Positions 1-64,000 of a stretch of DNA of 64,000 nt are shown in pieces. Position numbers and translations under genes: made by a program. The notes under the pieces were generated by a model that saw nothing but the letters and a program-made list of their open reading frames with translations, was not told where the DNA came from and did no database searches. Each line of letters opens with the position of its first letter. The first letter of the stretch is position 1. The stretch comes from a virus, in the IMG/VR virus record IMGVR_UViG_3300032047_000006, positions 17,441 through 81,440 of that record, one strand, 5' to 3'.

Positions 1-2
1 CT

Positions 3-1286
3 GGTACTTTACTTGGAAACGCTATTGCCAACCGTGATATCGAATCTTTTAAGAAAATGGTGCCTCTTTCAGGATCTTCAGCTATGAAGCTTTGGGAAGA
101 AATCGTCAGCCAGGTTATAGACGAAGATTTTGACTTATATTCTCAGCCCGAGACTGCCGTTTTGAGTGAAGTTTGGAGAATGATTGATGAAGCACTCGAA
201 ATAGATGCAAAAGACACTCCGAGTGGACAACTCGGCGGTCCAGCGTCTGTTGATATTGATGATGCCAGTGGTGACGATGAACAGGACGCAAATATTATTA
301 AGAAAGGGGGTGATAATTCATCGACTGAAGTCGAGATTGTTACTAAAACTGTTGTTTCTGTCGACGTCACCACTGGTAAAGCTACCGTTGTCAACAAAGT
401 AGAGGAATCTGAGGATTCTTCTAAAGAGATTATGCGTGAAGTCGATGCTAACGCAGACAGAGGCATCATCAACCTAGAAGATGGGCTAGGTATTTCTAGA
501 AATGAGCTTCCTCAAATTAAGTCCGCCGATGTTTCAGAATTTATTGAGTGGTTGGACGGACAAGGGATGGATAGTTTCAGTACTTCATTCCCAGTGGGTG
601 GATTGAAGCCTGTTCAAAAAGAAATTAATTTAGAAAAAGTCTTTTCCATGGCTGAAAAACACCAGGCTGGTGAAATAGATCTTTCTAAAGGTAAGCCCTT
701 AATGACTTCTAGTGACGAATATATTATAGATGGACATCATAGATGGTATGCTCTCCGTGAATTAGATCCAAAGAACGAAATTGATATTATTATGATTGAT
801 GCTTCTGCAAGAAAGCTTATTGAGTTTATGAAAGAGTTTCCAAAGACTTCCTATAAGCAAACTACTGATGAAAACCTTTATGAATCATCTTATGGTAAAG
901 TAGGTGGTGAAAAAGAAGTTGTTAACGTCGGAAAGATGAAAATAGTTATTGATATAGAAAACATGGATCTCGAACCTTCCAAGCATGGAGAAGAAAGAAG
1001 GTTTCGTCACGGAAAAGGTAAAACTATTTCAAAAGATGCTATCTTGCAAGCAGCCGAACGTGGCTTGGGCTTGATTATTCAAGATTATGCGAACGGTGAA
1101 ATATCAAATGGGGAAGCTTTCGTTATTAGGCACAAAGCAAATGCTAAAACACCTGCATTGAATTTGGTTGGTGCTTTAGAAATGAGGAAGGGTCCTGATA
1201 CAATGAAAATTATTACTGTAATGAGAAAAGATGATTTCAAAACCGATAACTTCGGTGGCGGACAACAAAAAACTTATAATATTTGA
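3..1286 (+). CDS. 5'-truncated multidomain protein: probable cytidyltransferase-like tail, acidic linker, ParB/Srx-like domain, C-terminal DUF4258/BECR-like putative RNase domain
   Basis: The frame is open from position 3 (GTLLGNAIANRDIESFKKMVP resembles the C-terminal helix of phage HxGH nucleotidyltransferases). ParB motif LKPVQKEIN...YIIDGHHRW. C-terminal SKHGEERRFRH...KIITVMRK. Confidence 0.65.
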   Translation, partial: GTLLGNAIANRDIESFKKMVPLSGSSAMKLWEEIVSQVIDEDFDLYSQPETAVLSEVWRMIDEALEIDAKDTPSGQLGGPASVDIDDASGDDEQDANIIKKGGDNSSTEVEIVTKTVVSVDVTTGKATVVNKVEESEDSSKEIMREVDANADRGIINLEDGLGISRNELPQIKSADVSEFIEWLDGQGMDSFSTSFPVGGLKPVQKEINLEKVFSMAEKHQAGEIDLSKGKPLMTSSDEYIIDGHHRWYALRELDPKNEIDIIMIDASARKLIEFMKEFPKTSYKQTTDENLYESSYGKVGGEKEVVNVGKMKIVIDIENMDLEPSKHGEERRFRHGKGKTISKDAILQAAERGLGLIIQDYANGEISNGEAFVIRHKANAKTPALNLVGALEMRKGPDTMKIITVMRKDDFKTDNFGGGQQKTYNI

Positions 1287-1295
1287 GGGATAAAT

Positions 1296-2039
1296 ATGTT
1301 TGATAGAGAACAAATGATTGAAGAGATTAGAATCAGGGATATGGTGGCAAGAGCCGTCCGTGTTCGTGCGAAGAAATTAAGAGAAAGTATCGCCAAGGAA
1401 GAAAATGAACTTAGGAACATTATCAGAGGATTGATTCAAGAAGCATCTAGCGACAAGGTTCAACATCGTTCTACTGGTATCAACGTTCTAGAAGATCTTC
1501 TTAAAAAGATTATTCCTGTTTTAGAACAAGATTATAAAATGCTCACCACTGATGCCAAACAGAGAAGATCCTTCTCTGCCCACATCGTGACTGCTGTGCA
1601 AAATTCTCTCTCTCCCCTGGATATTACAAAAGCTGCTAATTCAAAAGGCATGATCAGCGTCGACGAAATCTCAGACATCGATGAAATTGAAGTTGTTGTT
1701 GGAGATGACGAAGGCGCATTCATTGATATTGATGCCGACGGTGAAGAAACACCTTTTCAAGATCTAGAGGGCGAGGACAGGACAGGTAACAATTTTGCTC
1801 AAGCAACCTTTGATAAAATAGAGACTCAAATAAAGGATGCTTTCAGTCTTCTTGGAAATGAAGAGGATCAAGAATTATTTAGCACCTATTTGATTACAAA
1901 CATTAAATTATATTTTGATATGTTCGAGGATGAGTTAAAGGATAGCATCGTCGAGCCATCTAATGACGAATACGAAGAAGAAAAGGCTTCTGATGAAGAT
2001 ACTAATGATGAATCTGACACAGAAGAGCTAGAACTATAA
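1296..2039 (+). CDS. Acidic hypothetical phage protein (possible head-internal protein)
   Basis: 247 aa ORF with GAGG SD; contains ELRNIIRGLIQE and an acidic C-terminus. Confidence 0.75.
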   Translation: MFDREQMIEEIRIRDMVARAVRVRAKKLRESIAKEENELRNIIRGLIQEASSDKVQHRSTGINVLEDLLKKIIPVLEQDYKMLTTDAKQRRSFSAHIVTAVQNSLSPLDITKAANSKGMISVDEISDIDEIEVVVGDDEGAFIDIDADGEETPFQDLEGEDRTGNNFAQATFDKIETQIKDAFSLLGNEEDQELFSTYLITNIKLYFDMFEDELKDSIVEPSNDEYEEEKASDEDTNDESDTEELEL

Positions 2040-2057
2040 CTTTTTCGTTTCTTATGA

Positions 2058-2079
2058 CTATTTACAGATAACTATTTAT
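2058..2079 (+). promoter_or_regulatory. Tandem CTATTTAY motifs (candidate late promoter)
   Basis: CTATTTAC 2058-2065 and CTATTTAT 2072-2079, followed by GGAGG SD and ATG 2099. Confidence 0.65.
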
Positions 2080-2098
2080 GAACATGGAGGACATTTAA

Positions 2099-2863
2099 AT
2101 GTCAAAACAGAGAAGAATCAAAAAACTCGTTAAGGGGCACCTTAATTCTAAGGGTCCCGACGGCGTACAGATTTATACAACTGCTCAACAAAAGATTGAT
2201 CGTTTGGCAGTATTGGACGACATCGCTCAAACAAACGCAACGCAATTATTAGAAGCACTAACTGGTACTACTGGTGGAGATAACGATGGCATAGCATTCG
2301 CTGCTGACGCATTCCCATTCGACGCTCGTGAATCGGCTGACGCTGATAATGACGGCATCGGTGACAACCAAGAAATTGTGACAATGTATAAGGCTATTCA
2401 AGCCCTCGCAGCAGACGTTCTAGCCCTGGGCGCTCCAACTACCGCTGCCGCTGCCGCTGCGCTTACACAGCTAGGTATCATGGAAACTCAAGACAAAAAC
2501 AATGGTGATAATGACGAACTATATGATGGCGCAGAAGCCGCATACTTCGCTCAGAAATTAATTGTCGACACCAATAAAGCTACTTCTGATGCTAAGATAG
2601 TCGAGGCTGAAGCTTTACAAGCGGCGATAGAAGCACTTCCGCTTCCCGGTGCCAACGTTACAATCGAGGCACTCGGGGTGCGCTCGATTCATACTGCCGT
2701 CGGGGCGGCACCCGACAGTCTTGCTAAGACTGAAGTTGATCTACTAAAAACCAACGCAGCCGCCGTCGATACACAAGAAGCTCTATTTTCAGATCCCGGT
2801 GTCGCCGGTTACGAGACTCGCCGAGGTGTAACTGTGGATCCTAATGATGATACCCCTGCATAA
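2099..2863 (+). CDS. Ala/Asp-rich protein with a thrombospondin type-3-like Ca-binding repeat
   Basis: DNDGIAFAADAFPFDARESADADNDGIGDN matches the bacterial TSP3-like DAFP...DxDxDGIGDN pattern; strong SD. Confidence 0.7.
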   Translation: MSKQRRIKKLVKGHLNSKGPDGVQIYTTAQQKIDRLAVLDDIAQTNATQLLEALTGTTGGDNDGIAFAADAFPFDARESADADNDGIGDNQEIVTMYKAIQALAADVLALGAPTTAAAAAALTQLGIMETQDKNNGDNDELYDGAEAAYFAQKLIVDTNKATSDAKIVEAEALQAAIEALPLPGANVTIEALGVRSIHTAVGAAPDSLAKTEVDLLKTNAAAVDTQEALFSDPGVAGYETRRGVTVDPNDDTPA

Positions 2864-2874
2864 CAGAGGTTTAG

Positions 2875-3216
2875 TTGCATAACCCCATCCCACGAAAACC
2901 CTACTCGGTTTCAAAGAAATTAAAATCTGAAAACAAGATTAATGACAACTTTGAGATTCAGCTTTCTAGCCTGAGTCTCGAAGAAGTCATTGCTTTGAAA
3001 TTAGAAATCGCCACAAGAGAAACAAAAGGTAAGTTTTTTGGACTCCCTATCTGGCGCAGATTACCCCTGATCATCAAAGACGCCTGTTTAAAAGCTGCTG
3101 TTTCTGCAACCTACACCCGTAGAGAAGCGGCTAGATTCCTCGGAATCTCATATTCACAGATGAAGCTAAACCTTCGTAATTATGGCGTTTATAATTATTT
3201 TAAAAATAAACCTTAA
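2875..3216 (+). CDS. Fis-like helix-turn-helix DNA-binding protein
   Basis: C-terminal TRREAARFLGISYSQMKLNLRNY fits the Fis/NtrC HTH pattern; TTG start after AGAGG. Confidence 0.65.
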   Translation: MHNPIPRKPYSVSKKLKSENKINDNFEIQLSSLSLEEVIALKLEIATRETKGKFFGLPIWRRLPLIIKDACLKAAVSATYTRREAARFLGISYSQMKLNLRNYGVYNYFKNKP

Positions 3217-3369
3217 CAACAGAACTTTTCGCATATATATTAGTTAAGTCAGTTACTCACTTCGTTCATAACTTCTCTAAGATTACTTAATATAAAAAGC
3301 TCAAGTCTGAGTCTAAGTAAATAAAAAAGAATCCTACCTTAATGGAGTAGTCTATTTAGACTTCTTCTT

Positions 3370-3377
3370 CTATTTAC
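3370..3377 (+). promoter_or_regulatory. CTATTTAC motif (candidate late promoter)
   Basis: About 25 nt upstream of start 3402; a variant CTATTTAG lies at 3352-3359. Confidence 0.55.
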
Positions 3378-3401
3378 CTTTAGTAACGTGAGGGTAATAA
3401 A

Positions 3402-4505
3402 TTGGAAATAAGTAAAAATGTAAAGATTGGTATAACTGCTCAATCTGATGAAAATCTATTTGGTAATGGACTGAAACAAAATGTTTGGTTTCTTTACCGT
3501 CTTCTTAAAAATGTCGGATATGACATTCACTTAGTCTCAGAGTCTGATAAACATTATGGAAAGCATTTATTAGGTGTCCCAGTTGAAAGACTAGACACCG
3601 TCTCTATATTAGAGTATAAAGTAATTCTTCAGTGTGCCAATTCTTTGACGGAAACTTGCAGAAAGATACTCAGAGGGCATGGAGGCAAAGTTGGCTCTTG
3701 TGAATATGGAAATAAAGTTCTTATTGATATGGGCACAATGATATATGGTGGTCCAGGTGAGGACGGCTTCACTTTACCAGATGTTGATTTCTATTGGACA
3801 TCACCTCATTTTGCCAGAACTGCTAGTGCCTTATCAGCAATGTCAAAAGCACCAGTAAGTATTTGTCCTTATATATGGTCGCCAGAAGTTATAGTCCAGT
3901 CTTATATGAGAGCAGGCTACAATCCTTACTTCGGTGATCATGTTAATCTTAAAAATGTAGCCATCCTAGAATCTAATCTATACATCGTAAAGACATGTGT
4001 TATCCCAATGCTAATTTCAGAGAAATTATATAATGAGGATAACGAGATGATCGATAATGTCTTTAATGTAGGTGCAGCAAGATTGAAAGAAAAAAATAAC
4101 TTTGTTAGATTCTGTCAAAAGTTTGAGCTTGTAAAGGACAGTAAAATGTCTTTCGAGGGAAGGTGGGCTTTAAATTTCTTGTTACACAAAGGTTATGCTG
4201 GAACAATCGTTTCACATCAGTGGTGTAATGAATTAAATTACCTTCAGCTTGAAGCAATGTTTCTTAATCTTCCTTTTGTACATAATAGTCCTACATTCGA
4301 GGAGCATGGTTATTATTATCCAGACTTTGACGTAGACAAAGGAGCAGAGGCTCTTAAAGAAGCTATTAATGAACATCCAAAGCGTTACTTGGAAGAACGT
4401 CCAAAGAACGAAGAGATGATGTGGAGATACAACCCAAACAATAAAAAGAATGTAGACGGTTACATTGAATTATTAGAAGAGGTAATTCAGACAGACTATT
4501 CTTAG
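3402..4505 (+). CDS. DUF2827-like protein (putative GT-B glycosyltransferase-related)
   Basis: KIGIT...LFGNGLKQNVWFLYRLL, E-S-N..VKT..IPMLI.E and VSHQWCNELNYLQLEA...PFVHNS...GYYY match my recollection of DUF2827; TTG start. Confidence 0.7.
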   Translation: MEISKNVKIGITAQSDENLFGNGLKQNVWFLYRLLKNVGYDIHLVSESDKHYGKHLLGVPVERLDTVSILEYKVILQCANSLTETCRKILRGHGGKVGSCEYGNKVLIDMGTMIYGGPGEDGFTLPDVDFYWTSPHFARTASALSAMSKAPVSICPYIWSPEVIVQSYMRAGYNPYFGDHVNLKNVAILESNLYIVKTCVIPMLISEKLYNEDNEMIDNVFNVGAARLKEKNNFVRFCQKFELVKDSKMSFEGRWALNFLLHKGYAGTIVSHQWCNELNYLQLEAMFLNLPFVHNSPTFEEHGYYYPDFDVDKGAEALKEAINEHPKRYLEERPKNEEMMWRYNPNNKKNVDGYIELLEEVIQTDYS

Positions 4506-4513
4506 GAGCTATT

Positions 4514-5032
4514 TTGAATAACTGGAGAGTATTAAAATTAGATAGCTCATACCGCCCGATACAGGTTATCTCATGGCAGGAAGCTTTTACTATGGTATTC
4601 CTTGGTAGGGCTACACTCGTGGAGGTAAGAAAAGATGCCTTCGTCCGTTCTGTGGGACAGAAGTTTGAAGTACCGTCAGTTATAGCAATAAACAGATATG
4701 TCAATAAAGCTAGAATTAGTCTAAGGGTTTCCCGTAAAAATGTTTTTTGGAGAGATGGGTACATTTGCCAATATTGCGCAAAGAGATTCCCAAAACTTGA
4801 GTTGACTATAGATCATGTCACACCTAAATGTGCAGGCGGACCGAAGACATGGGAGAATATTGTAGCTGCTTGTAAAAAGTGCAATCAGAAGAAGGGTTCT
4901 AAGCTTCCAAGGGAGGCTGGTATGATACCCCTGAGAGCGCCACAGTCCCCCTCTCCTGCCATGTTCTGTGATTTACCCGATAAGGTTGTGGATGAAACTT
5001 GGAAAAAATATTTAGAGCCATATTCTAACTAA
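4514..5032 (+). CDS. HNH endonuclease (McrA-like)
   Basis: RDGYICQYC...TIDHVTPK...GG..TWENIVAACKKCNQKKG. Confidence 0.92.
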   Translation: MNNWRVLKLDSSYRPIQVISWQEAFTMVFLGRATLVEVRKDAFVRSVGQKFEVPSVIAINRYVNKARISLRVSRKNVFWRDGYICQYCAKRFPKLELTIDHVTPKCAGGPKTWENIVAACKKCNQKKGSKLPREAGMIPLRAPQSPSPAMFCDLPDKVVDETWKKYLEPYSN

Positions 5033-5899
5033 TTATTTCTTACCAAATGTGATTCCTTCACCTCTCTTGATGGCTGCAATGGCAGCGGATATTGCATCGC
5101 TTACTTGTTCTCTCGTAGCGCCATAACTTACAGCACTCATACACCCTGGATTAAATACCGGGCAGAATCTGGCATCTATGGAATGTATCATTCCTATTAA
5201 CTCCCCATTCATATTTAAAACAGGAGAACCACTTGAACCTGGAGCAGCAATAATTGTATACATAGAAAATGCCCTACCTTTTACTAACTCAACCTGTCCA
5301 GTATAAAATCCTTCTGTATAATATACTCCACCTCCACTTACGTTTCCTTGAAACACTCCTTTTGGAGCAGCAACATTTAATGTCTTCTGTCCATATTCTG
5401 GCTTTGAACCAAGGGTAAGGGCTTTCCCATTCATAGAGGTTTCTATTACGCAAGTATCAGCAGATATATTTTGTATCCAAGGTGGGTTTTTAACAGGGAA
5501 TGTCTCACCATAGGAATTCACAACTTCCATGCTACCTGTTGCCTTTAAAGTTACTTTATCTTTAAATTTGAGAGTCTCTCTAATATGAATCATCATCCTC
5601 GGATCAAAATCTGAAAATTTATATTCACCATCATCACAAACATGTTGAGCCGTCAGAACAAGAGTTCTAGGGTTTTTAATAAGCGCTTTTTTATTTAGTA
5701 CAATCGCTCCTGATCCAATAGAGTTCATGTCCATCAATTTTTTACACTGTTCAACGCCATCAATTTTCCCACAGACGTCTAGTTTAATGCTCTTTTTTAC
5801 CATTACAAAAGAATCTCTAATTGATGTCGGATGTTGTATATGTTTGGTACAGCCTCCAATTGTTATTAAAAATAAAAATAAAAATAATCTTTGAAACAT
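5033..5899 (-). CDS. Trypsin-like (S1) serine protease, predicted lipoprotein
   Basis: Catalytic motifs LTAQHVC, DTCVI and PGSSGSPV; hydrophobic N-terminus ending in the lipobox-like IGGC; GGAGG SD on the minus strand. Confidence 0.85.
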   Translation of the reverse strand: MFQRLFLFLFLITIGGCTKHIQHPTSIRDSFVMVKKSIKLDVCGKIDGVEQCKKLMDMNSIGSGAIVLNKKALIKNPRTLVLTAQHVCDDGEYKFSDFDPRMMIHIRETLKFKDKVTLKATGSMEVVNSYGETFPVKNPPWIQNISADTCVIETSMNGKALTLGSKPEYGQKTLNVAAPKGVFQGNVSGGGVYYTEGFYTGQVELVKGRAFSMYTIIAAPGSSGSPVLNMNGELIGMIHSIDARFCPVFNPGCMSAVSYGATREQVSDAISAAIAAIKRGEGITFGKK

Positions 5900-5935
5900 A
5901 TTTCAATCCTCCACGAGCACTTTTTGCTTACATAT

Positions 5936-5943
5936 GTAAGTAG
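5936..5943 (-). promoter_or_regulatory. CTACTTAC motif (candidate late promoter, minus strand) overlapping the palindrome CTTACATATGTAAG
   Basis: gtaagtag on + is CTACTTAC on -, about 36 nt upstream of the protease start; perfect 14-bp palindrome at 5927-5940. Confidence 0.55.
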
Positions 5944-5970
5944 CCAAGGGCGAATAAAAAGAGTTTAAGC

Positions 5971-5978
5971 CTATTTAC
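5971..5978 (+). promoter_or_regulatory. CTATTTAC motif (candidate late promoter)
   Basis: About 20 nt upstream of the PhoH ATG, before an AAGGA SD. Confidence 0.6.
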
Positions 5979-5997
5979 CACTAGAAAGGAACATATA

Positions 5998-7338
5998 ATG
6001 ACTAAGAAAATTTATGTTATCGACACTAGCGTTTATCTAACCGACTTCTCATCCCTCAAGGCATTTGAGGATAACGATGTTATCATACCATTCAAAGTCC
6101 TGGAAGAGATAGATAAGCATAAGAAACGCCAGGATTCCGTCGGCTCAAATGCAAGAAGTATTATTAGAACTCTCGACGAACTGAGACAACTAGGTTCTCT
6201 CCATGAAGGAGTTTCTATGGGTGAAGAATACGGAGTTGTCACAGCAAGAGGACATGATCCAGAACTACTCCCAGCAGATTGGGACAGGGAAGATCCAGAC
6301 AATCAAATCATCGCAACCGCACTCACTGTAAAGAAAGAAAATCCTGATTGCAAGGTAACTCTTGTTTCTCGGGATATTAATCTGAGAGTAAAATGTGATT
6401 CAATAGGATTATTAACGGACGATTATCAAGCATCTCAAGTAATAGAATCTTTAGACGAGATATATTCAGGATATCGAGATATAATTGTTTCCGATAGAAT
6501 GGTTGATGATTTTTATTTAGGAGTGGATACAATTCTGCCTGAGAGTGAGAATTCAGAAGAGCCCCCTATCAACGGTAATGAATGTGTTACTTTAATATCA
6601 GAGATAAGTGATAAAAAAACAGCCTTAGCTAGATTCAAAAATCATTCGACACCGCTCATAAAAATACCTACCAAGCGCAGAGTGTGGGGAATTAAACCAA
6701 GAAACAAAGAGCAATCATATGCGATAGATTTATTGATGGATCCTCAAGTATCGCTTGTAACTCTCGTTGGAAAAGCAGGCTCAGGAAAGACTCTCTGCGC
6801 CATCGCCGCAGGACTTGAGCAATCCGTAGATGATCACCACTTGAGTACACAGAGATCTATCTACACGAGGCTTATCGTCTCACGTCCCGTAGAACCGCTT
6901 GGTAAAGACATTGGATTCCTACCTGGAACAATGGAAGAGAAAATGGCACCCTGGCTTAAACCAATTCAAGATAATTTGAAATTTTTGATGATGGACGACG
7001 CTGTAACGCTACAGGAATATATGGAAATAGGCAAAATAGAGGTTGAAGCACTCACTTATATTAGAGGGCGCTCTATTGCTAATGCCTTTATTATTATTGA
7101 CGAAGCGCAGAACCTTACAAAGCACGAACTCAAAACTATTGTAACTCGTGTTGGCGAAGGAACAAAACTTGTCTTAACCGGCGACGTCGAACAAATTGAT
7201 AATATCTATATCGACGAAAGAACGAATGGGTTGACGTATGCTGTTGAAAAAATGAAATCACATGGAATTACAGGACATGTGACTCTAAAGAAGGGCGAGA
7301 GATCTGCCATCGCAACACTAGCGTCCAAGATATTATAA
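5998..7338 (+). CDS. phoH: PIN domain-PhoH ATPase fusion (PhoH2/YlaK-like)
   Basis: N-terminal PIN (YVIDTSV...EEIDKHK...DNQII...VSRDINLR); Walker A GKAGSGKT; GFLPG, RGRS, IIDEAQN, TRVGEG..LVLTGD..QID. Confidence 0.93.
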   Translation: MTKKIYVIDTSVYLTDFSSLKAFEDNDVIIPFKVLEEIDKHKKRQDSVGSNARSIIRTLDELRQLGSLHEGVSMGEEYGVVTARGHDPELLPADWDREDPDNQIIATALTVKKENPDCKVTLVSRDINLRVKCDSIGLLTDDYQASQVIESLDEIYSGYRDIIVSDRMVDDFYLGVDTILPESENSEEPPINGNECVTLISEISDKKTALARFKNHSTPLIKIPTKRRVWGIKPRNKEQSYAIDLLMDPQVSLVTLVGKAGSGKTLCAIAAGLEQSVDDHHLSTQRSIYTRLIVSRPVEPLGKDIGFLPGTMEEKMAPWLKPIQDNLKFLMMDDAVTLQEYMEIGKIEVEALTYIRGRSIANAFIIIDEAQNLTKHELKTIVTRVGEGTKLVLTGDVEQIDNIYIDERTNGLTYAVEKMKSHGITGHVTLKKGERSAIATLASKIL

Positions 7339-7339
7339 T

Positions 7340-7368
7340 TTTACATATTAGTAATAGTATGTTATTAT
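7340..7368 (+). promoter_or_regulatory. Sigma70-type promoter
   Basis: TTTACA-17 nt-TATTAT with an extended -10 TG, in the intergenic gap before 7396. Confidence 0.6.
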
Positions 7369-7395
7369 ACAAGAATCATATAGAAGGGAAAAAAT

Positions 7396-7692
7396 ATGAA
7401 AGATAAAACATTACCAACGGCAGATACAAAAATTATTGAAAATGAGACTTTAGAAAAAGAAGTCGAACTGGATAATCCATTGAAGTCCTGGTTAGTTAAT
7501 TATGTGGGAGAGAAAGTCTCACCTGAAGATGATGTCGTTAGAGTCGAGCACGTTGTGGAAGTGTTAGCTAAAGAGTTCCCAGAATTCTTAATGGTTGTAG
7601 CAGAAGAAAATTGGCTACGAGGATACCGACAGGGTATTGATGATGTGGAAAAGGGGATGTCACTCGCAAAGTCCCAAGGGCACGAGGTATAA
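7396..7692 (+). CDS. Hypothetical protein
   Basis: 98 aa ORF with SD; TAATG overlap with the next gene. Confidence 0.75.
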   Translation: MKDKTLPTADTKIIENETLEKEVELDNPLKSWLVNYVGEKVSPEDDVVRVEHVVEVLAKEFPEFLMVVAEENWLRGYRQGIDDVEKGMSLAKSQGHEV

Positions 7693-8381
7693 TGTCTTCT
7701 AGTTATATTAAGACTGCACATACAAAGAATTTAACTGAAAGAAAAGAGTTCTTACTGTACGGCAACATAAATATCTTCATAAAGGATCCACTACCAGAGG
7801 ACGTGGGTATGACAAGTGTTATACAGGATATAGAAGATACAATACCCAGGCGTCTTCTCCATGAAGTCGAAACCATAATTATAGGACAATTCTCTGAATT
7901 GAATGACAGAGGCGTCCGAGCCGTATATATGGACGGCGGTATTTATGTTACAAATGAGCAGCCCTCAGAAGAACAACTGTTTGAAGATATTGTCCACGAG
8001 ATCGCACACGCAGTTGAGAAGATGTATGAATACGAATTATATGCGGATAAAAAGATTGAATCAGAATACCTTTCAAAAAAGAAAAGATTCTTAGACACTT
8101 TGACTGCAAATGGGATTAAGGTTCCAAATAGAATCCGAGTCGGTACTGAATATTCTAAAATGTTTGATGAATTTCTATATTACGAACTTGGCTATGAAAA
8201 AGCTACGAATCACACAATAGGATTATTTTTATCACCTTACTCAGCAGTATCTATTTCAGAATATTTCGCAACAGCTTTCGAACACTATTTTGTACAAGAA
8301 GGGCAATCTTTTCTAAAACAATTATGCCCAGTATTATATTCAAAACTTGAATATATTTCTGATGAAGCAGAAGGAGAATAA
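7692..8381 (+). CDS. Putative zincin metallopeptidase
   Basis: HEIAH (HExxH) plus downstream Y....SEYFA third-ligand motif. Confidence 0.7.
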   Translation: MSSSYIKTAHTKNLTERKEFLLYGNINIFIKDPLPEDVGMTSVIQDIEDTIPRRLLHEVETIIIGQFSELNDRGVRAVYMDGGIYVTNEQPSEEQLFEDIVHEIAHAVEKMYEYELYADKKIESEYLSKKKRFLDTLTANGIKVPNRIRVGTEYSKMFDEFLYYELGYEKATNHTIGLFLSPYSAVSISEYFATAFEHYFVQEGQSFLKQLCPVLYSKLEYISDEAEGE

Positions 8382-8382
8382 T

Positions 8383-8715
8383 ATGAACACCGTTAGAGAA
8401 AAAATAGAAAATATTAATTTCATTCCTAATAAAAAAAGAATATTTGTAAGTGTGAAGAAAGGCGAGAGCCTTTCGGAATCGATGATTCGAGGATACTTGT
8501 TATCTGAGGGAGTCGACTTAGGTGATACGGTAGCAGTTTCAACCAACACATCGTCTGTATTTATTTTTAAAATAGGAGATGGAATTCCAGTAAAAGGTAC
8601 ACAACCAAAAACAAAAACAACGCCTGCTCCACGCAGAAAGGCTTCAGCCAAGGCTCCAAGAACTAGAAAACCAAGAGCCAAGAAAACCCCCACCAATAGT
8701 GATTCAAATAAATAA
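8383..8715 (+). CDS. Hypothetical protein with a Lys/Arg/Pro/Ala-rich basic tail
   Basis: AAGGAG SD before ATG 8383; tail PAPRRKASAKAPRTRKPRAKKTP. Confidence 0.7.
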   Translation: MNTVREKIENINFIPNKKRIFVSVKKGESLSESMIRGYLLSEGVDLGDTVAVSTNTSSVFIFKIGDGIPVKGTQPKTKTTPAPRRKASAKAPRTRKPRAKKTPTNSDSNK

Positions 8716-8720
8716 AGTAC

Positions 8721-8749
8721 TTGACTAAACCTACTTTTTATGTCATAAT
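8721..8749 (+). promoter_or_regulatory. Sigma70-type promoter
   Basis: TTGACT-17 nt-CATAAT with an extended -10 TG, upstream of 8777. Confidence 0.7.
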
Positions 8750-8776
8750 AAGGTGTAACAAAGGATAGAGGTTTAT

Positions 8777-9550
8777 ATGCAACACGTTTCATTTTCTGCT
8801 TTAAAGAATTGGAATCAATGCCCTTATTATTATAAGATAACTTATGTTGATAAGATAAAGAAGTTCGTGGGAAACCACTACACAGCTTTTGGAACAGCCC
8901 TTCACGAGGTTTGTGAAAAGCGCATTGAAGATGATTCAATAACAAACGAACCAGAAATGTTTGAGCTTGCATTCTTAAAAGAGTTGCAATCCCTTCCAGA
9001 AGAAGTTCGCTCAACTTTTAAAGCCAAAGACATTTCGGATATGAGAGAACAAGGTAAACGCCTATCAACAGTTGCTATCCCTGCTCTTCGTGAACACTTC
9101 GGTGAGTTCGAACTTGTCTCAACAGAAGAAGACATCTATGAGTCCATCGAGGGGTTCGAAGATTATAATTTTAAAGGCTTCATTGATTTAGTAATAAAAA
9201 CTCCCGACGGAAAAATCCATATCATTGACTGGAAGACTTGTTCGTGGGGCTGGAATATGCAACGAAAATCAGATCCAATGACAACTTATCAGCTTACATA
9301 TTATAAACATTATTATGCCCGAAAACACGGAGTCGAAATGAAAGACATCGAGACTCATTTTGGACTTCTTAAAAGAACAGCTAAAAACGATGCCGTGGAA
9401 ATTTTTAGAGTCACATCGGGAGCAAAAAAAGTAGATAATGCTATGAAGCTATTAAACAGAGCCCTCTACAATATTCAGAGTGGTAAATTCATAAAAAATA
9501 AATTATCTTGCAGTAAATGCGAATTCAAGAATACAGCAGAGTGTCCATAG
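8777..9550 (+). CDS. PD-(D/E)XK exonuclease, Cas4/RecB-like, probable Fe-S cluster
   Basis: SFS....QCP, FGTALH, E...GFIDLV...IIDWKT, QL..Y, and C-terminal CxxC...CP (1+3 Cys arrangement). Confidence 0.88.
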   Translation: MQHVSFSALKNWNQCPYYYKITYVDKIKKFVGNHYTAFGTALHEVCEKRIEDDSITNEPEMFELAFLKELQSLPEEVRSTFKAKDISDMREQGKRLSTVAIPALREHFGEFELVSTEEDIYESIEGFEDYNFKGFIDLVIKTPDGKIHIIDWKTCSWGWNMQRKSDPMTTYQLTYYKHYYARKHGVEMKDIETHFGLLKRTAKNDAVEIFRVTSGAKKVDNAMKLLNRALYNIQSGKFIKNKLSCSKCEFKNTAECP

Positions 9551-9558
9551 GAGAACAC

Positions 9559-10809
9559 ATGACAAAGAAAATAAAAATATTAACTCTCAGCGATCACCCA
9601 CTCTTTCATACTGGCGTAGCTATTCAGACAAAACTCTTTATAGAGGCAATGCTTAAAACTGACAAGTTTGAGTTTGTTTCACTAGCTGGAGCAGCAAGAC
9701 ATTCAGATATGTCACCAGTTAAGACTGAGCAGTACGGAGACAGTTGGAAAATATTCCCAGTAAATGGGTACGGAGATCCCGAAACGATGAGATCTGTGAT
9801 GCGTACTGAGCGCCCAGACATCGTCTGGCTGATGACAGATCCAAGATACTGGGATTGGTTGTGGGAAATAGAGGATGAGATAAGAGCCCAGGCACCTATG
9901 GTATATTATCACGTATGGGATAATCACCCTGCACCACATTACAATAAAAAATATTATGACTCTAATGATTTAGTTGTATCTATCTCTAAATTAACTGAAG
10001 ATGTGGTAAATGAGGTGGGAACTAAGGCTACTCATATCAGAATACCACATACCATTGATGCAAGTATTTATAAAATATTTCCAGAGAACGAGGTTCAGGA
10101 ATTTAAAAATGAGCACTTCGGAGCGGACTCTAAATTTTTATTCTTTTGGAATAATAGAAACGCACCTCGAAAAAATGTTACATCTCTATTATGGTGGTTT
10201 AAAGAATTTTTAGATGAAGTCGGTAACGAATCTGCTGCCCTTCTGATTCATACAGATCCTGAAGATCCAGCAGGCACAGACTTGGAAGCAAACTTGAATC
10301 AACTGGGCTTGAATGATGGACAAGTAATGTTATCCCCTTTGAAATACCCAGCAGACAGAATGGCAATGCTTTATAATATTGCTGACTGCACAATTAATAT
10401 TTCTGATGCAGAAGGATTTGGACTCTCAACATTGGAATCACTCGCCTGCGGAACTCCAATAATTGTTAATAATACAGGTGGATTGCAAGAACAAGTGTCT
10501 GACGGCACAAATAAATTCGGAGTTGCTATTGAACCAGCCACTAGGACAATAATTGGCTCACACAAGGTTCCATATATTTATCAAGATCGTGTCGCTAAGA
10601 AAGATTTTGTTGCTGCTTTAAAAGAAATGTATAATTTGTCCGAAGAGGATAGAGTCCGCATGGGGCAACTCGGATATAACCACGTTGTCAAAAATTATAA
10701 TAGTGCTACTTTTTCAAAGAAATGGGAAGAAGCTTTAATAAAACTTAATAAAGAATTAGGCTCGTGGAAGAGTCGTAAGCACCAGAACTGGGAGATTGTT
10801 GAACTATGA
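9559..10809 (+). CDS. Glycosyltransferase family 4 (GT-B)
   Basis: NRNAPRK and EGFGLSTLESLACGTPII...TGGLQEQV; AGGAG SD favours ATG 9559 over 9517. Confidence 0.9.
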   Translation: MTKKIKILTLSDHPLFHTGVAIQTKLFIEAMLKTDKFEFVSLAGAARHSDMSPVKTEQYGDSWKIFPVNGYGDPETMRSVMRTERPDIVWLMTDPRYWDWLWEIEDEIRAQAPMVYYHVWDNHPAPHYNKKYYDSNDLVVSISKLTEDVVNEVGTKATHIRIPHTIDASIYKIFPENEVQEFKNEHFGADSKFLFFWNNRNAPRKNVTSLLWWFKEFLDEVGNESAALLIHTDPEDPAGTDLEANLNQLGLNDGQVMLSPLKYPADRMAMLYNIADCTINISDAEGFGLSTLESLACGTPIIVNNTGGLQEQVSDGTNKFGVAIEPATRTIIGSHKVPYIYQDRVAKKDFVAALKEMYNLSEEDRVRMGQLGYNHVVKNYNSATFSKKWEEALIKLNKELGSWKSRKHQNWEIVEL

Positions 10810-11963
10810 GTAGGAAAATTTTAGTAAGAGGACCAGCGTTATCCCGTTCAGGCTACGGAGAGCATTGCCGATCGGTGTTGAGATCTTTACGCTCAAATGA
10901 TATGAACGATATTTATTTATTGAATGTCGGCTGGGGCGCATCTGGGTGGCTATGTGAAGATAGTGAAGAGAGAGCCTGGATAGATGAGATTATAATGAAA
11001 ACTGCAAAGAAAGTTCACTCCGGCGATTTGGATTTTGATGTATCAATGCAGGTGCAACTCCCAACGGAGTGGCAAGAGTTGTGTAAGAAGAATATTGGAG
11101 TCACGGCAGGCGTTGAAACTACGAGAGCACCGCAATCCTGGACATTGGCATGCAAAGGCATGGACGCAGTGATTGTCCCGTCAGAGCATTCTAGGAAGTG
11201 TTTTGAGTTGGAAGAAGGTATAGAGGTAATAAACTTTCCAGCAAGGAACCTCCGCTCAAAAAAGATAAACGTTGAGTTAGATACAGATTTTAATTTTCTT
11301 ACAGTGGCTCAATGGAACCCAAGAAAAAATTTAGAACAATTGGTTACATCTTTTGTAGAGGAATTTCAAAATGAAGAGGTGGGCATGTTAATGAAGCTCT
11401 CTATCAAGGGTGGTTCTCATATTGACAGAGATCATGTTACTAATCAGATGAAGCGACTACTACAAACACTTCCTCAAGATAGAAAATGTAAAATTCACCT
11501 TCTTCACGGAACTTTATCTGACGAGGAAATGGTTTCTCTTTATAAAAATAAAAACATCTCTGCCTATATTACAACTTCTCACGGAGAAGGTTATGGTTTG
11601 CCTGTATTTGAGGCAGCGCAACACGGAGTTCCTGTTATTGCTCCAAACTGGGGAGGAATTAGAGATTTTTCAAATAACTCTATTGTAGAGATTAATTATG
11701 AAGAGAAAAATCTTGAAAAACATCATTCTTGGGAAGGAGTCTTGGAGGAAACTTCAAGTTGGTGTTTCCCAGACACTAATTCCGTCCGATCTCAAATGCG
11801 TGAAGTTTATAACAATTTATCAAAGTATAAAAAGCAAGCAAAAATTCTTCAAGCTCACATAAAAGAAAACTTTACTGAACAACAAATAAATTTGTGCTAT
11901 AATAGTATTGTAGATAAAGTTCTACAGACAACAAAAGAAGGAGAAGCAAATGAAATTAAGTGA
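10806..11963 (+). CDS. Glycosyltransferase family 4 (GT-B)
   Basis: SGYG, QWNPRKN and HGEGYGLPVFEAAQHGVPVIAPNWGG. Confidence 0.9.
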   Translation: MSRKILVRGPALSRSGYGEHCRSVLRSLRSNDMNDIYLLNVGWGASGWLCEDSEERAWIDEIIMKTAKKVHSGDLDFDVSMQVQLPTEWQELCKKNIGVTAGVETTRAPQSWTLACKGMDAVIVPSEHSRKCFELEEGIEVINFPARNLRSKKINVELDTDFNFLTVAQWNPRKNLEQLVTSFVEEFQNEEVGMLMKLSIKGGSHIDRDHVTNQMKRLLQTLPQDRKCKIHLLHGTLSDEEMVSLYKNKNISAYITTSHGEGYGLPVFEAAQHGVPVIAPNWGGIRDFSNNSIVEINYEEKNLEKHHSWEGVLEETSSWCFPDTNSVRSQMREVYNNLSKYKKQAKILQAHIKENFTEQQINLCYNSIVDKVLQTTKEGEANEIK

Positions 11964-12153
11964 TCAGGCATTAGGAGCTATTATGATGGCTCTACAGAAG
12001 AGCCTACTTGAACAAACAGATATTGTTCCTGTTTTAAAGTCTATGGACTTTACCAAGGATGAGGAAACCAAGCGTTGGGGAACCAAAGCAGGCGAACTCA
12101 TTGTAACTAACCCACCTACATTCCAACTAAACCAAGCTGATGGCGATACCTAG
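11950..12153 (+). CDS. Small hypothetical protein
   Basis: 67 aa; AAGGAG SD; an extended -10 TGCTATAAT lies at 11895-11903. Confidence 0.7.
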   Translation: MKLSDQALGAIMMALQKSLLEQTDIVPVLKSMDFTKDEETKRWGTKAGELIVTNPPTFQLNQADGDT

Positions 12154-12407
12154 TGCCCCGCTACCGCTATAGATGCCTTGAGTGTGAGGAATTATCCAAC
12201 ATCACTCATGGAATGTTCGAAGAGCCTGTTGAGTGCCCCCATTGTCATGCTCCCGTAACTGCACTTGTAAAAGTTATTGGAAAAATAAATGTTAAAAAAA
12301 CCACACCAACAAGTTCTTCCGCCGCCTCAAGAGTAAAAGAGTTTATAGAAGATTCAAGAGAGGTGCTTGAACAACAAAAGGCTGAATCGAAGGTTAATCA
12401 TGATTGA
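12153..12407 (+). CDS. FmdB-family zinc-ribbon protein
   Basis: MPRYRYRCLEC...CPHC; GTG start. Confidence 0.85.
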   Translation: MPRYRYRCLECEELSNITHGMFEEPVECPHCHAPVTALVKVIGKINVKKTTPTSSSAASRVKEFIEDSREVLEQQKAESKVNHD

Positions 12408-12696
12408 ATTAATTATAATTTATTTTTTATTTCCTGCTGCGGTTATATCTAGTGCAATTTTGTCCTGGTATATCAAGAAGCTCCTCATGGTTATTGAAGA
12501 GAATTCCGTAGAAATGAAAGAAAGGTTCAGCGCCTTTCATAATTTTTTAGATGAAACATATAAGATGGATCTATTCTACGGAGAGCCCCGCCTTAATGAG
12601 CTTTTGGAGGTTATAAGAGATTTCGACAATTGGGCATCGGACTTTGAGGGAAGGGTAATTACGGAAGAAGAAAATGACAGAACAACAGAAGATTAA
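12400..12696 (+). CDS. Small membrane protein
   Basis: N-terminal hydrophobic helix (IELIIIYFLFPAAVISSAILSWYI). Confidence 0.65.
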   Translation: MIELIIIYFLFPAAVISSAILSWYIKKLLMVIEENSVEMKERFSAFHNFLDETYKMDLFYGEPRLNELLEVIRDFDNWASDFEGRVITEEENDRTTED

Positions 12697-13432
12697 AAGA
12701 AAAAGACGCAAAAGAACAAAACGACTCTATTTTACGCATGTCCACGAGGAGGCAATAGTTCAATATTGTTCCACGGCAGATCGTGAAGAGAGAGAGAAGC
12801 TCTATCGTGGATTAATTCAACCCGCTATGGATGAAATGGTTGATAAAATTGTTTACACTTACAAATTTACAACATTGCCAAATATTGACGAACTGAGGGC
12901 TGAGTGTAAAATATGGCTAACGACAATCTTAGAAAAATTTGATCCATCGAAAGGCTCAAAAGCGTTTTCTTATTTTTCAGTTATTACCAAGAATTGGTTT
13001 ATACACAAGGTAAAAAAGCACTCAACTCAGCGCCAACGGGAAATACAGTATGACTATATCCCTAGAAGTATTGAAGAAAAATATCTATCTACCGAAAATC
13101 CATTTGAAAAAGCTCTAGAACAAAAACAATTCTGGACTGCACTCTGGGCGGAAATTAGCAAGTGGGGTGAAATGCCCATGAAGCCCACCGAAGAAAGGGT
13201 ATATAAGGCAGTGAAGATACTCTTAGAGCAACCCGATGATATTGAAATTTTTAACAAGAAGGCTATTTATCTATACCTGAGGGAGTTGACTGGTTTAAAC
13301 ACGAAACAGGTTGTAAACAACTTAAATAAGCTAAGAGTCAAATATCGCTCCTTTAAGAAAGATTGGAATGAGGGTAAAATAACCCACATCGAGGAGCCTT
13401 CTAATGTCGAAAAAGAAAAACCAGACTCTTGA
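12674..13432 (+). CDS. Phage RNA polymerase sigma factor, T4 gp55-like (region 2 type)
   Basis: LEKFDPSKGSKAFSYFSVITKN is a sigma region 2.2-2.3 motif; basic N-terminus followed by YF; lies directly before the virion genes. Confidence 0.75.
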   Translation: MTEQQKIKRKRRKRTKRLYFTHVHEEAIVQYCSTADREEREKLYRGLIQPAMDEMVDKIVYTYKFTTLPNIDELRAECKIWLTTILEKFDPSKGSKAFSYFSVITKNWFIHKVKKHSTQRQREIQYDYIPRSIEEKYLSTENPFEKALEQKQFWTALWAEISKWGEMPMKPTEERVYKAVKILLEQPDDIEIFNKKAIYLYLRELTGLNTKQVVNNLNKLRVKYRSFKKDWNEGKITHIEEPSNVEKEKPDS

Positions 13433-13721
13433 GGACTTCCTCGGAGAAGCTATAGAAAATATTCGCTCAGACAGAGCAATAACATCCCACCTATTAACAG
13501 AGCTTGTTCAGGAGATGAACAAGCAAAGCTCTATATCCACTATTCAGCAGTGCGGCATGATTGCCTCAAAATATGTGGAAACACTTCAGAGATCAAACGA
13601 ACAACTTGTAAAAATATCTTCTCTTATTCAAAAGAAGGAGGGCAAACAAGATGGGCTCACTTCTGACGAAAAGGAAGAAATATACGATATTTTAAATAGT
13701 TCGAACGAGGAAGAGGAATGA
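13404..13721 (+). CDS. Hypothetical helical protein
   Basis: 105 aa; GAGGAG SD. Confidence 0.7.
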   Translation: MSKKKNQTLEDFLGEAIENIRSDRAITSHLLTELVQEMNKQSSISTIQQCGMIASKYVETLQRSNEQLVKISSLIQKKEGKQDGLTSDEKEEIYDILNSSNEEEE

Positions 13722-15100
13722 AAGTTACCGTAAATGGAGAGGAGCGAAAAGTTTCAAATTCTTACGGTGACTTGAATACTTTAACAAGCCCAGACACTTC
13801 AGATTATTATGAATCTGAGAATATGTCAGGCATCGACGCAATAAAGAAAACAGTAATAAGTCATTACTCGAATAGAAAGATACATTCAGGACCATATAAG
13901 GGCATAGTACTTAGGGTTATGGAGGTATCACAAAAGAGGGGATGGTGGGATCTCTTTGCTGGAGATCCATTGGTTTCGTACAAAATAAGAGTTCCTGAGT
14001 TGGATGCCCACCTGCCGGAACCGCAACAACTTGAACCGGAAGAAAACTCTGTTGATTTTAAAATCATAGATTCACACTCTACTTTTATATCGAGATCTAA
14101 AAACGTATCAGAAATGGAGTCAGCCACTCCAGGTGATTTAGTGTGGGTGGATTATGAAAATGGCGAAGCTATTTATTTGGGTTTAATCGATAACAAATCT
14201 GGCGAAGGCTCCGGCGGTTCCGGTGGTTCCGGCGGCGGCGACTATTCCGGCGGCGGAGATGCAGTAAATTTGCCACCAAGCTCTTATAGCTCAAAGGGTG
14301 CTTTTAATCAAGGCGGCGGCTCATCAAGAGTTCTTAATGAGCAATTAAAGATAGTGAGATACGATAAAAAAGATCCTCCCAAAGTTAACAATTGGACTTC
14401 TAGAAAATACAAGACTCCAAAATACTTAAAAGTAAGAGAAGACATGGCAGCAAAAATGACTCATATATATAATATTTGTCACAAACTCGGAGGACATGCA
14501 GTGTTTTACTCTTCATATCGATGGCCAAATGCAGCAAGAAAATCAGGACCAGCAGCATCTTTTCACTTCACTGCTACTGCAAACGATCTACATACATCCA
14601 CGGTGACAATGAGACAGCCACATAAGGAGGATTTTATCCTTGAAGCAGATAATAGATATAAATATAAGAGATTTATTCTGTGGCTAAAAGTTCCAACCCC
14701 AATGTCAATACAGTACGAGGGGAAAACGTGGACAGCGGAGAGGAGAACTTTGAATGCACTAGTTACAAAGCACCGCACTCCAGTGAAGACAAGAAAAATG
14801 ACAGCAGTGGTGGTAAACTTCACAGAGCTTTTTGAGTATTACGGTGCCCAGGGTGTGCCCCCACAAAAGCGAAAGCAATTTTGGGCAACATCAAAATGTT
14901 ATGAGGACGGCGTTTATAGCGAAGCGTGGCATTACGACTTGAGACATGGATTAGGACTAGTCCCGGGCCAGACAACTTGGGAAGATCATCTTGCGACAGT
15001 GGATTGGAAAGGAAGCTTGGGACATAAAGGTGACATCAGAAAAACAAAAATATGGAAAGCTAGAAAAAGACGATGGCGAGGCGGATACTTCGGATTGTGA
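13718..15100 (+). CDS. Baseplate hub gp5-like protein: OB-fold, Gly/Ser linker and M15-type peptidoglycan peptidase
   Basis: KIRVPEL...PGDLVWVDY (gp5/VgrG OB-like); GSGGSGGSGGG linker; SSYR...SFH....A.D...EAWHYD (M15 motifs). Confidence 0.65.
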   Translation: MKVTVNGEERKVSNSYGDLNTLTSPDTSDYYESENMSGIDAIKKTVISHYSNRKIHSGPYKGIVLRVMEVSQKRGWWDLFAGDPLVSYKIRVPELDAHLPEPQQLEPEENSVDFKIIDSHSTFISRSKNVSEMESATPGDLVWVDYENGEAIYLGLIDNKSGEGSGGSGGSGGGDYSGGGDAVNLPPSSYSSKGAFNQGGGSSRVLNEQLKIVRYDKKDPPKVNNWTSRKYKTPKYLKVREDMAAKMTHIYNICHKLGGHAVFYSSYRWPNAARKSGPAASFHFTATANDLHTSTVTMRQPHKEDFILEADNRYKYKRFILWLKVPTPMSIQYEGKTWTAERRTLNALVTKHRTPVKTRKMTAVVVNFTELFEYYGAQGVPPQKRKQFWATSKCYEDGVYSEAWHYDLRHGLGLVPGQTTWEDHLATVDWKGSLGHKGDIRKTKIWKARKRRWRGGYFGL

Positions 15101-15112
15101 CAGGAATTAAAA

Positions 15113-16015
15113 ATGAAAAAGAAATCAATAGATAAAAATAATTTATCCGTTAGTAAGGCAACAGATCAAGAAGATCGTTTGGCAACACTTCGTGACGGCG
15201 CATTTTGCTCTGAACTGACAGAACCTACTCCTACTTTTGTAAAGGCTGCTTGCGAAGCCATATATTCGGGAAAGAACAATAATTATATTGTAATGGGTAG
15301 AGATCGCCCAGGTAAAAGATCTTCAGGTTATGGAGGTTCTGGGGATACCCAGGCTTCAATGATAGACGTAGTTGTGGGAAGAATGTCTTATATTCCAATG
15401 GACGACGTATATGTGGATCCAGATTTTATTAATGATTCTGCAAGAATATATATCTCTCAAAAAACAGATATTGATGCCAACTTTAATATAACAGAAGGAA
15501 ATGTCGGTAATTCAACGGCAAGATCTGCCATTGGCATGAAGGCAGATTCAGTTCGCATTCTTGCAAGGGAAGGGATAAAACTAGTTACAAGAATGGATGA
15601 GACTAATTCTCAAGGAGCTAATATTTCAGACACGGCATATGGGATCGATTTGATAGCAGGTAACGACGGAGATTCCCTCCAGCCGATTCCGAAGGGTACG
15701 AATCTGGTGGCAGCTTTAAAGAAGTTGACATTACACGTCCACAAGCTGAACGGAATTGTCCAAGGACTTATGACATCCCAAGATAAATTAAATAAGGCTT
15801 TAAAAGATCACTGGCATATGTCTCCTTTCAATGGTAAGAGAACCTCATCATCTCCCTCTGTTAAATTGGTAGCAGCGCAAACTATATTGAGGACACTTAA
15901 TAAATCAACAGTATCTCTTAGGCTACATCGCACCAACCTAGAAAACTTCGAAAAACACTATTTAAGTAGTAGTGGGGCACAGTATATAAACAGCACTTAT
16001 AACAAGGTTAATTAA
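15113..16015 (+). CDS. Probable baseplate central spike protein
   Basis: Beta-strand-rich repeats, a coiled segment and a late HWH (HxH metal-binding) motif; follows the gp5-like gene. Confidence 0.55.
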   Translation: MKKKSIDKNNLSVSKATDQEDRLATLRDGAFCSELTEPTPTFVKAACEAIYSGKNNNYIVMGRDRPGKRSSGYGGSGDTQASMIDVVVGRMSYIPMDDVYVDPDFINDSARIYISQKTDIDANFNITEGNVGNSTARSAIGMKADSVRILAREGIKLVTRMDETNSQGANISDTAYGIDLIAGNDGDSLQPIPKGTNLVAALKKLTLHVHKLNGIVQGLMTSQDKLNKALKDHWHMSPFNGKRTSSSPSVKLVAAQTILRTLNKSTVSLRLHRTNLENFEKHYLSSSGAQYINSTYNKVN

Positions 16016-16019
16016 TTTA

Positions 16020-19000
16020 ATGTCTTTCAAATTTACCCAAGAGCATGCAGCGCTTTCGGATCAGATAGCAATGCAGCAACATTCAGAGAGAACAGGGTAC
16101 GATTATGGAAGCTCTAATTATACATTTCTCAGGAACTATGCTGAATCACAGGCTCAGTTTGAGGACTTTGCTCAAACTGGACGCCCGCTAGGGAAATTAA
16201 TCCCTAGAGTGGGCACAATAACTCTAAATGGACTCCAAGCAGAAATAAGCCAGGCAGACATTGATGCCTATTCCGCTGCCCACCCGCAAAACGTCGTCAC
16301 TGGGCAAACAAGAATAAAATATGTAGAAATGCTTCAGGCAGGAAACTCGCCAACAACTTCAAACTCTAGTCCATCAACCGAGCAAGATGAAACTAAAGGT
16401 GCCGCAATCCGCATCAGGGTTATAGAAATTAATACAGGTAAATTTATAAAAAAGGAAGGTTTCAAAACAAACGAAGAGTATCAGAAGTGGGTTGAAGAAT
16501 CTCCAGTTCAAGCAATATCAGCATCCCAGACTGAAGGTTTTGACTATGACGTAACTTTTCCAATACAGCTCGATCAGGAAGAAGCCACGGCAGAAGGCGC
16601 AGCATCACCACCGGCAACTGTTACTCCCTCTTATCCACCAGAACCGTCAGCGCTAACACATAAGGTTAGCGAGATAAGCACTCATGTTCGAACAGAGCCA
16701 AGTTCAACAGCTTCAATTATAGACTCTCTTCTTCTTGAAACGGAAGTTACGGTATATGACGAAAGTGTCGGAAAAAACGGTGATTGGGCAAAAGTATCAA
16801 GAGTATACAGGGGTTCTAGCGAGATCGGCGTCGGATATATATTATCATCGGAACTTGAAAGAAAAGAAGGAATTATACCAGCCCCGATAAATTCAGAAGA
16901 CGATAAATCATTTAGAAAGTCTGAAATAAGTCAAATTTGGACAAGCAAGTCTGATGGCATCCCCTATTATGACTCTTCCGACGCAAAATACAAAGTGTCT
17001 ATCACTACTGATAAAAAAGATGTAAATGTAGGCATTCAAAAAATATACGAAGAGTTCCTACCAAAGGGTGTAGGCTTGATTCTTGATCAAGAGGGAAAGG
17101 AGAATACTGAAGAAATAATAAATTCTTTAATAAATACAGAGTCTTATGATAATATTGCTAGAGCAGAAGAATTCTTTTTAGAGCCACGCTCATCTTCCTT
17201 TGTTAAGATACTTGTCACTGTCCCACATAAGCATCTAAGCTTGCTTGAGGATAAGGATTTAGATAAAGACAACTTTTATACATATCATGAATATGATCTT
17301 GAAAAGTTCAGAGAAAATATATCAAAAATAATAAAGAAAATAGACAAGGTAGGCACATCCGTAAAAAGATTTAAAGGGGAGGTAAAAGAGTTCGACTCGA
17401 AAGAGGAATCGTTAAGAATGTCGATGTTGTACGACAATTTCCGAAATCTTTTAAAATCAAACGATGTAAAATTTGCTCCTGAGCATAAAGGGGAGATCCT
17501 TGCCATCGGATGGGATAGAACAGATAAGGTTATTTTCGTCTCTCACACAGATCCGGAATCAAACGAAATCATCGCAACAAAGGAATATCTTTCATTAAAT
17601 GCAAAAACCGAGATGAGCAGCAGAAGAACCCAGTTTTTACTACAGAATATGAAAGAACTGGTTTCAGAGGGCATAGGCTTACCTTGGAAAGAGTTCTTAG
17701 AGACTCACGTTGGGTTTGATAAAGTAACAATAGTTCCTAAAGCGGATCCTCCAAAGAATTCCAAATCTTCCGAAGCTGAGGGTCCAACGGCGATGACAAG
17801 GGCACAGTTTTTAGCAGAGGAAAAATTCTATCTCAACAAAGAGAGAAGAATTGAGAAGATAAAAGAAAGAATTAAGCAAAGAGATTTCGTTGGAAGTGTA
17901 TCTAAGCAGGACAACTATAAAAAGCTTAAAAAAGAATTGAACTCGCCCCTAGAAGACATCTATGAAAATGTTTTATCTAGAATAGACTTAAAGAGCCTAC
18001 TGGTATCAGCATTACAGTGCGCCCCAATGCATGGACAGTTAGATATTTTAAATCTTCCAGATTTGATAAAAGACATAGACAAAATAATTGACGAGGCAAA
18101 GAAACTATTTCACGAGCTTCCGACAATGTTTTTTGATGTGGATTTCCCAACAGACGACATTTCCGCCTCGTTTGTCAAGGATCTTAAAAACTTTATAACG
18201 GATATGATCACTGCATTAATAGCATCCCTTGTACAATCAGTATTTTCATCATTGATAGATTTCTGTCCAGACGTCTCTGGTAATGAAGATTCGCCGATGG
18301 ATCCTGAAAGGTTGGACTTGTCAGCCCTCCAGGCTGCACTCGATGACATGCTCGGCGATGGCATCAGAGAAAATATAGATGTAGACTCTATGATGAATTT
18401 CATAGAGGATTTGGCATCGATGTTATCGTTGCAAGAGTATTGTGATTTAGTATCTGGAAATCCGAGTGATAAGGCGCTCGACATCGTAATGAATTTAATA
18501 AGGGTTGAATATTGCCACCTGGGATTAGACACCAAGGCTAAAGTAATAGAATTCTTTAAACTATTGGCAGGAACAGGTAAATTTGATATTTGTGATGAAT
18601 TGAATGAAATCCTTCCACCGCCTAGTAGTTTATCTCCAAACGAAGATCCATGTGAACCCGATAATTTACGAAGAAGAATTTTAATAAACAAAGGTATGTC
18701 AGACGAACAGGTTCAGGAGCAAATTAGGCGAGAACGAGAAAGAACTGCAAAGCTCGCACGCCAGTTAATGGACGCCATGGCAGGACAGCCATTTCAAGCT
18801 CCAAACCTATTTTGTCAAAAAGATGCAGAAGGAAATATTATACCAGGCGCAACCCCCTTCATGGACGAGACATTTTCAGTTATGATGAGGGAGACAGTAG
18901 AATCACTCTTCGGTCCAGTGTATACCACCTTTCAGTCAGACGGACAATCCTATTCGGATAGTCTTATGGAAGAGGTGGATGCCACGAGAATAGTGATTAC

Positions 19001-22000
19001 AGGGTATGAGAAGGATGATGATGATAATCCTGTTCTCACGAAACCTATTAAAACAACCGTTGATATAAAGGAGAAAGTACCTGTAAGTTCTCTAAAAAGT
19101 TCTCATGATTCATATCAAATAAATGAGAGTTCGGAAATTAAGATTCCTTTATCATCTCCATCCGCCGAGGCAAGTGAAATATCGGCAATTTTACAAAAGA
19201 ATAAGGATGATAAAGAAGGAATTCTCACAGAAGCCGAGACAATCGTCGAGTCAGCACAACACATGTACGATTCCGTTTCAGAATCCGCCCTCAATAATGC
19301 GAGAGAGTTAGTGAGATGGAACAATTCACAAGTCAAGTTTGCCAAAGAAGCTGTGGAGCAGGCTATAAAAGATGTCAAAGCAGAAAATATCACCAACGAG
19401 GGACTCAACAAAGTTCGAGAAGACACAGGGCAAGAAGGCGGCTTCATCGTGTACAAGACACCACAAGACAGCCCCCAAGTCAAAGCCGCCGAAGCCAAGC
19501 TATCGGATGCTGAACAAAAGGAACAAGAAGCCATCGGCGCATTGGAAAGAGCTGAACGGGCATTGATAGAAGACAGAGAGAGGCTTTTAAGGGAACTCTC
19601 GGAAGCAAAGTCGTCAAGGGATGAGGCACAATCAGATTATGACACCGCCGCAGAGAGTACTGAGCGAATAAAGCAACTGGAGTCTAATCTTGCAGAATTA
19701 AATAAATTTGCGATTTACAAGGAACTCACTCCGAGAGAGGTTGCGGAAAGAGAAGAGGCAGAACGACAACTCCACAGGGATCGACAGTTATTAGCTGAAC
19801 AGCTTCTTTCTCCTCCTCCATCTATAGGACTTCCCAAGGAAGCGGAGTATGTTCCACTTGAAGAAGAGGGTTGTGTCCCAGAGTTTTCACCTATGCCCTC
19901 CCCAACCCAGGGACTTAAAGGTATTTTTCAAGATCGCCCACCAGCACCAGAAGAAACTACGGCTGAACCATCGCAGCCGCTCTACAGTACTGCCCCTCCG
20001 CCTCCTTTTTTGGATGACACTCCATCGGTATATGATGTTGACGTGAGACCAGTCACAGGACAATCAATGCTTATTGGAGGTAAAGAATATTTTACAAAAA
20101 GGAGAGTACCCGAAGATATTATGCAATTCATGTCAACTTCAACAATGGAGGAGAGATATTCTGGAGTGTCTTTCTTTACTCAGCTTCTAAAAGATTCATA
20201 TCCACAGGGTTTTAATGATGAGCAGAAAAAAATTATTCCTATCATATATAAGGATTTGAAACATGAAATAATTGAAAATCTTTTTCGAATAGTTGCAAAA
20301 GGAAAGTATTTTGAGACATATGAGGGCACCGATGCTCTTGGGTATTTTGTAGAACTTATTAACTTAGGTCCAGCCGTTACAGACACTTGCGATCCACATT
20401 TGCTGAAATTAAAAAAACTTGTTGATGAAGTTTTAGAAGAATTTCAAGATGATTTTTGTTTAGACATGGAGGCTGAAAAATCAAACGGAGAAATAAGGAA
20501 GACTCCGCTTGAGGCATCGATGATGAAGGCTTGCGTGAAGGCGACACTCCGAGCATACTTGATAGACAATCTCTCAAGGGGGATATTCACCACAGCCGCC
20601 TTTGCCGAGACAGACTCTTTATTGAACTACAAGATGCTCTATATTATAGATAGAATTTCTGATGAACTCCGCCAGTATGGAGAGGATTATTATATGCTCT
20701 TTATGAAAGAAGTATCAGAATTAGATAAAGATAGGGCACCAGGAGAAACAGTTACGAATTCATTTGCAAGGCTTTTGAAAGGGGAATACAATGAGGTGTC
20801 AAGAGGTTTTCTGGAGGCTATATTTATAGATAGCTCTCAGCAAGCAAGTATAAAAGAAAAATTATTCCTTTCATTACCTTCTCTCACGATGTCGGAAAAT
20901 AAACTCCATATAGATATTGGAGAAACTGAAAAAGATTTAATAATACCCAGCCGAGACTATAATGACAGGAAAACCCTTCAAAACAACCTGGTATGGACAC
21001 ATCAGTATAAAATTGAGGACAAGTATTATTCAAGAGAAGATGCCGAAGAGCTTCAGAACACTTCACAGAAGAAGATTGAAGGGATAAAAACTAGCCTTTG
21101 TTGTCTAATCGAACCCGCCGCCGCCGACATGTTTTTGCTGCCCAATCATAACACTCCTCTGTCTACAGGCGTCAACGGCATGTGGAGAAATGTAGCACCC
21201 GTGTTTGATCAAATTGGAACCCAAGATTTATCAAGGAATGTATATATTCTCCCAATAACATCTTATGGCTGGAACGTTGAAAATAAATCAGGTGAAGATT
21301 TAGAGATACGTTCAATAAGAAAAATGATGAACACAATTAAAATGAGAACTCTTTTTGACTGGGCTTTTCCACTGGAAGATTATCAATCTTTAATTTCATT
21401 ACACGAAATGGCTCAATTATCAACAATACAAAAGGTAAACACCGTGTTCGGAGAGTCTAGAGATGAACTCCACAGTCTATTTTTCTCTGTGTTACCCGAG
21501 TCTGATGATTGGAAGAAAAACCCGAATGCACTGAACAATGTCGGCGGCATGGATAATTTGACAGCAATTTTTGATTATAATTTTGGACTCAAGGGTGTTC
21601 CATGTACAAATTTGAAGTGGAATATGGGATTGGGTGTAGAATGGGGCAACCCCTTTAAAGGACTCAGTCTCACTTTCGCACTCAAGGCGATACTTAACAC
21701 GTCCCTAATGCTATTCAAGGGGCATGTGGAAAGAATGGATCCAAATGTAATCTTGGCTAACCGGCTGTCCTTCTTATCTTCACTAGTGTGTCTAAATATT
21801 CCACCTACGGCATATTCTACACTCTTAATGATCCCATGGCCAGGCAATCCTTATATGCCCAACCAACTGAATGTCCTTTATAATGCTCTTGGGCTCGGAC
21901 TTTTCGATGCTAGTAAACAAGCAGAATCGACAGATAAGAAAAAGGTTAAAAAAGCATTGGAGAATAACGGTTTCGCTATGCCTGAGTATTGCGATGTAAG

Positions 22001-22064
22001 GGAAGAGCAGGAAGAACAAGCTACCACAGCATATTCAGAAGACACACTTCCGAGCTACGAATAA
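16020..22064 (+). CDS. Large virion structural protein with SH3b-like domain and coiled-coil insert
   Basis: 2014 aa; HVRTEPS...EVTVY...GDWAKV...GYILS SH3b pattern; located between spike and gp25. Confidence 0.7.
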   Translation: MSFKFTQEHAALSDQIAMQQHSERTGYDYGSSNYTFLRNYAESQAQFEDFAQTGRPLGKLIPRVGTITLNGLQAEISQADIDAYSAAHPQNVVTGQTRIKYVEMLQAGNSPTTSNSSPSTEQDETKGAAIRIRVIEINTGKFIKKEGFKTNEEYQKWVEESPVQAISASQTEGFDYDVTFPIQLDQEEATAEGAASPPATVTPSYPPEPSALTHKVSEISTHVRTEPSSTASIIDSLLLETEVTVYDESVGKNGDWAKVSRVYRGSSEIGVGYILSSELERKEGIIPAPINSEDDKSFRKSEISQIWTSKSDGIPYYDSSDAKYKVSITTDKKDVNVGIQKIYEEFLPKGVGLILDQEGKENTEEIINSLINTESYDNIARAEEFFLEPRSSSFVKILVTVPHKHLSLLEDKDLDKDNFYTYHEYDLEKFRENISKIIKKIDKVGTSVKRFKGEVKEFDSKEESLRMSMLYDNFRNLLKSNDVKFAPEHKGEILAIGWDRTDKVIFVSHTDPESNEIIATKEYLSLNAKTEMSSRRTQFLLQNMKELVSEGIGLPWKEFLETHVGFDKVTIVPKADPPKNSKSSEAEGPTAMTRAQFLAEEKFYLNKERRIEKIKERIKQRDFVGSVSKQDNYKKLKKELNSPLEDIYENVLSRIDLKSLLVSALQCAPMHGQLDILNLPDLIKDIDKIIDEAKKLFHELPTMFFDVDFPTDDISASFVKDLKNFITDMITALIASLVQSVFSSLIDFCPDVSGNEDSPMDPERLDLSALQAALDDMLGDGIRENIDVDSMMNFIEDLASMLSLQEYCDLVSGNPSDKALDIVMNLIRVEYCHLGLDTKAKVIEFFKLLAGTGKFDICDELNEILPPPSSLSPNEDPCEPDNLRRRILINKGMSDEQVQEQIRRERERTAKLARQLMDAMAGQPFQAPNLFCQKDAEGNIIPGATPFMDETFSVMMRETVESLFGPVYTTFQSDGQSYSDSLMEEVDATRIVITGYEKDDDDNPVLTKPIKTTVDIKEKVPVSSLKSSHDSYQINESSEIKIPLSSPSAEASEISAILQKNKDDKEGILTEAETIVESAQHMYDSVSESALNNARELVRWNNSQVKFAKEAVEQAIKDVKAENITNEGLNKVREDTGQEGGFIVYKTPQDSPQVKAAEAKLSDAEQKEQEAIGALERAERALIEDRERLLRELSEAKSSRDEAQSDYDTAAESTERIKQLESNLAELNKFAIYKELTPREVAEREEAERQLHRDRQLLAEQLLSPPPSIGLPKEAEYVPLEEEGCVPEFSPMPSPTQGLKGIFQDRPPAPEETTAEPSQPLYSTAPPPPFLDDTPSVYDVDVRPVTGQSMLIGGKEYFTKRRVPEDIMQFMSTSTMEERYSGVSFFTQLLKDSYPQGFNDEQKKIIPIIYKDLKHEIIENLFRIVAKGKYFETYEGTDALGYFVELINLGPAVTDTCDPHLLKLKKLVDEVLEEFQDDFCLDMEAEKSNGEIRKTPLEASMMKACVKATLRAYLIDNLSRGIFTTAAFAETDSLLNYKMLYIIDRISDELRQYGEDYYMLFMKEVSELDKDRAPGETVTNSFARLLKGEYNEVSRGFLEAIFIDSSQQASIKEKLFLSLPSLTMSENKLHIDIGETEKDLIIPSRDYNDRKTLQNNLVWTHQYKIEDKYYSREDAEELQNTSQKKIEGIKTSLCCLIEPAAADMFLLPNHNTPLSTGVNGMWRNVAPVFDQIGTQDLSRNVYILPITSYGWNVENKSGEDLEIRSIRKMMNTIKMRTLFDWAFPLEDYQSLISLHEMAQLSTIQKVNTVFGESRDELHSLFFSVLPESDDWKKNPNALNNVGGMDNLTAIFDYNFGLKGVPCTNLKWNMGLGVEWGNPFKGLSLTFALKAILNTSLMLFKGHVERMDPNVILANRLSFLSSLVCLNIPPTAYSTLLMIPWPGNPYMPNQLNVLYNALGLGLFDASKQAESTDKKKVKKALENNGFAMPEYCDVREEQEEQATTAYSEDTLPSYE

Positions 22065-22092
22065 TTAAATACATAAAAAGAACGAGTTAAAT

Positions 22093-22100
22093 CTAATTAT
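22093..22100 (+). promoter_or_regulatory. CTAATTAT motif (candidate late promoter)
   Basis: About 21 nt upstream of the gp25-like ATG. Confidence 0.6.
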
Positions 22101-22121
22101 GTGAGAGAAGGAGATTAATTT

Positions 22122-22520
22122 ATGGCATTCGGGCTATCACCAAAGTTACCACTACTGAGAGATCCACAAGACGGGTATACTCTGAATAAGAGTTATTCTG
22201 AAATGATCATTCAAAATTTAAAAATGTTGATATTAACAATCCAGGGCGAGAGAATAATGGATCCTGAATTTGGAGTAGGTCTTCGTAAGTACCTTTTTAG
22301 AAATAACACACCTTCGGTTCATTCAGAAATAAAATCACAAATAAGAAGTCAAATAGGAAAATATATGCCATTTATAGAAGTGGTGGAAATACAAGTTTCA
22401 GACACCAGTGAGGGTTATTCTGATGTCAACGGCTCTAATTCAATTTCTGTAAAAATGGAATTTATTATCACACCCCTTGAGTCTTATGGCACGTTGGAAA
22501 TAAATGAATCAGTCAACTAA
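22122..22520 (+). CDS. Baseplate wedge subunit, gp25/GPW family
   Basis: QNLKMLILT..GERIMDPEFGVGLRKYLF. Confidence 0.92.
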   Translation: MAFGLSPKLPLLRDPQDGYTLNKSYSEMIIQNLKMLILTIQGERIMDPEFGVGLRKYLFRNNTPSVHSEIKSQIRSQIGKYMPFIEVVEIQVSDTSEGYSDVNGSNSISVKMEFIITPLESYGTLEINESVN

Positions 22521-22524
22521 TTAT
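22517..22524 (+). promoter_or_regulatory. CTAATTAT motif (candidate late promoter)
   Basis: About 20 nt upstream of ATG 22545; overlaps the gp25 stop codon. Confidence 0.55.
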
Positions 22525-22544
22525 ATTGCCACTGAGGAAGCATA

Positions 22545-24383
22545 ATGAGTAAAAAGAGAACAGTATCTATTAAATATACGAGCAGAGAATTCGATACTAT
22601 CAAGGCAGACTTGGTTGAATATATAAAAAGGTATTACCCAAATTCATATAAAGACTTTAACGAAGCGTCTTTTGGCTCCTTGATGATTGATACTGTGTCT
22701 TATGTCGGAGATATTCTTTCGTTCTACATAGACTATCAAGCGAACGAAACCTACCTCAGTACTGCTACAGAATTCGATAACCTCCTCAAGATAGGAAAAC
22801 AGGCAGGATACAAATTTTCAGGAACACCGTCTTCCGTTGGACTTGCTTCTTTTTATGTAATGGTTCCTGCGACAACATCAGGCATCGGTCCTGACACAAA
22901 ATATATCCCTGTCTTAAAGAAAGGCGCATCAGTGTCGACTAAGTCTGGAAATTCGTTCATACTCAGTCACGATGTTCACTTTGGATCTAATAACAATGAA
23001 ATTAGAGTTGCTAGAGTTGATCCAAATTCAGGTGATCCGACTTATTATGTAATAAAGGCGTTCGGAGAAGTTGTTTCAGGAGTTATAGATACTGAGTTTG
23101 TCACTGTAGGTTCATTCGAGAAGTTTAAAAAAGTAAGGTTGGAATCATTGGATATATCTGAGGTAATTTCTGTCAAAGACGCCGAGGGAAATGAATATTA
23201 TGAAGTAGACTTCCTATCGCAAAATATTATATACAAGGGTGTTACAAACAGAAGCAAAACTCTAGGAAATCAGTCACTTGATTATAATACAGGAGATCAG
23301 TCTTCAGAAATACTGAAGCCCGTAGTTGTTCCACGAAGATTTGTTACCGATCGCTCAAGAAGAAGGACTGAATTAACTTTTGGAGCGTCATCTGATTATA
23401 TTATGCCAAACGATATGATATCAGAACCCCAGTCTACAGTTTTGGAAGTTCACGGAAGAAATTATATACAAGACACCTCGTTTGATCCTACGAATTTGAT
23501 AAAAAGTGATAAGTTTGGAATTAGTCCTTCTGATACCATACTTACGGTAGAGTACAGGAGAAACTCTGCACAAAATGTAAATTGCAGCACTAATCAGTTG
23601 ACACAGACTGGAGACTATGAGATGGAATTTACAGATATTACGACACTCAACAGTGCTCAGATGACATTTATATCTACATCTCTGGAAGTAGACAATGAAG
23701 AGCCTATCATTGGCGATGTGACAATCCCAAATTCTGAAGAACTACGCCACAGGATAATGGGAACATTTCCTACTCAAAACAGAGCGGTAACACAACAAGA
23801 TTATGAATCTTTGATTTACCAAATGCCACCACGTTTCGGAGCAGTTAAGAGATGTCGAGTAATAAGAGACAATGATTCATTAAAGAGAAATATAAACATA
23901 TATATGATTTCGGAAAACGCCTCAGGTACACTTACAGAAGCAAATTCTGTATTAAAAAGGAACGTAAGGACTTGGATCCAAAAGAATAAGATGATAAATG
24001 ATACAGTCGATATTCTTAACGCAAAGGTGGTTAATTTAACTATCGATTTTGTTGCAGTCGCCTCAATCGAGTCCTCCAAGTATGATGTCCTCGCCGCCGC
24101 AAAAACAGCTTTAGCAAGAAGATTCACAAGGCATCCTGACATCGGCGAACCATTCTTCATAACGGACGTTTATAAAGAATTGAGGAAAGTAGACGGCATT
24201 ATTGATGTGTCGGACGTTAAGATAAATCAAAAAAATGGCATGACATCTGAAGGAAATTATTCTACAATAAGATTTGACATTAATAGAGCAATGTCAGCCG
24301 ACGGCAGATATATTGAACTGCCCAAGAATTTGATATACGAATTAAAATATCCAATTTTGGATATTAATGGGGTGATAGTATAA
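22545..24383 (+). CDS. Baseplate wedge protein, T4 gp6/baseplate J-like
   Basis: YTSREFDTIKADL...DFNEASFGSLMID..SYVGD.LSFY.D.QANE and QNRAVTQQDY. Confidence 0.9.
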   Translation: MSKKRTVSIKYTSREFDTIKADLVEYIKRYYPNSYKDFNEASFGSLMIDTVSYVGDILSFYIDYQANETYLSTATEFDNLLKIGKQAGYKFSGTPSSVGLASFYVMVPATTSGIGPDTKYIPVLKKGASVSTKSGNSFILSHDVHFGSNNNEIRVARVDPNSGDPTYYVIKAFGEVVSGVIDTEFVTVGSFEKFKKVRLESLDISEVISVKDAEGNEYYEVDFLSQNIIYKGVTNRSKTLGNQSLDYNTGDQSSEILKPVVVPRRFVTDRSRRRTELTFGASSDYIMPNDMISEPQSTVLEVHGRNYIQDTSFDPTNLIKSDKFGISPSDTILTVEYRRNSAQNVNCSTNQLTQTGDYEMEFTDITTLNSAQMTFISTSLEVDNEEPIIGDVTIPNSEELRHRIMGTFPTQNRAVTQQDYESLIYQMPPRFGAVKRCRVIRDNDSLKRNINIYMISENASGTLTEANSVLKRNVRTWIQKNKMINDTVDILNAKVVNLTIDFVAVASIESSKYDVLAAAKTALARRFTRHPDIGEPFFITDVYKELRKVDGIIDVSDVKINQKNGMTSEGNYSTIRFDINRAMSADGRYIELPKNLIYELKYPILDINGVIV

Positions 24384-25789
24384 TGTCTATAAAAAAGTTT
24401 CAAATAACCGCCGACACAACGATATACAATGCCTTCAAAGAAAACCTAAAGGATAGAGGTACAGAGGCGAACACAGGACTTTCGGACTCACTAGAGACTT
24501 TCTTCATATATGGGCAAACTCCAGATCCCAACGCCGCTGCCTCAGACAAGGTGGAAGAAGCCAGAATACTTTTGAAGCCTGATTTCCAAGGAATATTGGA
24601 CACATATACTAATTTCCCATCTGACACTAAATTTATCCTGAGGTTGTTCAATGCCGAACACCCATTCACCCTGCCTAAAAATTTTACATTAAACCTTTTT
24701 TCAATCGTTGATAGTTGGCTTGAAGGTTCGGGGTTAGACATGGAGTCATACAGAGATGTGGGCACTCCAAATTGGTTGAAAAAGGACGCAACCACCACCT
24801 GGGCGACATCTGGTGCAATAGATACATCAACTGCGCCTGTAATCACGTCTCAGACATTTAGTGAAGGTACCGAGGACATGTCACTAGACATAACCTCGTT
24901 CATGCAGGCAAACTGGGCAAACCTATCAGATCACTCTTTCGTGGTTTCCTTTCCGTCTTCAATAACAGACGGTGTAACGCAGACTTTAAATTTTTACACA
25001 AAGAAATTCTTTTCTCGCTCATCAGAATTCTTCTTTAAGCGCCCCGTTGTTGAAGCTAGAAAAGCAAGTTTTACTGGAGACGACAGAGGCAGATTATATA
25101 AGTCTTCACCACTGACTACCAATAACGAACAAAACTTATATTTATATAACACCGTTTCTGGAGTTAGAGAAAATATAACAGGTGACGTTAAATTGGAGCT
25201 ATTTTCAGATTCAACACTGGAGACATCAATCGTTGCAGCAGTTGACGCCACCCGCCCCGATACAGGCGTCTATAAGGCTGTGATCACTGTACCTGACACT
25301 GTTACGGTGGAAACCATATACGAAAAATGGACAGCAGGAGCCACGACTATAAAGACGGGTTCAATAAAGCTTCTAACAAGAGAGCCCGCCACTAATAACT
25401 CTGAAATTAATTATGTAACAGACATCACAAATATCAAGCCCTCCTATGCACCCACGGAGCAGGCAAGATTCAGGATTTACACGAGACAAAAAGATTGGAA
25501 TCCAACTATTTATACAGTAGCGAGCGAAGAATTAGAGAACTTGATTGTTGACAAAATGTATTATAAGATTATTCGTTTAATCGACGGCGAAACTGTCATG
25601 GACTATGGCATCGGCACACTTAATAATAACAAAGAACACACACTCATCTCTTATGACGCTCAAGGTAGTTATTTTGATTTTGATATATCGTCCCTCGAAA
25701 GTGGATATATGTATGGAATCAAATTGATGTTCTCCGTAGCTGGAGAACTAAAGGAACAACCAAATACTTTTAAGTTTAGGGTGGATTGA
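24383..25789 (+). CDS. Virion structural protein (DNRLRE-like beta-sandwich N-terminus)
   Basis: ADTTIY...ANTG...RILL, W.EG.G, W...W...G, DIT pattern; baseplate context. Confidence 0.55.
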   Translation: MSIKKFQITADTTIYNAFKENLKDRGTEANTGLSDSLETFFIYGQTPDPNAAASDKVEEARILLKPDFQGILDTYTNFPSDTKFILRLFNAEHPFTLPKNFTLNLFSIVDSWLEGSGLDMESYRDVGTPNWLKKDATTTWATSGAIDTSTAPVITSQTFSEGTEDMSLDITSFMQANWANLSDHSFVVSFPSSITDGVTQTLNFYTKKFFSRSSEFFFKRPVVEARKASFTGDDRGRLYKSSPLTTNNEQNLYLYNTVSGVRENITGDVKLELFSDSTLETSIVAAVDATRPDTGVYKAVITVPDTVTVETIYEKWTAGATTIKTGSIKLLTREPATNNSEINYVTDITNIKPSYAPTEQARFRIYTRQKDWNPTIYTVASEELENLIVDKMYYKIIRLIDGETVMDYGIGTLNNNKEHTLISYDAQGSYFDFDISSLESGYMYGIKLMFSVAGELKEQPNTFKFRVD

Positions 25790-28700
25790 TGAGTACCAAG
25801 GATTTATTCAATAAAAACAATAAAATACTAACAAAATCTGAAGCAAATAAGGTTAAGAAGGATATAGAGTCTTTTGAACTAGTAAACGATATATCAGAAG
25901 CTCGCACATCCCTACGTCCACGTGTTGATTATTCCAAGCCCGAGAATTTTGCAAAATACGGATCTGCGAAGAAATATTACGAAGATTCATTTCAAAGGAT
26001 ACATAGGACATTTCCATACGATGGTTCTAATTCAGAAATCCAGAAATGGTTAAATACATCGACTGGGCTAGACTTATGGATATATGAAAATATCTATCCT
26101 CGCTCCACAGGACATATTAAGTTACTTAATAACCAGTCCGTCACAGCCCAGGGCGGTCCCAATAAACAGCCCGGCATCACCGAAGGCGAGCAGCACGAAC
26201 TGTCAAAACAGTTTCCCTCGAAGCAAGGCAATTCGAATATATGGGATACTTCTGTTTATAGAAATTCAAACTTATATATGGCACCAGCCATTGGCAATAC
26301 GATCGAATTCTGGGCAAAAGTAGATGCCTCAGTTAATTCACCATTTACTGTCTTTAACTTAATAAGTGAAAATCAAGTATCGTCATTAATCTCGATGACA
26401 TATGATCCATCTACAGGGAATGTAACCTATAAATATAAAGATGATGCGGACAACGGCTTTTCATCCAATTCTGTATCCATCCCTGGCTTAATCTCAACTT
26501 CTTGGAATCATATAGCTATATCTTTTCAAAGTGTGAGCGATAAAGTTAATGTTGAAATATATAAAAACGGGCTAAGAATCCACGATGTTTCGGTAGGGGA
26601 TGCAATGACTACTGTATCCCAGTCAGAACTTTTCTTAAATATAAACGGCACATCCAATTCGAACAATTCTGCAAATGGACTTTATATCGACGAATTCAGA
26701 TTTTGGAAGCTCCGAAGAACAGAAGAACAGATCGCCAGACATTGGTTTACTAATGTCTACGGTGGCACAAACACTGACGACAATAAATATAGTACGGAAA
26801 CTAGAAACGTTGATATAGGTGTATATTATAAGTTTAACGAAGGAATAGTTTCTGACGCTACCATCGATGCAACTGTACTAGATTATTCTGGAAGAATTTC
26901 TAACGGCACAATCGTTAACTACACAGAAACAGTAAGATCAACTTTATCCGCCATTGATGAGTCTTCGCATACAACGGAATCGGAGGAAAAAGATCCGATA
27001 ATATATCCATCCCATCCGTCCTATATTTCTTCTCTTGACAGATATTCAAACGCCGGAAACAATTACGATATATCAAACAACGCATCTGTATTTCACACGA
27101 TGCCTGCTTGGATAATTGAGGAAGATGATGAACGGGGCAGTCTGAAAGAGTTGACACAAGTAATAAGTAGTTATTTTGACAACACTCATTTACAAATTCA
27201 GGAATTAACAGAGTTAAAAAAACCAGAATACTATAGTGCCACGTCCCCAGAAGATAGAGCATCTTATCTGGTAAAGACAGGAATCGAATCTTCTGGATTA
27301 ACCATACCAGATCTGTTTACAGAAGCCACAGCTCTAGAGGACATCCTTAGTCGCAACGAGAAAAGTCTCTTTGAAGAGAAGCTTCACGATATAAAGAACA
27401 CGATATATCAAAACATTTACAACAACTTGTCCTATATTTATAAATCTAAGGGAACAGAGAAAGCGTTCAGGAACCTGATAAGATGTTTTGGCATCGATGA
27501 CGAACTTGTTCGTGTTAATTTGTATTCTGACAACACAGATTATCTACTAGAAGATACAAGAAGAGTCGGCTCTACAAAGAAAAATTTTCTTGACTTTAAT
27601 TCGTCTACACGAGATCAGGCATTCGTAGAAACAACACAGGATTCTTTGAATCAATCGTCCACCGTATCATATATCAAGGGCGCAAGAACAAACTGGAAAA
27701 ACCTTTCAGCAACATTTGAAACAGAGCTGATGTTCCCAGGTTATATGGGAACTACACATCCTGAATATGCACCACCAACAAACACAGTTGAAAATATAGC
27801 ATCCATAGGCGTATATTCCTCAGGATATACTTCCACGGAACTGTGGAACCTGACAGCCATTAAGGAAGATAATAACCCTTATTCAAAAAATCTTAAATTC
27901 AGATTAGAGATGGAGGGGCAGACGCTAGATACACCTTATTTCAAAGATGTGTATGGTAATTCAAAGTGGAATGTTGCAGTTAGAGTAAAACCTAAGTCAA
28001 GTCTACCACTCGGCACCCAAGCATCTTCACTGGAATATGGTATTGAGTTGTATTGCCTAAGAACTACAGCCGACACGATAGAAGAGGAGATCTTGGTATC
28101 CGCCACCGTCACCACCTCTGGCTCATATTTAAGTTCTGATAAATATTTGAGGCTAGGAAAGGTTGTCGCTGATACCTCAAAATCTCTGAAGGTATCTTCA
28201 ACATTATTCTGGTATGATTATCTGTCAAACGATGAAATAAAAGCCCACGCATCTGACAGTTCAAATTACGGTAGATTGAATCCTACAGAAAGGGTATATT
28301 CCCACTTAACGACTTTAGAGGGAATTCCACTAACAAGAATGGACACCTTGGCGCTACACTGGGATTTCAACAATATCACAACTAGTGACGGATCCGGACA
28401 AGCTCTCGTTCAAGATCTATCGGAGGGAATTCCATCAACGTCATTGCCGCTAAATAGTAAAGCAATTCAATTCGACGGCGATATCACAGCCGGACAGACA
28501 GATCATGTCTTAGTATCAGACAGTGACGACTTCAGTTTCACATCTGGAGCAGGCACAGATACTCAGTTTTCCATCTCTGCATGGGTATATGTAGACGATA
28601 TCGCCACAGATAACGGACCTTTCGTATCAAAGGCACTTGTGCAGGGAGCAGGAGTTGATATTACAGAATACATCTTTAAACATGTTAACGGTAAGCTAAG

Positions 28701-31700
28701 AACATTCCTGTATAATCCAGACGGCACTGGCAAAAGAATAACGCTGGATTGCAACTCTGCTGTCCTATCGAGCCAAACCTGGCATCATGTTGCCCTGACA
28801 TATGATGCATCAAAGAATTCATCAGGATTATCTTTTTATGTGGACGGAGTAGAAATAGTTGCAACGAATACAAACCTAAATTCAGGCGTATACACAGGAA
28901 TGTCAAGCACTTCGCATCCTCTTATCATCGGCAAGACAGTAAATGATCCTCCCACCGCAGGGCAAGCGTTCGAAGATAAGATGGCAGATGTGTGCATTTT
29001 TAGCAAAGAGCTTTCTTCGGAAGAGGTAGTTGAATTATATAATTCTGGCTCGGTTAAAAACATGGAAGATCACTCTGCTTATGCAGATATAATCTCCTGG
29101 TGGAAGATGGGAGATGATCAGGACACTACTGGTGCCGACGGAATAAAGGATTACGTCGGAACTCACCATGGCACGCTCACAAATGGGGCAACTATCGTAG
29201 ATGAGGTTAATCTTCCTACGGATAATTTAGTATCTGGCAGATTTGGATGGTTCACGGGACTCATTTCAAAGCAAGTGTCCGGGCTCGCTCAATCTTTTAA
29301 CTCTAACGATAATCAAATAATAAATAAGGAATACATATATTCTGCAAAACACAGGACACCTGAGGTAATAAATTCAGAGGATCTTGTACATATAAAGAGA
29401 GACGATGAGGAGCCTTTTACTAGAGATACACGCCCTGTGAGGCACTTCTTTTCAGCTGAAAAGGGAATGTATCAGATTATCAACGACGACATCATTAATT
29501 TATTTGCGACAGTGAAGGAGTTCAATAACCTTATAGGGCAACCTGTGAATAGGTACAGAATGTCCTATAAATCACTCAGAAATTTCAATCAAAAGTATTT
29601 TGAAAAGGTAAAGAATGTTCCAAGTTTGGAGAAGTATGTAGAATACTATAAATGGATTGACTCGTCTATTGGATTGATGCTTCGAGATTTAATTCCCATA
29701 TCCAGTAACTTCTCATCATCTCTGAGAACAATGGTTGAGTCACACGTACTGGAGAGAAATAAATATTGGACTAAATTTCCAACATTGGAAATGTCTGGAA
29801 CGCCACCCGAGGGGCAAATAAGAGGCATTAATGAATTAACATACAATTGGAACCTTGGGCACGCACCATTGCCAGGACAACCAGAATCCGAGTCGTGTGT
29901 TTGGATAGATCAGAGAGTTGAGAGAACGGACGCAATTGTAGCTCATTCTGGTGTCAACGGACTGACTAGCGTCATTGACACAACGAGAGAAATGATCAGG
30001 GGCGTTCAAGCTAGGGTTACGAAGGGATTAGCGAGAGTCGTCGAGCGAAACGGAATTAATGTTGAAGAAACATTGCCAATTCTTCGGGACAACGCAGGTG
30101 CGGTATATGAGGGCAACACCCATACCACACAGGCACTCTCAAAGCCTTATAAGTTTGTAGTTGAAAGCGTAGCAACTATTCACGCAGGCGCAAATTCCAC
30201 GACTACTGGTGATCCAATCGCATTCATTCGATCGGCAACTAAAATAACAACTGGGACTTCTGGAATTATCCTAACCTCCAATGCCGCAACGCCAACATGT
30301 CCATCAGATAGCATTTTGCAAAAAGATAAAAGAAGTCAGGTTATTACAATAACTGATTCCGAGGCAGGCACGTCCTCATCGATGACTGGACTCCGTGGAA
30401 TTTATCCTCATTACAGTTCATCCGCAGGTTCTGAGCTTACCAATATTCACGGCGATACATACGGCGATGACGCAGAGATACCGATGCAGGGTATGTTTAC
30501 AGAGACGCACGTCGGCGGAAACCAGCACAGACACACACATTTTACAGAGCAAACTCCATCGGACAGACCAGAATTTTATTTGAATGATGCAGGCACACTC
30601 AGACACCCACAAGAGGTTAATTCTGATTACCCAGCAGCCCGATATACAAGAGACGAGGTAGCCAAGCGCCCTGTAAATATTAGAAACATCAAGAGCACTA
30701 CCATTAATAATACCCCTCTGGGCAATTACCAAAGAAATTACGAAGTAGTACAAACATCAGGCAGAACCCAGAATAACAGATTCTTTGTAAAGAACGAAGG
30801 AGTCTCCCAAAATTCAGTAAATTCTGCTTTTATTTCTGGCACCGCCGATTTTACTCTCCCTGATAGAACACAGACATCTAGCGGAGCCTCTATCGGAAGG
30901 ACAGAACATGTCTTTGTAGAAAGGTTTTCAGCACCAGGAGATCCGCTCACGTTGTCTCGTGGTTATCTTGATCCATTCGCAGAAGAATACAGTGTGTATA
31001 ATTCAATGAACTTTCGAAATTTAGATGAGAGGTTGGAACATCACAAGAGACTTTACACCCACAGCGGGCTTTATAACGGATCTCAGGGATATGAAGATAC
31101 TACAAACGGAGTCCCTTCAATTCACAAGATAAATAGAAACAGTTATTATCACCCAAGACTTACGCATAATAGTGAATCTGGAAGCTACTTTTGCGAATTT
31201 GATCACGATAATGCATATATATCACATCAGATTCCAAGATCTGATATGCAGTACGCATTCGCCCACGGATCCGTCGATAAGACGGCTTATGAGGGCACTG
31301 AGGTTTTAAATTGTGATGGTGTAACGACACCGGCAAGATTTAGCGGTTATTACGACGATGTGGTTGTTATGAAGGGTGATGAGTTGCACGATGCGCCATA
31401 CTCAGACTATCAAGCAGCAGGCTGGAGATTCATAAGAAATGGAGAAAAGGCAGAAGTAGCTAGAACCAGAAGACAAAACACAATATCGGTATTGGACAGA
31501 GCCCCTGCCACTGTATTCAGGGCGCACACCACATCAAGTCATATTGAGCCAGCCGTTGTGTGGCATAAGCCACTGAGACATGACGTAACTACTTCTGGAG
31601 AAGTTATAGCTCAAATAGATGAAGATAATTTTAGAAATACAGATTCTAGGTTGAATGATCGTCAACTTCGTTTTGCTTTTGCCCTGGGCAACAAGAGAAT

Positions 31701-34700
31701 AACGCACACATATTCTAACAACCTAGAGATATTCTCAAATCCGAATCTTATGAGCAAATTAGACTTGAAGAAGAGTCAAGTACAGTATCTAGACGAGATA
31801 CTTGAAGAGATCCGTCGTGGGGACACCTTATATCAAAAAATCACAATGACTGAGTTAATATATCCAAAAAGACGCAACGTCGGACTTGCTAAAACACGGG
31901 ATCGAAAAATGTTCGACTCCTATAAAGTGTTTTGGAGAGACAAATTTTTTGATAGAGTAAAAAAGAAGAATATTGATACCACCAAGCTTGGATTTAAAAT
32001 ATCAGACGATTTTAGAAAAATGTTCCAGCAACAATACTCTGTTGATTCGATGGACAACTTCTTTTATAAACAGGAACAAGGTGGCACAGAGACAACATTT
32101 CAAACGATAGGAGATTTACAGTCTGTCGGAGAGCAGCGTCACCGATATATGATAACCCGCTCAGACGTAGCACCATTAAATTCCTATGCTGGAAGTAGGA
32201 CAGGATTGGAGGGCTTTAGCACTGTATCTGGTGCAGCCAACCCTCCTTTATACCCGTCTGAAGTAGTACAGAATAAAGCCCCTATACCATCGATACAATT
32301 ATATTATAGTTCACACTCTTTTGCTAAAAAACAGAGCCAAGGGTGGTTAAATAGAAAGCCAAAATTGTCTCAAGCTCCGACGTATGACAATTATTATGAT
32401 TTTTCAGAAGACAACAAGCTCGCCGGACAAAACTATGGAATTGTTTCGGAGTTTCGAGCAAGCGAGCACATGGATAAGTATATCTTCGAGAACGGCGGCG
32501 ACTTCACTGTAAAGAATTATAATTTTCTCACTCTTGACGGCGCATCTCACGACGGAACTACTCATACTAGGACAAGTGGGTTGTCGGACACCGAAACAGC
32601 CGTTTTTTATTCGATCTCACCGAATAATAAGTCCCTTGAAGTTACGTCATATCCGACGAGCACCTCTGATAATTCAATAAGTGCAAATAGGGTTGTGAAT
32701 AACTCTCCAGCTTTTTCAGAGTTTAATAAAATATTTACGCCATCTACAGTCCAGGTGCCGAGCACTTTTGATATATCTAATAGTATAAACACGGAAATAG
32801 AAATAATTCAAGATCCTTCGGCAATAATACCAGTATCTCCGATGATCACGGGTAAATCTGCCGCAGGCATTTTCAACAGAGTCAATACTGACAACGACTT
32901 CTTGGTGATTGAAGTTGATAATTTCTCTTCATCTGCTGAAGCACCCATAGCAGATGACACAGAGATAAAACTAATCTCCTCTGCCGATACCGATTCTGAC
33001 GGACTACCGAATGGATATGTCTCTGATCCCTTTACAATGTCGATATGGGCACAACCAGAGGCATCAAACCAAGTAGGAGACTTCGATGGAATATTCTCAA
33101 TGGGACGAAAGCTTGGCAACGGCTCGGTAAGCGAGAGCATAAACCTTCTTTCAAGATATACTCTTGCAAACGCCCAAAGTGGCTATGGTAATCTCGGACT
33201 TACTTTTGTTGCTTCCACTTCGAATACGGATGGATTTACTACATTCGAATCTGCCCCAGGCGAAGCAGATGAAGTGGGAAATACATGTGCATATACATTT
33301 TTTAAGGCAGATGGATCACCAGCAACCTTAATAGATGAGCAATTTAATCATGTCGTCCTACAGATTATACCACCAGCACTCCGTGTTGCAACAACTCAGC
33401 ATCTTATAAGAATTTGGCTTAATGGGGAACAATTATATGGGGTGCCCGTGTTGGAGCTATTAAGCTCAAGATGGGCGACTCGCCAGGGTCCCGCAATTCA
33501 AAAGGAACTTAATGCTTATAATCCTTGCCCTATTGGCAGGAATACAGCCAGTAGCGGCGATGAGCATCCATGGCTGTTGGACTATGATCACCATACTAAT
33601 GGCGATTCGGGCATTTATGGCATCACTTTCATCAATCGTGTAATCCTTGGTAATGCAAACTTTCATGACTCGATCGATGCTGTAGACAACTTCCCCACCC
33701 CAGGAACTTTTGATAAGAAGTTTCACGGACTTTTGGACGAGTTTAATATTTTCAGAGGTATTTTAAATAGAGAATCGATTAAGCAGTTATATGGAGAAGG
33801 GAAACCGTCTAATACAGCAGAACAAGTATCTGAGTTTTCAGGAAACACTCTCGTTAATTCAGTAGATACTGGCGAATTTTCGTTTCTTCCTCCGTTGGTG
33901 AAGCACGACTATACAAATACGCCCCACCATGATCCTAATGATAATCTTGCGGCTACGATTCAGAATAGATTTCTTGATTATTATAATACAAATACAGACG
34001 ATCAAAACGGTCCAAAAATAGTAAAGTATACCTCTGGCTTCGGTTTAATCATATCCCAAATCGGGCTCGTGGGAACCAAGACGCCTCATAATAGTGTGGT
34101 AGATCCCCCTGGTTCAGCGGGAAATTATTATCGATGGGTTGAGTTGGAAGAATCATTTGAAGAAGACATTAGCGTTGCATATAGTATATATGCAGGCGAT
34201 GCCGCATCGCCCTGGGCAGATCTCAGTGACACACCAGCCAACAGTGAAGTTTTAAGGCTTCAATATAAGTTGGACGACGGTAATTGGACGACATCGTCGA
34301 CTTATTCTGTACAAGACATTTCCAACCCGATAAACACACAAGTCGCAAAAATATCTGATATTTCAGTAGGACAGACACCGGACAACAAGGTGAAGTTGAG
34401 ATGGATTTCAGAGTCATCTAATGTCGTAGGCGATTCACACTGGGGGATAGATAACGTAAGAATTCAATCTATCTCTGAAGGAGTTATTGTCTTGGACAGT
34501 ACCCCAACTTTCGCCCCTATAATAGAGGGAACTTTATTTAAAGAGAATTGGACAGTAGCAATGCAACAGTCCCATTCAGACGAAGCCTCGCTACCAGTCT
34601 GGCATCGAATTGGCATTCCAAGCTATGATAATATAGAAGGCAAATGTGAATCATGGGACGACGAATTTTTTAATTCCTATGTTCACACAAATCATATTCC

Positions 34701-37314
34701 TTTTATTGAAGAGGTTACTCATAAACAATCTTCATTAGGAGTTTGTAATACAACTCAGCGTGTGAGACTCCGTGTGAATGCTAAAAAGAAACTGCTTCCA
34801 TACGAGGGGTTTTACCCGCAAGACAGAACAGTTCAAATAGCAGAACTTTTTGTTAAAAAGATAAAAGATGAAACACCAGGCGAGGAAAAGGCAAATAAAA
34901 ATCAGTCAATTCAGGCGATAATGCAGCACTTTTTCGCACCAGGGATCCTTTATAATTCATTAAAGGCGGGCATTGCTTGCGACTGGGCATCTTTTACTAA
35001 CGAATCGGGACTGGAGCCGTCCTATTATGGAGACACTATTCAGGCAACTAGCAGTAGTGCAGAGGTAGAGTTATATTTAGACTCTCCAGCACCATATTGG
35101 TATCAGGCTAATATGAGCGAGACTACTATGAACCCTCTCTCTTCGATTCAGATTCCGGCTCAAACAGCTCCATCTAGAGTATCAACAAGCCCGATACACA
35201 ACAACAATACTAGCAGTTTGAATAATCTTCTAGGTGCCTCCGCAGTGGATCCTTTGTTTGCTAGTCCACTTGCTAAACACAAATATGTGTATAATTTCAT
35301 GATAGCTCAGAATCCCACAAAAAGGTTACCATTTGAGGCAATACTAGATCCAGTAAATTATCTAAAGTCTACGACTTCTGAAGAAACTCATTCCATCGGA
35401 GCTTATAGCGTAGCGAAAAAGCCAGATCAATATTTTCTCATGACACCTGAGTATTACTCGTTGTCCGGCTCTTTCAGTATTGATATAGTGAATAATCCTG
35501 GTACGGCAGCTTGGCAACAAAATGGTTTAACCAACTATGATAAGTACGTTTACCCTTCTTTTGACGCAAGCCAAATGACAACTGCTGATTCGAGATATGA
35601 AATGGCAATACATAATTTTATGGCAGAGATACCGAGATTTTTCCTAAAGAATAAAACTTTAAATACTTTTACTTCTGATGAAGAAAAAAACTTTAAGAAT
35701 ATGTCATCTGGAACCACATACTATATGGATGTCGTTGTGGGGAAGACAAAGCAGGGATTCTCACCAGTCTATAGTCCGTCAGACTCAGGTGCATCTTATT
35801 TCGGACCGGCAACCAAGTGGAAGGAAGACTTAGATGGTATATCCGATCTTACTGCGGATCCCGCTTATGCGCCATATGTCCCTCCTTATTTCTACGGCTC
35901 ATCGGTAGCGAGAATAAAATTTGTACCACCATTATCAGGAAGCAATAAGTACACTTTGCAGGATATACTTGATAATTCGACAGTGGAGACGGCTTCTGAA
36001 GCTAAGACAACTTTTCAGAGAGAGGCGGGAAATACAGCATTCGAAAATTCACCTTCGTGGGAATCTATGATGCCGGTTTCATCTAGCATTAATTTATTCT
36101 CTACTACAAACAAGAGGCAAGTGGCATTCGCAGCTAACTCAGGCGTCCCACTCACAGTTACGGATTCAACAACCTCCGATAGTTCAGTCTGGGCAATATA
36201 CCCAAGGTTCGAGTGTCCAATTTTGAACTTCTTGTCAGAGGAGAATACCTCAACGAATTCGAACCTTGAAATATTAAATTTCGACAATACTTTACAGGAA
36301 ACTACAACCGCCTCAGGTTTTAGCTATTCGGCGTCTTATTTGGATACGACAAATGATGCTCGCTGGACTAGCGATTACCGTACAGGAGCAGGCTTATGGG
36401 CAGGCATCGGAGAGCAACGCCAGGGCGTAGGAGCATTTCTGACAATAAAGGAAAGTTTTGCAGAAGGTACGGAGAATATAGGTTCTCTAATAGATGTCTG
36501 CGGCTTCCAGCCTGAAACAAGACAATTGGGCGTGATTGCTGATGAACGAGAAATAAAAGAAGCGGTAGTTATGATTCCGTTCTTAGATAAGGCTTTAATT
36601 GAAAATAGATCATCAACCTCTGAGAGTGTACCAACAACACCAGCCTCAGAAGTTCCTGTTACTATAAAAGTTGACGATAGACATTTTATTAGGGTAGATA
36701 GAGCGGAGTATGATGAACAAAAGAGAAGACTTGATGCAGGAATTGATATTGAAAATCCAGCATACGAACTAAAAGATATTCCAGGCAAGTTAGATCAGAA
36801 GTTCATGTCTTCTTCAATTACAAAGATGATAACAGGTATGAGGGAATATAATCTACCCCCTCGATATGATTTTGAGATGTATGAGCAGGCTCCATTCGCA
36901 ATGTATTTCTTTGAGTTTACTCACACTCTGGATAAGGAAGATTTACAGAATATTTGGCAGGGCATGCCTCCCAAGATAGCTAAGAGGATGACACATGATT
37001 TCGTCGAGGTTGAGCATGACATTAACGAGCACGAATTATTCGGACACTTGAACGAGGTTCCAAAAGATATTAGATGGATGGTTTTTAAGGTGAAGAAGAA
37101 GGCGGCACAAAATTATTATGAGTTGACTGCCGACTCTACCGACGATACAAAATTTAAATTCAACTTCGACGTGGGAGAAAAGCCCCCTGAGTATAGTTAT
37201 AACTATCCATACGATTTTTTCACAATGTTAGAGAGAATACAAGTTGAAGCAAAGCCTGAAGTAGTTGGAGATCCTGTCCAACAATTCAAGAAAAAGTACA
37301 GGGACGATAGATAA
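25789..37314 (+). CDS. Giant baseplate/tail-associated protein with several LamG (ConA-like) domains
   Basis: About 3841 aa; LamG motifs TIEFW...WNHIA...IDEFRFW, FSISAWV...WHHVALTYD...YVDG and FTMSIW...FNHVV...LDEFNIF; YIYKSKGT..AFRNLIRCFG resembles a baseplate gp7/P2 gpI-like motif. Confidence 0.8.
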   Translation: MSTKDLFNKNNKILTKSEANKVKKDIESFELVNDISEARTSLRPRVDYSKPENFAKYGSAKKYYEDSFQRIHRTFPYDGSNSEIQKWLNTSTGLDLWIYENIYPRSTGHIKLLNNQSVTAQGGPNKQPGITEGEQHELSKQFPSKQGNSNIWDTSVYRNSNLYMAPAIGNTIEFWAKVDASVNSPFTVFNLISENQVSSLISMTYDPSTGNVTYKYKDDADNGFSSNSVSIPGLISTSWNHIAISFQSVSDKVNVEIYKNGLRIHDVSVGDAMTTVSQSELFLNINGTSNSNNSANGLYIDEFRFWKLRRTEEQIARHWFTNVYGGTNTDDNKYSTETRNVDIGVYYKFNEGIVSDATIDATVLDYSGRISNGTIVNYTETVRSTLSAIDESSHTTESEEKDPIIYPSHPSYISSLDRYSNAGNNYDISNNASVFHTMPAWIIEEDDERGSLKELTQVISSYFDNTHLQIQELTELKKPEYYSATSPEDRASYLVKTGIESSGLTIPDLFTEATALEDILSRNEKSLFEEKLHDIKNTIYQNIYNNLSYIYKSKGTEKAFRNLIRCFGIDDELVRVNLYSDNTDYLLEDTRRVGSTKKNFLDFNSSTRDQAFVETTQDSLNQSSTVSYIKGARTNWKNLSATFETELMFPGYMGTTHPEYAPPTNTVENIASIGVYSSGYTSTELWNLTAIKEDNNPYSKNLKFRLEMEGQTLDTPYFKDVYGNSKWNVAVRVKPKSSLPLGTQASSLEYGIELYCLRTTADTIEEEILVSATVTTSGSYLSSDKYLRLGKVVADTSKSLKVSSTLFWYDYLSNDEIKAHASDSSNYGRLNPTERVYSHLTTLEGIPLTRMDTLALHWDFNNITTSDGSGQALVQDLSEGIPSTSLPLNSKAIQFDGDITAGQTDHVLVSDSDDFSFTSGAGTDTQFSISAWVYVDDIATDNGPFVSKALVQGAGVDITEYIFKHVNGKLRTFLYNPDGTGKRITLDCNSAVLSSQTWHHVALTYDASKNSSGLSFYVDGVEIVATNTNLNSGVYTGMSSTSHPLIIGKTVNDPPTAGQAFEDKMADVCIFSKELSSEEVVELYNSGSVKNMEDHSAYADIISWWKMGDDQDTTGADGIKDYVGTHHGTLTNGATIVDEVNLPTDNLVSGRFGWFTGLISKQVSGLAQSFNSNDNQIINKEYIYSAKHRTPEVINSEDLVHIKRDDEEPFTRDTRPVRHFFSAEKGMYQIINDDIINLFATVKEFNNLIGQPVNRYRMSYKSLRNFNQKYFEKVKNVPSLEKYVEYYKWIDSSIGLMLRDLIPISSNFSSSLRTMVESHVLERNKYWTKFPTLEMSGTPPEGQIRGINELTYNWNLGHAPLPGQPESESCVWIDQRVERTDAIVAHSGVNGLTSVIDTTREMIRGVQARVTKGLARVVERNGINVEETLPILRDNAGAVYEGNTHTTQALSKPYKFVVESVATIHAGANSTTTGDPIAFIRSATKITTGTSGIILTSNAATPTCPSDSILQKDKRSQVITITDSEAGTSSSMTGLRGIYPHYSSSAGSELTNIHGDTYGDDAEIPMQGMFTETHVGGNQHRHTHFTEQTPSDRPEFYLNDAGTLRHPQEVNSDYPAARYTRDEVAKRPVNIRNIKSTTINNTPLGNYQRNYEVVQTSGRTQNNRFFVKNEGVSQNSVNSAFISGTADFTLPDRTQTSSGASIGRTEHVFVERFSAPGDPLTLSRGYLDPFAEEYSVYNSMNFRNLDERLEHHKRLYTHSGLYNGSQGYEDTTNGVPSIHKINRNSYYHPRLTHNSESGSYFCEFDHDNAYISHQIPRSDMQYAFAHGSVDKTAYEGTEVLNCDGVTTPARFSGYYDDVVVMKGDELHDAPYSDYQAAGWRFIRNGEKAEVARTRRQNTISVLDRAPATVFRAHTTSSHIEPAVVWHKPLRHDVTTSGEVIAQIDEDNFRNTDSRLNDRQLRFAFALGNKRITHTYSNNLEIFSNPNLMSKLDLKKSQVQYLDEILEEIRRGDTLYQKITMTELIYPKRRNVGLAKTRDRKMFDSYKVFWRDKFFDRVKKKNIDTTKLGFKISDDFRKMFQQQYSVDSMDNFFYKQEQGGTETTFQTIGDLQSVGEQRHRYMITRSDVAPLNSYAGSRTGLEGFSTVSGAANPPLYPSEVVQNKAPIPSIQLYYSSHSFAKKQSQGWLNRKPKLSQAPTYDNYYDFSEDNKLAGQNYGIVSEFRASEHMDKYIFENGGDFTVKNYNFLTLDGASHDGTTHTRTSGLSDTETAVFYSISPNNKSLEVTSYPTSTSDNSISANRVVNNSPAFSEFNKIFTPSTVQVPSTFDISNSINTEIEIIQDPSAIIPVSPMITGKSAAGIFNRVNTDNDFLVIEVDNFSSSAEAPIADDTEIKLISSADTDSDGLPNGYVSDPFTMSIWAQPEASNQVGDFDGIFSMGRKLGNGSVSESINLLSRYTLANAQSGYGNLGLTFVASTSNTDGFTTFESAPGEADEVGNTCAYTFFKADGSPATLIDEQFNHVVLQIIPPALRVATTQHLIRIWLNGEQLYGVPVLELLSSRWATRQGPAIQKELNAYNPCPIGRNTASSGDEHPWLLDYDHHTNGDSGIYGITFINRVILGNANFHDSIDAVDNFPTPGTFDKKFHGLLDEFNIFRGILNRESIKQLYGEGKPSNTAEQVSEFSGNTLVNSVDTGEFSFLPPLVKHDYTNTPHHDPNDNLAATIQNRFLDYYNTNTDDQNGPKIVKYTSGFGLIISQIGLVGTKTPHNSVVDPPGSAGNYYRWVELEESFEEDISVAYSIYAGDAASPWADLSDTPANSEVLRLQYKLDDGNWTTSSTYSVQDISNPINTQVAKISDISVGQTPDNKVKLRWISESSNVVGDSHWGIDNVRIQSISEGVIVLDSTPTFAPIIEGTLFKENWTVAMQQSHSDEASLPVWHRIGIPSYDNIEGKCESWDDEFFNSYVHTNHIPFIEEVTHKQSSLGVCNTTQRVRLRVNAKKKLLPYEGFYPQDRTVQIAELFVKKIKDETPGEEKANKNQSIQAIMQHFFAPGILYNSLKAGIACDWASFTNESGLEPSYYGDTIQATSSSAEVELYLDSPAPYWYQANMSETTMNPLSSIQIPAQTAPSRVSTSPIHNNNTSSLNNLLGASAVDPLFASPLAKHKYVYNFMIAQNPTKRLPFEAILDPVNYLKSTTSEETHSIGAYSVAKKPDQYFLMTPEYYSLSGSFSIDIVNNPGTAAWQQNGLTNYDKYVYPSFDASQMTTADSRYEMAIHNFMAEIPRFFLKNKTLNTFTSDEEKNFKNMSSGTTYYMDVVVGKTKQGFSPVYSPSDSGASYFGPATKWKEDLDGISDLTADPAYAPYVPPYFYGSSVARIKFVPPLSGSNKYTLQDILDNSTVETASEAKTTFQREAGNTAFENSPSWESMMPVSSSINLFSTTNKRQVAFAANSGVPLTVTDSTTSDSSVWAIYPRFECPILNFLSEENTSTNSNLEILNFDNTLQETTTASGFSYSASYLDTTNDARWTSDYRTGAGLWAGIGEQRQGVGAFLTIKESFAEGTENIGSLIDVCGFQPETRQLGVIADEREIKEAVVMIPFLDKALIENRSSTSESVPTTPASEVPVTIKVDDRHFIRVDRAEYDEQKRRLDAGIDIENPAYELKDIPGKLDQKFMSSSITKMITGMREYNLPPRYDFEMYEQAPFAMYFFEFTHTLDKEDLQNIWQGMPPKIAKRMTHDFVEVEHDINEHELFGHLNEVPKDIRWMVFKVKKKAAQNYYELTADSTDDTKFKFNFDVGEKPPEYSYNYPYDFFTMLERIQVEAKPEVVGDPVQQFKKKYRDDR

Positions 37315-37316
37315 TT

Positions 37317-38339
37317 ATGTCATTTAAAGATAAGAAAGAAGAAGTATTAGAGATAGAGATGACATCCTTTGGAAAGAGTCTACTCTCAAAGGGCAAGTTC
37401 AAGCCTGCGTTTTATGCATTCTTCGATGACGATATTATGTATGATATAGAATATTCGGCAGATACCGAGAGTCAAAACGAAACACAGGGCAGAATATTAG
37501 AGAAAACTCCGTCACTTGCAGTTCAAACATCTTTTCACAGTATTGAAGACGAGGTAGCAGAGCAGGTTGAGTTAGCTCGAAAAAACGGAACGAAAACTAT
37601 GTCTCAAAACACGGCAGAACGAGAATATGCTCTCCCTATGCCATTGGGAAAATCTCAAGTTTCCTCAAATAGTGTGCCATCGTGGGACATAACGTCATAT
37701 GGGGTGAATTTTTCAAGTAAAGAGAGGGTTCTTCAAGGTGCTCATCCAAATTTGAAGATACCACAATTGGATATAGAAGATATAAAATATTATACATCAA
37801 TTATACAAGAAGACGAAATAAGAGTGGAGTCTGAAACTGGATATAAACCAGGCGACGCCCACGCTGGACACGCATTCCCTGCTAGTGGATTTAATGAAAT
37901 ATTTGACGACGGCAGGGCAATTCAAATCGACGAGAACTATCTTATTTTGGAGATAGACGAGTTAAATACCGAACCCTTGAGAGAAAATTACGACATAGAA
38001 GTGTTCATCGTGGAAGAAGACGATTCTGTGGAAAAATTAATTCCCCTCTCCTTCAAGAAAGAGCATAGCAATATTGTTAACGGAATATACACAGAAGATC
38101 AAAGCCCTCAAGATTCTGAATATAAAGAGTTGGACGAAACCTGCGCCGAATATTACTTTAATGTGTATGTGGACGAAGAAATAAATAAAGACTTGCTGTG
38201 TAAGCTTGGATATAGAACAGATTTTAGCAAGAGAGGTGCAATCCGTGTCACCTGCTCGGACGAGAAAGATGCATCTCAAATGGATAGAGTTTACGATCCA
38301 TTTGGAGAGCCCACAGGACCGTATGGAGATGAATGCTAA
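37317..38339 (+). CDS. Tail/baseplate structural protein (N-terminal paralog of 44535 gene)
   Basis: MTSFGKSLLSKG.F...YAFFDDDIMYD resembles LTDTGRMRLAKG..F...FALSDDEIDY. Confidence 0.65.
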   Translation: MSFKDKKEEVLEIEMTSFGKSLLSKGKFKPAFYAFFDDDIMYDIEYSADTESQNETQGRILEKTPSLAVQTSFHSIEDEVAEQVELARKNGTKTMSQNTAEREYALPMPLGKSQVSSNSVPSWDITSYGVNFSSKERVLQGAHPNLKIPQLDIEDIKYYTSIIQEDEIRVESETGYKPGDAHAGHAFPASGFNEIFDDGRAIQIDENYLILEIDELNTEPLRENYDIEVFIVEEDDSVEKLIPLSFKKEHSNIVNGIYTEDQSPQDSEYKELDETCAEYYFNVYVDEEINKDLLCKLGYRTDFSKRGAIRVTCSDEKDASQMDRVYDPFGEPTGPYGDEC

Positions 38340-41300
38340 TGGCGCTTACTGAAAAAGAAATTTTAGACTCAATCGTTCCCAATATCGAGATAGACAAGAT
38401 AACATTGGAGTCACCAAAGGATGAAGATTCAGATGGGCTCTTGGTTACTGCAAGTTTTGTAGTATACGATGTTGTTGATAAAGACGATATAAGCATGTTC
38501 TTTGCAGCAGAAGAGTTCGAGAAATACACCAATATTAATATCGAGCGATCATTTGGGCACCACATGCTCAGTCGGAAGCGAAACCACACATCGAGCCTAA
38601 GTGAAGTTTTTACAGAAGAGAACCATTATGAGACAACTCCCTTATCAGATGGGAGAACGTTGAAGAAGTTCAAGTTCACAAGAATATTTAACTTCGATAA
38701 AGCCCCACTAGAACTAGTCATAACGGCACGCTCATATATAAATACGGCACAGATAGAGGAAGATATGGGCTTGACACCCGATACATTCAAGCTCCCACTG
38801 TCGGCATCTATAAAAGAAGAAAAACAAGTTGTGTTGAAAAAAGGGCAGGTAATTTCAACTACCACTTCCTATATTTACTATGACGCAAATGGCAGAGAAA
38901 TAAAGTGGAATGGCACTCGCCACGAGATGCTCGACACCCAGGGCAATGTAATAGGTTATATGACAGGGGCAAATCACACAGAAGAATCATTTGACTTGCA
39001 AGAAAAGGTGGAAAGAAACGACAAAATTCAAGACTTTAGGGCGAGAGGCTCTTTGTCAAGGTTTGAATTTGATAGCTCTAGCCTGATGACTGAATTATCA
39101 AATATCGAACACCAAGCTTTACGCCGTGTATCTGAATTAGAAGCTGAATCAAATAATGTCACGACAGAGTTGTGGACAACAAGAGGTATATCAGGAGATG
39201 CCAGGTTTATGATGGCTCTAGACATAAAAGAATTGATAAGAAAGAAAAGCGAATACCGCCGCTACCACGATTCTTTTAGTCCCGAAGTCTTTGATCAGCT
39301 CGCTTCCAGCGCCGAAGTTAGATATGTGAAGGTGCGAAGAAAGAGGGTAAAGACAACGAGGACTCCGTCAGGGATTCTAGTTTCAGATTTTTCAGATAGA
39401 TCCGAAGATAAAATAATTGTGGAAACTTTTAAAAAACCCAATCAACCTTTCCAGGAAATAAGAAATGAATCCGCAGGAATAAAACAGGTGGACATAGAAC
39501 AAGATGATTTAGTTTTTCTAACAGGCACAGACTTTGAAATGTCAGAGATCACTGACGGGTTATATTCCTATGGCTACGAGATTAGCGTAATTGATCCAAC
39601 AAAGAGTTATATTGAGAACGAAATAATTGAGCTTCAAAGTTATCTAAGTGTGCTGGAATCTTTTTATGAAAAATCCATCTCTCCAAGAAACTACGACAGA
39701 ATGACAAACAGGTATACAAATAAGTATTCGAGAGAAATGCAAGGTATGATGCATGTACAGTTCGATGGTGATGAACTAAGAACAGAAGAGTTCATGAAGG
39801 CTTCAGCTATCAAGTATTTAACAGTATTCCGCATGTTCGCAAGTGAATATTTTAAAAACCCTTCAGCAGCTTGGTCGCTTTCCTCAGGACTATTGGGTAT
39901 AGCAAGATCAACAACGACATCTCCAGAACCAGTTCAATTCCTCATAGATATTTATAATTCTCTCATTAATCGCTTGTCATCGATTGTAGGACTAAAAAGG
40001 AGCACTATCGCAGGCACAGAGAGAGATTCATCGACATATAGTTTTAAATCATCTATGGAGCTTGAGTTGACGTCTTCAAGATTTTACGAAGAGCTAGACT
40101 CACTATTTGACTCGAACGTTCCAAAGAGAAGCGGAGTAGATTATCTTCACGATCCAAGTATTGAATTTGAAGAAGCGAGAGAATTGTCCCAAGAATCACA
40201 AACGATCGGACTTAGAGATATATCAGGAGCCCAGTGGGAGCCACGGCAGAGAGCCGAGATAAGTAGATTCTTTTCGTCAGCCACCCCGGAGATAAGAATT
40301 CCATATATTGCAACTGAGAATAACCCCTTGCCCTTTTCTATGTCAGCAGCAGGCACTGAAGTATTGACACCAACAGTTTTTTTACAAAACTCAAACGTCC
40401 TTCAGAACAATGTAGAGTCACCAGTAATGACTGAGAGAATAACCGAGGTATATGCCCAAGCAATGGATCATGTTTCAGGCATGAGATTGCCAGGAGAACA
40501 GGTACCACCGCTACGGGCATCATCTTCTCCATCAACACCATCATTTGCAAATTTGTTCTCCACATTCAATGTGACGTTTGACAACACGCACCAACTCACA
40601 TCAATATTGGAGCAAAATCCGATATCAGCATCCCTTGAGAAAGTATTCGAATCTTGCCTGACAAAGCAACTCCTCGATGAGATAGATCCTTTGCATGGGT
40701 GGGAGAAAGATTCAGAAACGGGAGAGAGATTAACTACGCCAGAGCCTGATAGAGAAGTTGCCATAGATTTCGATATATCCCGCCATGCCTTCAGGAGAAT
40801 TAGAACTAGCCTATTTAATCAATCAAACGCCCGAAGAGCCGGTATGCCATTGCCCCCCATGCCCCACATCCGTCCTGATCTTGAAGATCCAGGTTATATG
40901 AGAAGCCCCTTCGAAAGATTTAATCTTGCCCCCGAGTCCGCACAAAACTCTTATATTTCAGACGTCCCTGCCGCTCAACAGCAAGAGTACTTTCAATCAT
41001 TGCCTACTCAAATAAAAGCTATATTTGCAGCAACATTGCCAAATCAACAGGAATCAGTCGTTAAGAGTTTTAGATTCCTTGAGAACAACAACACCTCGGG
41101 GCACTATGAAGTTAATCTTGGGTTTATGGCAAGTATTGAATATCTATCCTCTTTCGATCGCATTAGTTCGAAAAAATCAAACCTCTTTTCTGGACAAGCT
41201 AATACCAGTCCAAGAAAGCCGAATCTCAAAAAGCCAAGATGGAGTCCGCTGACTATAGACGCCTATGCTGAAAATAGGGAAAAGAAGCTTATATGTAGAA

Positions 41301-42103
41301 TAAAGAGGGCACATTACGAAGATCTAGGAATAAGAACCAGCGACTTCGGCATACCTATTTATAATGAATATTTTTTGATAACCCCTCCAAGAAATTATAG
41401 ATTACCTGAATCAGCATACCGCAGCGTCGCAACGTCACGAAGACAGCAGCAGACGGAGGATAGAATACTTGCAGAATCACTATCGAGGATAGATACAGAG
41501 CAAGAGGTGACACAAGAGAGAGCTAGGATTCATAGAGAACTGGCACGCCTACGCTCGTTACTGCTTGAGCTTAAATCAGACAGAGAAAGATTTATCATAC
41601 AGAGGGATCAAGCATCAAATTATTTATCCATTCTTCGCCAGAATGTAACGAGCTTTGAAAACAGAAGGGAGATAAGCAGGACAGAGACGGAGCTTGAAAA
41701 TTTTAAAACATTGATTGCAAATATTGAACCAGACATTGAAGAGACGGAAGATATGATTAATGCAATTGAAAGCTCCTTATCAGAAGCTACACTGACATCT
41801 ATTGAAACCTTAGAGGAGTTGTCAGAGCCAGTTCGGGAGCTACAGTCAGAGCGCCAGCGATTGAGAGAAGAGATTGACAGCGAATCGAGAAGCATAGCTC
41901 GTCTTGAGGATTTAAGACGTGAAATATTTAATGATCCAGGTAGTCATGTGCGGAGAGACACCACTTTAAGACTGACAGACGATGCTCAATTTCAATATGA
42001 TTATCACTATTCTGAGATCCGCCGCATCACCGACGAAGAGATTGTTCCCCGTCAACGCCGGGTTTTGGAGATAAGCAGGATACTTGATGATGGAATGGCA
42101 TGA
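38333..42103 (+). CDS. Large virion structural protein with C-terminal coiled coil
   Basis: 1256 aa (start 38333 or 38339); E/R-rich heptad region over the last ~220 aa. Confidence 0.7.
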   Translation: MLMALTEKEILDSIVPNIEIDKITLESPKDEDSDGLLVTASFVVYDVVDKDDISMFFAAEEFEKYTNINIERSFGHHMLSRKRNHTSSLSEVFTEENHYETTPLSDGRTLKKFKFTRIFNFDKAPLELVITARSYINTAQIEEDMGLTPDTFKLPLSASIKEEKQVVLKKGQVISTTTSYIYYDANGREIKWNGTRHEMLDTQGNVIGYMTGANHTEESFDLQEKVERNDKIQDFRARGSLSRFEFDSSSLMTELSNIEHQALRRVSELEAESNNVTTELWTTRGISGDARFMMALDIKELIRKKSEYRRYHDSFSPEVFDQLASSAEVRYVKVRRKRVKTTRTPSGILVSDFSDRSEDKIIVETFKKPNQPFQEIRNESAGIKQVDIEQDDLVFLTGTDFEMSEITDGLYSYGYEISVIDPTKSYIENEIIELQSYLSVLESFYEKSISPRNYDRMTNRYTNKYSREMQGMMHVQFDGDELRTEEFMKASAIKYLTVFRMFASEYFKNPSAAWSLSSGLLGIARSTTTSPEPVQFLIDIYNSLINRLSSIVGLKRSTIAGTERDSSTYSFKSSMELELTSSRFYEELDSLFDSNVPKRSGVDYLHDPSIEFEEARELSQESQTIGLRDISGAQWEPRQRAEISRFFSSATPEIRIPYIATENNPLPFSMSAAGTEVLTPTVFLQNSNVLQNNVESPVMTERITEVYAQAMDHVSGMRLPGEQVPPLRASSSPSTPSFANLFSTFNVTFDNTHQLTSILEQNPISASLEKVFESCLTKQLLDEIDPLHGWEKDSETGERLTTPEPDREVAIDFDISRHAFRRIRTSLFNQSNARRAGMPLPPMPHIRPDLEDPGYMRSPFERFNLAPESAQNSYISDVPAAQQQEYFQSLPTQIKAIFAATLPNQQESVVKSFRFLENNNTSGHYEVNLGFMASIEYLSSFDRISSKKSNLFSGQANTSPRKPNLKKPRWSPLTIDAYAENREKKLICRIKRAHYEDLGIRTSDFGIPIYNEYFLITPPRNYRLPESAYRSVATSRRQQQTEDRILAESLSRIDTEQEVTQERARIHRELARLRSLLLELKSDRERFIIQRDQASNYLSILRQNVTSFENRREISRTETELENFKTLIANIEPDIEETEDMINAIESSLSEATLTSIETLEELSEPVRELQSERQRLREEIDSESRSIARLEDLRREIFNDPGSHVRRDTTLRLTDDAQFQYDYHYSEIRRITDEEIVPRQRRVLEISRILDDGMA

Positions 42104-42122
42104 GTCTATAATTTTCTTGAAC

Positions 42123-42130
42123 CTATTTAT
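42123..42130 (+). promoter_or_regulatory. CTATTTAT motif (candidate late promoter)
   Basis: Intergenic, about 30 nt upstream of ATG 42161. Confidence 0.6.
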
Positions 42131-42160
42131 ACTTAAAGAATCATCACGGATAAAGGTAAT

Positions 42161-44470
42161 ATGAAGAAGAAAGCCGACAAATCAGCAGACAAATTGTTCG
42201 TCGTAGAGCGAGAAAATTCATCAGCAGAAATAGACGATGGACAGCCACGTGATATGGTTCGACACCTTAACAATTCATATTGGACAAACCTTGATCCAAG
42301 AGCACAGTCAGCCGGTAGGAATGATTTGTATAAGAATTCCTATGGCTCACTCTTTAGAAGCAATTTTTCACCCGAAAACCCGGACGGCATAACTGAGATC
42401 GTGATGACGAAGCATCGTTTTTCTGATAAAACTGCATTCAACAAATCCAAAGCGAAGCTTAATCAATTTCTATCACTACACAACGGCGCAACATTTATGG
42501 ATCATGCTGCTGAGTTTAATGTTTATGAATCGAGTAGTAATGAGCGGGAGAGTGCCATCGGCGTTCTAAATCTCTACGCCACCATCGAGCCAAGTTATAA
42601 TTTTCTATCGGAGAGGTACGAAGACTTGTTGGCAGAACAGGAAGGAATACCAGATCACACCCTTCCGAGTATTTATAACTTTTTATTAAATCAGGATACT
42701 CCCACCGCAGAAATACAGACGATATTAAGCCAAAACGGAAAAATAAAAGTACCATCTCAACCTTCTAGCCCTGAAGGGCAACAATTTGCACCGATAGATT
42801 CATACTATCAACAGTGGGCATTGAATTGGAGAGATTGGCGCAACAGCGGCGCATATAATCAGACTAAGCAAAAGATGAGATCTATATTCTTTACAAAAGA
42901 TGATATGTCAAGATTAAATGATATTGCAAAATATAAGGAATTATTCCCAATGTTTGTGGAGATAGAGTTTAATACTGAGTTTGAGTCAGGGCTCGGAACG
43001 ACACTCTCCGAAACAAAATACACGGAGTCTATAAAGAGTTATATGGAGTTTGAGCCACATGCGAGCACTATAAACACATACGAGGTATCCAAGCTGATAA
43101 ACGATGATGAATTAATAGAAGGCAACGACGTCGCCGCACGTGACAACTCCAGCATTGCACTTGAGACAAGAAAATTTTACGATATTTCAGATCTGTTCGA
43201 AAACTCTTCGAATTTAAACGCTCAAATCGGTAGTAGCCACTATTTCTCAGATAATGTTAGGCAACCATTTTCAGATTATAAAGCTTATTATACTATGATG
43301 GCTATCATAACAAAAGCGAAAACTGAAGCGATTATAAGAAATAACCAAAGAACTTTTGAGGAAATCTTCAACGGAAAGTTGTGCCACTCAGAGACAGTAA
43401 TGTACATCGTTAGGAAATATAACTCATCGGAGGAGTTGATTCAAACGTATCACTTTGCAAATATCGAAGGTATGGATAAGATAAAGTTTATTGATACCCA
43501 GGTGAAATACGAGAAAGAGTATCGATATGACATATCGGCAGTCAAGATAGTACTCGGCGCAGAATATACTTATGAGAGGATCCCTGAAACCGGACTCCAA
43601 CGGGGTACAACCCACCGCCCCCAGCAGCCATCCGATGAGGATATTCGCATAAGGGTTAGGAACAAGCCCTCAACAAAATTAATAGAGATCCCATTGATGA
43701 GTAAAGAAGTTAAGATAATGGACAGCCCACCACTGCCCCCTGCCTTTCTTCCAATACCATTAAAGGGTATCAACAACCGAATGCGCTTTTTCTTAAATTC
43801 CGCCCCCGGCAGAGCGTTTCTTAAACCCCTGCCCCTGACAGAATTAGAGTCGGCTAGAATCGACTTCATAAAGAATGCAAAGGACAATTCAAGTGAAGAG
43901 GTGTATTTTGAAACTGATGATACAGTGGATACATTCTTTATCTATAGGCTAGAGTCACCGCCTTCGTCCTACAAAGACTTCATTACTGGTGGGAAAGAAA
44001 TGAAGATTAAGACGTCACTAGGCGGAACATCTTCAAGCTCGGGAGCTATTGAGGACAAGCTCATTCCTAATAAACGATACTATTATATGGCACGATGCAG
44101 AGACATTCACGAGAATTATTCAAACCCGACAGAAGTATACGAAATCGAATTGGTAGATGACGCAGGTTCAACATACCCTGTAATCCGACAATTCGAGTTT
44201 AAAACTGTCGAAAATAGAACACCAGTTAAACCGGCAAAGAGATTCATACACATATCTCCTACGACATTCCAGTCCACGGTAAACATGGAGAAGTCCAATA
44301 TAGCGTCTGATGATTCTCCAAAGATTAACCAAAACCTCGTTCTCGGCAATGAAGAAGAGTCTCTATGGGGTAAAAAGTTCAAAATAAGACTGACAAGTAA
44401 ATCTACAGGGAAGAAGGTGGATTTTAACTTTACTTTTAGTCACGAGCCAAAGATACAAACAGAAATATAA
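42161..44470 (+). CDS. Virion structural protein with FN3-like beta domains
   Basis: FIDTQVKYEKEYRYDISA and IEDKLIPNKRYYYMAR...YSNPT are FN3-like strands. Confidence 0.6.
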   Translation: MKKKADKSADKLFVVERENSSAEIDDGQPRDMVRHLNNSYWTNLDPRAQSAGRNDLYKNSYGSLFRSNFSPENPDGITEIVMTKHRFSDKTAFNKSKAKLNQFLSLHNGATFMDHAAEFNVYESSSNERESAIGVLNLYATIEPSYNFLSERYEDLLAEQEGIPDHTLPSIYNFLLNQDTPTAEIQTILSQNGKIKVPSQPSSPEGQQFAPIDSYYQQWALNWRDWRNSGAYNQTKQKMRSIFFTKDDMSRLNDIAKYKELFPMFVEIEFNTEFESGLGTTLSETKYTESIKSYMEFEPHASTINTYEVSKLINDDELIEGNDVAARDNSSIALETRKFYDISDLFENSSNLNAQIGSSHYFSDNVRQPFSDYKAYYTMMAIITKAKTEAIIRNNQRTFEEIFNGKLCHSETVMYIVRKYNSSEELIQTYHFANIEGMDKIKFIDTQVKYEKEYRYDISAVKIVLGAEYTYERIPETGLQRGTTHRPQQPSDEDIRIRVRNKPSTKLIEIPLMSKEVKIMDSPPLPPAFLPIPLKGINNRMRFFLNSAPGRAFLKPLPLTELESARIDFIKNAKDNSSEEVYFETDDTVDTFFIYRLESPPSSYKDFITGGKEMKIKTSLGGTSSSSGAIEDKLIPNKRYYYMARCRDIHENYSNPTEVYEIELVDDAGSTYPVIRQFEFKTVENRTPVKPAKRFIHISPTTFQSTVNMEKSNIASDDSPKINQNLVLGNEEESLWGKKFKIRLTSKSTGKKVDFNFTFSHEPKIQTEI

Positions 44471-44506
44471 TTTTTTTAGGTTTAAGGTTTTATTTCAATA
44501 ATAAAA

Positions 44507-44514
44507 CTAATTAT
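44507..44514 (+). promoter_or_regulatory. CTAATTAT motif (candidate late promoter)
   Basis: About 20 nt upstream of ATG 44535, before a GGAGG SD. Confidence 0.62.
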
Positions 44515-44534
44515 AATGCGGAGGATAGAACAAA

Positions 44535-45506
44535 ATGGCATTTTTAGACAATTCAGGCGACATCATTCTTGACGCAGTTTTAACTGACACGGGCAGAATG
44601 AGATTAGCAAAAGGCGACGGTTCTTTTAGAGTGGTAAAGTTTGCACTCAGTGATGACGAGATCGACTACGAACTTTTTAACAAATCACATCCTAGTGGTT
44701 CGGCTTATTACGACTTGGAGATCATGCAGACTCCTGTCTTGGAGGCATTTACTAATAATACCTCCACAATGAAGCATAAACTGATGTCAATGCCACAGAC
44801 TAACTTGATATATCTTCCTTCTATGAAACTAAACAATCAGGTAGAAGGTACTAAGTCCGCACAGATTACGTTCCAGGCTGGATCTTCATCAGTCGTCCAA
44901 AACATCGACAACGCCACCGCCGCCGAAGGTGGAATTTTTATGGTTGCAGTCGATAAGAGCACCTATGACGCCACCGGCCCCCAACCTGGGCTGATTGCTG
45001 GATCATTTGAACAAAATCAGCAGGGCAAGTCGATTAGAGTGGATCAGGGCTTGAACACCACGGCTATCTCATCCCAATCACCACTGTCATCCGAATTGAG
45101 AGAGACACAATATATTGTCAGGCTAGACAGCAGATTCCTGTCACTTGCACCAGTTGGCTCTAATGAGCCAGCAAAGGTTTCATTTATTGATGATGATTCA
45201 GTTGCAACATATTACCTCTCTCTCAACACTGATACTGAATATGTGGCGAACATGAGCAGTGACGAGACAGAGAGTGTAATTTCCGGACCAAAGGGAAGTA
45301 ATATTAAGTTTTCTCTCCTGTCATCTTTAGACTTGGAGACGAGTTCACACATGTTTACCACGCTCGGCGGAAGCTCAAGTATGCAGATCACCACTGACGG
45401 CACCGCAAAGAATTACTACTATATCGATACAAATGTGAGAGTTACGGGCGCTACCACAGGAAGCACCGTTGACATTCCTGTTAGATTGATGAAGCACTAT
45501 ACATAA
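44535..45506 (+). CDS. Tail/baseplate structural protein
   Basis: MAFLDNSGDIILDAVLTDTGRMRLA...KFALSDDEIDY resembles the start of tail-collar fibre (DUF3751-like) domains. Confidence 0.65.
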   Translation: MAFLDNSGDIILDAVLTDTGRMRLAKGDGSFRVVKFALSDDEIDYELFNKSHPSGSAYYDLEIMQTPVLEAFTNNTSTMKHKLMSMPQTNLIYLPSMKLNNQVEGTKSAQITFQAGSSSVVQNIDNATAAEGGIFMVAVDKSTYDATGPQPGLIAGSFEQNQQGKSIRVDQGLNTTAISSQSPLSSELRETQYIVRLDSRFLSLAPVGSNEPAKVSFIDDDSVATYYLSLNTDTEYVANMSSDETESVISGPKGSNIKFSLLSSLDLETSSHMFTTLGGSSSMQITTDGTAKNYYYIDTNVRVTGATTGSTVDIPVRLMKHYT

Positions 45507-45526
45507 TATAAAGAGGATAATATAAA

Positions 45527-46717
45527 ATGGCATCAACATATAAAACGTTTTTAAGTGACGACGTCGCATCAACAAGGACGCTACTGCACGAAGCAATTCC
45601 AATTACGGGATCTATCATCTATGGAACGTATGGCACCCTCGCTGCCAACAATGAGACTCACGTAAAGAAATTTGGACACGGAATGTTTCAGTCAGTATAT
45701 GATTATGCATATCAATCCTCTTCGGCAAATCACATCTTTGATTTAACACACGGACACAATACTGAATATGCTACTCAGGGAGTGACTAGCACTCAATCTG
45801 ACGGAGCCAACTATGACGGTAACGCAAGCCTTGCAAATATAACCTCACACGATTATTTTTCTAAAAGAAAGAATGTGTATAATCAGATGGCACAGATCTT
45901 ATCGGGACATAAAGTGGACGGCTCAATTCGTGACTTTGATAGAGACGGAGATCTCGTGGGCACTGCGGGTAATTATAACGCCCTAATTTTCATGAACTTC
46001 GCCAGGTTGCTAGGAAAAGACGAAATTAAGAAAGGCTCCTTTTCAATAGAGTTGGGCGCAACTACCACATACGATGCAACCCATGCAAACATGCATGCTG
46101 ATGTACTCACCATAACAGACGCACACGCCACTAGTGATTATAAAATAAATTCCCCAGCAGGTGAATATGGAATCTTAAAGGCATCATCCGGCGGCGCTCT
46201 TCATGCCAGTGCAAACGTGAACTGCGGATTGATATATTACCAAGCAGGCATTGTAGCATTAACCCCAGATGTCTTCATGGCATATGCAAACGGAACATAT
46301 AATGAAGGTAAGCTTGATACAGGAGATGCTGGCATCTCAGGGAATGCTGAAATGACAGCTACCCAGGACATCTTAGCCCTCATAAATAATAACACTAATG
46401 AGACTATGGATGAGGTATCTGACGCATTGAGACAAAGAATTAAGAACGTTTCTTTTAGCAACACAACAGAGCTTAATTCAACTATTTATTTCTGTAGAGT
46501 CGGACACAATGACTTTAATTATAGTACAAACCCAACCTATCTTGAGGACAGCAAGATTCGAGTAAAGAACAACTCAACTGATGCTCCTGTGTCTTACATC
46601 ACAACTGTGGGAATGTATTCTTCAGATAACGAGCTTCTCGCTGTAGCAAAGCTCTCGGAACCCCTTCGTAAGGATCCTACAAACGACATCACTCTTCGTG
46701 TCCGCTTAGACTACTAA
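45527..46717 (+). CDS. Tail hub/fibre-anchor protein
   Basis: C-terminal FNYSTNPTY...YITTVGMYSSDNELLAVAKLSEPLRK...VRLDY. Confidence 0.65.
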   Translation: MASTYKTFLSDDVASTRTLLHEAIPITGSIIYGTYGTLAANNETHVKKFGHGMFQSVYDYAYQSSSANHIFDLTHGHNTEYATQGVTSTQSDGANYDGNASLANITSHDYFSKRKNVYNQMAQILSGHKVDGSIRDFDRDGDLVGTAGNYNALIFMNFARLLGKDEIKKGSFSIELGATTTYDATHANMHADVLTITDAHATSDYKINSPAGEYGILKASSGGALHASANVNCGLIYYQAGIVALTPDVFMAYANGTYNEGKLDTGDAGISGNAEMTATQDILALINNNTNETMDEVSDALRQRIKNVSFSNTTELNSTIYFCRVGHNDFNYSTNPTYLEDSKIRVKNNSTDAPVSYITTVGMYSSDNELLAVAKLSEPLRKDPTNDITLRVRLDY

Positions 46718-46738
46718 GAGTCTAGGAGGTGGGCAATA

Positions 46739-48394
46739 ATGTCTTTATATAGATTCGAGAAAGACGATATTTTTCAGAATAGAATAAAGGCACACCCTCG
46801 TGTACACTTTTTTATAAACAATAGTACAATATATTATAATGATGAAAAGGATGCAATACGTTCTGGTACGGAGACTATAAAGCAAGTCCCTCATGGACAC
46901 TTGAGTCTATATGAGATTAACATCAATAGAACAGAGGGTAATAACGACGAAGGCTTGATCAAACCCTATATAACAAAGCAGGGAACATTAAATAGTTTTT
47001 CTACAGTGTCGACAGAAGACTTCCAGGGGTTTTCATATGGAACTGAAATATCAGGATCATATCCCCTATCTTCCACGATTTCAATAGACTATTATTCCTC
47101 AAGTAATGCTATTCGGCGAAGAATAAACTCCCTAAAGAATACTTTTAATTTTTATAAAACACTCAGTCCTCATTATGCGTTCGAGTCAAGCACTTGGAAT
47201 AAGGGAACTCAAGATATCAAGCTTATATCAATACCTTCAATCTTTTATGGCTCATCTATCAAAAAGGGAAGTGTTAAGTTAAACTTTTATATAACTGGAT
47301 CACTTGCGGCAACACTTGAGGACTCTAACCGAGATGGAGAACTTATTCAGACATTCGGACCGGCAGGCGCTCCATCAACTTCCGAAATAGACTTTAACAG
47401 TTCGTTTTTAGGATTCTATAATGACAGTAGAATAATGCTAGAAGATGCATCAGGGGTAATAAAGACGTTTCTATTTGATTCTAGTAATACCGAGGGCGCT
47501 ACAGGATCCATCGATGGCAGTGGAAATGTTATAGTTCAGATAAACGGCTTCGAAGGTAGCCGTGAAAACATTGCAACAGCATTTTCATCAGCGGTTAATT
47601 TGACAACAAGTCTTCAAATCTCGGCTGCTGATGATAGTAATGGGAACATAACCTTGACTCAAGACATAGCAGGTACCAATGGTGATACAACAATACAAAA
47701 CCCAGACTTTATATCGGGCATAACTATAACTCAGTTTGCCAACGGCGCATCAGGAAATAATGGCGAAGTGGCAGGAGTGGTTCTCTATAATGAAGGCTTT
47801 GTGTCTCTCACGGGCTCGTGGAACCTCGATAATTCCTTCACAGACTATTATTTAGGAAAGTCAGATTCCGGGGTACCAGCCTCATCCCCATCTTGGTTAA
47901 TGTGGGGACAGATGTCTGAAAACATCTTTTCCACGGATAATGAAACAAAAGTAAAAAGTTCAATATATGAATCCACCTCTGGTGCTTTTGAGCCACCACC
48001 ACCAAACGGAAGTTTTTCAGTCTCTTCTTCTTGGGACTTCGAATGTCAGGGAACAAATTTCATCCCCGTAACTACCATGCTCGCTCACGCAAAAAAGGGA
48101 GACTTGAATCATTCGAATAATCCGACTTATGTAGAATTTTCAGACAGAGAGGTGAGCTTATCAGAAGAACATGATGCAGAGAATAAATATTATGAAAAAC
48201 CTGATCGTGAAATAGCAAGCATCGCAAATTCAATACACCCTAACACACAGGCACCCTTTGAAAAGACGACATACATTTCAAAAATAGGCATCTACGACGA
48301 AAACAAGAATCTAATCGCCATCGCCAAACTAGCTACACCAGTTAAAAAAACCGAAACGAGAGAATACACCTTCAAAATGAAAATAGACTTCTAG
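46739..48394 (+). CDS. Tail hub/fibre-anchor protein, paralog of 45527 gene
   Basis: Shares IKKGS, G.+.Y..G, N.S.NPTY and YISKIGIYDENKNLIAIAKLATPVKK...KIDF. Confidence 0.65.
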   Translation: MSLYRFEKDDIFQNRIKAHPRVHFFINNSTIYYNDEKDAIRSGTETIKQVPHGHLSLYEININRTEGNNDEGLIKPYITKQGTLNSFSTVSTEDFQGFSYGTEISGSYPLSSTISIDYYSSSNAIRRRINSLKNTFNFYKTLSPHYAFESSTWNKGTQDIKLISIPSIFYGSSIKKGSVKLNFYITGSLAATLEDSNRDGELIQTFGPAGAPSTSEIDFNSSFLGFYNDSRIMLEDASGVIKTFLFDSSNTEGATGSIDGSGNVIVQINGFEGSRENIATAFSSAVNLTTSLQISAADDSNGNITLTQDIAGTNGDTTIQNPDFISGITITQFANGASGNNGEVAGVVLYNEGFVSLTGSWNLDNSFTDYYLGKSDSGVPASSPSWLMWGQMSENIFSTDNETKVKSSIYESTSGAFEPPPPNGSFSVSSSWDFECQGTNFIPVTTMLAHAKKGDLNHSNNPTYVEFSDREVSLSEEHDAENKYYEKPDREIASIANSIHPNTQAPFEKTTYISKIGIYDENKNLIAIAKLATPVKKTETREYTFKMKIDF

Positions 48395-48406
48395 AAAGGA
48401 AGAACA

Positions 48407-48922
48407 TTGATTTTAGGACTAGACATTTCCACCAGTATTACAGGCATCACTTTACTCGACGATAACGGAGAGGTAAAAGTTATGAATGCTATCGACACAA
48501 GAAAGTATAAAAACTTTTTCCAAAAAGCAGAAGCTGTCAAAAAAGTCTTGACAGATTTATCCAATTCTTATAAAGTAGAAGAGGTGTTTATAGAACAGTC
48601 TCTGCAATCTTTCCGTTCAGGCTTCTCTTCAGCAAAAACGCTTTCAACCCTTTCTCGTTTTAATGGGATAGTAAGTTGGATGTGTTACTCTCTGTGGAAC
48701 CTTGAGCCTCAATACCTTGCAGCCACATCTGCGAGAAAGCTTTGCGGAATAAAGATTCCAAAAGGCGAGAAAGCAAAACCAGTTGTTTTACAATATGTGC
48801 TTGACAACGAGCCTACTTTCGTGGTAGAATATACAAAACACGGAAACCCCAAGCCTGACTCCTTCGACAGAGCAGATAGTTGGGTTATAGCAAAAGCAGG
48901 TTTTTTTCAAAAAACCGCTTGA
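48407..48922 (+). CDS. RuvC-like Holliday junction resolvase
   Basis: ILGLDISTSITG, VFIEQ, DRADSWVIA; TTG start. Confidence 0.85.
   Translation: MILGLDISTSITGITLLDDNGEVKVMNAIDTRKYKNFFQKAEAVKKVLTDLSNSYKVEEVFIEQSLQSFRSGFSSAKTLSTLSRFNGIVSWMCYSLWNLEPQYLAATSARKLCGIKIPKGEKAKPVVLQYVLDNEPTFVVEYTKHGNPKPDSFDRADSWVIAKAGFFQKTA
48801..48830 (+). promoter_or_regulatory. Sigma70-type promoter inside the resolvase gene
   Basis: TTGACA-18 nt-TAGAAT with an extended -10 TG. Confidence 0.5.
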
Positions 48923-48947
48923 CTTATCATTTCTATTCTGTTATTGT
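48919..48947 (+). promoter_or_regulatory. Sigma70-type promoter upstream of primase
   Basis: TTGACT-17 nt-TATTGT with an extended -10 TG. Confidence 0.55.
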
Positions 48948-48976
48948 GTGAGAGAATAAAAGAAGGTTTATAAAAC

Positions 48977-49912
48977 TTGTCGGACAAGATTGCTATTATA
49001 AAAAATGTTTTGGGCAACGGCTATCACTCTGGTGGTGAAACACTATTCTTTTGTCCAAAGTGCAAACACCACAAGAAGAAGTTGTCCGTCAACCTGGAAA
49101 AGAACAAGTTTAAGTGCTGGGTTTGCGATTATCGAGGAAATAACATCCGCCGCCTCGTAAGACGCTTCGGCTCTTTTATGGATCAACAAGCCTGGGCTAA
49201 AATTGACAACACCATAGAGATAGCCTCGTTTGAAGATGTCTTTTCAACAGAGCAGGAAATAGAAGAAAATGTAGAGCAGTCAATAGCTCTTCCAGAAGAG
49301 TTTAAGTCTCTTTGTTCTAACAACCTTTCACTTGCAACAAAGCCTATTCTTCGCTTCCTTTATGAACGAGGTTTGTCCAAAGCAGACATTATAAAGTGGA
49401 AGATAGGTTATTGCCCATCAGGTGAGTATAAAAACAGAATCATCATCCCTTCATTCAACGAGGATGGCGATGTAAGTTATTTTATTGCGAGAACCTACGG
49501 CAACGACTGGATGAAATACAAGAACCCACCTGCTCACCGAAACATTGTTTTCAACGAGCTTTATGTTGACTATGAAGACGACTTGGTTATTGTAGAGGGA
49601 GCCTTTGATGCTATTGTAGCAGGCAATGCAGTTCCTATTCTAGGTTCCTCTTTAAGGGACGATGCAAAGCTATTCCAGAAGATAGTAGAGCACGACACAC
49701 CAGTTTATATAGCCCTCGATCCAGACGTTGAGACAAAGGCGATGAAACTAATAAAAAAAATGTTGACTTTTGATATAGAAGTGTATAAGATAGATATTAT
49801 GCCCTATGGTGACGTAGGCGAAATGACTAAAAGAGAATTCCAAAAGAGAAAGTCGGAAGCACAGCTAATGACGCCCGATACTTTTTTGGAGAGAGCAATT
49901 TTTAGCATCTAA
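48977..49912 (+). CDS. DNA primase (zinc finger plus TOPRIM)
   Basis: CPKC...CWVC; RIIIP; FIAR; KYKNP; VEGAFDA; ALDPD; DVGE. Confidence 0.9.
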   Translation: MSDKIAIIKNVLGNGYHSGGETLFFCPKCKHHKKKLSVNLEKNKFKCWVCDYRGNNIRRLVRRFGSFMDQQAWAKIDNTIEIASFEDVFSTEQEIEENVEQSIALPEEFKSLCSNNLSLATKPILRFLYERGLSKADIIKWKIGYCPSGEYKNRIIIPSFNEDGDVSYFIARTYGNDWMKYKNPPAHRNIVFNELYVDYEDDLVIVEGAFDAIVAGNAVPILGSSLRDDAKLFQKIVEHDTPVYIALDPDVETKAMKLIKKMLTFDIEVYKIDIMPYGDVGEMTKREFQKRKSEAQLMTPDTFLERAIFSI

Positions 49913-49921
49913 GGAGAGAAG

Positions 49922-52900
49922 ATGAATAAGAAGAAGAAAGCTTTACGGCTTGCCCACATTAGCGACACCCACATCAGAAACCTAAAATTCCACGAAGACT
50001 ATCGTGCAGTGTTCGAGCATCTCTACGAAATCCTTCGTGAAGAAAAGCCAGACTATATTGTCCATTGTGGAGATGTAGCTCACACAAAGACTCAACTATC
50101 GCCAGAGTTTTTTGAGATGGCTGCAAATTTCTTTGATAAGTTATCGGACATTGCTCCGCTTATTCTTATCGCAGGCAACCACGACGGAAACTTGAAGAAC
50201 AGTAGCCGACAAGACGCCCTAACGCCTATTATCAACGCTCTTGACAAGGATACCATTCACTATCTCAAGAATTCAGGAGAGTTCTCACCTTGTAAAGGCT
50301 TGACGTTCAACGTCCTTTCAGTCTTCGACAGGGACAACTGGGTGGAACCTTCTGACGATAAGTCTATCAACATTGCTCTTTACCACGGAGCTATTGCTGG
50401 CGTTACAACCGACATCGGCTGGGTAATGGATCATGGAGAAGACACAGTAGATATCTTTGAGGGACATGACTATGCTTTCCTTGGAGACATTCACAAGACA
50501 AACCAAATCCTAGACACTGAGGGTAGAGTTCGCTATTGCGGCTCAACGGTTCAACAGAATCACGGCGAGACTAATGATAAAGGTTTTCTTATCTGGGACA
50601 TAAAGGACAAGGACACTTTTGACGTAAGACACCACGTTCTCAAAAACCCACGCCCATTTATGACTATTGAGCTTACAAAGACAGGTAGGCTTCCAAAGAG
50701 TGCCAACCCACCTGCTGGAGCAAGACTTCGCATTGTAACGAACCACTCTATTCCAGTGGAAAAGGTGCGTAAAGCAATAGATGTCGCAAGAACAAAATTT
50801 AAGCCAGAGTCAGTAACTTTTCTTAATAAATCTACAGGCTCCAGGGCAAAGGTGGACATCGGCTCGGATTTTGAAAAACACAACCTCCGTGATGTAGCTG
50901 TTCAAGAAAAACTCATAGGGGAATATCTCAAGGATTATTTATCCACCTCAGACGAGGACAAGAAAGTCTTGAAAGAGGTTATGGAAATTAACAGGAGAGT
51001 TAATTCACAGGCGGAATCAGCAGAGAAAGCTACCCACCGGAATGTAAACTGGTCTCTCAAGACTCTTGAATGGAACAACCTCTTCAACTATGGCGAGGGA
51101 AACAAAGTTGATTTCGCCACCTTGGGAGGAATCATCGGCATCTTCGGAAAGAACTTTTCAGGAAAGTCCTCCATTATTGACAGCCTTCTTTGGGTAATGT
51201 ATAATTCTACTTCCAAGAGAAATAGAAAGTCCGTAGATATTGTAAACCAGAACAAGCAGAACGCTTGGGGCAAGGTAACGATTGAAGTTAACGATAAGCT
51301 TTACACCATTGAGAGGACAGCGGATAAATATGTTAAACGACTCAAGGGAGAGGAAACGGAAGAAGTTAAGACGAATGTAGAGTTTACTGTCTATGATCTC
51401 GCAACAGAAGAGTCCGCACCACTCAATGGTGAGACAAGAAGTCAAACAGATGAAAACATTAGAAAGTTTTTTGGAACACTCGACGATTTTCTCATGACTT
51501 CGTTATCCTCACAATTAGAGTCCCTTGCATTCATTGCCGAAGGCTCGACTCGAAGAAAGGAAATTCTCGCTAAGTTTCTCGACTTGGAAATCTTTGATGC
51601 GAAATACAAAATTGCCAAAGAAGAATCAAGCGATCTCGATGGAAAGATTAGATACCTTCTTGACTCTGTAGGACCTCTTGGGCATGATGTGAGGAAGTTG
51701 GAAACAGAGAAGGAAATAGAAGAGACTACGATACAACTCCGAGAGCAGGAGAATACGTGTAAGGTGTTGACAAAGGAGTTGGAAGAACTCAACCTCAACA
51801 TAATGAGAATTGAAACAAAGTTGGAGTCCACACCTACTCAAAAGGTTGTTGATACTGACAAAGAGAGGGCTAAAGTGAGAAAGCTCTCAAATGACTTGCA
51901 GCTAATTCGTGAAAATAACAAGACTCTGGAAGAAGTCCTAGTAAAGAATGAAGACGTTGTACAGAAGATAAATAATTTCTTGCTTGAATTTAACTATTAT
52001 GATTGGAAAAAGAAAGAGGCAGAGATCGGACAGCTGAACTACCACATTTCCGAAAACGATTCAGAAATAGAGGAGCTTGAAAAGAAGTTGAGAAAAGTCT
52101 CGGAAGATAAGATCTTGCTCCAGCAAGTCCCCTGCGGAGATAAATTCCCAAGCTGCAAATTTATCAAACATGCTTATGATAATGTGGCGAAGGAGCAGTC
52201 CTTACACTCTGAGAGAAGAGATATAGAACGACTCCGTCAAAAATCGATAGATAAGATCGCCAATCTTGACGAAGGCAATGTCGTAAAATATCTAGAGCAA
52301 CATGGGCAGCTTGTTGAAAAGCAGAAGATAAAGCAAGATGAGATCAACAAGTATGAGTTACAGATTGCAAAAAACAGAACAACGATCGTCAGCCTGAGAG
52401 ACTCGAAGAATAAGGCAGAGGAAGATATTCGATTGTTCGAAGAGAATGAGAAGACAATTCTAGAATTTGCCAAGCTCACGACAGAAAGGGTTTGCCTTTT
52501 GGAGGCGAAGAAGAAAAAGAAGAAAGAATTGGCAGAATGCAGCGACTCTTCGATTCGACTGAGCAGGAAGCAAGGGCTTCATGAAAATGCATTGAAAGAA
52601 ATTCAAATACAAGAATTAGATTTGGAGAGATTCCAGAGAGACTTCTCTGCCTATGATCTGTATAAAAAGGCTATGGGCTCCAACGGAGTTTCCTTGGACA
52701 TTATCAAGAAAGAGCTTCCTGTTATCAACGACGAAGTAGCAAAGATTCTTGCTAACGTCGTGAACTTTGAAGTGTTTTTAGAAAATGAAGAAAAACGACT
52801 CAATGTTCTTATCAAGCATCCAAAGTTTGAACCACGTCCCTTAGAGATGGGTTCTGGGGCTGAGAAGGCTATTGCTGCAATGGCTATCCGACTTGCGTTT

Positions 52901-53122
52901 ATGAACGTTTCTTCCCTTCCTATCGGAGATGTTTTTATTCTTGACGAACCAGGCACAGCTTTGGACGAAGAGAACATGGAAGGCTTCATTCGAATTTTGG
53001 ATTTGGTAAAGTCTCATTTTAAAAACGTCATTCTTATTTCACACTTGGATAGTTTGAAAGATTCGGTAGACTTGCAAATAGCCATTGAGAAGAAGGACAA
53101 GTTTGCTTTTGTTAATCAGTAA
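49922..53122 (+). CDS. Fused SbcD (Mre11/gp47) nuclease and SbcC (Rad50/gp46) ATPase
   Basis: HISDTH, GDVAH, GNHD, YHG, GDIH phosphoesterase motifs; then GKNFSGKSS, a long coiled coil, GSGAEK, ILDEP and LISH, all in one 1066 aa frame. Confidence 0.92.
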   Translation: MNKKKKALRLAHISDTHIRNLKFHEDYRAVFEHLYEILREEKPDYIVHCGDVAHTKTQLSPEFFEMAANFFDKLSDIAPLILIAGNHDGNLKNSSRQDALTPIINALDKDTIHYLKNSGEFSPCKGLTFNVLSVFDRDNWVEPSDDKSINIALYHGAIAGVTTDIGWVMDHGEDTVDIFEGHDYAFLGDIHKTNQILDTEGRVRYCGSTVQQNHGETNDKGFLIWDIKDKDTFDVRHHVLKNPRPFMTIELTKTGRLPKSANPPAGARLRIVTNHSIPVEKVRKAIDVARTKFKPESVTFLNKSTGSRAKVDIGSDFEKHNLRDVAVQEKLIGEYLKDYLSTSDEDKKVLKEVMEINRRVNSQAESAEKATHRNVNWSLKTLEWNNLFNYGEGNKVDFATLGGIIGIFGKNFSGKSSIIDSLLWVMYNSTSKRNRKSVDIVNQNKQNAWGKVTIEVNDKLYTIERTADKYVKRLKGEETEEVKTNVEFTVYDLATEESAPLNGETRSQTDENIRKFFGTLDDFLMTSLSSQLESLAFIAEGSTRRKEILAKFLDLEIFDAKYKIAKEESSDLDGKIRYLLDSVGPLGHDVRKLETEKEIEETTIQLREQENTCKVLTKELEELNLNIMRIETKLESTPTQKVVDTDKERAKVRKLSNDLQLIRENNKTLEEVLVKNEDVVQKINNFLLEFNYYDWKKKEAEIGQLNYHISENDSEIEELEKKLRKVSEDKILLQQVPCGDKFPSCKFIKHAYDNVAKEQSLHSERRDIERLRQKSIDKIANLDEGNVVKYLEQHGQLVEKQKIKQDEINKYELQIAKNRTTIVSLRDSKNKAEEDIRLFEENEKTILEFAKLTTERVCLLEAKKKKKKELAECSDSSIRLSRKQGLHENALKEIQIQELDLERFQRDFSAYDLYKKAMGSNGVSLDIIKKELPVINDEVAKILANVVNFEVFLENEEKRLNVLIKHPKFEPRPLEMGSGAEKAIAAMAIRLAFMNVSSLPIGDVFILDEPGTALDEENMEGFIRILDLVKSHFKNVILISHLDSLKDSVDLQIAIEKKDKFAFVNQ

Positions 53123-53148
53123 CTATTTACTCTAACTGGCGAAAGCCA
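53123..53148 (+). promoter_or_regulatory. CTATTTAC motif followed by a GAAA-tetraloop hairpin
   Basis: Motif at 53123-53130; TGGC-GAAA-GCCA at 53137-53148; GGAGG at 53151. Confidence 0.6.
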
Positions 53149-53160
53149 CTGGAGGATAAA

Positions 53161-53352
53161 ATGATGACACAATTAAAAGCATTTATGGACACCCACGTTG
53201 AAAGGTTTATTTCACGCAAGTTTCTTGCTTGGTTAACAGCCTCGGGCTTGGCTCTTTACGGAGTTCTATCATCAGGTGACTGGACACAGCTTACAATGGT
53301 TTACATTGGTTCACAAGCAGCAGTTGATCTTGTGAAGCAATTAAAGGGATGA
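53161..53352 (+). CDS. Small two-helix membrane protein, holin-like
   Basis: SRKF followed by two short hydrophobic helices; 63 aa; strong SD. Confidence 0.55.
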   Translation: MMTQLKAFMDTHVERFISRKFLAWLTASGLALYGVLSSGDWTQLTMVYIGSQAAVDLVKQLKG

Positions 53353-53714
53353 TAAAATTCTGGACATGGCTCAAAGCCAACTGGTGGGTTCCCTTCGCCT
53401 CTGTTGTCGTTATTATCAGCTACTTCGCTGGTAACAGCGGCAAGCAGGGTTTGAAGGACATGCTCCAAGCTCAACGTGACGACTACGAGACTCAACTCAA
53501 AGTCCTACGAGAACAACGAGAGAAAGAAAAAAAGATTTTAGAAAACTATAAAAAAAGCTTGCAACTTCTCCAAGAAAGATATAAAGTAAAAGAAAAAGAA
53601 ATAAAGAAAGCTAACCGAGCAGAACTCAAGAAAACTATTGAGGAAAACGAAGATAAGCCAGTAGAAGAGATTGCTGACGACTTCGCAAAACGTTTCGGTT
53701 TAGAAAAGGTGTAA
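53349..53714 (+). CDS. Membrane-anchored coiled-coil protein, i-spanin-like
   Basis: N-terminal TM (WWVPFASVVVIISYFAG) plus charged coiled coil; ATGA overlap with the holin-like gene. Confidence 0.5.
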   Translation: MIKFWTWLKANWWVPFASVVVIISYFAGNSGKQGLKDMLQAQRDDYETQLKVLREQREKEKKILENYKKSLQLLQERYKVKEKEIKKANRAELKKTIEENEDKPVEEIADDFAKRFGLEKV

Positions 53715-53715
53715 C

Positions 53716-54141
53716 TTGAAACTATTATCTATTTTGCTAACTATTTCCTTGACTTTCCTACCAACCTATGCTATAAGTCAGGAACTAAACATAACAGGGC
53801 TGAATAAGGGCGAGGAAGCCCCCTTCACGGGCATTTTGCTAACAAAAGCAGCACTCGCCAAGATTGAGGCTGACTTGCGCTTAAACGTCCAATTATGCGA
53901 GAATAATTGTAAACTGAAATTAGACGAAAAGGAACTTCTCTACAACAAAGATGTTTCTATTTTAAAAGCAGAGATAGACGGAATAAACCAGTTCGTCCAA
54001 GTCAAGAATAAAAGAATCAATAGGCTGGAAGAAATCATTGACGAGAGTAACAACTCTTGGTTTGTTCCAGTTGTTGCTATTGCTTCTTTTGCACTCGGCG
54101 TTGCTACAACTGTTGGAATAACTTATGCGGTGAATAAATGA
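53716..54141 (+). CDS. Exported coiled-coil protein with C-terminal TM (spanin-like)
   Basis: Signal peptide MKLLSILLTISLTFLPTYA, coiled coil, C-terminal hydrophobic helix; TTG start. Confidence 0.55.
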   Translation: MKLLSILLTISLTFLPTYAISQELNITGLNKGEEAPFTGILLTKAALAKIEADLRLNVQLCENNCKLKLDEKELLYNKDVSILKAEIDGINQFVQVKNKRINRLEEIIDESNNSWFVPVVAIASFALGVATTVGITYAVNK

Positions 54142-54530
54142 GTAAAGATAAAGATTGGAATCTTGTAGCCAAGATTGAACAAAAGATAAAAGAGAAATAT
54201 GGCGAAGAAGCCATCAAGTCACCAGCCCAAGGTTGGACAGATGAGCAGGAAGAAGAACATTTAGAAAAGCTCAAAATTGCTGCTACAAAGTCTAGAGAAG
54301 CATCTGATAAGAAAGAGAAAGTAGAAATAGCCGAAGGCGTTTTTGTCACAAAGAAACTACTTATGAAGGGTAGCAATAGAACTTGTCCCGTTTGCGGCGT
54401 TTACTCGTTCAACAAACAGGACGATGTTTACATGAGCAAGTTCCAATGTTGCTTTAAATGTTATATAGATTATGTCGAAAACCGTGAAGACAGATGGAAG
54501 TCTGGCTGGCGTCCAAACAAGGAGAAATAA
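54138..54530 (+). CDS. Hypothetical zinc-finger protein
   Basis: CPVC...CCFKC. Confidence 0.75.
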   Translation: MSKDKDWNLVAKIEQKIKEKYGEEAIKSPAQGWTDEQEEEHLEKLKIAATKSREASDKKEKVEIAEGVFVTKKLLMKGSNRTCPVCGVYSFNKQDDVYMSKFQCCFKCYIDYVENREDRWKSGWRPNKEK

Positions 54531-54531
54531 G

Positions 54532-55065
54532 ATGGCTGATGTATTAGAAATCGTTCAGGGAATCTCGCAAGTAATGGCGAACACCTACGATGGCGCTGTT
54601 GATGAAAACGGCGAACCAATCAAAATTGGTTTGAAGCGAGAAGAAGATGTAGCGATTACTGATAAAAGAGTCATGGATGGCTTTAAGATCGCAATGGCTG
54701 GTGATACACTCTTTATTAAGTATCACGGTGAAGTTACAATGAAGGAAGCAAAGGCAAGTGGCTTCGAATCAGAAATGGAGCAAATGATTGCAGACATTTC
54801 TTCTTTCCTCAAGAAAGAATATAAAAAGGTTACAGGCTCTGCCCTCACCTTAAAGAAGTCAGGCGAGATGGACGCTATCGTTCAGACAGTCGGCGCTCAC
54901 AGATGCTGGGTTCAGGCAACTTGCCCTTACACAATTACTTCATTCGGTGAATCAGTTGTTGCAGTTGGTGAACCTTCCGTTGATAATGTCGACGACGCAA
55001 TCAAGAAATGGCTTGAACTTGGAAGAAAAGGCAAAGCCCCTAACGATAAAAGGAAGGACGGATAA
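54532..55065 (+). CDS. Hypothetical protein (head module)
   Basis: AAGGAG SD before ATG 54532. Confidence 0.75.
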   Translation: MADVLEIVQGISQVMANTYDGAVDENGEPIKIGLKREEDVAITDKRVMDGFKIAMAGDTLFIKYHGEVTMKEAKASGFESEMEQMIADISSFLKKEYKKVTGSALTLKKSGEMDAIVQTVGAHRCWVQATCPYTITSFGESVVAVGEPSVDNVDDAIKKWLELGRKGKAPNDKRKDG

Positions 55066-55274
55066 TGAAGATTTCAAAGGGAAGATTAAAAGAAATCATT
55101 CAAGAAGAAGTTCGACTTCACCAGAATGAAAACATTCAGGAATCCGCCGAAGAACAAATCGAGATGATTCTCAACGATCTTTTCGATAATGGCGTTTCCA
55201 ACGAGGGACTCAAATCATTATTGCTCAAAGTCATCGAAAACATCGATGCAGGTTTCGTAGGCGAACCATCATAA
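55065..55274 (+). CDS. Small protein with MKISKGRLKEIIQEE leader (possible head-internal protein)
   Basis: 69 aa; TAATG coupling to the upstream gene. Confidence 0.7.
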   Translation: MKISKGRLKEIIQEEVRLHQNENIQESAEEQIEMILNDLFDNGVSNEGLKSLLLKVIENIDAGFVGEPS

Positions 55275-55291
55275 AGAAAGCACAGGCTTGA

Positions 55292-56869
55292 ATGTCTTAT
55301 CAACTCACCAAGAAAAAAATCCTATCTGAAATCGTCCAATGCGGCAAAGATCCCGTTTACTTTCTAAACAACTATGCAAAGATTTCACACCCAATGCACG
55401 GGTCTATCCCGTTTAGGACTTACGACTTCCAAGATGAGCTTTTAAGAGACTTCAACGATCATCGCTTCAATGTTATCTTAAAAGCACGTCAGTTGGGCAT
55501 CTCAACCGTAACAGCAGGTTATGTTGTTTGGATGATGCTTTTCCACAAAGATAAAAATGTTCTTGTTATGGCTACAAAGTTCGGCACAGCAGCCAACTTG
55601 GTAAAGAAGGTAAAAGCGATAATGAGAAACGTTCCAGAGTGGATGCGAATAGCGAACATCTCTGTGGACAATAGAACTTCTTTCGAGTTATCTAATGGTT
55701 CACAAATCAAAGCAACATCTACCTCATCTGACGCTGGTCGTTCAGAAGCATTATCTCTTCTTGTAATAGACGAAGCGGCACACGTTGAAGGCTTGTCTGA
55801 ATTGTGGACTGGTTTATATCCCACATTGTCTACTGGTGGTAGGTGTATCGCCCTGTCCACGCCTAATGGTGTCGGAAACTGGTTTCACCAAACCTATATA
55901 GATGCCGAAGAATCCAATAACGATTTTCACCCTACCTGTCTTCCATGGGATGTCCACCCAGACAGAGATCAAGACTGGTTCGATAAAGAGACGAGAAATA
56001 TGTCTCGTAGGCAAATCGCACAAGAGTTAGAGTGTAACTTCAATATGTCTGGTGAAACGGTTATTAACACCGAGGACATAGAAAGAATAATGAACGCCGT
56101 ATCGTCACCCTCCCACAAAGCAGGGTTTGATAGAAATTATTATATTTGGGAAGACTTCAACCCAGAGCACTCTTACCTTCTTGTAGCCGACGTCGCCCGT
56201 GGAGACGGTAAGGACTTTTCAGCATTTCAAGTCATAAATGTTACAGAGATGTCCCAAGCAGCAGAATACCAGGGTAAGGTGGATCTAGACACCTATGCTA
56301 TGTTTCTGTCTGACATCGGCAAGTCTTATGGAAATTGTTTACTTGTTGTGGAGAATAATAACGTCGGCTACGCAGTGTTGACTAAGTTGGAAGAGATGGC
56401 ATATCCAAATCTTTATTATTCTATAAAAGCCACACATGAGTACATTGATTCGTCTTCTGCTAGATCTAACAGCAGAGCCGTCCTTGGCTTTACGACATCA
56501 ATGAAAACAAGACCACTAATAATCGCTAAGTTAGAAGAATTTATAAGAAATGATCTAGTTAGCATTGTATCGAATCGTCTTTACAATGAATTAAAGACTT
56601 TTGTTTGGAATAACGGAAAGCCCGAGGCAATGAGAGGTTACAATGATGATCTTGTGATGTCTATGGCGATCGCCTGTTGGGTAAGAGACACTGCTTTGGT
56701 TTTAAATCAGCGAGACGCTGAATATAACAAAGCTCTTCTTGGAGCCATGACTACTTCCAAAACAAAACTTAACACAGCGATATCAGGTATGGTAAACTAT
56801 GGGGAACCTAATGGGGTTCAACAAATGAAAGAAATAATGACCAACTTCCCTGGTCTTTTTAAGGGGTAA
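55292..56869 (+). CDS. terL: Terminase large subunit (T4 gp17-like)
   Basis: LKARQLGIST, LVIDEAA, STPNG, QELEC.F, ADVARGDGKD, VENN, NDDLVM. Confidence 0.95.
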   Translation: MSYQLTKKKILSEIVQCGKDPVYFLNNYAKISHPMHGSIPFRTYDFQDELLRDFNDHRFNVILKARQLGISTVTAGYVVWMMLFHKDKNVLVMATKFGTAANLVKKVKAIMRNVPEWMRIANISVDNRTSFELSNGSQIKATSTSSDAGRSEALSLLVIDEAAHVEGLSELWTGLYPTLSTGGRCIALSTPNGVGNWFHQTYIDAEESNNDFHPTCLPWDVHPDRDQDWFDKETRNMSRRQIAQELECNFNMSGETVINTEDIERIMNAVSSPSHKAGFDRNYYIWEDFNPEHSYLLVADVARGDGKDFSAFQVINVTEMSQAAEYQGKVDLDTYAMFLSDIGKSYGNCLLVVENNNVGYAVLTKLEEMAYPNLYYSIKATHEYIDSSSARSNSRAVLGFTTSMKTRPLIIAKLEEFIRNDLVSIVSNRLYNELKTFVWNNGKPEAMRGYNDDLVMSMAIACWVRDTALVLNQRDAEYNKALLGAMTTSKTKLNTAISGMVNYGEPNGVQQMKEIMTNFPGLFKG

Positions 56870-56874
56870 AATAG

Positions 56875-58776
56875 ATGGCAGACGGCAATATCAAAAACGA
56901 AGAATCAGTACTTTTCAAAAGGCTCACGAGATTGTTCTCAGGACCGATTGTAAATAGGCGACAGCAAAACAGAAGAAAGTTCAAGAGACAGGCATTAGAC
57001 AACTACGCCACTCGTTTCACTTCTGCTTCTGGCAAACAATTCCAAAAGAATCAATACAACCCATTCGAGCAAATAAACTCAGATGCGATGAACAACAGGG
57101 TTCGCAACGAGCGATATGTTGATTTTGATCAGATGGAGTTCGAGCCTATTATCGCATCTTCATTAGACATTTATGCGGACGAGATGACTTATCACAACGA
57201 ACTCAACAACATGATAAACATCGAGTGTCCAAACCAAGAGATTAAGTCTACACTAGAATCTCTTTATAACAACGTTCTAAACGTCGACTTCAACCTTTAT
57301 GGCTGGTGCCGCACAATGTGTAAATATGGAGACTACTTTCTTTATGTTGACATTGACGATAAGATCGGCGTCAAATCATTCATACCGCTTCCTCCTCAAG
57401 AAGTCGAGAGAATGGAGGGCGAAGATCCAACCAACCCTAATTATGTTCAATATCAATGGAATTCTGCTGGGCTTACTTTTGAGAACTGGCAGGTAGCACA
57501 CTTCCGAATTTTAGGCAATGATAAGTATGCCCCTTATGGAACTTCTATTTTAGAACCAGCACGACGCATCTGGCGACAGCTTCATCTTATCGAAGATGCG
57601 ATGATGTCTTATAGAATCACACGCTCACCAGAACGAAGAGTTTTCTATGTTGACGTTGGTAATATCTCTCCTCAAGACGTAGAGCAGTATATGCAAAAAG
57701 TCGTAACAACTATGAAGAAGAATCAAGTTGTTGACGCAAACACTGGACGTGTTGATCTTCGCTACAACCCGCTTTCTATTGACGAAGATTATTTTATTCC
57801 TGTCCGTGGCGGCGAGAGCACAAAGATTGAGTCTCTTCCAGGTGGAACCTACACAGGCGACATCGACGACGTAAAATATTTGAGAGATAAACTCTTTGCA
57901 GCCCTCAAGATCCCTCAGTCTTATCTCTCTCGTTCAGAGGGAGCAGACGAAGACAAAGCAACACTCGCACAAAAAGACATCCGCTTTGCAAGAACTATTC
58001 AAAGGCTTCAACGCTCCGTTATCGCCGAGCTAGAAAAGGTTGGAATTATTCACCTTTACACTCTCGGTTATCGTGGCGAGGACTTGACTAAATTTGGCTT
58101 GAGGCTAAATAATCCTTCACAGATTGCGGCAATGCAGGAATTAGAGCATCTACGTGCCAAGTTTGAAATAGCTTCGGCTGCAACTGAGGGCTACTTTTCA
58201 AAAGCCTGGATTTATAGAAACATTTTTAGAATCACAGAAGAAGAGATCGTTAGAGTGGAAAGGGAGATGTTCCACGATTCCAAGTTCGCAGCAGCAATTG
58301 AAGCAGCAGGCGAAGCGCCAGCCGACGCTGAAGGCGGCGGCGGAGGGTTAGATATGGGTGACGATGAAGGCGGAGACGATTTAGATCTTGATACCGGCGC
58401 AGATGACGCAGGAGGCGATGAGCCAGAATCAGCACTCTTGGCAGCACCAGGTAAGAGAGACGGATACCTCACTCCCGGCGCTAAAGGAAAAGTGTATCAT
58501 CCCGAAAAGGTTGACTCCCGTCCACAAGGCGCTAGGAAAAGATCAACAAAATCTAAGTGGTCAGATGAAACAGCTTCATTCACCCCAAGAAACACCATGC
58601 CCGGCATGTCGGACTTGAAAACACTTTCCCGAGGCATTTATGAGGGTAATGAAACTACTTACACTGACGAAGAAGAAAAATTGCTTCTTGAAGTGAATCA
58701 GGAGCTAACAGATTGGCAAGTTCAGTCGTTAGTAAAAGATCTCGAAAAGAAGAAGAATAAGCAATTAAAAGGATAA
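56875..58776 (+). CDS. Portal protein (T4 gp20-like)
   Basis: SILEPARRIWRQL.LIEDAMMSYRITRSPERRVFYVDVGN, EDYFIPVRG, IESLPGG, DVKY...KLFAALKIP. Confidence 0.95.
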   Translation: MADGNIKNEESVLFKRLTRLFSGPIVNRRQQNRRKFKRQALDNYATRFTSASGKQFQKNQYNPFEQINSDAMNNRVRNERYVDFDQMEFEPIIASSLDIYADEMTYHNELNNMINIECPNQEIKSTLESLYNNVLNVDFNLYGWCRTMCKYGDYFLYVDIDDKIGVKSFIPLPPQEVERMEGEDPTNPNYVQYQWNSAGLTFENWQVAHFRILGNDKYAPYGTSILEPARRIWRQLHLIEDAMMSYRITRSPERRVFYVDVGNISPQDVEQYMQKVVTTMKKNQVVDANTGRVDLRYNPLSIDEDYFIPVRGGESTKIESLPGGTYTGDIDDVKYLRDKLFAALKIPQSYLSRSEGADEDKATLAQKDIRFARTIQRLQRSVIAELEKVGIIHLYTLGYRGEDLTKFGLRLNNPSQIAAMQELEHLRAKFEIASAATEGYFSKAWIYRNIFRITEEEIVRVEREMFHDSKFAAAIEAAGEAPADAEGGGGGLDMGDDEGGDDLDLDTGADDAGGDEPESALLAAPGKRDGYLTPGAKGKVYHPEKVDSRPQGARKRSTKSKWSDETASFTPRNTMPGMSDLKTLSRGIYEGNETTYTDEEEKLLLEVNQELTDWQVQSLVKDLEKKKNKQLKG

Positions 58777-58784
58777 CAGTATAA

Positions 58785-59615
58785 ATGAAGTTTAAGCATA
58801 ATAAAAAGAGAAACACAGCCTTCCTTTTCGAGGCACTCATAAAGGAGATGGCAAAGTCTGTAGTAGCTAGTGATTCTAATCGACAAACAAAGATAGCTAG
58901 AATCATCAAAAGGCACTTCACGAAACGTGGAGTTCTTTATAAGGACTTACAATCTTATAAGGTTCTTATGGAGTTGAAAGAAGCTGAGTCGGACTTTGCA
59001 AAGAGAATCATCTCAGAAGTTCGCAGGGATAGGGATAGACTAAATACACAGGTTGTCTTCTCGGAGCAGTCCAAGTTGATTAAAAAAATTAACGTTGAAT
59101 TGGGACAAGAAGTTTACTCCAACTTTGTTCCAAACTACAAGACTATGGCTACTATCGGACAGTTGTTCGCCGACAACGTTTCTCCTAACGAGAAAGTTAT
59201 TCTTGAGGACAAGCTTCTTACAGAGATGACGAAGGCAGAAGAAAAGACTGAAAAAGAGATTTTAGAGCACCTTGACTCCATCGCTTATAAGACTTTTACA
59301 AACAAGTTCAATAAAGCTTATGCTGGCAAGCTTCATGAAGAGCAACAACAGATAGTTTCACGATACATCTATTCCGTGTCAGACAATGGAATGTCCCTAA
59401 AATCCTACTTGAATGAAGAAGTTAAGAGACTGAAAGAGAAGGTTCAAGAGTCGCTCGAATTGAAAGAGATAACTGAAGATCCTAACATGACAGAGAAGAC
59501 GGAAGAAGTTTTAAGATTCTTGGAAGAATTAAAGGAGACTAAACTCGACGAGACTGTCATAAAGAAGATTATGCAAATACAGGCGCTAATACGGGAGATT
59601 GAATCAAATGGCTGA
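58785..59615 (+). CDS. Hypothetical helical protein (head assembly module)
   Basis: 276 aa between portal and prohead protease. Confidence 0.75.
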   Translation: MKFKHNKKRNTAFLFEALIKEMAKSVVASDSNRQTKIARIIKRHFTKRGVLYKDLQSYKVLMELKEAESDFAKRIISEVRRDRDRLNTQVVFSEQSKLIKKINVELGQEVYSNFVPNYKTMATIGQLFADNVSPNEKVILEDKLLTEMTKAEEKTEKEILEHLDSIAYKTFTNKFNKAYAGKLHEEQQQIVSRYIYSVSDNGMSLKSYLNEEVKRLKEKVQESLELKEITEDPNMTEKTEEVLRFLEELKETKLDETVIKKIMQIQALIREIESNG

Positions 59616-60153
59616 AGAAATAAAGGTTCAGATTGGAAGCACCCCACCACCAGAAAACTCTGTAGAAAATAGTGCCAAAGTCAATATGATACTGCGGAAG
59701 ACACTAGCAGGAGAATATGCAATATATGATCACTTTGACATTGATATTCTCGTGAGTCCTGAAAAGAAGCAGATTCTCTCATTTCCAAAAGAGGACATGT
59801 CCGATGATGTCTACGCAGCGCAAGACAGAATGTTTGAGTTCCTCGGCAAGAAGGGTGTCATTACTAGGGAGTCAGTCCAGTCTGGCAATATTTACGGTTC
59901 AATGCAGGCAGGCTTTCCAGATTCTTCTAATGGCGCTGATCCAGTTCAGGTTGTATTGTACACTCTCGGCAGATTCATTGAGGAAGAAAAGCCATACTAC
60001 TCTCACCAATCAGCACTTGAAGATGAGATAACAAAGCATGAAACTTCCCCAGAAACATCTGACTCCACAGAGCTAGGCGAAGTTCCTCACGAAAAATCGA
60101 AAGGAACGGTAGAAAAGTTCCCAGCGATAAAATCTTATTACAGGGTTTATTAA
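59608..60153 (+). CDS. Hypothetical protein
   Basis: GGGAG SD before ATG 59608. Confidence 0.75.
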   Translation: MAEEIKVQIGSTPPPENSVENSAKVNMILRKTLAGEYAIYDHFDIDILVSPEKKQILSFPKEDMSDDVYAAQDRMFEFLGKKGVITRESVQSGNIYGSMQAGFPDSSNGADPVQVVLYTLGRFIEEEKPYYSHQSALEDEITKHETSPETSDSTELGEVPHEKSKGTVEKFPAIKSYYRVY

Positions 60154-60164
60154 AGGAACGAGAG

Positions 60165-60461
60165 TTGACAAATTTAATCTACTTCATCCTCGCCACCTCC
60201 GGCATTACTCAGATATTAGTTTACGGCAAGATCTTCGATAATATTCGCCCCATCAACGGATGGTTTGGGAAACTCTTCTCTTGCACTATGTGCATGGGCT
60301 TCTGGGCAGGTGTATTTTTATGGAGCGTAAACACATACACCACACTATTTAGTTTTGATTATAGTCCTCTGACTGGCTTCCTTCTTGGTTGCCTAAGTTC
60401 TGGTACTTGTTATATTTTTGATATGATAGTCGGAGACAAGGGGCTAAGAATAGAAAGATAG
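60165..60461 (+). CDS. DUF1360-like membrane protein
   Basis: Three hydrophobic segments and GKLFSCTMCMGFWAG (CxxC..W). Confidence 0.7.
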   Translation: MTNLIYFILATSGITQILVYGKIFDNIRPINGWFGKLFSCTMCMGFWAGVFLWSVNTYTTLFSFDYSPLTGFLLGCLSSGTCYIFDMIVGDKGLRIER

Positions 60462-60472
60462 AGAGGTTTAAG

Positions 60473-60571
60473 ATGACAAATAAGAGATGGATGTTACAGC
60501 CAGTTCGCAACTGTTGCAAAGGTAGCATATTCACGCAGGGCGAGCCTGCGTTTTATTATTTATGGAGTTAA
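60473..60571 (+). CDS. Small 32 aa ORF (MTNKRWMLQPVRNCCKGSIFTQGEPAFYYLWS)
   Basis: GAGAGG SD 6 nt before the ATG; exactly fills the gap before the protease gene; absent from the ORF track. Confidence 0.5.
   Translation: MTNKRWMLQPVRNCCKGSIFTQGEPAFYYLWS
60533..60560 (+). terminator. Intrinsic terminator-like hairpin
   Basis: ACGCAGG-GCGAG-CCTGCGT followed by TTTATTATT. Confidence 0.5.
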
Positions 60572-60574
60572 AAG

Positions 60575-61189
60575 ATGAGCAATAAAGTTCTGCTAAGAGA
60601 ATATTATGAGCTTTGCGAAGGAGGAGTCTGTCAGGATTTCTTAACCGAAAGTGAAAAGAGGGAAGTCGCCGAAGGAAAGGTGATGTATCTCACAGGCATT
60701 ATCCAGAGAGCAAAAGCAAAAAACCAAAATGGTAGAGTCTACCCAAGAGAAGTCTTGGAGAGAGAAGTAGAGAACTATCAAAAAGTGGTAAGAGAGAAAA
60801 GAGCCCTTGGTGAATTAGATCACCCAGAAGACTCTGTTGTAAACTTGAAGAACGTTTCACACCTTATGACTCAAATTTGGTGGGAAGGCGACAACGTAAT
60901 GGGGAAGTGTAAAATCCTCAACACACCTTCAGGGCAGATTCTCCAATCTCTTGTTCAGTCAAACGTTACACTCGGCATTTCCTCAAGAGGAATGGGTTCG
61001 GTTCACGAGGATAGACAGGGCAACACTATTGTTGAAGATGACTTCAACCTTATCTGCTTTGACTTTGTTTCAGATCCTTCTACTATCGGAGCTTTTATGT
61101 CTTTAGCCGAGGGCAAGATTAAAACAACAAACGTCTACACTAAGGCAGACAAGATTAACAGATTACTAAACGACATCGTAAGGGACTAA
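60575..61189 (+). CDS. Prohead core protease (T4 gp21-like)
   Basis: KNQNGRVYP, ALGELDHP, NVSH, TPSG, GISSRGMGS, DFVSDPS. Confidence 0.95.
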   Translation: MSNKVLLREYYELCEGGVCQDFLTESEKREVAEGKVMYLTGIIQRAKAKNQNGRVYPREVLEREVENYQKVVREKRALGELDHPEDSVVNLKNVSHLMTQIWWEGDNVMGKCKILNTPSGQILQSLVQSNVTLGISSRGMGSVHEDRQGNTIVEDDFNLICFDFVSDPSTIGAFMSLAEGKIKTTNVYTKADKINRLLNDIVRD

Positions 61190-61191
61190 AA

Positions 61192-61644
61192 TTGAAGAAA
61201 TCAGAACTAAAGAATATTATCAAGCCTATCGTAGAGGAATGTGTGAAAGACGCACTCTTATCAAGTGGCTTATTGTCTAAAGTTATTTCAGAAGTTATTG
61301 CTGGCGTCCAAGGCGGACTTATGACTGAGACTCGCCAAGTAGCACCTGTCCAACATCAGGAGAAGCCAGCCCCACAACAAACGAATCAAATGAGTCAAGC
61401 CGAAAAAGAAAAGATTTTAGAAAATAAAAAGAAACTTCTTGATGCTATTGGCTCTTCATCTTATAACGGCGTTGACGTATTCGAGGGAACCAAGCCATTA
61501 AGAAAAGGTGGTTCAGCCTCTAAAAGCTCTGGCGGTTACAAGGCATTTGACGGAGTAGATCCTAGTGATCCAGGCGTAAACATCGATGGGCTCACAAGCA
61601 GTCTTGGCAATGTCTGGAAGAAACTAGCAGAAGGCAAAAAGTAA
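61192..61644 (+). CDS. Hypothetical protein with MKKSELKNIIK leader (possible scaffold/core protein)
   Basis: 150 aa directly after the protease; TTG start. Confidence 0.72.
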   Translation: MKKSELKNIIKPIVEECVKDALLSSGLLSKVISEVIAGVQGGLMTETRQVAPVQHQEKPAPQQTNQMSQAEKEKILENKKKLLDAIGSSSYNGVDVFEGTKPLRKGGSASKSSGGYKAFDGVDPSDPGVNIDGLTSSLGNVWKKLAEGKK

Positions 61645-61675
61645 AAACCAAAACACTTTACACGAAAGGAATAAA

Positions 61676-61939
61676 ATGAGAGATAAAGGAAAAGGTTTAT
61701 TTGAAGAAAGAATTAGAAGCGGAGAGTCAACGGAAGCATTCGTAAGACGAGCCCTTCGTAAGTTGAAGAAGGAGGGTATCATGAACGACATCAGAGATCC
61801 TTCTCGTGGCACGCCTCTTTGTAGAAACGTGCCAAAGAAATCACTTCGCAAGAAGCATAAGAAAATCGAGGCAGAACGCCGTAGATTTGCTGATGAGGCT
61901 CGCAAGCGAAAACGACAACGACAAAACCAAAATAGATAA
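61676..61939 (+). CDS. rpsU: Divergent ribosomal protein bS21 homolog
   Basis: IRSGESTEAFVRRALRKLKKEGIMNDIR...KKSLRKKHKKIEAERRR aligns by eye with bS21 ([28 protein letters not shown]...KPTTERKR); head-module location is typical of phage bS21. Confidence 0.65.
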   Translation: MRDKGKGLFEERIRSGESTEAFVRRALRKLKKEGIMNDIRDPSRGTPLCRNVPKKSLRKKHKKIEAERRRFADEARKRKRQRQNQNR

Positions 61940-61947
61940 CTATTTAT
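61940..61947 (+). promoter_or_regulatory. CTATTTAT motif (candidate late promoter)
   Basis: About 28 nt upstream of ATG 61976. Confidence 0.6.
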
Positions 61948-61975
61948 TATAGCTTTATAACAGAGGACTTTTACA

Positions 61976-62773
61976 ATGGCAAGAAATTACATCCTTGGTG
62001 GAATGGGAGCAACCCAACTCCAAGCAGGCAAACCCTACTTCAAGAGAATTGTTAGATTCGGCGGTACCGCCAATCTTGACAGAAGCTTTCTCGCAAACAC
62101 GCCCTCACGGGACGGTCTTACTTGTAAGGTTGTCACAGCAGCCGTCGCCAACAAAGGCTCAATTAGCTTTACTACTGCTGGCGGCAATGCTGGCGAAGGC
62201 ACCGCAAACACTGATGGTAAGTCAGTAGACTGGGCGGCAGGTGCTGCGCCTTTTGAAGGTGGAGAACTTCTTATGGTAGAATTTCCAACAACTCTAAGAA
62301 GTGTTGAAATCAACCTAGAAGAAGCATGGACTGGCACAGGCAACGATGATGGCGTGCTTGAGCAAGCCACCAATGGTAAGATCCGAGTCAAAGCCATGCT
62401 AACAGCCCCAGGGCAAAATGTAGCTTTTGATAAGGGAACCCCTGTTCTCGCAAACCCAATTGGTGAAGGAAACTTTATTGAAATCAAGACAGGTGAAACA
62501 GCAACTATCAGTTCTAGAACAAAAGTTGTCTTTCTTCTTATTCAAAAGTTCGCTGGCGACACTATTATTACAAATGCTGCCGCAATGCAAGCGCAAGGCG
62601 CAGGCGGAGATAACGATGCAGTATCAATTTTGATTACTGGCGTACTCGACCATGAACCTACCTCTGGTGGTTCACAAGCTGCAAACGAGCCAAACTCACA
62701 AGTCATCGCTGCCGATGGTACCACCAAAACAGAGTTAAGAAAGATTTGGGGTAAAGGCGACGGCGTAGGTTGA
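61976..62773 (+). CDS. Gly/Ala/Thr-rich probable virion (decoration-like) protein
   Basis: 265 aa, beta-rich composition, preceded by the late motif and SD. Confidence 0.65.
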   Translation: MARNYILGGMGATQLQAGKPYFKRIVRFGGTANLDRSFLANTPSRDGLTCKVVTAAVANKGSISFTTAGGNAGEGTANTDGKSVDWAAGAAPFEGGELLMVEFPTTLRSVEINLEEAWTGTGNDDGVLEQATNGKIRVKAMLTAPGQNVAFDKGTPVLANPIGEGNFIEIKTGETATISSRTKVVFLLIQKFAGDTIITNAAAMQAQGAGGDNDAVSILITGVLDHEPTSGGSQAANEPNSQVIAADGTTKTELRKIWGKGDGVG

Positions 62774-62783
62774 GGTAGAATTT

Positions 62784-63107
62784 ATGTCTGGTAAAGGCGG
62801 TTCGGGTGCTAGATCTGGAAAATCCGCAGGTGCAGTCGGAGTCGTTACAAAAGAACGTATCGAAGCCATAGCAGCAGAATCAGCCCTCTTACCAGAGATA
62901 AAGATATTCACCGTCACAGCACTTGCTGGTAGCAACGTATCAACCACTCTCACCCACGATCTCGGTATCGCAGATTATTTAGTTCAAATTATCACATCAG
63001 CAGGCGATAACATTGTCTTGCCTTTTACCCGAACAGAAAACACAGTCGTTTTCTACTTCGGCGACGTCGCCGCTGACACAGATTACACCGTAGTAATTGT
63101 GCAGTAA
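62784..63107 (+). CDS. Small probable virion protein
   Basis: 107 aa; TLTHDLG...VQI...NTVV resembles small fibre-associated beta domains. Confidence 0.6.
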   Translation: MSGKGGSGARSGKSAGAVGVVTKERIEAIAAESALLPEIKIFTVTALAGSNVSTTLTHDLGIADYLVQIITSAGDNIVLPFTRTENTVVFYFGDVAADTDYTVVIVQ

Positions 63108-63291
63108 AATTATTTTTACCCTCTCAAATCCTTAAACAACAATCCTAAAAAAAACCTATTCTTTATCTTTATTTCGAGCCTAGATAGAGGCAGGTGGGAG
63201 AGGTTTATCCTCTTGTCCATCTTAACTCAAATTTTATAGTGCAGAGTCACGAATACTTGCACATTTAACAATATTTTAGGAGGATAAAATT

Positions 63292-64000
63292 TTGAGTAGA
63301 ATTAATATTTTAAACGCAACGGCGGAAGACTTTGCAGTCGAAATCGTTGCTTCACAACCCGCATCAGGATCTTCAGGAGATCACGCAGACGGACGTATTG
63401 TCAAGTATTTGACACACTTTTATATCTGGCACGATGCATCAGGCGCTTGGAAGAAGTTCGGCAACTCAACAGATGTTGCTTCGCTTGAGACTCGCTTGTC
63501 GACTCAAGAAGCCGATCAGGCAGCAGCAGAGTCTTCACTCGCTACTATTGACGCTACACTTCAGACAAGAATTTCAACTGAAGAATCTGCTTCAACTTCA
63601 GCAGTTGATTCAGCACAGGTAAGAGCAGAGGCAGCAGAAGGTGTTATCTCAGGCAACCTTTCATCGGAACTTGTCAACAGAGCAGCAGACGTTTCAGCAG
63701 AAGCTTCAAGAGCAGCTTCAGCAGAGGTAGTTCTTTCAACTAACCTTTCTTCGGGCATCGTTGCTCGTGAAGCAGACGTTTCAACTGAAAAGGCAAGAGC
63801 AGAGCTTGCTGAAGGTTCACTTCAGACTCGCCTTGCAGCAGAAGAATCAAATGAGCTTTCAGCAGAAACTTCATTGAACCTTCGTGCTTCAACAGAAGAG
63901 TCCACAAGACTTGCCGCTGATAATTCAGTAGCAGTCACAATTTCATCGGAGGCTTCTACTGCACGTTCAGCAGAGACTTCATTGGAATCTCGTCTTTCAT
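63292..64000 (+). CDS. Coiled-coil repeat fibre/whisker protein, 3'-truncated
   Basis: AGGAGG SD plus TTG at 63292; open to the window end; Ser/Ala/Glu repeats of 18 and 29 aa; absent from the ORF track. Confidence 0.8.
   Translation, partial: MSRINILNATAEDFAVEIVASQPASGSSGDHADGRIVKYLTHFYIWHDASGAWKKFGNSTDVASLETRLSTQEADQAAAESSLATIDATLQTRISTEESASTSAVDSAQVRAEAAEGVISGNLSSELVNRAADVSAEASRAASAEVVLSTNLSSGIVAREADVSTEKARAELAEGSLQTRLAAEESNELSAETSLNLRASTEESTRLAADNSVAVTISSEASTARSAETSLESRLS

Follow-up and report, generated by a model that had tools for sequence, protein, structure and literature searches.

A conserved, gene-oriented CTA[ACT]TTA box, most likely a sequence variant of the T4-type late promoter, and its candidate sigma factor in an uncultured marine phage

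In phage T4, the late promoter consists of TATAAATA at -13 to -6 and is read by gp55 together with gp33 and the gp45 sliding clamp (PMC7892883; PMC1524935). The late promoter of Aeromonas phage Aeh1, CTAAATA, starts at -12 and occurs with a diverged gp55 (PMC1524935). The Aeh1 case indicates that the box is able to drift together with gp55. Aeh1 is a true T4-like phage which carries gp33 and gp45. Alternative sigma factors with two domains, such as the ECF/group 4, SigB and SigH factors, require a -35 element that is read by region 4. The nearest cultured relatives of the phage described here are Flavobacterium phage vB_FspM_immuto and Microcystis phage Mel-JY01, and a literature search on CTATTTA, ATATTTAT, immuto and Mel-JY01 found no promoter description.

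The DNA analysed here is a stretch of 64,000 nt (the window) from an 81-kb viral contig, which represents only approximately 43% of a genome. In an earlier note, the octamer CTA(A/T/C)TTA(C/T) was proposed as a late promoter read by the phage's own gp55-like sigma factor. The ten octamers on the plus strand and the single copy on the minus strand (5936-5943) were all found at the positions it gave, and its distance of 19-36 nt to the start codons also held, with 19-33 nt from the octamer end to the start and 36 nt for the minus-strand gene. All the listed sites were therefore real, while the list was incomplete, having missed the copy at 3352. The 7-mer CTA[ACT]TTA (or CTAHTTA) stood as the core of the box; the eighth base did not stand as a fixed part, being T or C only weakly. 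The boxes in the window are:

2058-2064, plus strand: CTATTTA, the first of two tandem boxes preceding gene 2099-2863 (254 aa, unknown); predicted +1 at about 2070
2072-2078, plus strand: CTATTTA, 20 nt before ATG 2099; predicted +1 at about 2084
3352-3358, plus strand: CTATTTA (CTATTTAG, eighth base G), in tandem with the box at 3370, 18 nt apart
3370-3376, plus strand: CTATTTA, upstream of the DUF2827 gene 3402-4505
5937-5943, minus strand: CTACTTA, upstream of the only minus-strand gene, 5033-5899, a trypsin-like peptidase
5971-5977, plus strand: CTATTTA, upstream of the PIN-PhoH gene 5998-7338
22093-22099, plus strand: CTAATTA, upstream of the gp25-like baseplate wedge gene 22122-22520
22517-22523, plus strand: CTAATTA, overlapping the stop of 22122-22520 and upstream of the gp6-like baseplate wedge gene 22545-24383
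42123-42129, plus strand: CTATTTA, upstream of the 769-aa gene 42161-44470
44507-44513, plus strand: CTAATTA, upstream of the 323-aa gene 44535-45506
53123-53129, plus strand: CTATTTA, directly 3' of a stop codon and heading the block 53161-61644
61940-61946, plus strand: CTATTTA, directly 3' of a stop codon and upstream of gene 61976-62773 (265 aa)

The boxes precede baseplate wedge genes, tail-region genes and the terminase-portal-protease block (53161-61644, with small genes, the terminase large subunit, portal and prohead protease). Gene 61976-62773 occupies the place expected for a scaffold gene, ahead of the gene with the strongest coverage (63292-). The PhoH, DUF2827 and peptidase genes, which are non-structural, are also preceded by a box.

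Counted over the whole window, the octamer CTAHTTAY had 25 matches against 15.8±4.0 in whole-window shuffles, an excess that seems weak, and the signal lies in the placement of the copies. Intergenic DNA makes up 4.4% of the contig, yet it holds 16 of the 28 plus-strand octamers. In the 3.6 kb of intergenic DNA of the whole contig, CTA[ACT]TTA occurred 19 times in sense and once in antisense orientation, where 2.0±1.3 copies were expected from a first-order Markov model built on the same AT-rich intergenic DNA. The box is thus enriched over an AT-rich background, and the orientation with the genes that the earlier note had described is borne out, the sole antisense copy being the one upstream of the contig's only minus-strand gene. 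CTATTTA was the top intergenic 7-mer on the contig (11 intergenic and 10 coding copies, 0.86 expected, p=1e-10), and the box 7-mers led the upstream 7-mer enrichment in 80 related ocean-virus loci at 31-38x expectation. Approximately 21% of all CTAHTTA copies sit 10-60 nt before a Shine-Dalgarno sequence and start codon, against a background of 0.3-3.6% for the one-base variants, the reverse, the reverse complement and the T4 box. Within genes, sense copies occurred at chance frequency with no sign of avoidance and antisense copies somewhat below expectation, so the seven bases alone would be insufficient for specificity.

The box was also retained in relatives. A search with the 323-aa protein alone gave one related locus; the orthologous gaps before this gene were therefore taken from the genomes of known relatives, and 29 of 30 retained one or two boxes between diverged flanks. 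A 191-kb relative retained the sites before the PhoH, gp6-like, 323-aa and 63-aa genes as well as the 53123 site, and there the box followed the opposite gene strand, with 21 sense and 2 antisense intergenic copies. The box before the gp25-like gene (22093) was retained in several relatives whose flanks could not be aligned, and that upstream of PhoH also in immuto. When 16 kb were compared with cultured phages by megablast there was no match; in the cultured distant relatives on Flavobacterium and Microcystis, [A/C]TATTTAT precedes virion genes. The presence of the same box in phages on hosts of different phyla argues for a phage-encoded reader.

Across 87 distinct sites, the information content was restricted to the 7-mer, apart from a weak A/T-rich tract 12-17 nt upstream, and no -35 element was found upstream of the box, in agreement with the earlier note. 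The distance from box to start codon varied from 4 to approximately 55 nt in the phage and its relatives. In many relatives, a gap of just 4-8 nt (mode 5) lies between the box and the downstream ATG of the gene for a protein of approximately 100 aa next to the sigma gene, an ATG that has no Shine-Dalgarno sequence, which leaves no room for a further promoter element and suggests a register of about -12 to -6. Purines were enriched 6-7 nt 3' of the box. The box most likely occupies approximately -12 to -6, and initiation would fall about 6 nt beyond its last A. Besides those at 2070 and 2084, this predicts plus-strand starts close to 3364, 3382, 5983, 22105, 22529, 42135, 44519, 53135 and 61952, and a minus-strand start close to 5931. 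At contig position 13194, and in relatives, a terminator is followed directly by a box, an arrangement that is common in immuto and Mel-JY01. Taken together, the motif is real, gene-oriented, conserved, composed of a single element and promoter-like.

Two other assignments were rejected. The box does not fit a -35 element, as it can sit 4-20 nt from the start codon. The Bacteroidetes -7 box TAnnTTTG was not enriched in the intergenic DNA of immuto (1 of 72 copies), and it was also rejected here because the present phage uses strong Shine-Dalgarno sites.

Some gaps of the window carry promoters of another kind, and for each of these the 17-nt-spaced hexamers and the absence of CTAHTTA were confirmed as noted earlier:

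7340-7368, plus strand: sigma70-type promoter TTTACA-17-TATTAT with TG
8721-8749, plus strand: sigma70-type promoter TTGACT-17-CATAAT with TG
48919-48947, plus strand: sigma70-type promoter TTGACT-17-TATTGT, before the primase and an SbcD-SbcC fusion

The promoter at 8721 heads a gap-free string of genes (8777-22064) which includes the sigma gene. Sigma70-type promoters and the box are almost mutually exclusive, and the former are found at the blocks with genes for nucleases, glycosyltransferases, the sigma factor, the primase and SbcCD.

RNA data came from six metatranscriptome runs, which contained only approximately 10% of the sampled words, in the form of assembled contigs of 90-95% relatives. 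Because these RNA contigs are assemblies, their ends show neither starts nor strands, and no conclusion follows from stretches without coverage (for example, 50.7-52.7 kb). Three such assembled contigs, all from one study, start at 44535-44537, which is 16-18 nt beyond the predicted +1, and a contig from another study aligns from 44520, preceded by 27 unlike letters. One RNA contig ends at 63210 with the remnant of an adapter and has no box upstream of that point, and the gap 63108-63291, before the most strongly covered gene, contains no box.

The candidate reader is encoded within the string headed by the 8721 promoter:

12674-13432, plus strand: phage sigma factor, candidate box reader, with a gp55-like sigma-2 domain and a C-terminal helical domain
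13404-13721, plus strand: conserved protein of approximately 100 aa with an acidic tail, always adjoining the sigma gene

ORF 12674-13432 is the only sigma-like gene. It matched phrog_234, the gp55 family, with E=1.3e-6 over profile positions 47-156 of 181; T4 gp55, the archetype of this family, matches it with 2.9e-69. In the predicted structure (mean pLDDT 74.5), the gp55-like sigma-2 domain spans residues ~19-118, and a helical domain resembling sigma region 4 spans ~145-235. The best PDB match of the N-terminal domain, at rank 1 of 48,161 chains, was T4 gp55 itself (7d7d_F; Z 10.5, rmsd 2.8 Å, 96 residues, 18% identity), tied with the sigma-2 domain of SigB (Z 10.3). Sigma-2 domains aligned to the model at rmsd 2.6-3.0 Å, and full-length alignments to SigB, sigma-E and sigma-32 gave Z 8-10. 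The C-terminal residues 145-235 aligned to sigma C-terminal domains with Z 7.7 (3mzy) and Z 5.6 (2h27 region 4), values that are middling for a helical domain. Foldseek gave no match for the model at E<=0.001, and gp55 surfaced only in a search independent of Foldseek.

At the sequence level, the similarity that hhalign gave between the sigma family and T4 gp55 alone was weak (E=0.09), and phmmer against PDB returned no gp55 and one weak RpoS match, whose region-2 alignment spans the FD..G....Y.....W.I signature. No Pfam sigma model reached threshold on the ORF itself, its orthologues matched Sigma70_r2 marginally at E=0.003-0.005, and the Sigma70_r4_2 model gave nothing convincing in five complete relatives. 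The profile match and the structural model support ORF 12674-13432 as a predicted sigma factor whose N-terminal domain groups with T4 gp55. The description of it as gp55-like therefore applies to this domain, and not to a plain gp55, since the predicted sigma-4-like domain is additional. More than 8,000 homologues were found in metagenomes. Each of the five complete relatives has one copy, which in four is the only sigma-like gene; one relative has a second, ordinary Sigma70_r2 protein.

In the same five relatives, Pfam models of the gp45 clamp and beta clamp and the T4 gp45 protein gave nothing convincing, a search of limited reach, and Pfam domains of T7-like RNA polymerase and of the beta subunits of multisubunit RNA polymerase were not found. 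A gp33 partner for the sigma factor was not found, and the adjoining ~100-aa protein had no similarity to T4 gp33 and no Pfam family.

We consider it likely that the box is a single -10-type promoter element read by the phage sigma factor on host core RNA polymerase. The location of the sigma gene behind the sigma70-type promoter at 8721 leads us to propose a two-step cascade. The host sigma would drive the nucleases, glycosyltransferases, replication genes and the phage sigma, which could then redirect host core RNA polymerase to the boxes and drive the baseplate, tail, head and packaging genes along with PhoH, DUF2827 and the peptidase, presumably late in infection. The gp55-like N-terminal domain may read the box as melted non-template DNA, while the sigma-4-like domain probably holds the beta-flap tip, a task for which the T4 counterpart is gp33 with the gp45 clamp; transcription would then be independent of a sliding clamp. 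Points that count against this proposal are the weak direct similarity to T4 gp55, the presence of a sigma-4-like domain for which no -35 partner motif was found, and the boxes before non-structural genes together with the absence of a box from the gap 63108-63291. More tentatively, and with rather less than even probability, this could extend to a very large clade of far-T4 myoviruses from aquatic habitats in which a gp55-type sigma-2 domain fused to a sigma-4-like flap-binding module replaces gp55, gp33 and gp45. Late transcription in such a clade would be clamp-free and uncoupled from replication, would yield leaderless mRNAs in many members and would work on polymerases across host phyla.

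The pattern could have other causes. The marginal whole-window count, together with two boxes that abut or contain stop codons, might suggest a pattern that serves no function and reflects the AT-rich make-up of intergenic DNA or the context of stop codons and spacers. Such a functionless origin has next to no probability, and for practical purposes it is refuted by the intergenic excess over a model of that very composition, by the background level of every one-base variant and by the retention of the box in nearly all orthologous gaps; moreover, in two genomes with opposite polarity, the strand of the box follows that of the genes. It is improbable, though more arguable, that the word acts in RNA, as a cleavage or processing site or as a stabilising 5' element on polycistronic transcripts, so that messages begin near genes. 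A sense-only, intergenic and conserved pattern would be expected of an RNA signal too, AU-rich words are typical endonuclease targets, and an RNA contig of one relative runs through a box near 61927. The recurrence of the box directly 3' of intrinsic terminators, its widely varying distance to the start codon and the tolerance of sense copies within genes speak for a promoter instead, as does the dedicated sigma factor of these phages, no second recurrent motif having turned up for it.

A different reader is also conceivable if unlikely: another phage activator or appropriator, or an alternative sigma of the host, could bind the box while ORF 12674-13432 reads something else. The pairing of sigma and box is purely correlative, no -35 motif matches the C-terminal domain of the sigma, the contig is incomplete, and there is the second, ordinary Sigma70_r2 protein of one relative. 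Against this, the spacing of box and ATG in the leaderless cases means that the box itself must be a -10-type element, the same box occurs across host phyla that differ in their housekeeping promoters, and four of the five complete relatives have this sigma-like gene only.

A promoter consensus with a candidate reader would be of use for an abundant group of ocean phages, almost none of which are in culture. With sequence as the sole input, it would become possible to recognise late genes, among them those for virion proteins that lack annotation and auxiliary ones such as PhoH. On metagenomic contigs, the boxes could delimit transcription units, and signals in metatranscriptomes could be linked to stages of infection. 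The idea can be tested directly in two cultured relatives, immuto (on Flavobacterium) and Mel-JY01 (on Microcystis).

These relatives have a homologous sigma (26-28% identity), a similar gene order around the sigma gene, and [A/C]TATTTAT before the sheath, tube, portal, terminase and PhoH genes. They differ in the first base of the box, which is mostly A and not C, and the genes of immuto are without Shine-Dalgarno sequences. The two-domain ECF/group 4, SigB and SigH factors resemble the predicted layout of the phage sigma, a sigma-2 domain with a C-terminal three-helix domain, but the present box is seen without a -35 element.

With T4, the present box shares a single AT-rich -10-type element of 7-8 bp, without a -35 element, before virion genes. 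The earlier note had likened it to the reverse complement of the T4 box; it fits better as a variant of the boxes of T4 and Aeh1, probably in the same register, with T-11, A-10, T-7 and A-6 identical to T4 and 4-5 of 7 positions shared. It differs from T4 in having C at -12 and T at -8 and in leaving -9 free. TATAAATA itself is found before genes here at the background level of 3.6%, against 21% for CTAHTTA. The likeness to Aeh1 lies in the C at -12 followed by TA..TA, with CTAATTA one base away from CTAAATA, whereas the T at -8 sets the present box apart and the present phages are only distantly related to T4. Further differences from T4 are the predicted sigma-4-like C-terminal domain, the clamp and gp33 that were not found in the five complete relatives, and the family A polymerases annotated in immuto. 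The box is therefore most likely a late promoter of the T4 type whose sequence is new, in an uncultured marine T4-like phage. It offers a natural contrast to T4, with the same gp55-type domain, a different box, an added sigma-4-like domain and an undetected clamp, which bears on how -10-only promoters are activated.

Every site at which an earlier note had listed the octamer CTA[ACT]TTA[CT] upstream of a start codon was confirmed in the sequence, with 19-33 nt between octamer end and start codon, or 36 nt for the minus-strand gene. Over the whole window its count stood out little from that of shuffled sequence (25 matches, 15.8±4.0 in shuffles). The full virus contig is 81.4 kb long, the window covering its bases 17441-81440; intergenic DNA makes up 4.4% of the contig and contains 16 of the 28 plus-strand octamers. 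An unbiased k-mer scan ranked CTATTTA first among intergenic 7-mers (11 intergenic and 10 coding copies, 0.86 expected, p=1e-10), with CTTGACT, the -35 box found in ordinary promoters, coming next. The 7-mer CTA[ACT]TTA, hereafter the box, has 19 sense and 1 antisense intergenic copies, with 2.0±1.3 expected when the intergenic DNA itself is modelled as a first-order Markov chain; the proposed enrichment over the AT-rich background thus holds as a strongly non-random placement. The lone antisense copy precedes the only minus-strand gene, so the box does track gene orientation.

Within genes, sense copies were at chance on the whole 81.4-kb contig (14 observed, about 15-17 expected) and also in the complete 191-kb relative G002 (loci L083-L092); therefore, either specificity needs more than the seven bases, or a genome with its genes on one strand simply tolerates sense promoters within genes. 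In-gene antisense copies were somewhat rarer than expected, both on this contig (10 against 13-21) and in G002 (10 against 18-31), which could reflect selection against antisense promoters.

The genes recognisable in the window are listed below. The plus strand carries nearly all genes, with strong GGAGG-type ribosome-binding sites and short gaps.

Recognisable genes of the window
Window: baseplate wedge proteins, gp25-like and gp6-like
Window: terminase large subunit, T4 gp20-like portal and prohead protease
Window: PIN-PhoH protein, PD-(D/E)XK nuclease and two GT4 glycosyltransferases
Window: primase and RuvC-like resolvase
49922-53122: SbcD-SbcC fusion, a single 1066-aa ORF joining an SbcD-like phosphoesterase (Metallophos) to an SbcC/SMC-like ATPase
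Window: giant lectin/SH3-bearing proteins of 2014 aa (start 16020) and 3841 aa (25789-37314)

In T4 the SbcD and SbcC counterparts are separate proteins, gp47 and gp46, whereas here they form one ORF. The 3841-aa ORF carries Laminin_G_3 (concanavalin-like lectin) domains, lies between baseplate and tail genes and is probably a giant fibre or adhesin; a polymerase domain was sought in it and none was found. The 2014-aa ORF has no box other than a CTATTTA at 15958-15964, within the 3' end of the gene at 15113-16015 and 55 nt before the ORF start, which may be an intragenic promoter. At contig position 11003 (locus L001, contig bases 1-17600), a box and then AAGGAG precede a K/R-rich 58-aa ORF starting at 11031 (interval 11003-11204), a small gene missed by simple ORF lists. 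Judged from protein comparisons, the phage is a distant member of the T4 superfamily, because its nearest cultured relatives are Flavobacterium phage vB_FspM_immuto, Microcystis phage Mel-JY01 and then Rhodothermus phage RM378, with no DNA-level match to cultured phages. As complete IMG/VR relatives span 184-191 kb, the contig is about 43% of a genome.

The base specificity of the box was examined in IMG/VR relatives carrying the candidate sigma factor encoded at 12674-13432 (plus strand), of which at least 591 loci were found and 80 kept (sigma identity 59-88%). The top two enriched 7-mers upstream of genes in these loci were CTAATTA (38 times expectation) and CTATTTA (31 times). Counting both strands of the 80 loci and the contig, about 21% of box copies lie 10-60 nt before a Shine-Dalgarno sequence and start codon, compared with 0.3-3.6% for CTAGTTA, single-base variants at positions 1, 2, 3, 5, 6 and 7, the reverse and the reverse complement; T4's TATAAATA fell within this control range. 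Therefore, all six fixed bases matter and position 4 is 'not G', while position 8 is weakly T (54%). In G002, whose sigma is 62% identical and most of whose genes lie on the opposite strand, 58 copies are on the gene strand and 9 on the other (intergenic: 21 sense, 2 antisense), and boxes precede orthologues of PhoH, the gp6-like wedge protein, the 323-aa protein (44535) and the 63-aa protein (53161). For the 323-aa gene, 30 orthologues were gathered (43-59% protein identity), and in 29 of the 30 gaps one or two boxes persist no more than 90 nt from the start, where chance would give a box in about one in twenty; the bases around the kept boxes are unalignable.

Tandem box pairs are frequent, in the window at 2058/2072 and at 3352/3370, the copy at 3352 having been overlooked in the earlier note, and in loci L100, L105, L107, L108, L110, L118, L122 and L126. 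In 10 of 22 pairs the two boxes start 17-18 nt apart, the spacers are unconserved, and most pairs are found upstream of the 323-aa gene, in orthologous gaps. They could be either two promoters or one two-part site.

Up to 50 nt upstream of the box, a second conserved element was sought and none was found; there is a weak A/T-rich tract 12-17 nt before it. The box lies 15-54 nt from the start codon when a Shine-Dalgarno sequence is present. Among the relatives, 34 of 505 boxes have a long-ORF ATG 1-12 nt downstream (control words 0.6-2.6%), many of these cases being one orthologous gene just after the sigma gene and hence not independent events. These ATGs lie mostly 4-8 nt after the box (mode 5) and lack a Shine-Dalgarno sequence, therefore leaving no room for another element between box and message. 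With the A of the ATG taken as the first transcribed base, the box would span -12 to -6; Shine-Dalgarno-led sites likewise show purine enrichment 6-7 nt past it. A box directly follows an intrinsic terminator once on the contig (contig position 13194) and at 5 of 87 sites overall, against 5 of 713 control gaps, and this layout is common in immuto and Mel-JY01. The gaps with sigma70-type promoters at 7340, 8721 and 48919 (TTGACT or TTTACA, 17 nt, TG-extended -10) are without the box, as previously noted. Its recurrence after terminators and its absence from the sigma70-type gaps are two more points in favour of a promoter element. At 60534-60563, a GC-rich hairpin and T-run (60534-60550) is followed at 60556 by TTATTTAT, which differs from the box by one base (position 1 is T instead of C) and lies 11 nt upstream of the protease gene ATG, in the terminator-then-box layout of immuto and Mel-JY01.

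The sigma of immuto is 28% identical, and the genes of this phage have no Shine-Dalgarno sequences. Its intergenic DNA is most enriched in the words TATTTAT(A), ATATTTA and CTATTTAT; these stand ahead of the sheath, tube, hub, terminase, portal, PhoH and other virion genes, in many cases immediately downstream of a terminator. In Mel-JY01, which infects a cyanobacterium and has a sigma of 26% identity, almost all gaps in the structural region examined contain ATATTTAT(A). One box, with A or C first, serves phages whose hosts belong to different phyla with different housekeeping promoters, which speaks for a reader encoded by the phage rather than a host sigma.

The candidate reader (252 aa) gave no Pfam match, and matches PHROG 234, 'late sigma transcription factor' (E=1.3e-6), the family of which T4 gp55 is the archetype (E=2.9e-69). 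A region-2 signature is visible in a weak RpoS alignment, orthologues reach Pfam Sigma70_r2 at E=0.003-0.005, and a language-model search placed the protein adjoining viral and ECF sigma clusters. When its AlphaFold model (pLDDT 74.5) was compared with 48,161 PDB representatives without Foldseek, the best match was gp55 (7d7d chain F, Z 10.5, rmsd 2.8 Å, 96 residues, 18% identity), tied with the SigB sigma-2 domain (Z 10.3). The description of this protein as gp55-like therefore stands for family and top fold match, but not for the whole chain: gp55 consists of a sigma-R2 domain, a helix-loop-helix and a clamp-binding tail (PMC7892883), whereas this sigma has an additional helical domain at residues 145-235. 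In the model this domain is similar to the C-terminal domains of sigma factors (3mzy, Z 7.7; sigma-E region 4 on -35 DNA, Z 5.6), a lead only, as such Z scores are middling for a helical domain.

Five complete relatives each carry exactly one copy of this sigma, and no T7-like RNA polymerase or multisubunit beta-subunit domain (at Pfam sensitivity) and no gp45-type or beta-type sliding clamp was seen in them. One (L094, G001:C1:106174-106368) has a second, ordinary sigma (339-aa frame, Sigma70_r2 E=1.4e-13), missing from the other four. The sigma gene lies within a gap-free gene string headed by the sigma70-type promoter at 8721, a place consistent with a cascade in which the host sigma acts first and the phage sigma follows. 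That this sigma reads this box is a correlative conclusion. A conserved protein of about 100 aa always follows the sigma gene (window 13404-13721; L043:10709-10999 and 11 other loci, alignment A2), with an invariant core (...KY.E.LQRSNEQ.VK...) and an acidic C-terminal tail. Its gene overlaps the sigma 3' end in this phage, and in many relatives has a box 4-8 nt before an ATG without Shine-Dalgarno sequence. It showed no T4 gp33 similarity and no Pfam or PHROG family, and may act as a partner of the sigma, either as co-activator or as anti-sigma.

Assembled RNA contigs from six marine metatranscriptome runs cover parts of the region in relatives at 90-95% identity. Three of them, from one study, begin at 44535-44537, 16-18 nt past the predicted +1 at 44519, and such contigs cannot show starts. 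The highest summed RNA depth belongs to the gene from 63292 onward, by position probably the major capsid protein. No box occurs in the 184-nt leader or gap before it (63108-63291). There the RNA contigs of relatives begin at 63210, immediately past a small GAGAGG/CCTCT hairpin, and one of them bears an adapter remnant; the site may be one of RNA processing or a promoter of another type. The 'late' status of box genes is read from gene function, and the box also precedes PhoH, DUF2827 and trypsin-like peptidase genes.

T4-type late promoters and their drift are already known, with TATAAATA in T4 and CTAAATA, which 'begins at -12', in Aeh1 (PMC1524935), and the gp55, gp33 and gp45 mechanism has been solved (PMC7892883); our literature search found no paper describing the present box. 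It had been likened to the reverse complement of the T4 box. We read it instead as a same-register variant of the T4 and Aeh1 boxes, because at -12 to -6 it would have T-11, A-10, T-7 and A-6 in common with the T4 box (-13 to -6) and C at -12 with that of Aeh1, CTAATTA being one base away from CTAAATA. The differences from the T4 and Aeh1 systems are the box sequence, the two-domain sigma, the apparent lack of clamp and gp33, and the reach, the protein database containing 8,000 or more homologues of the sigma, mostly from ocean metagenomes.
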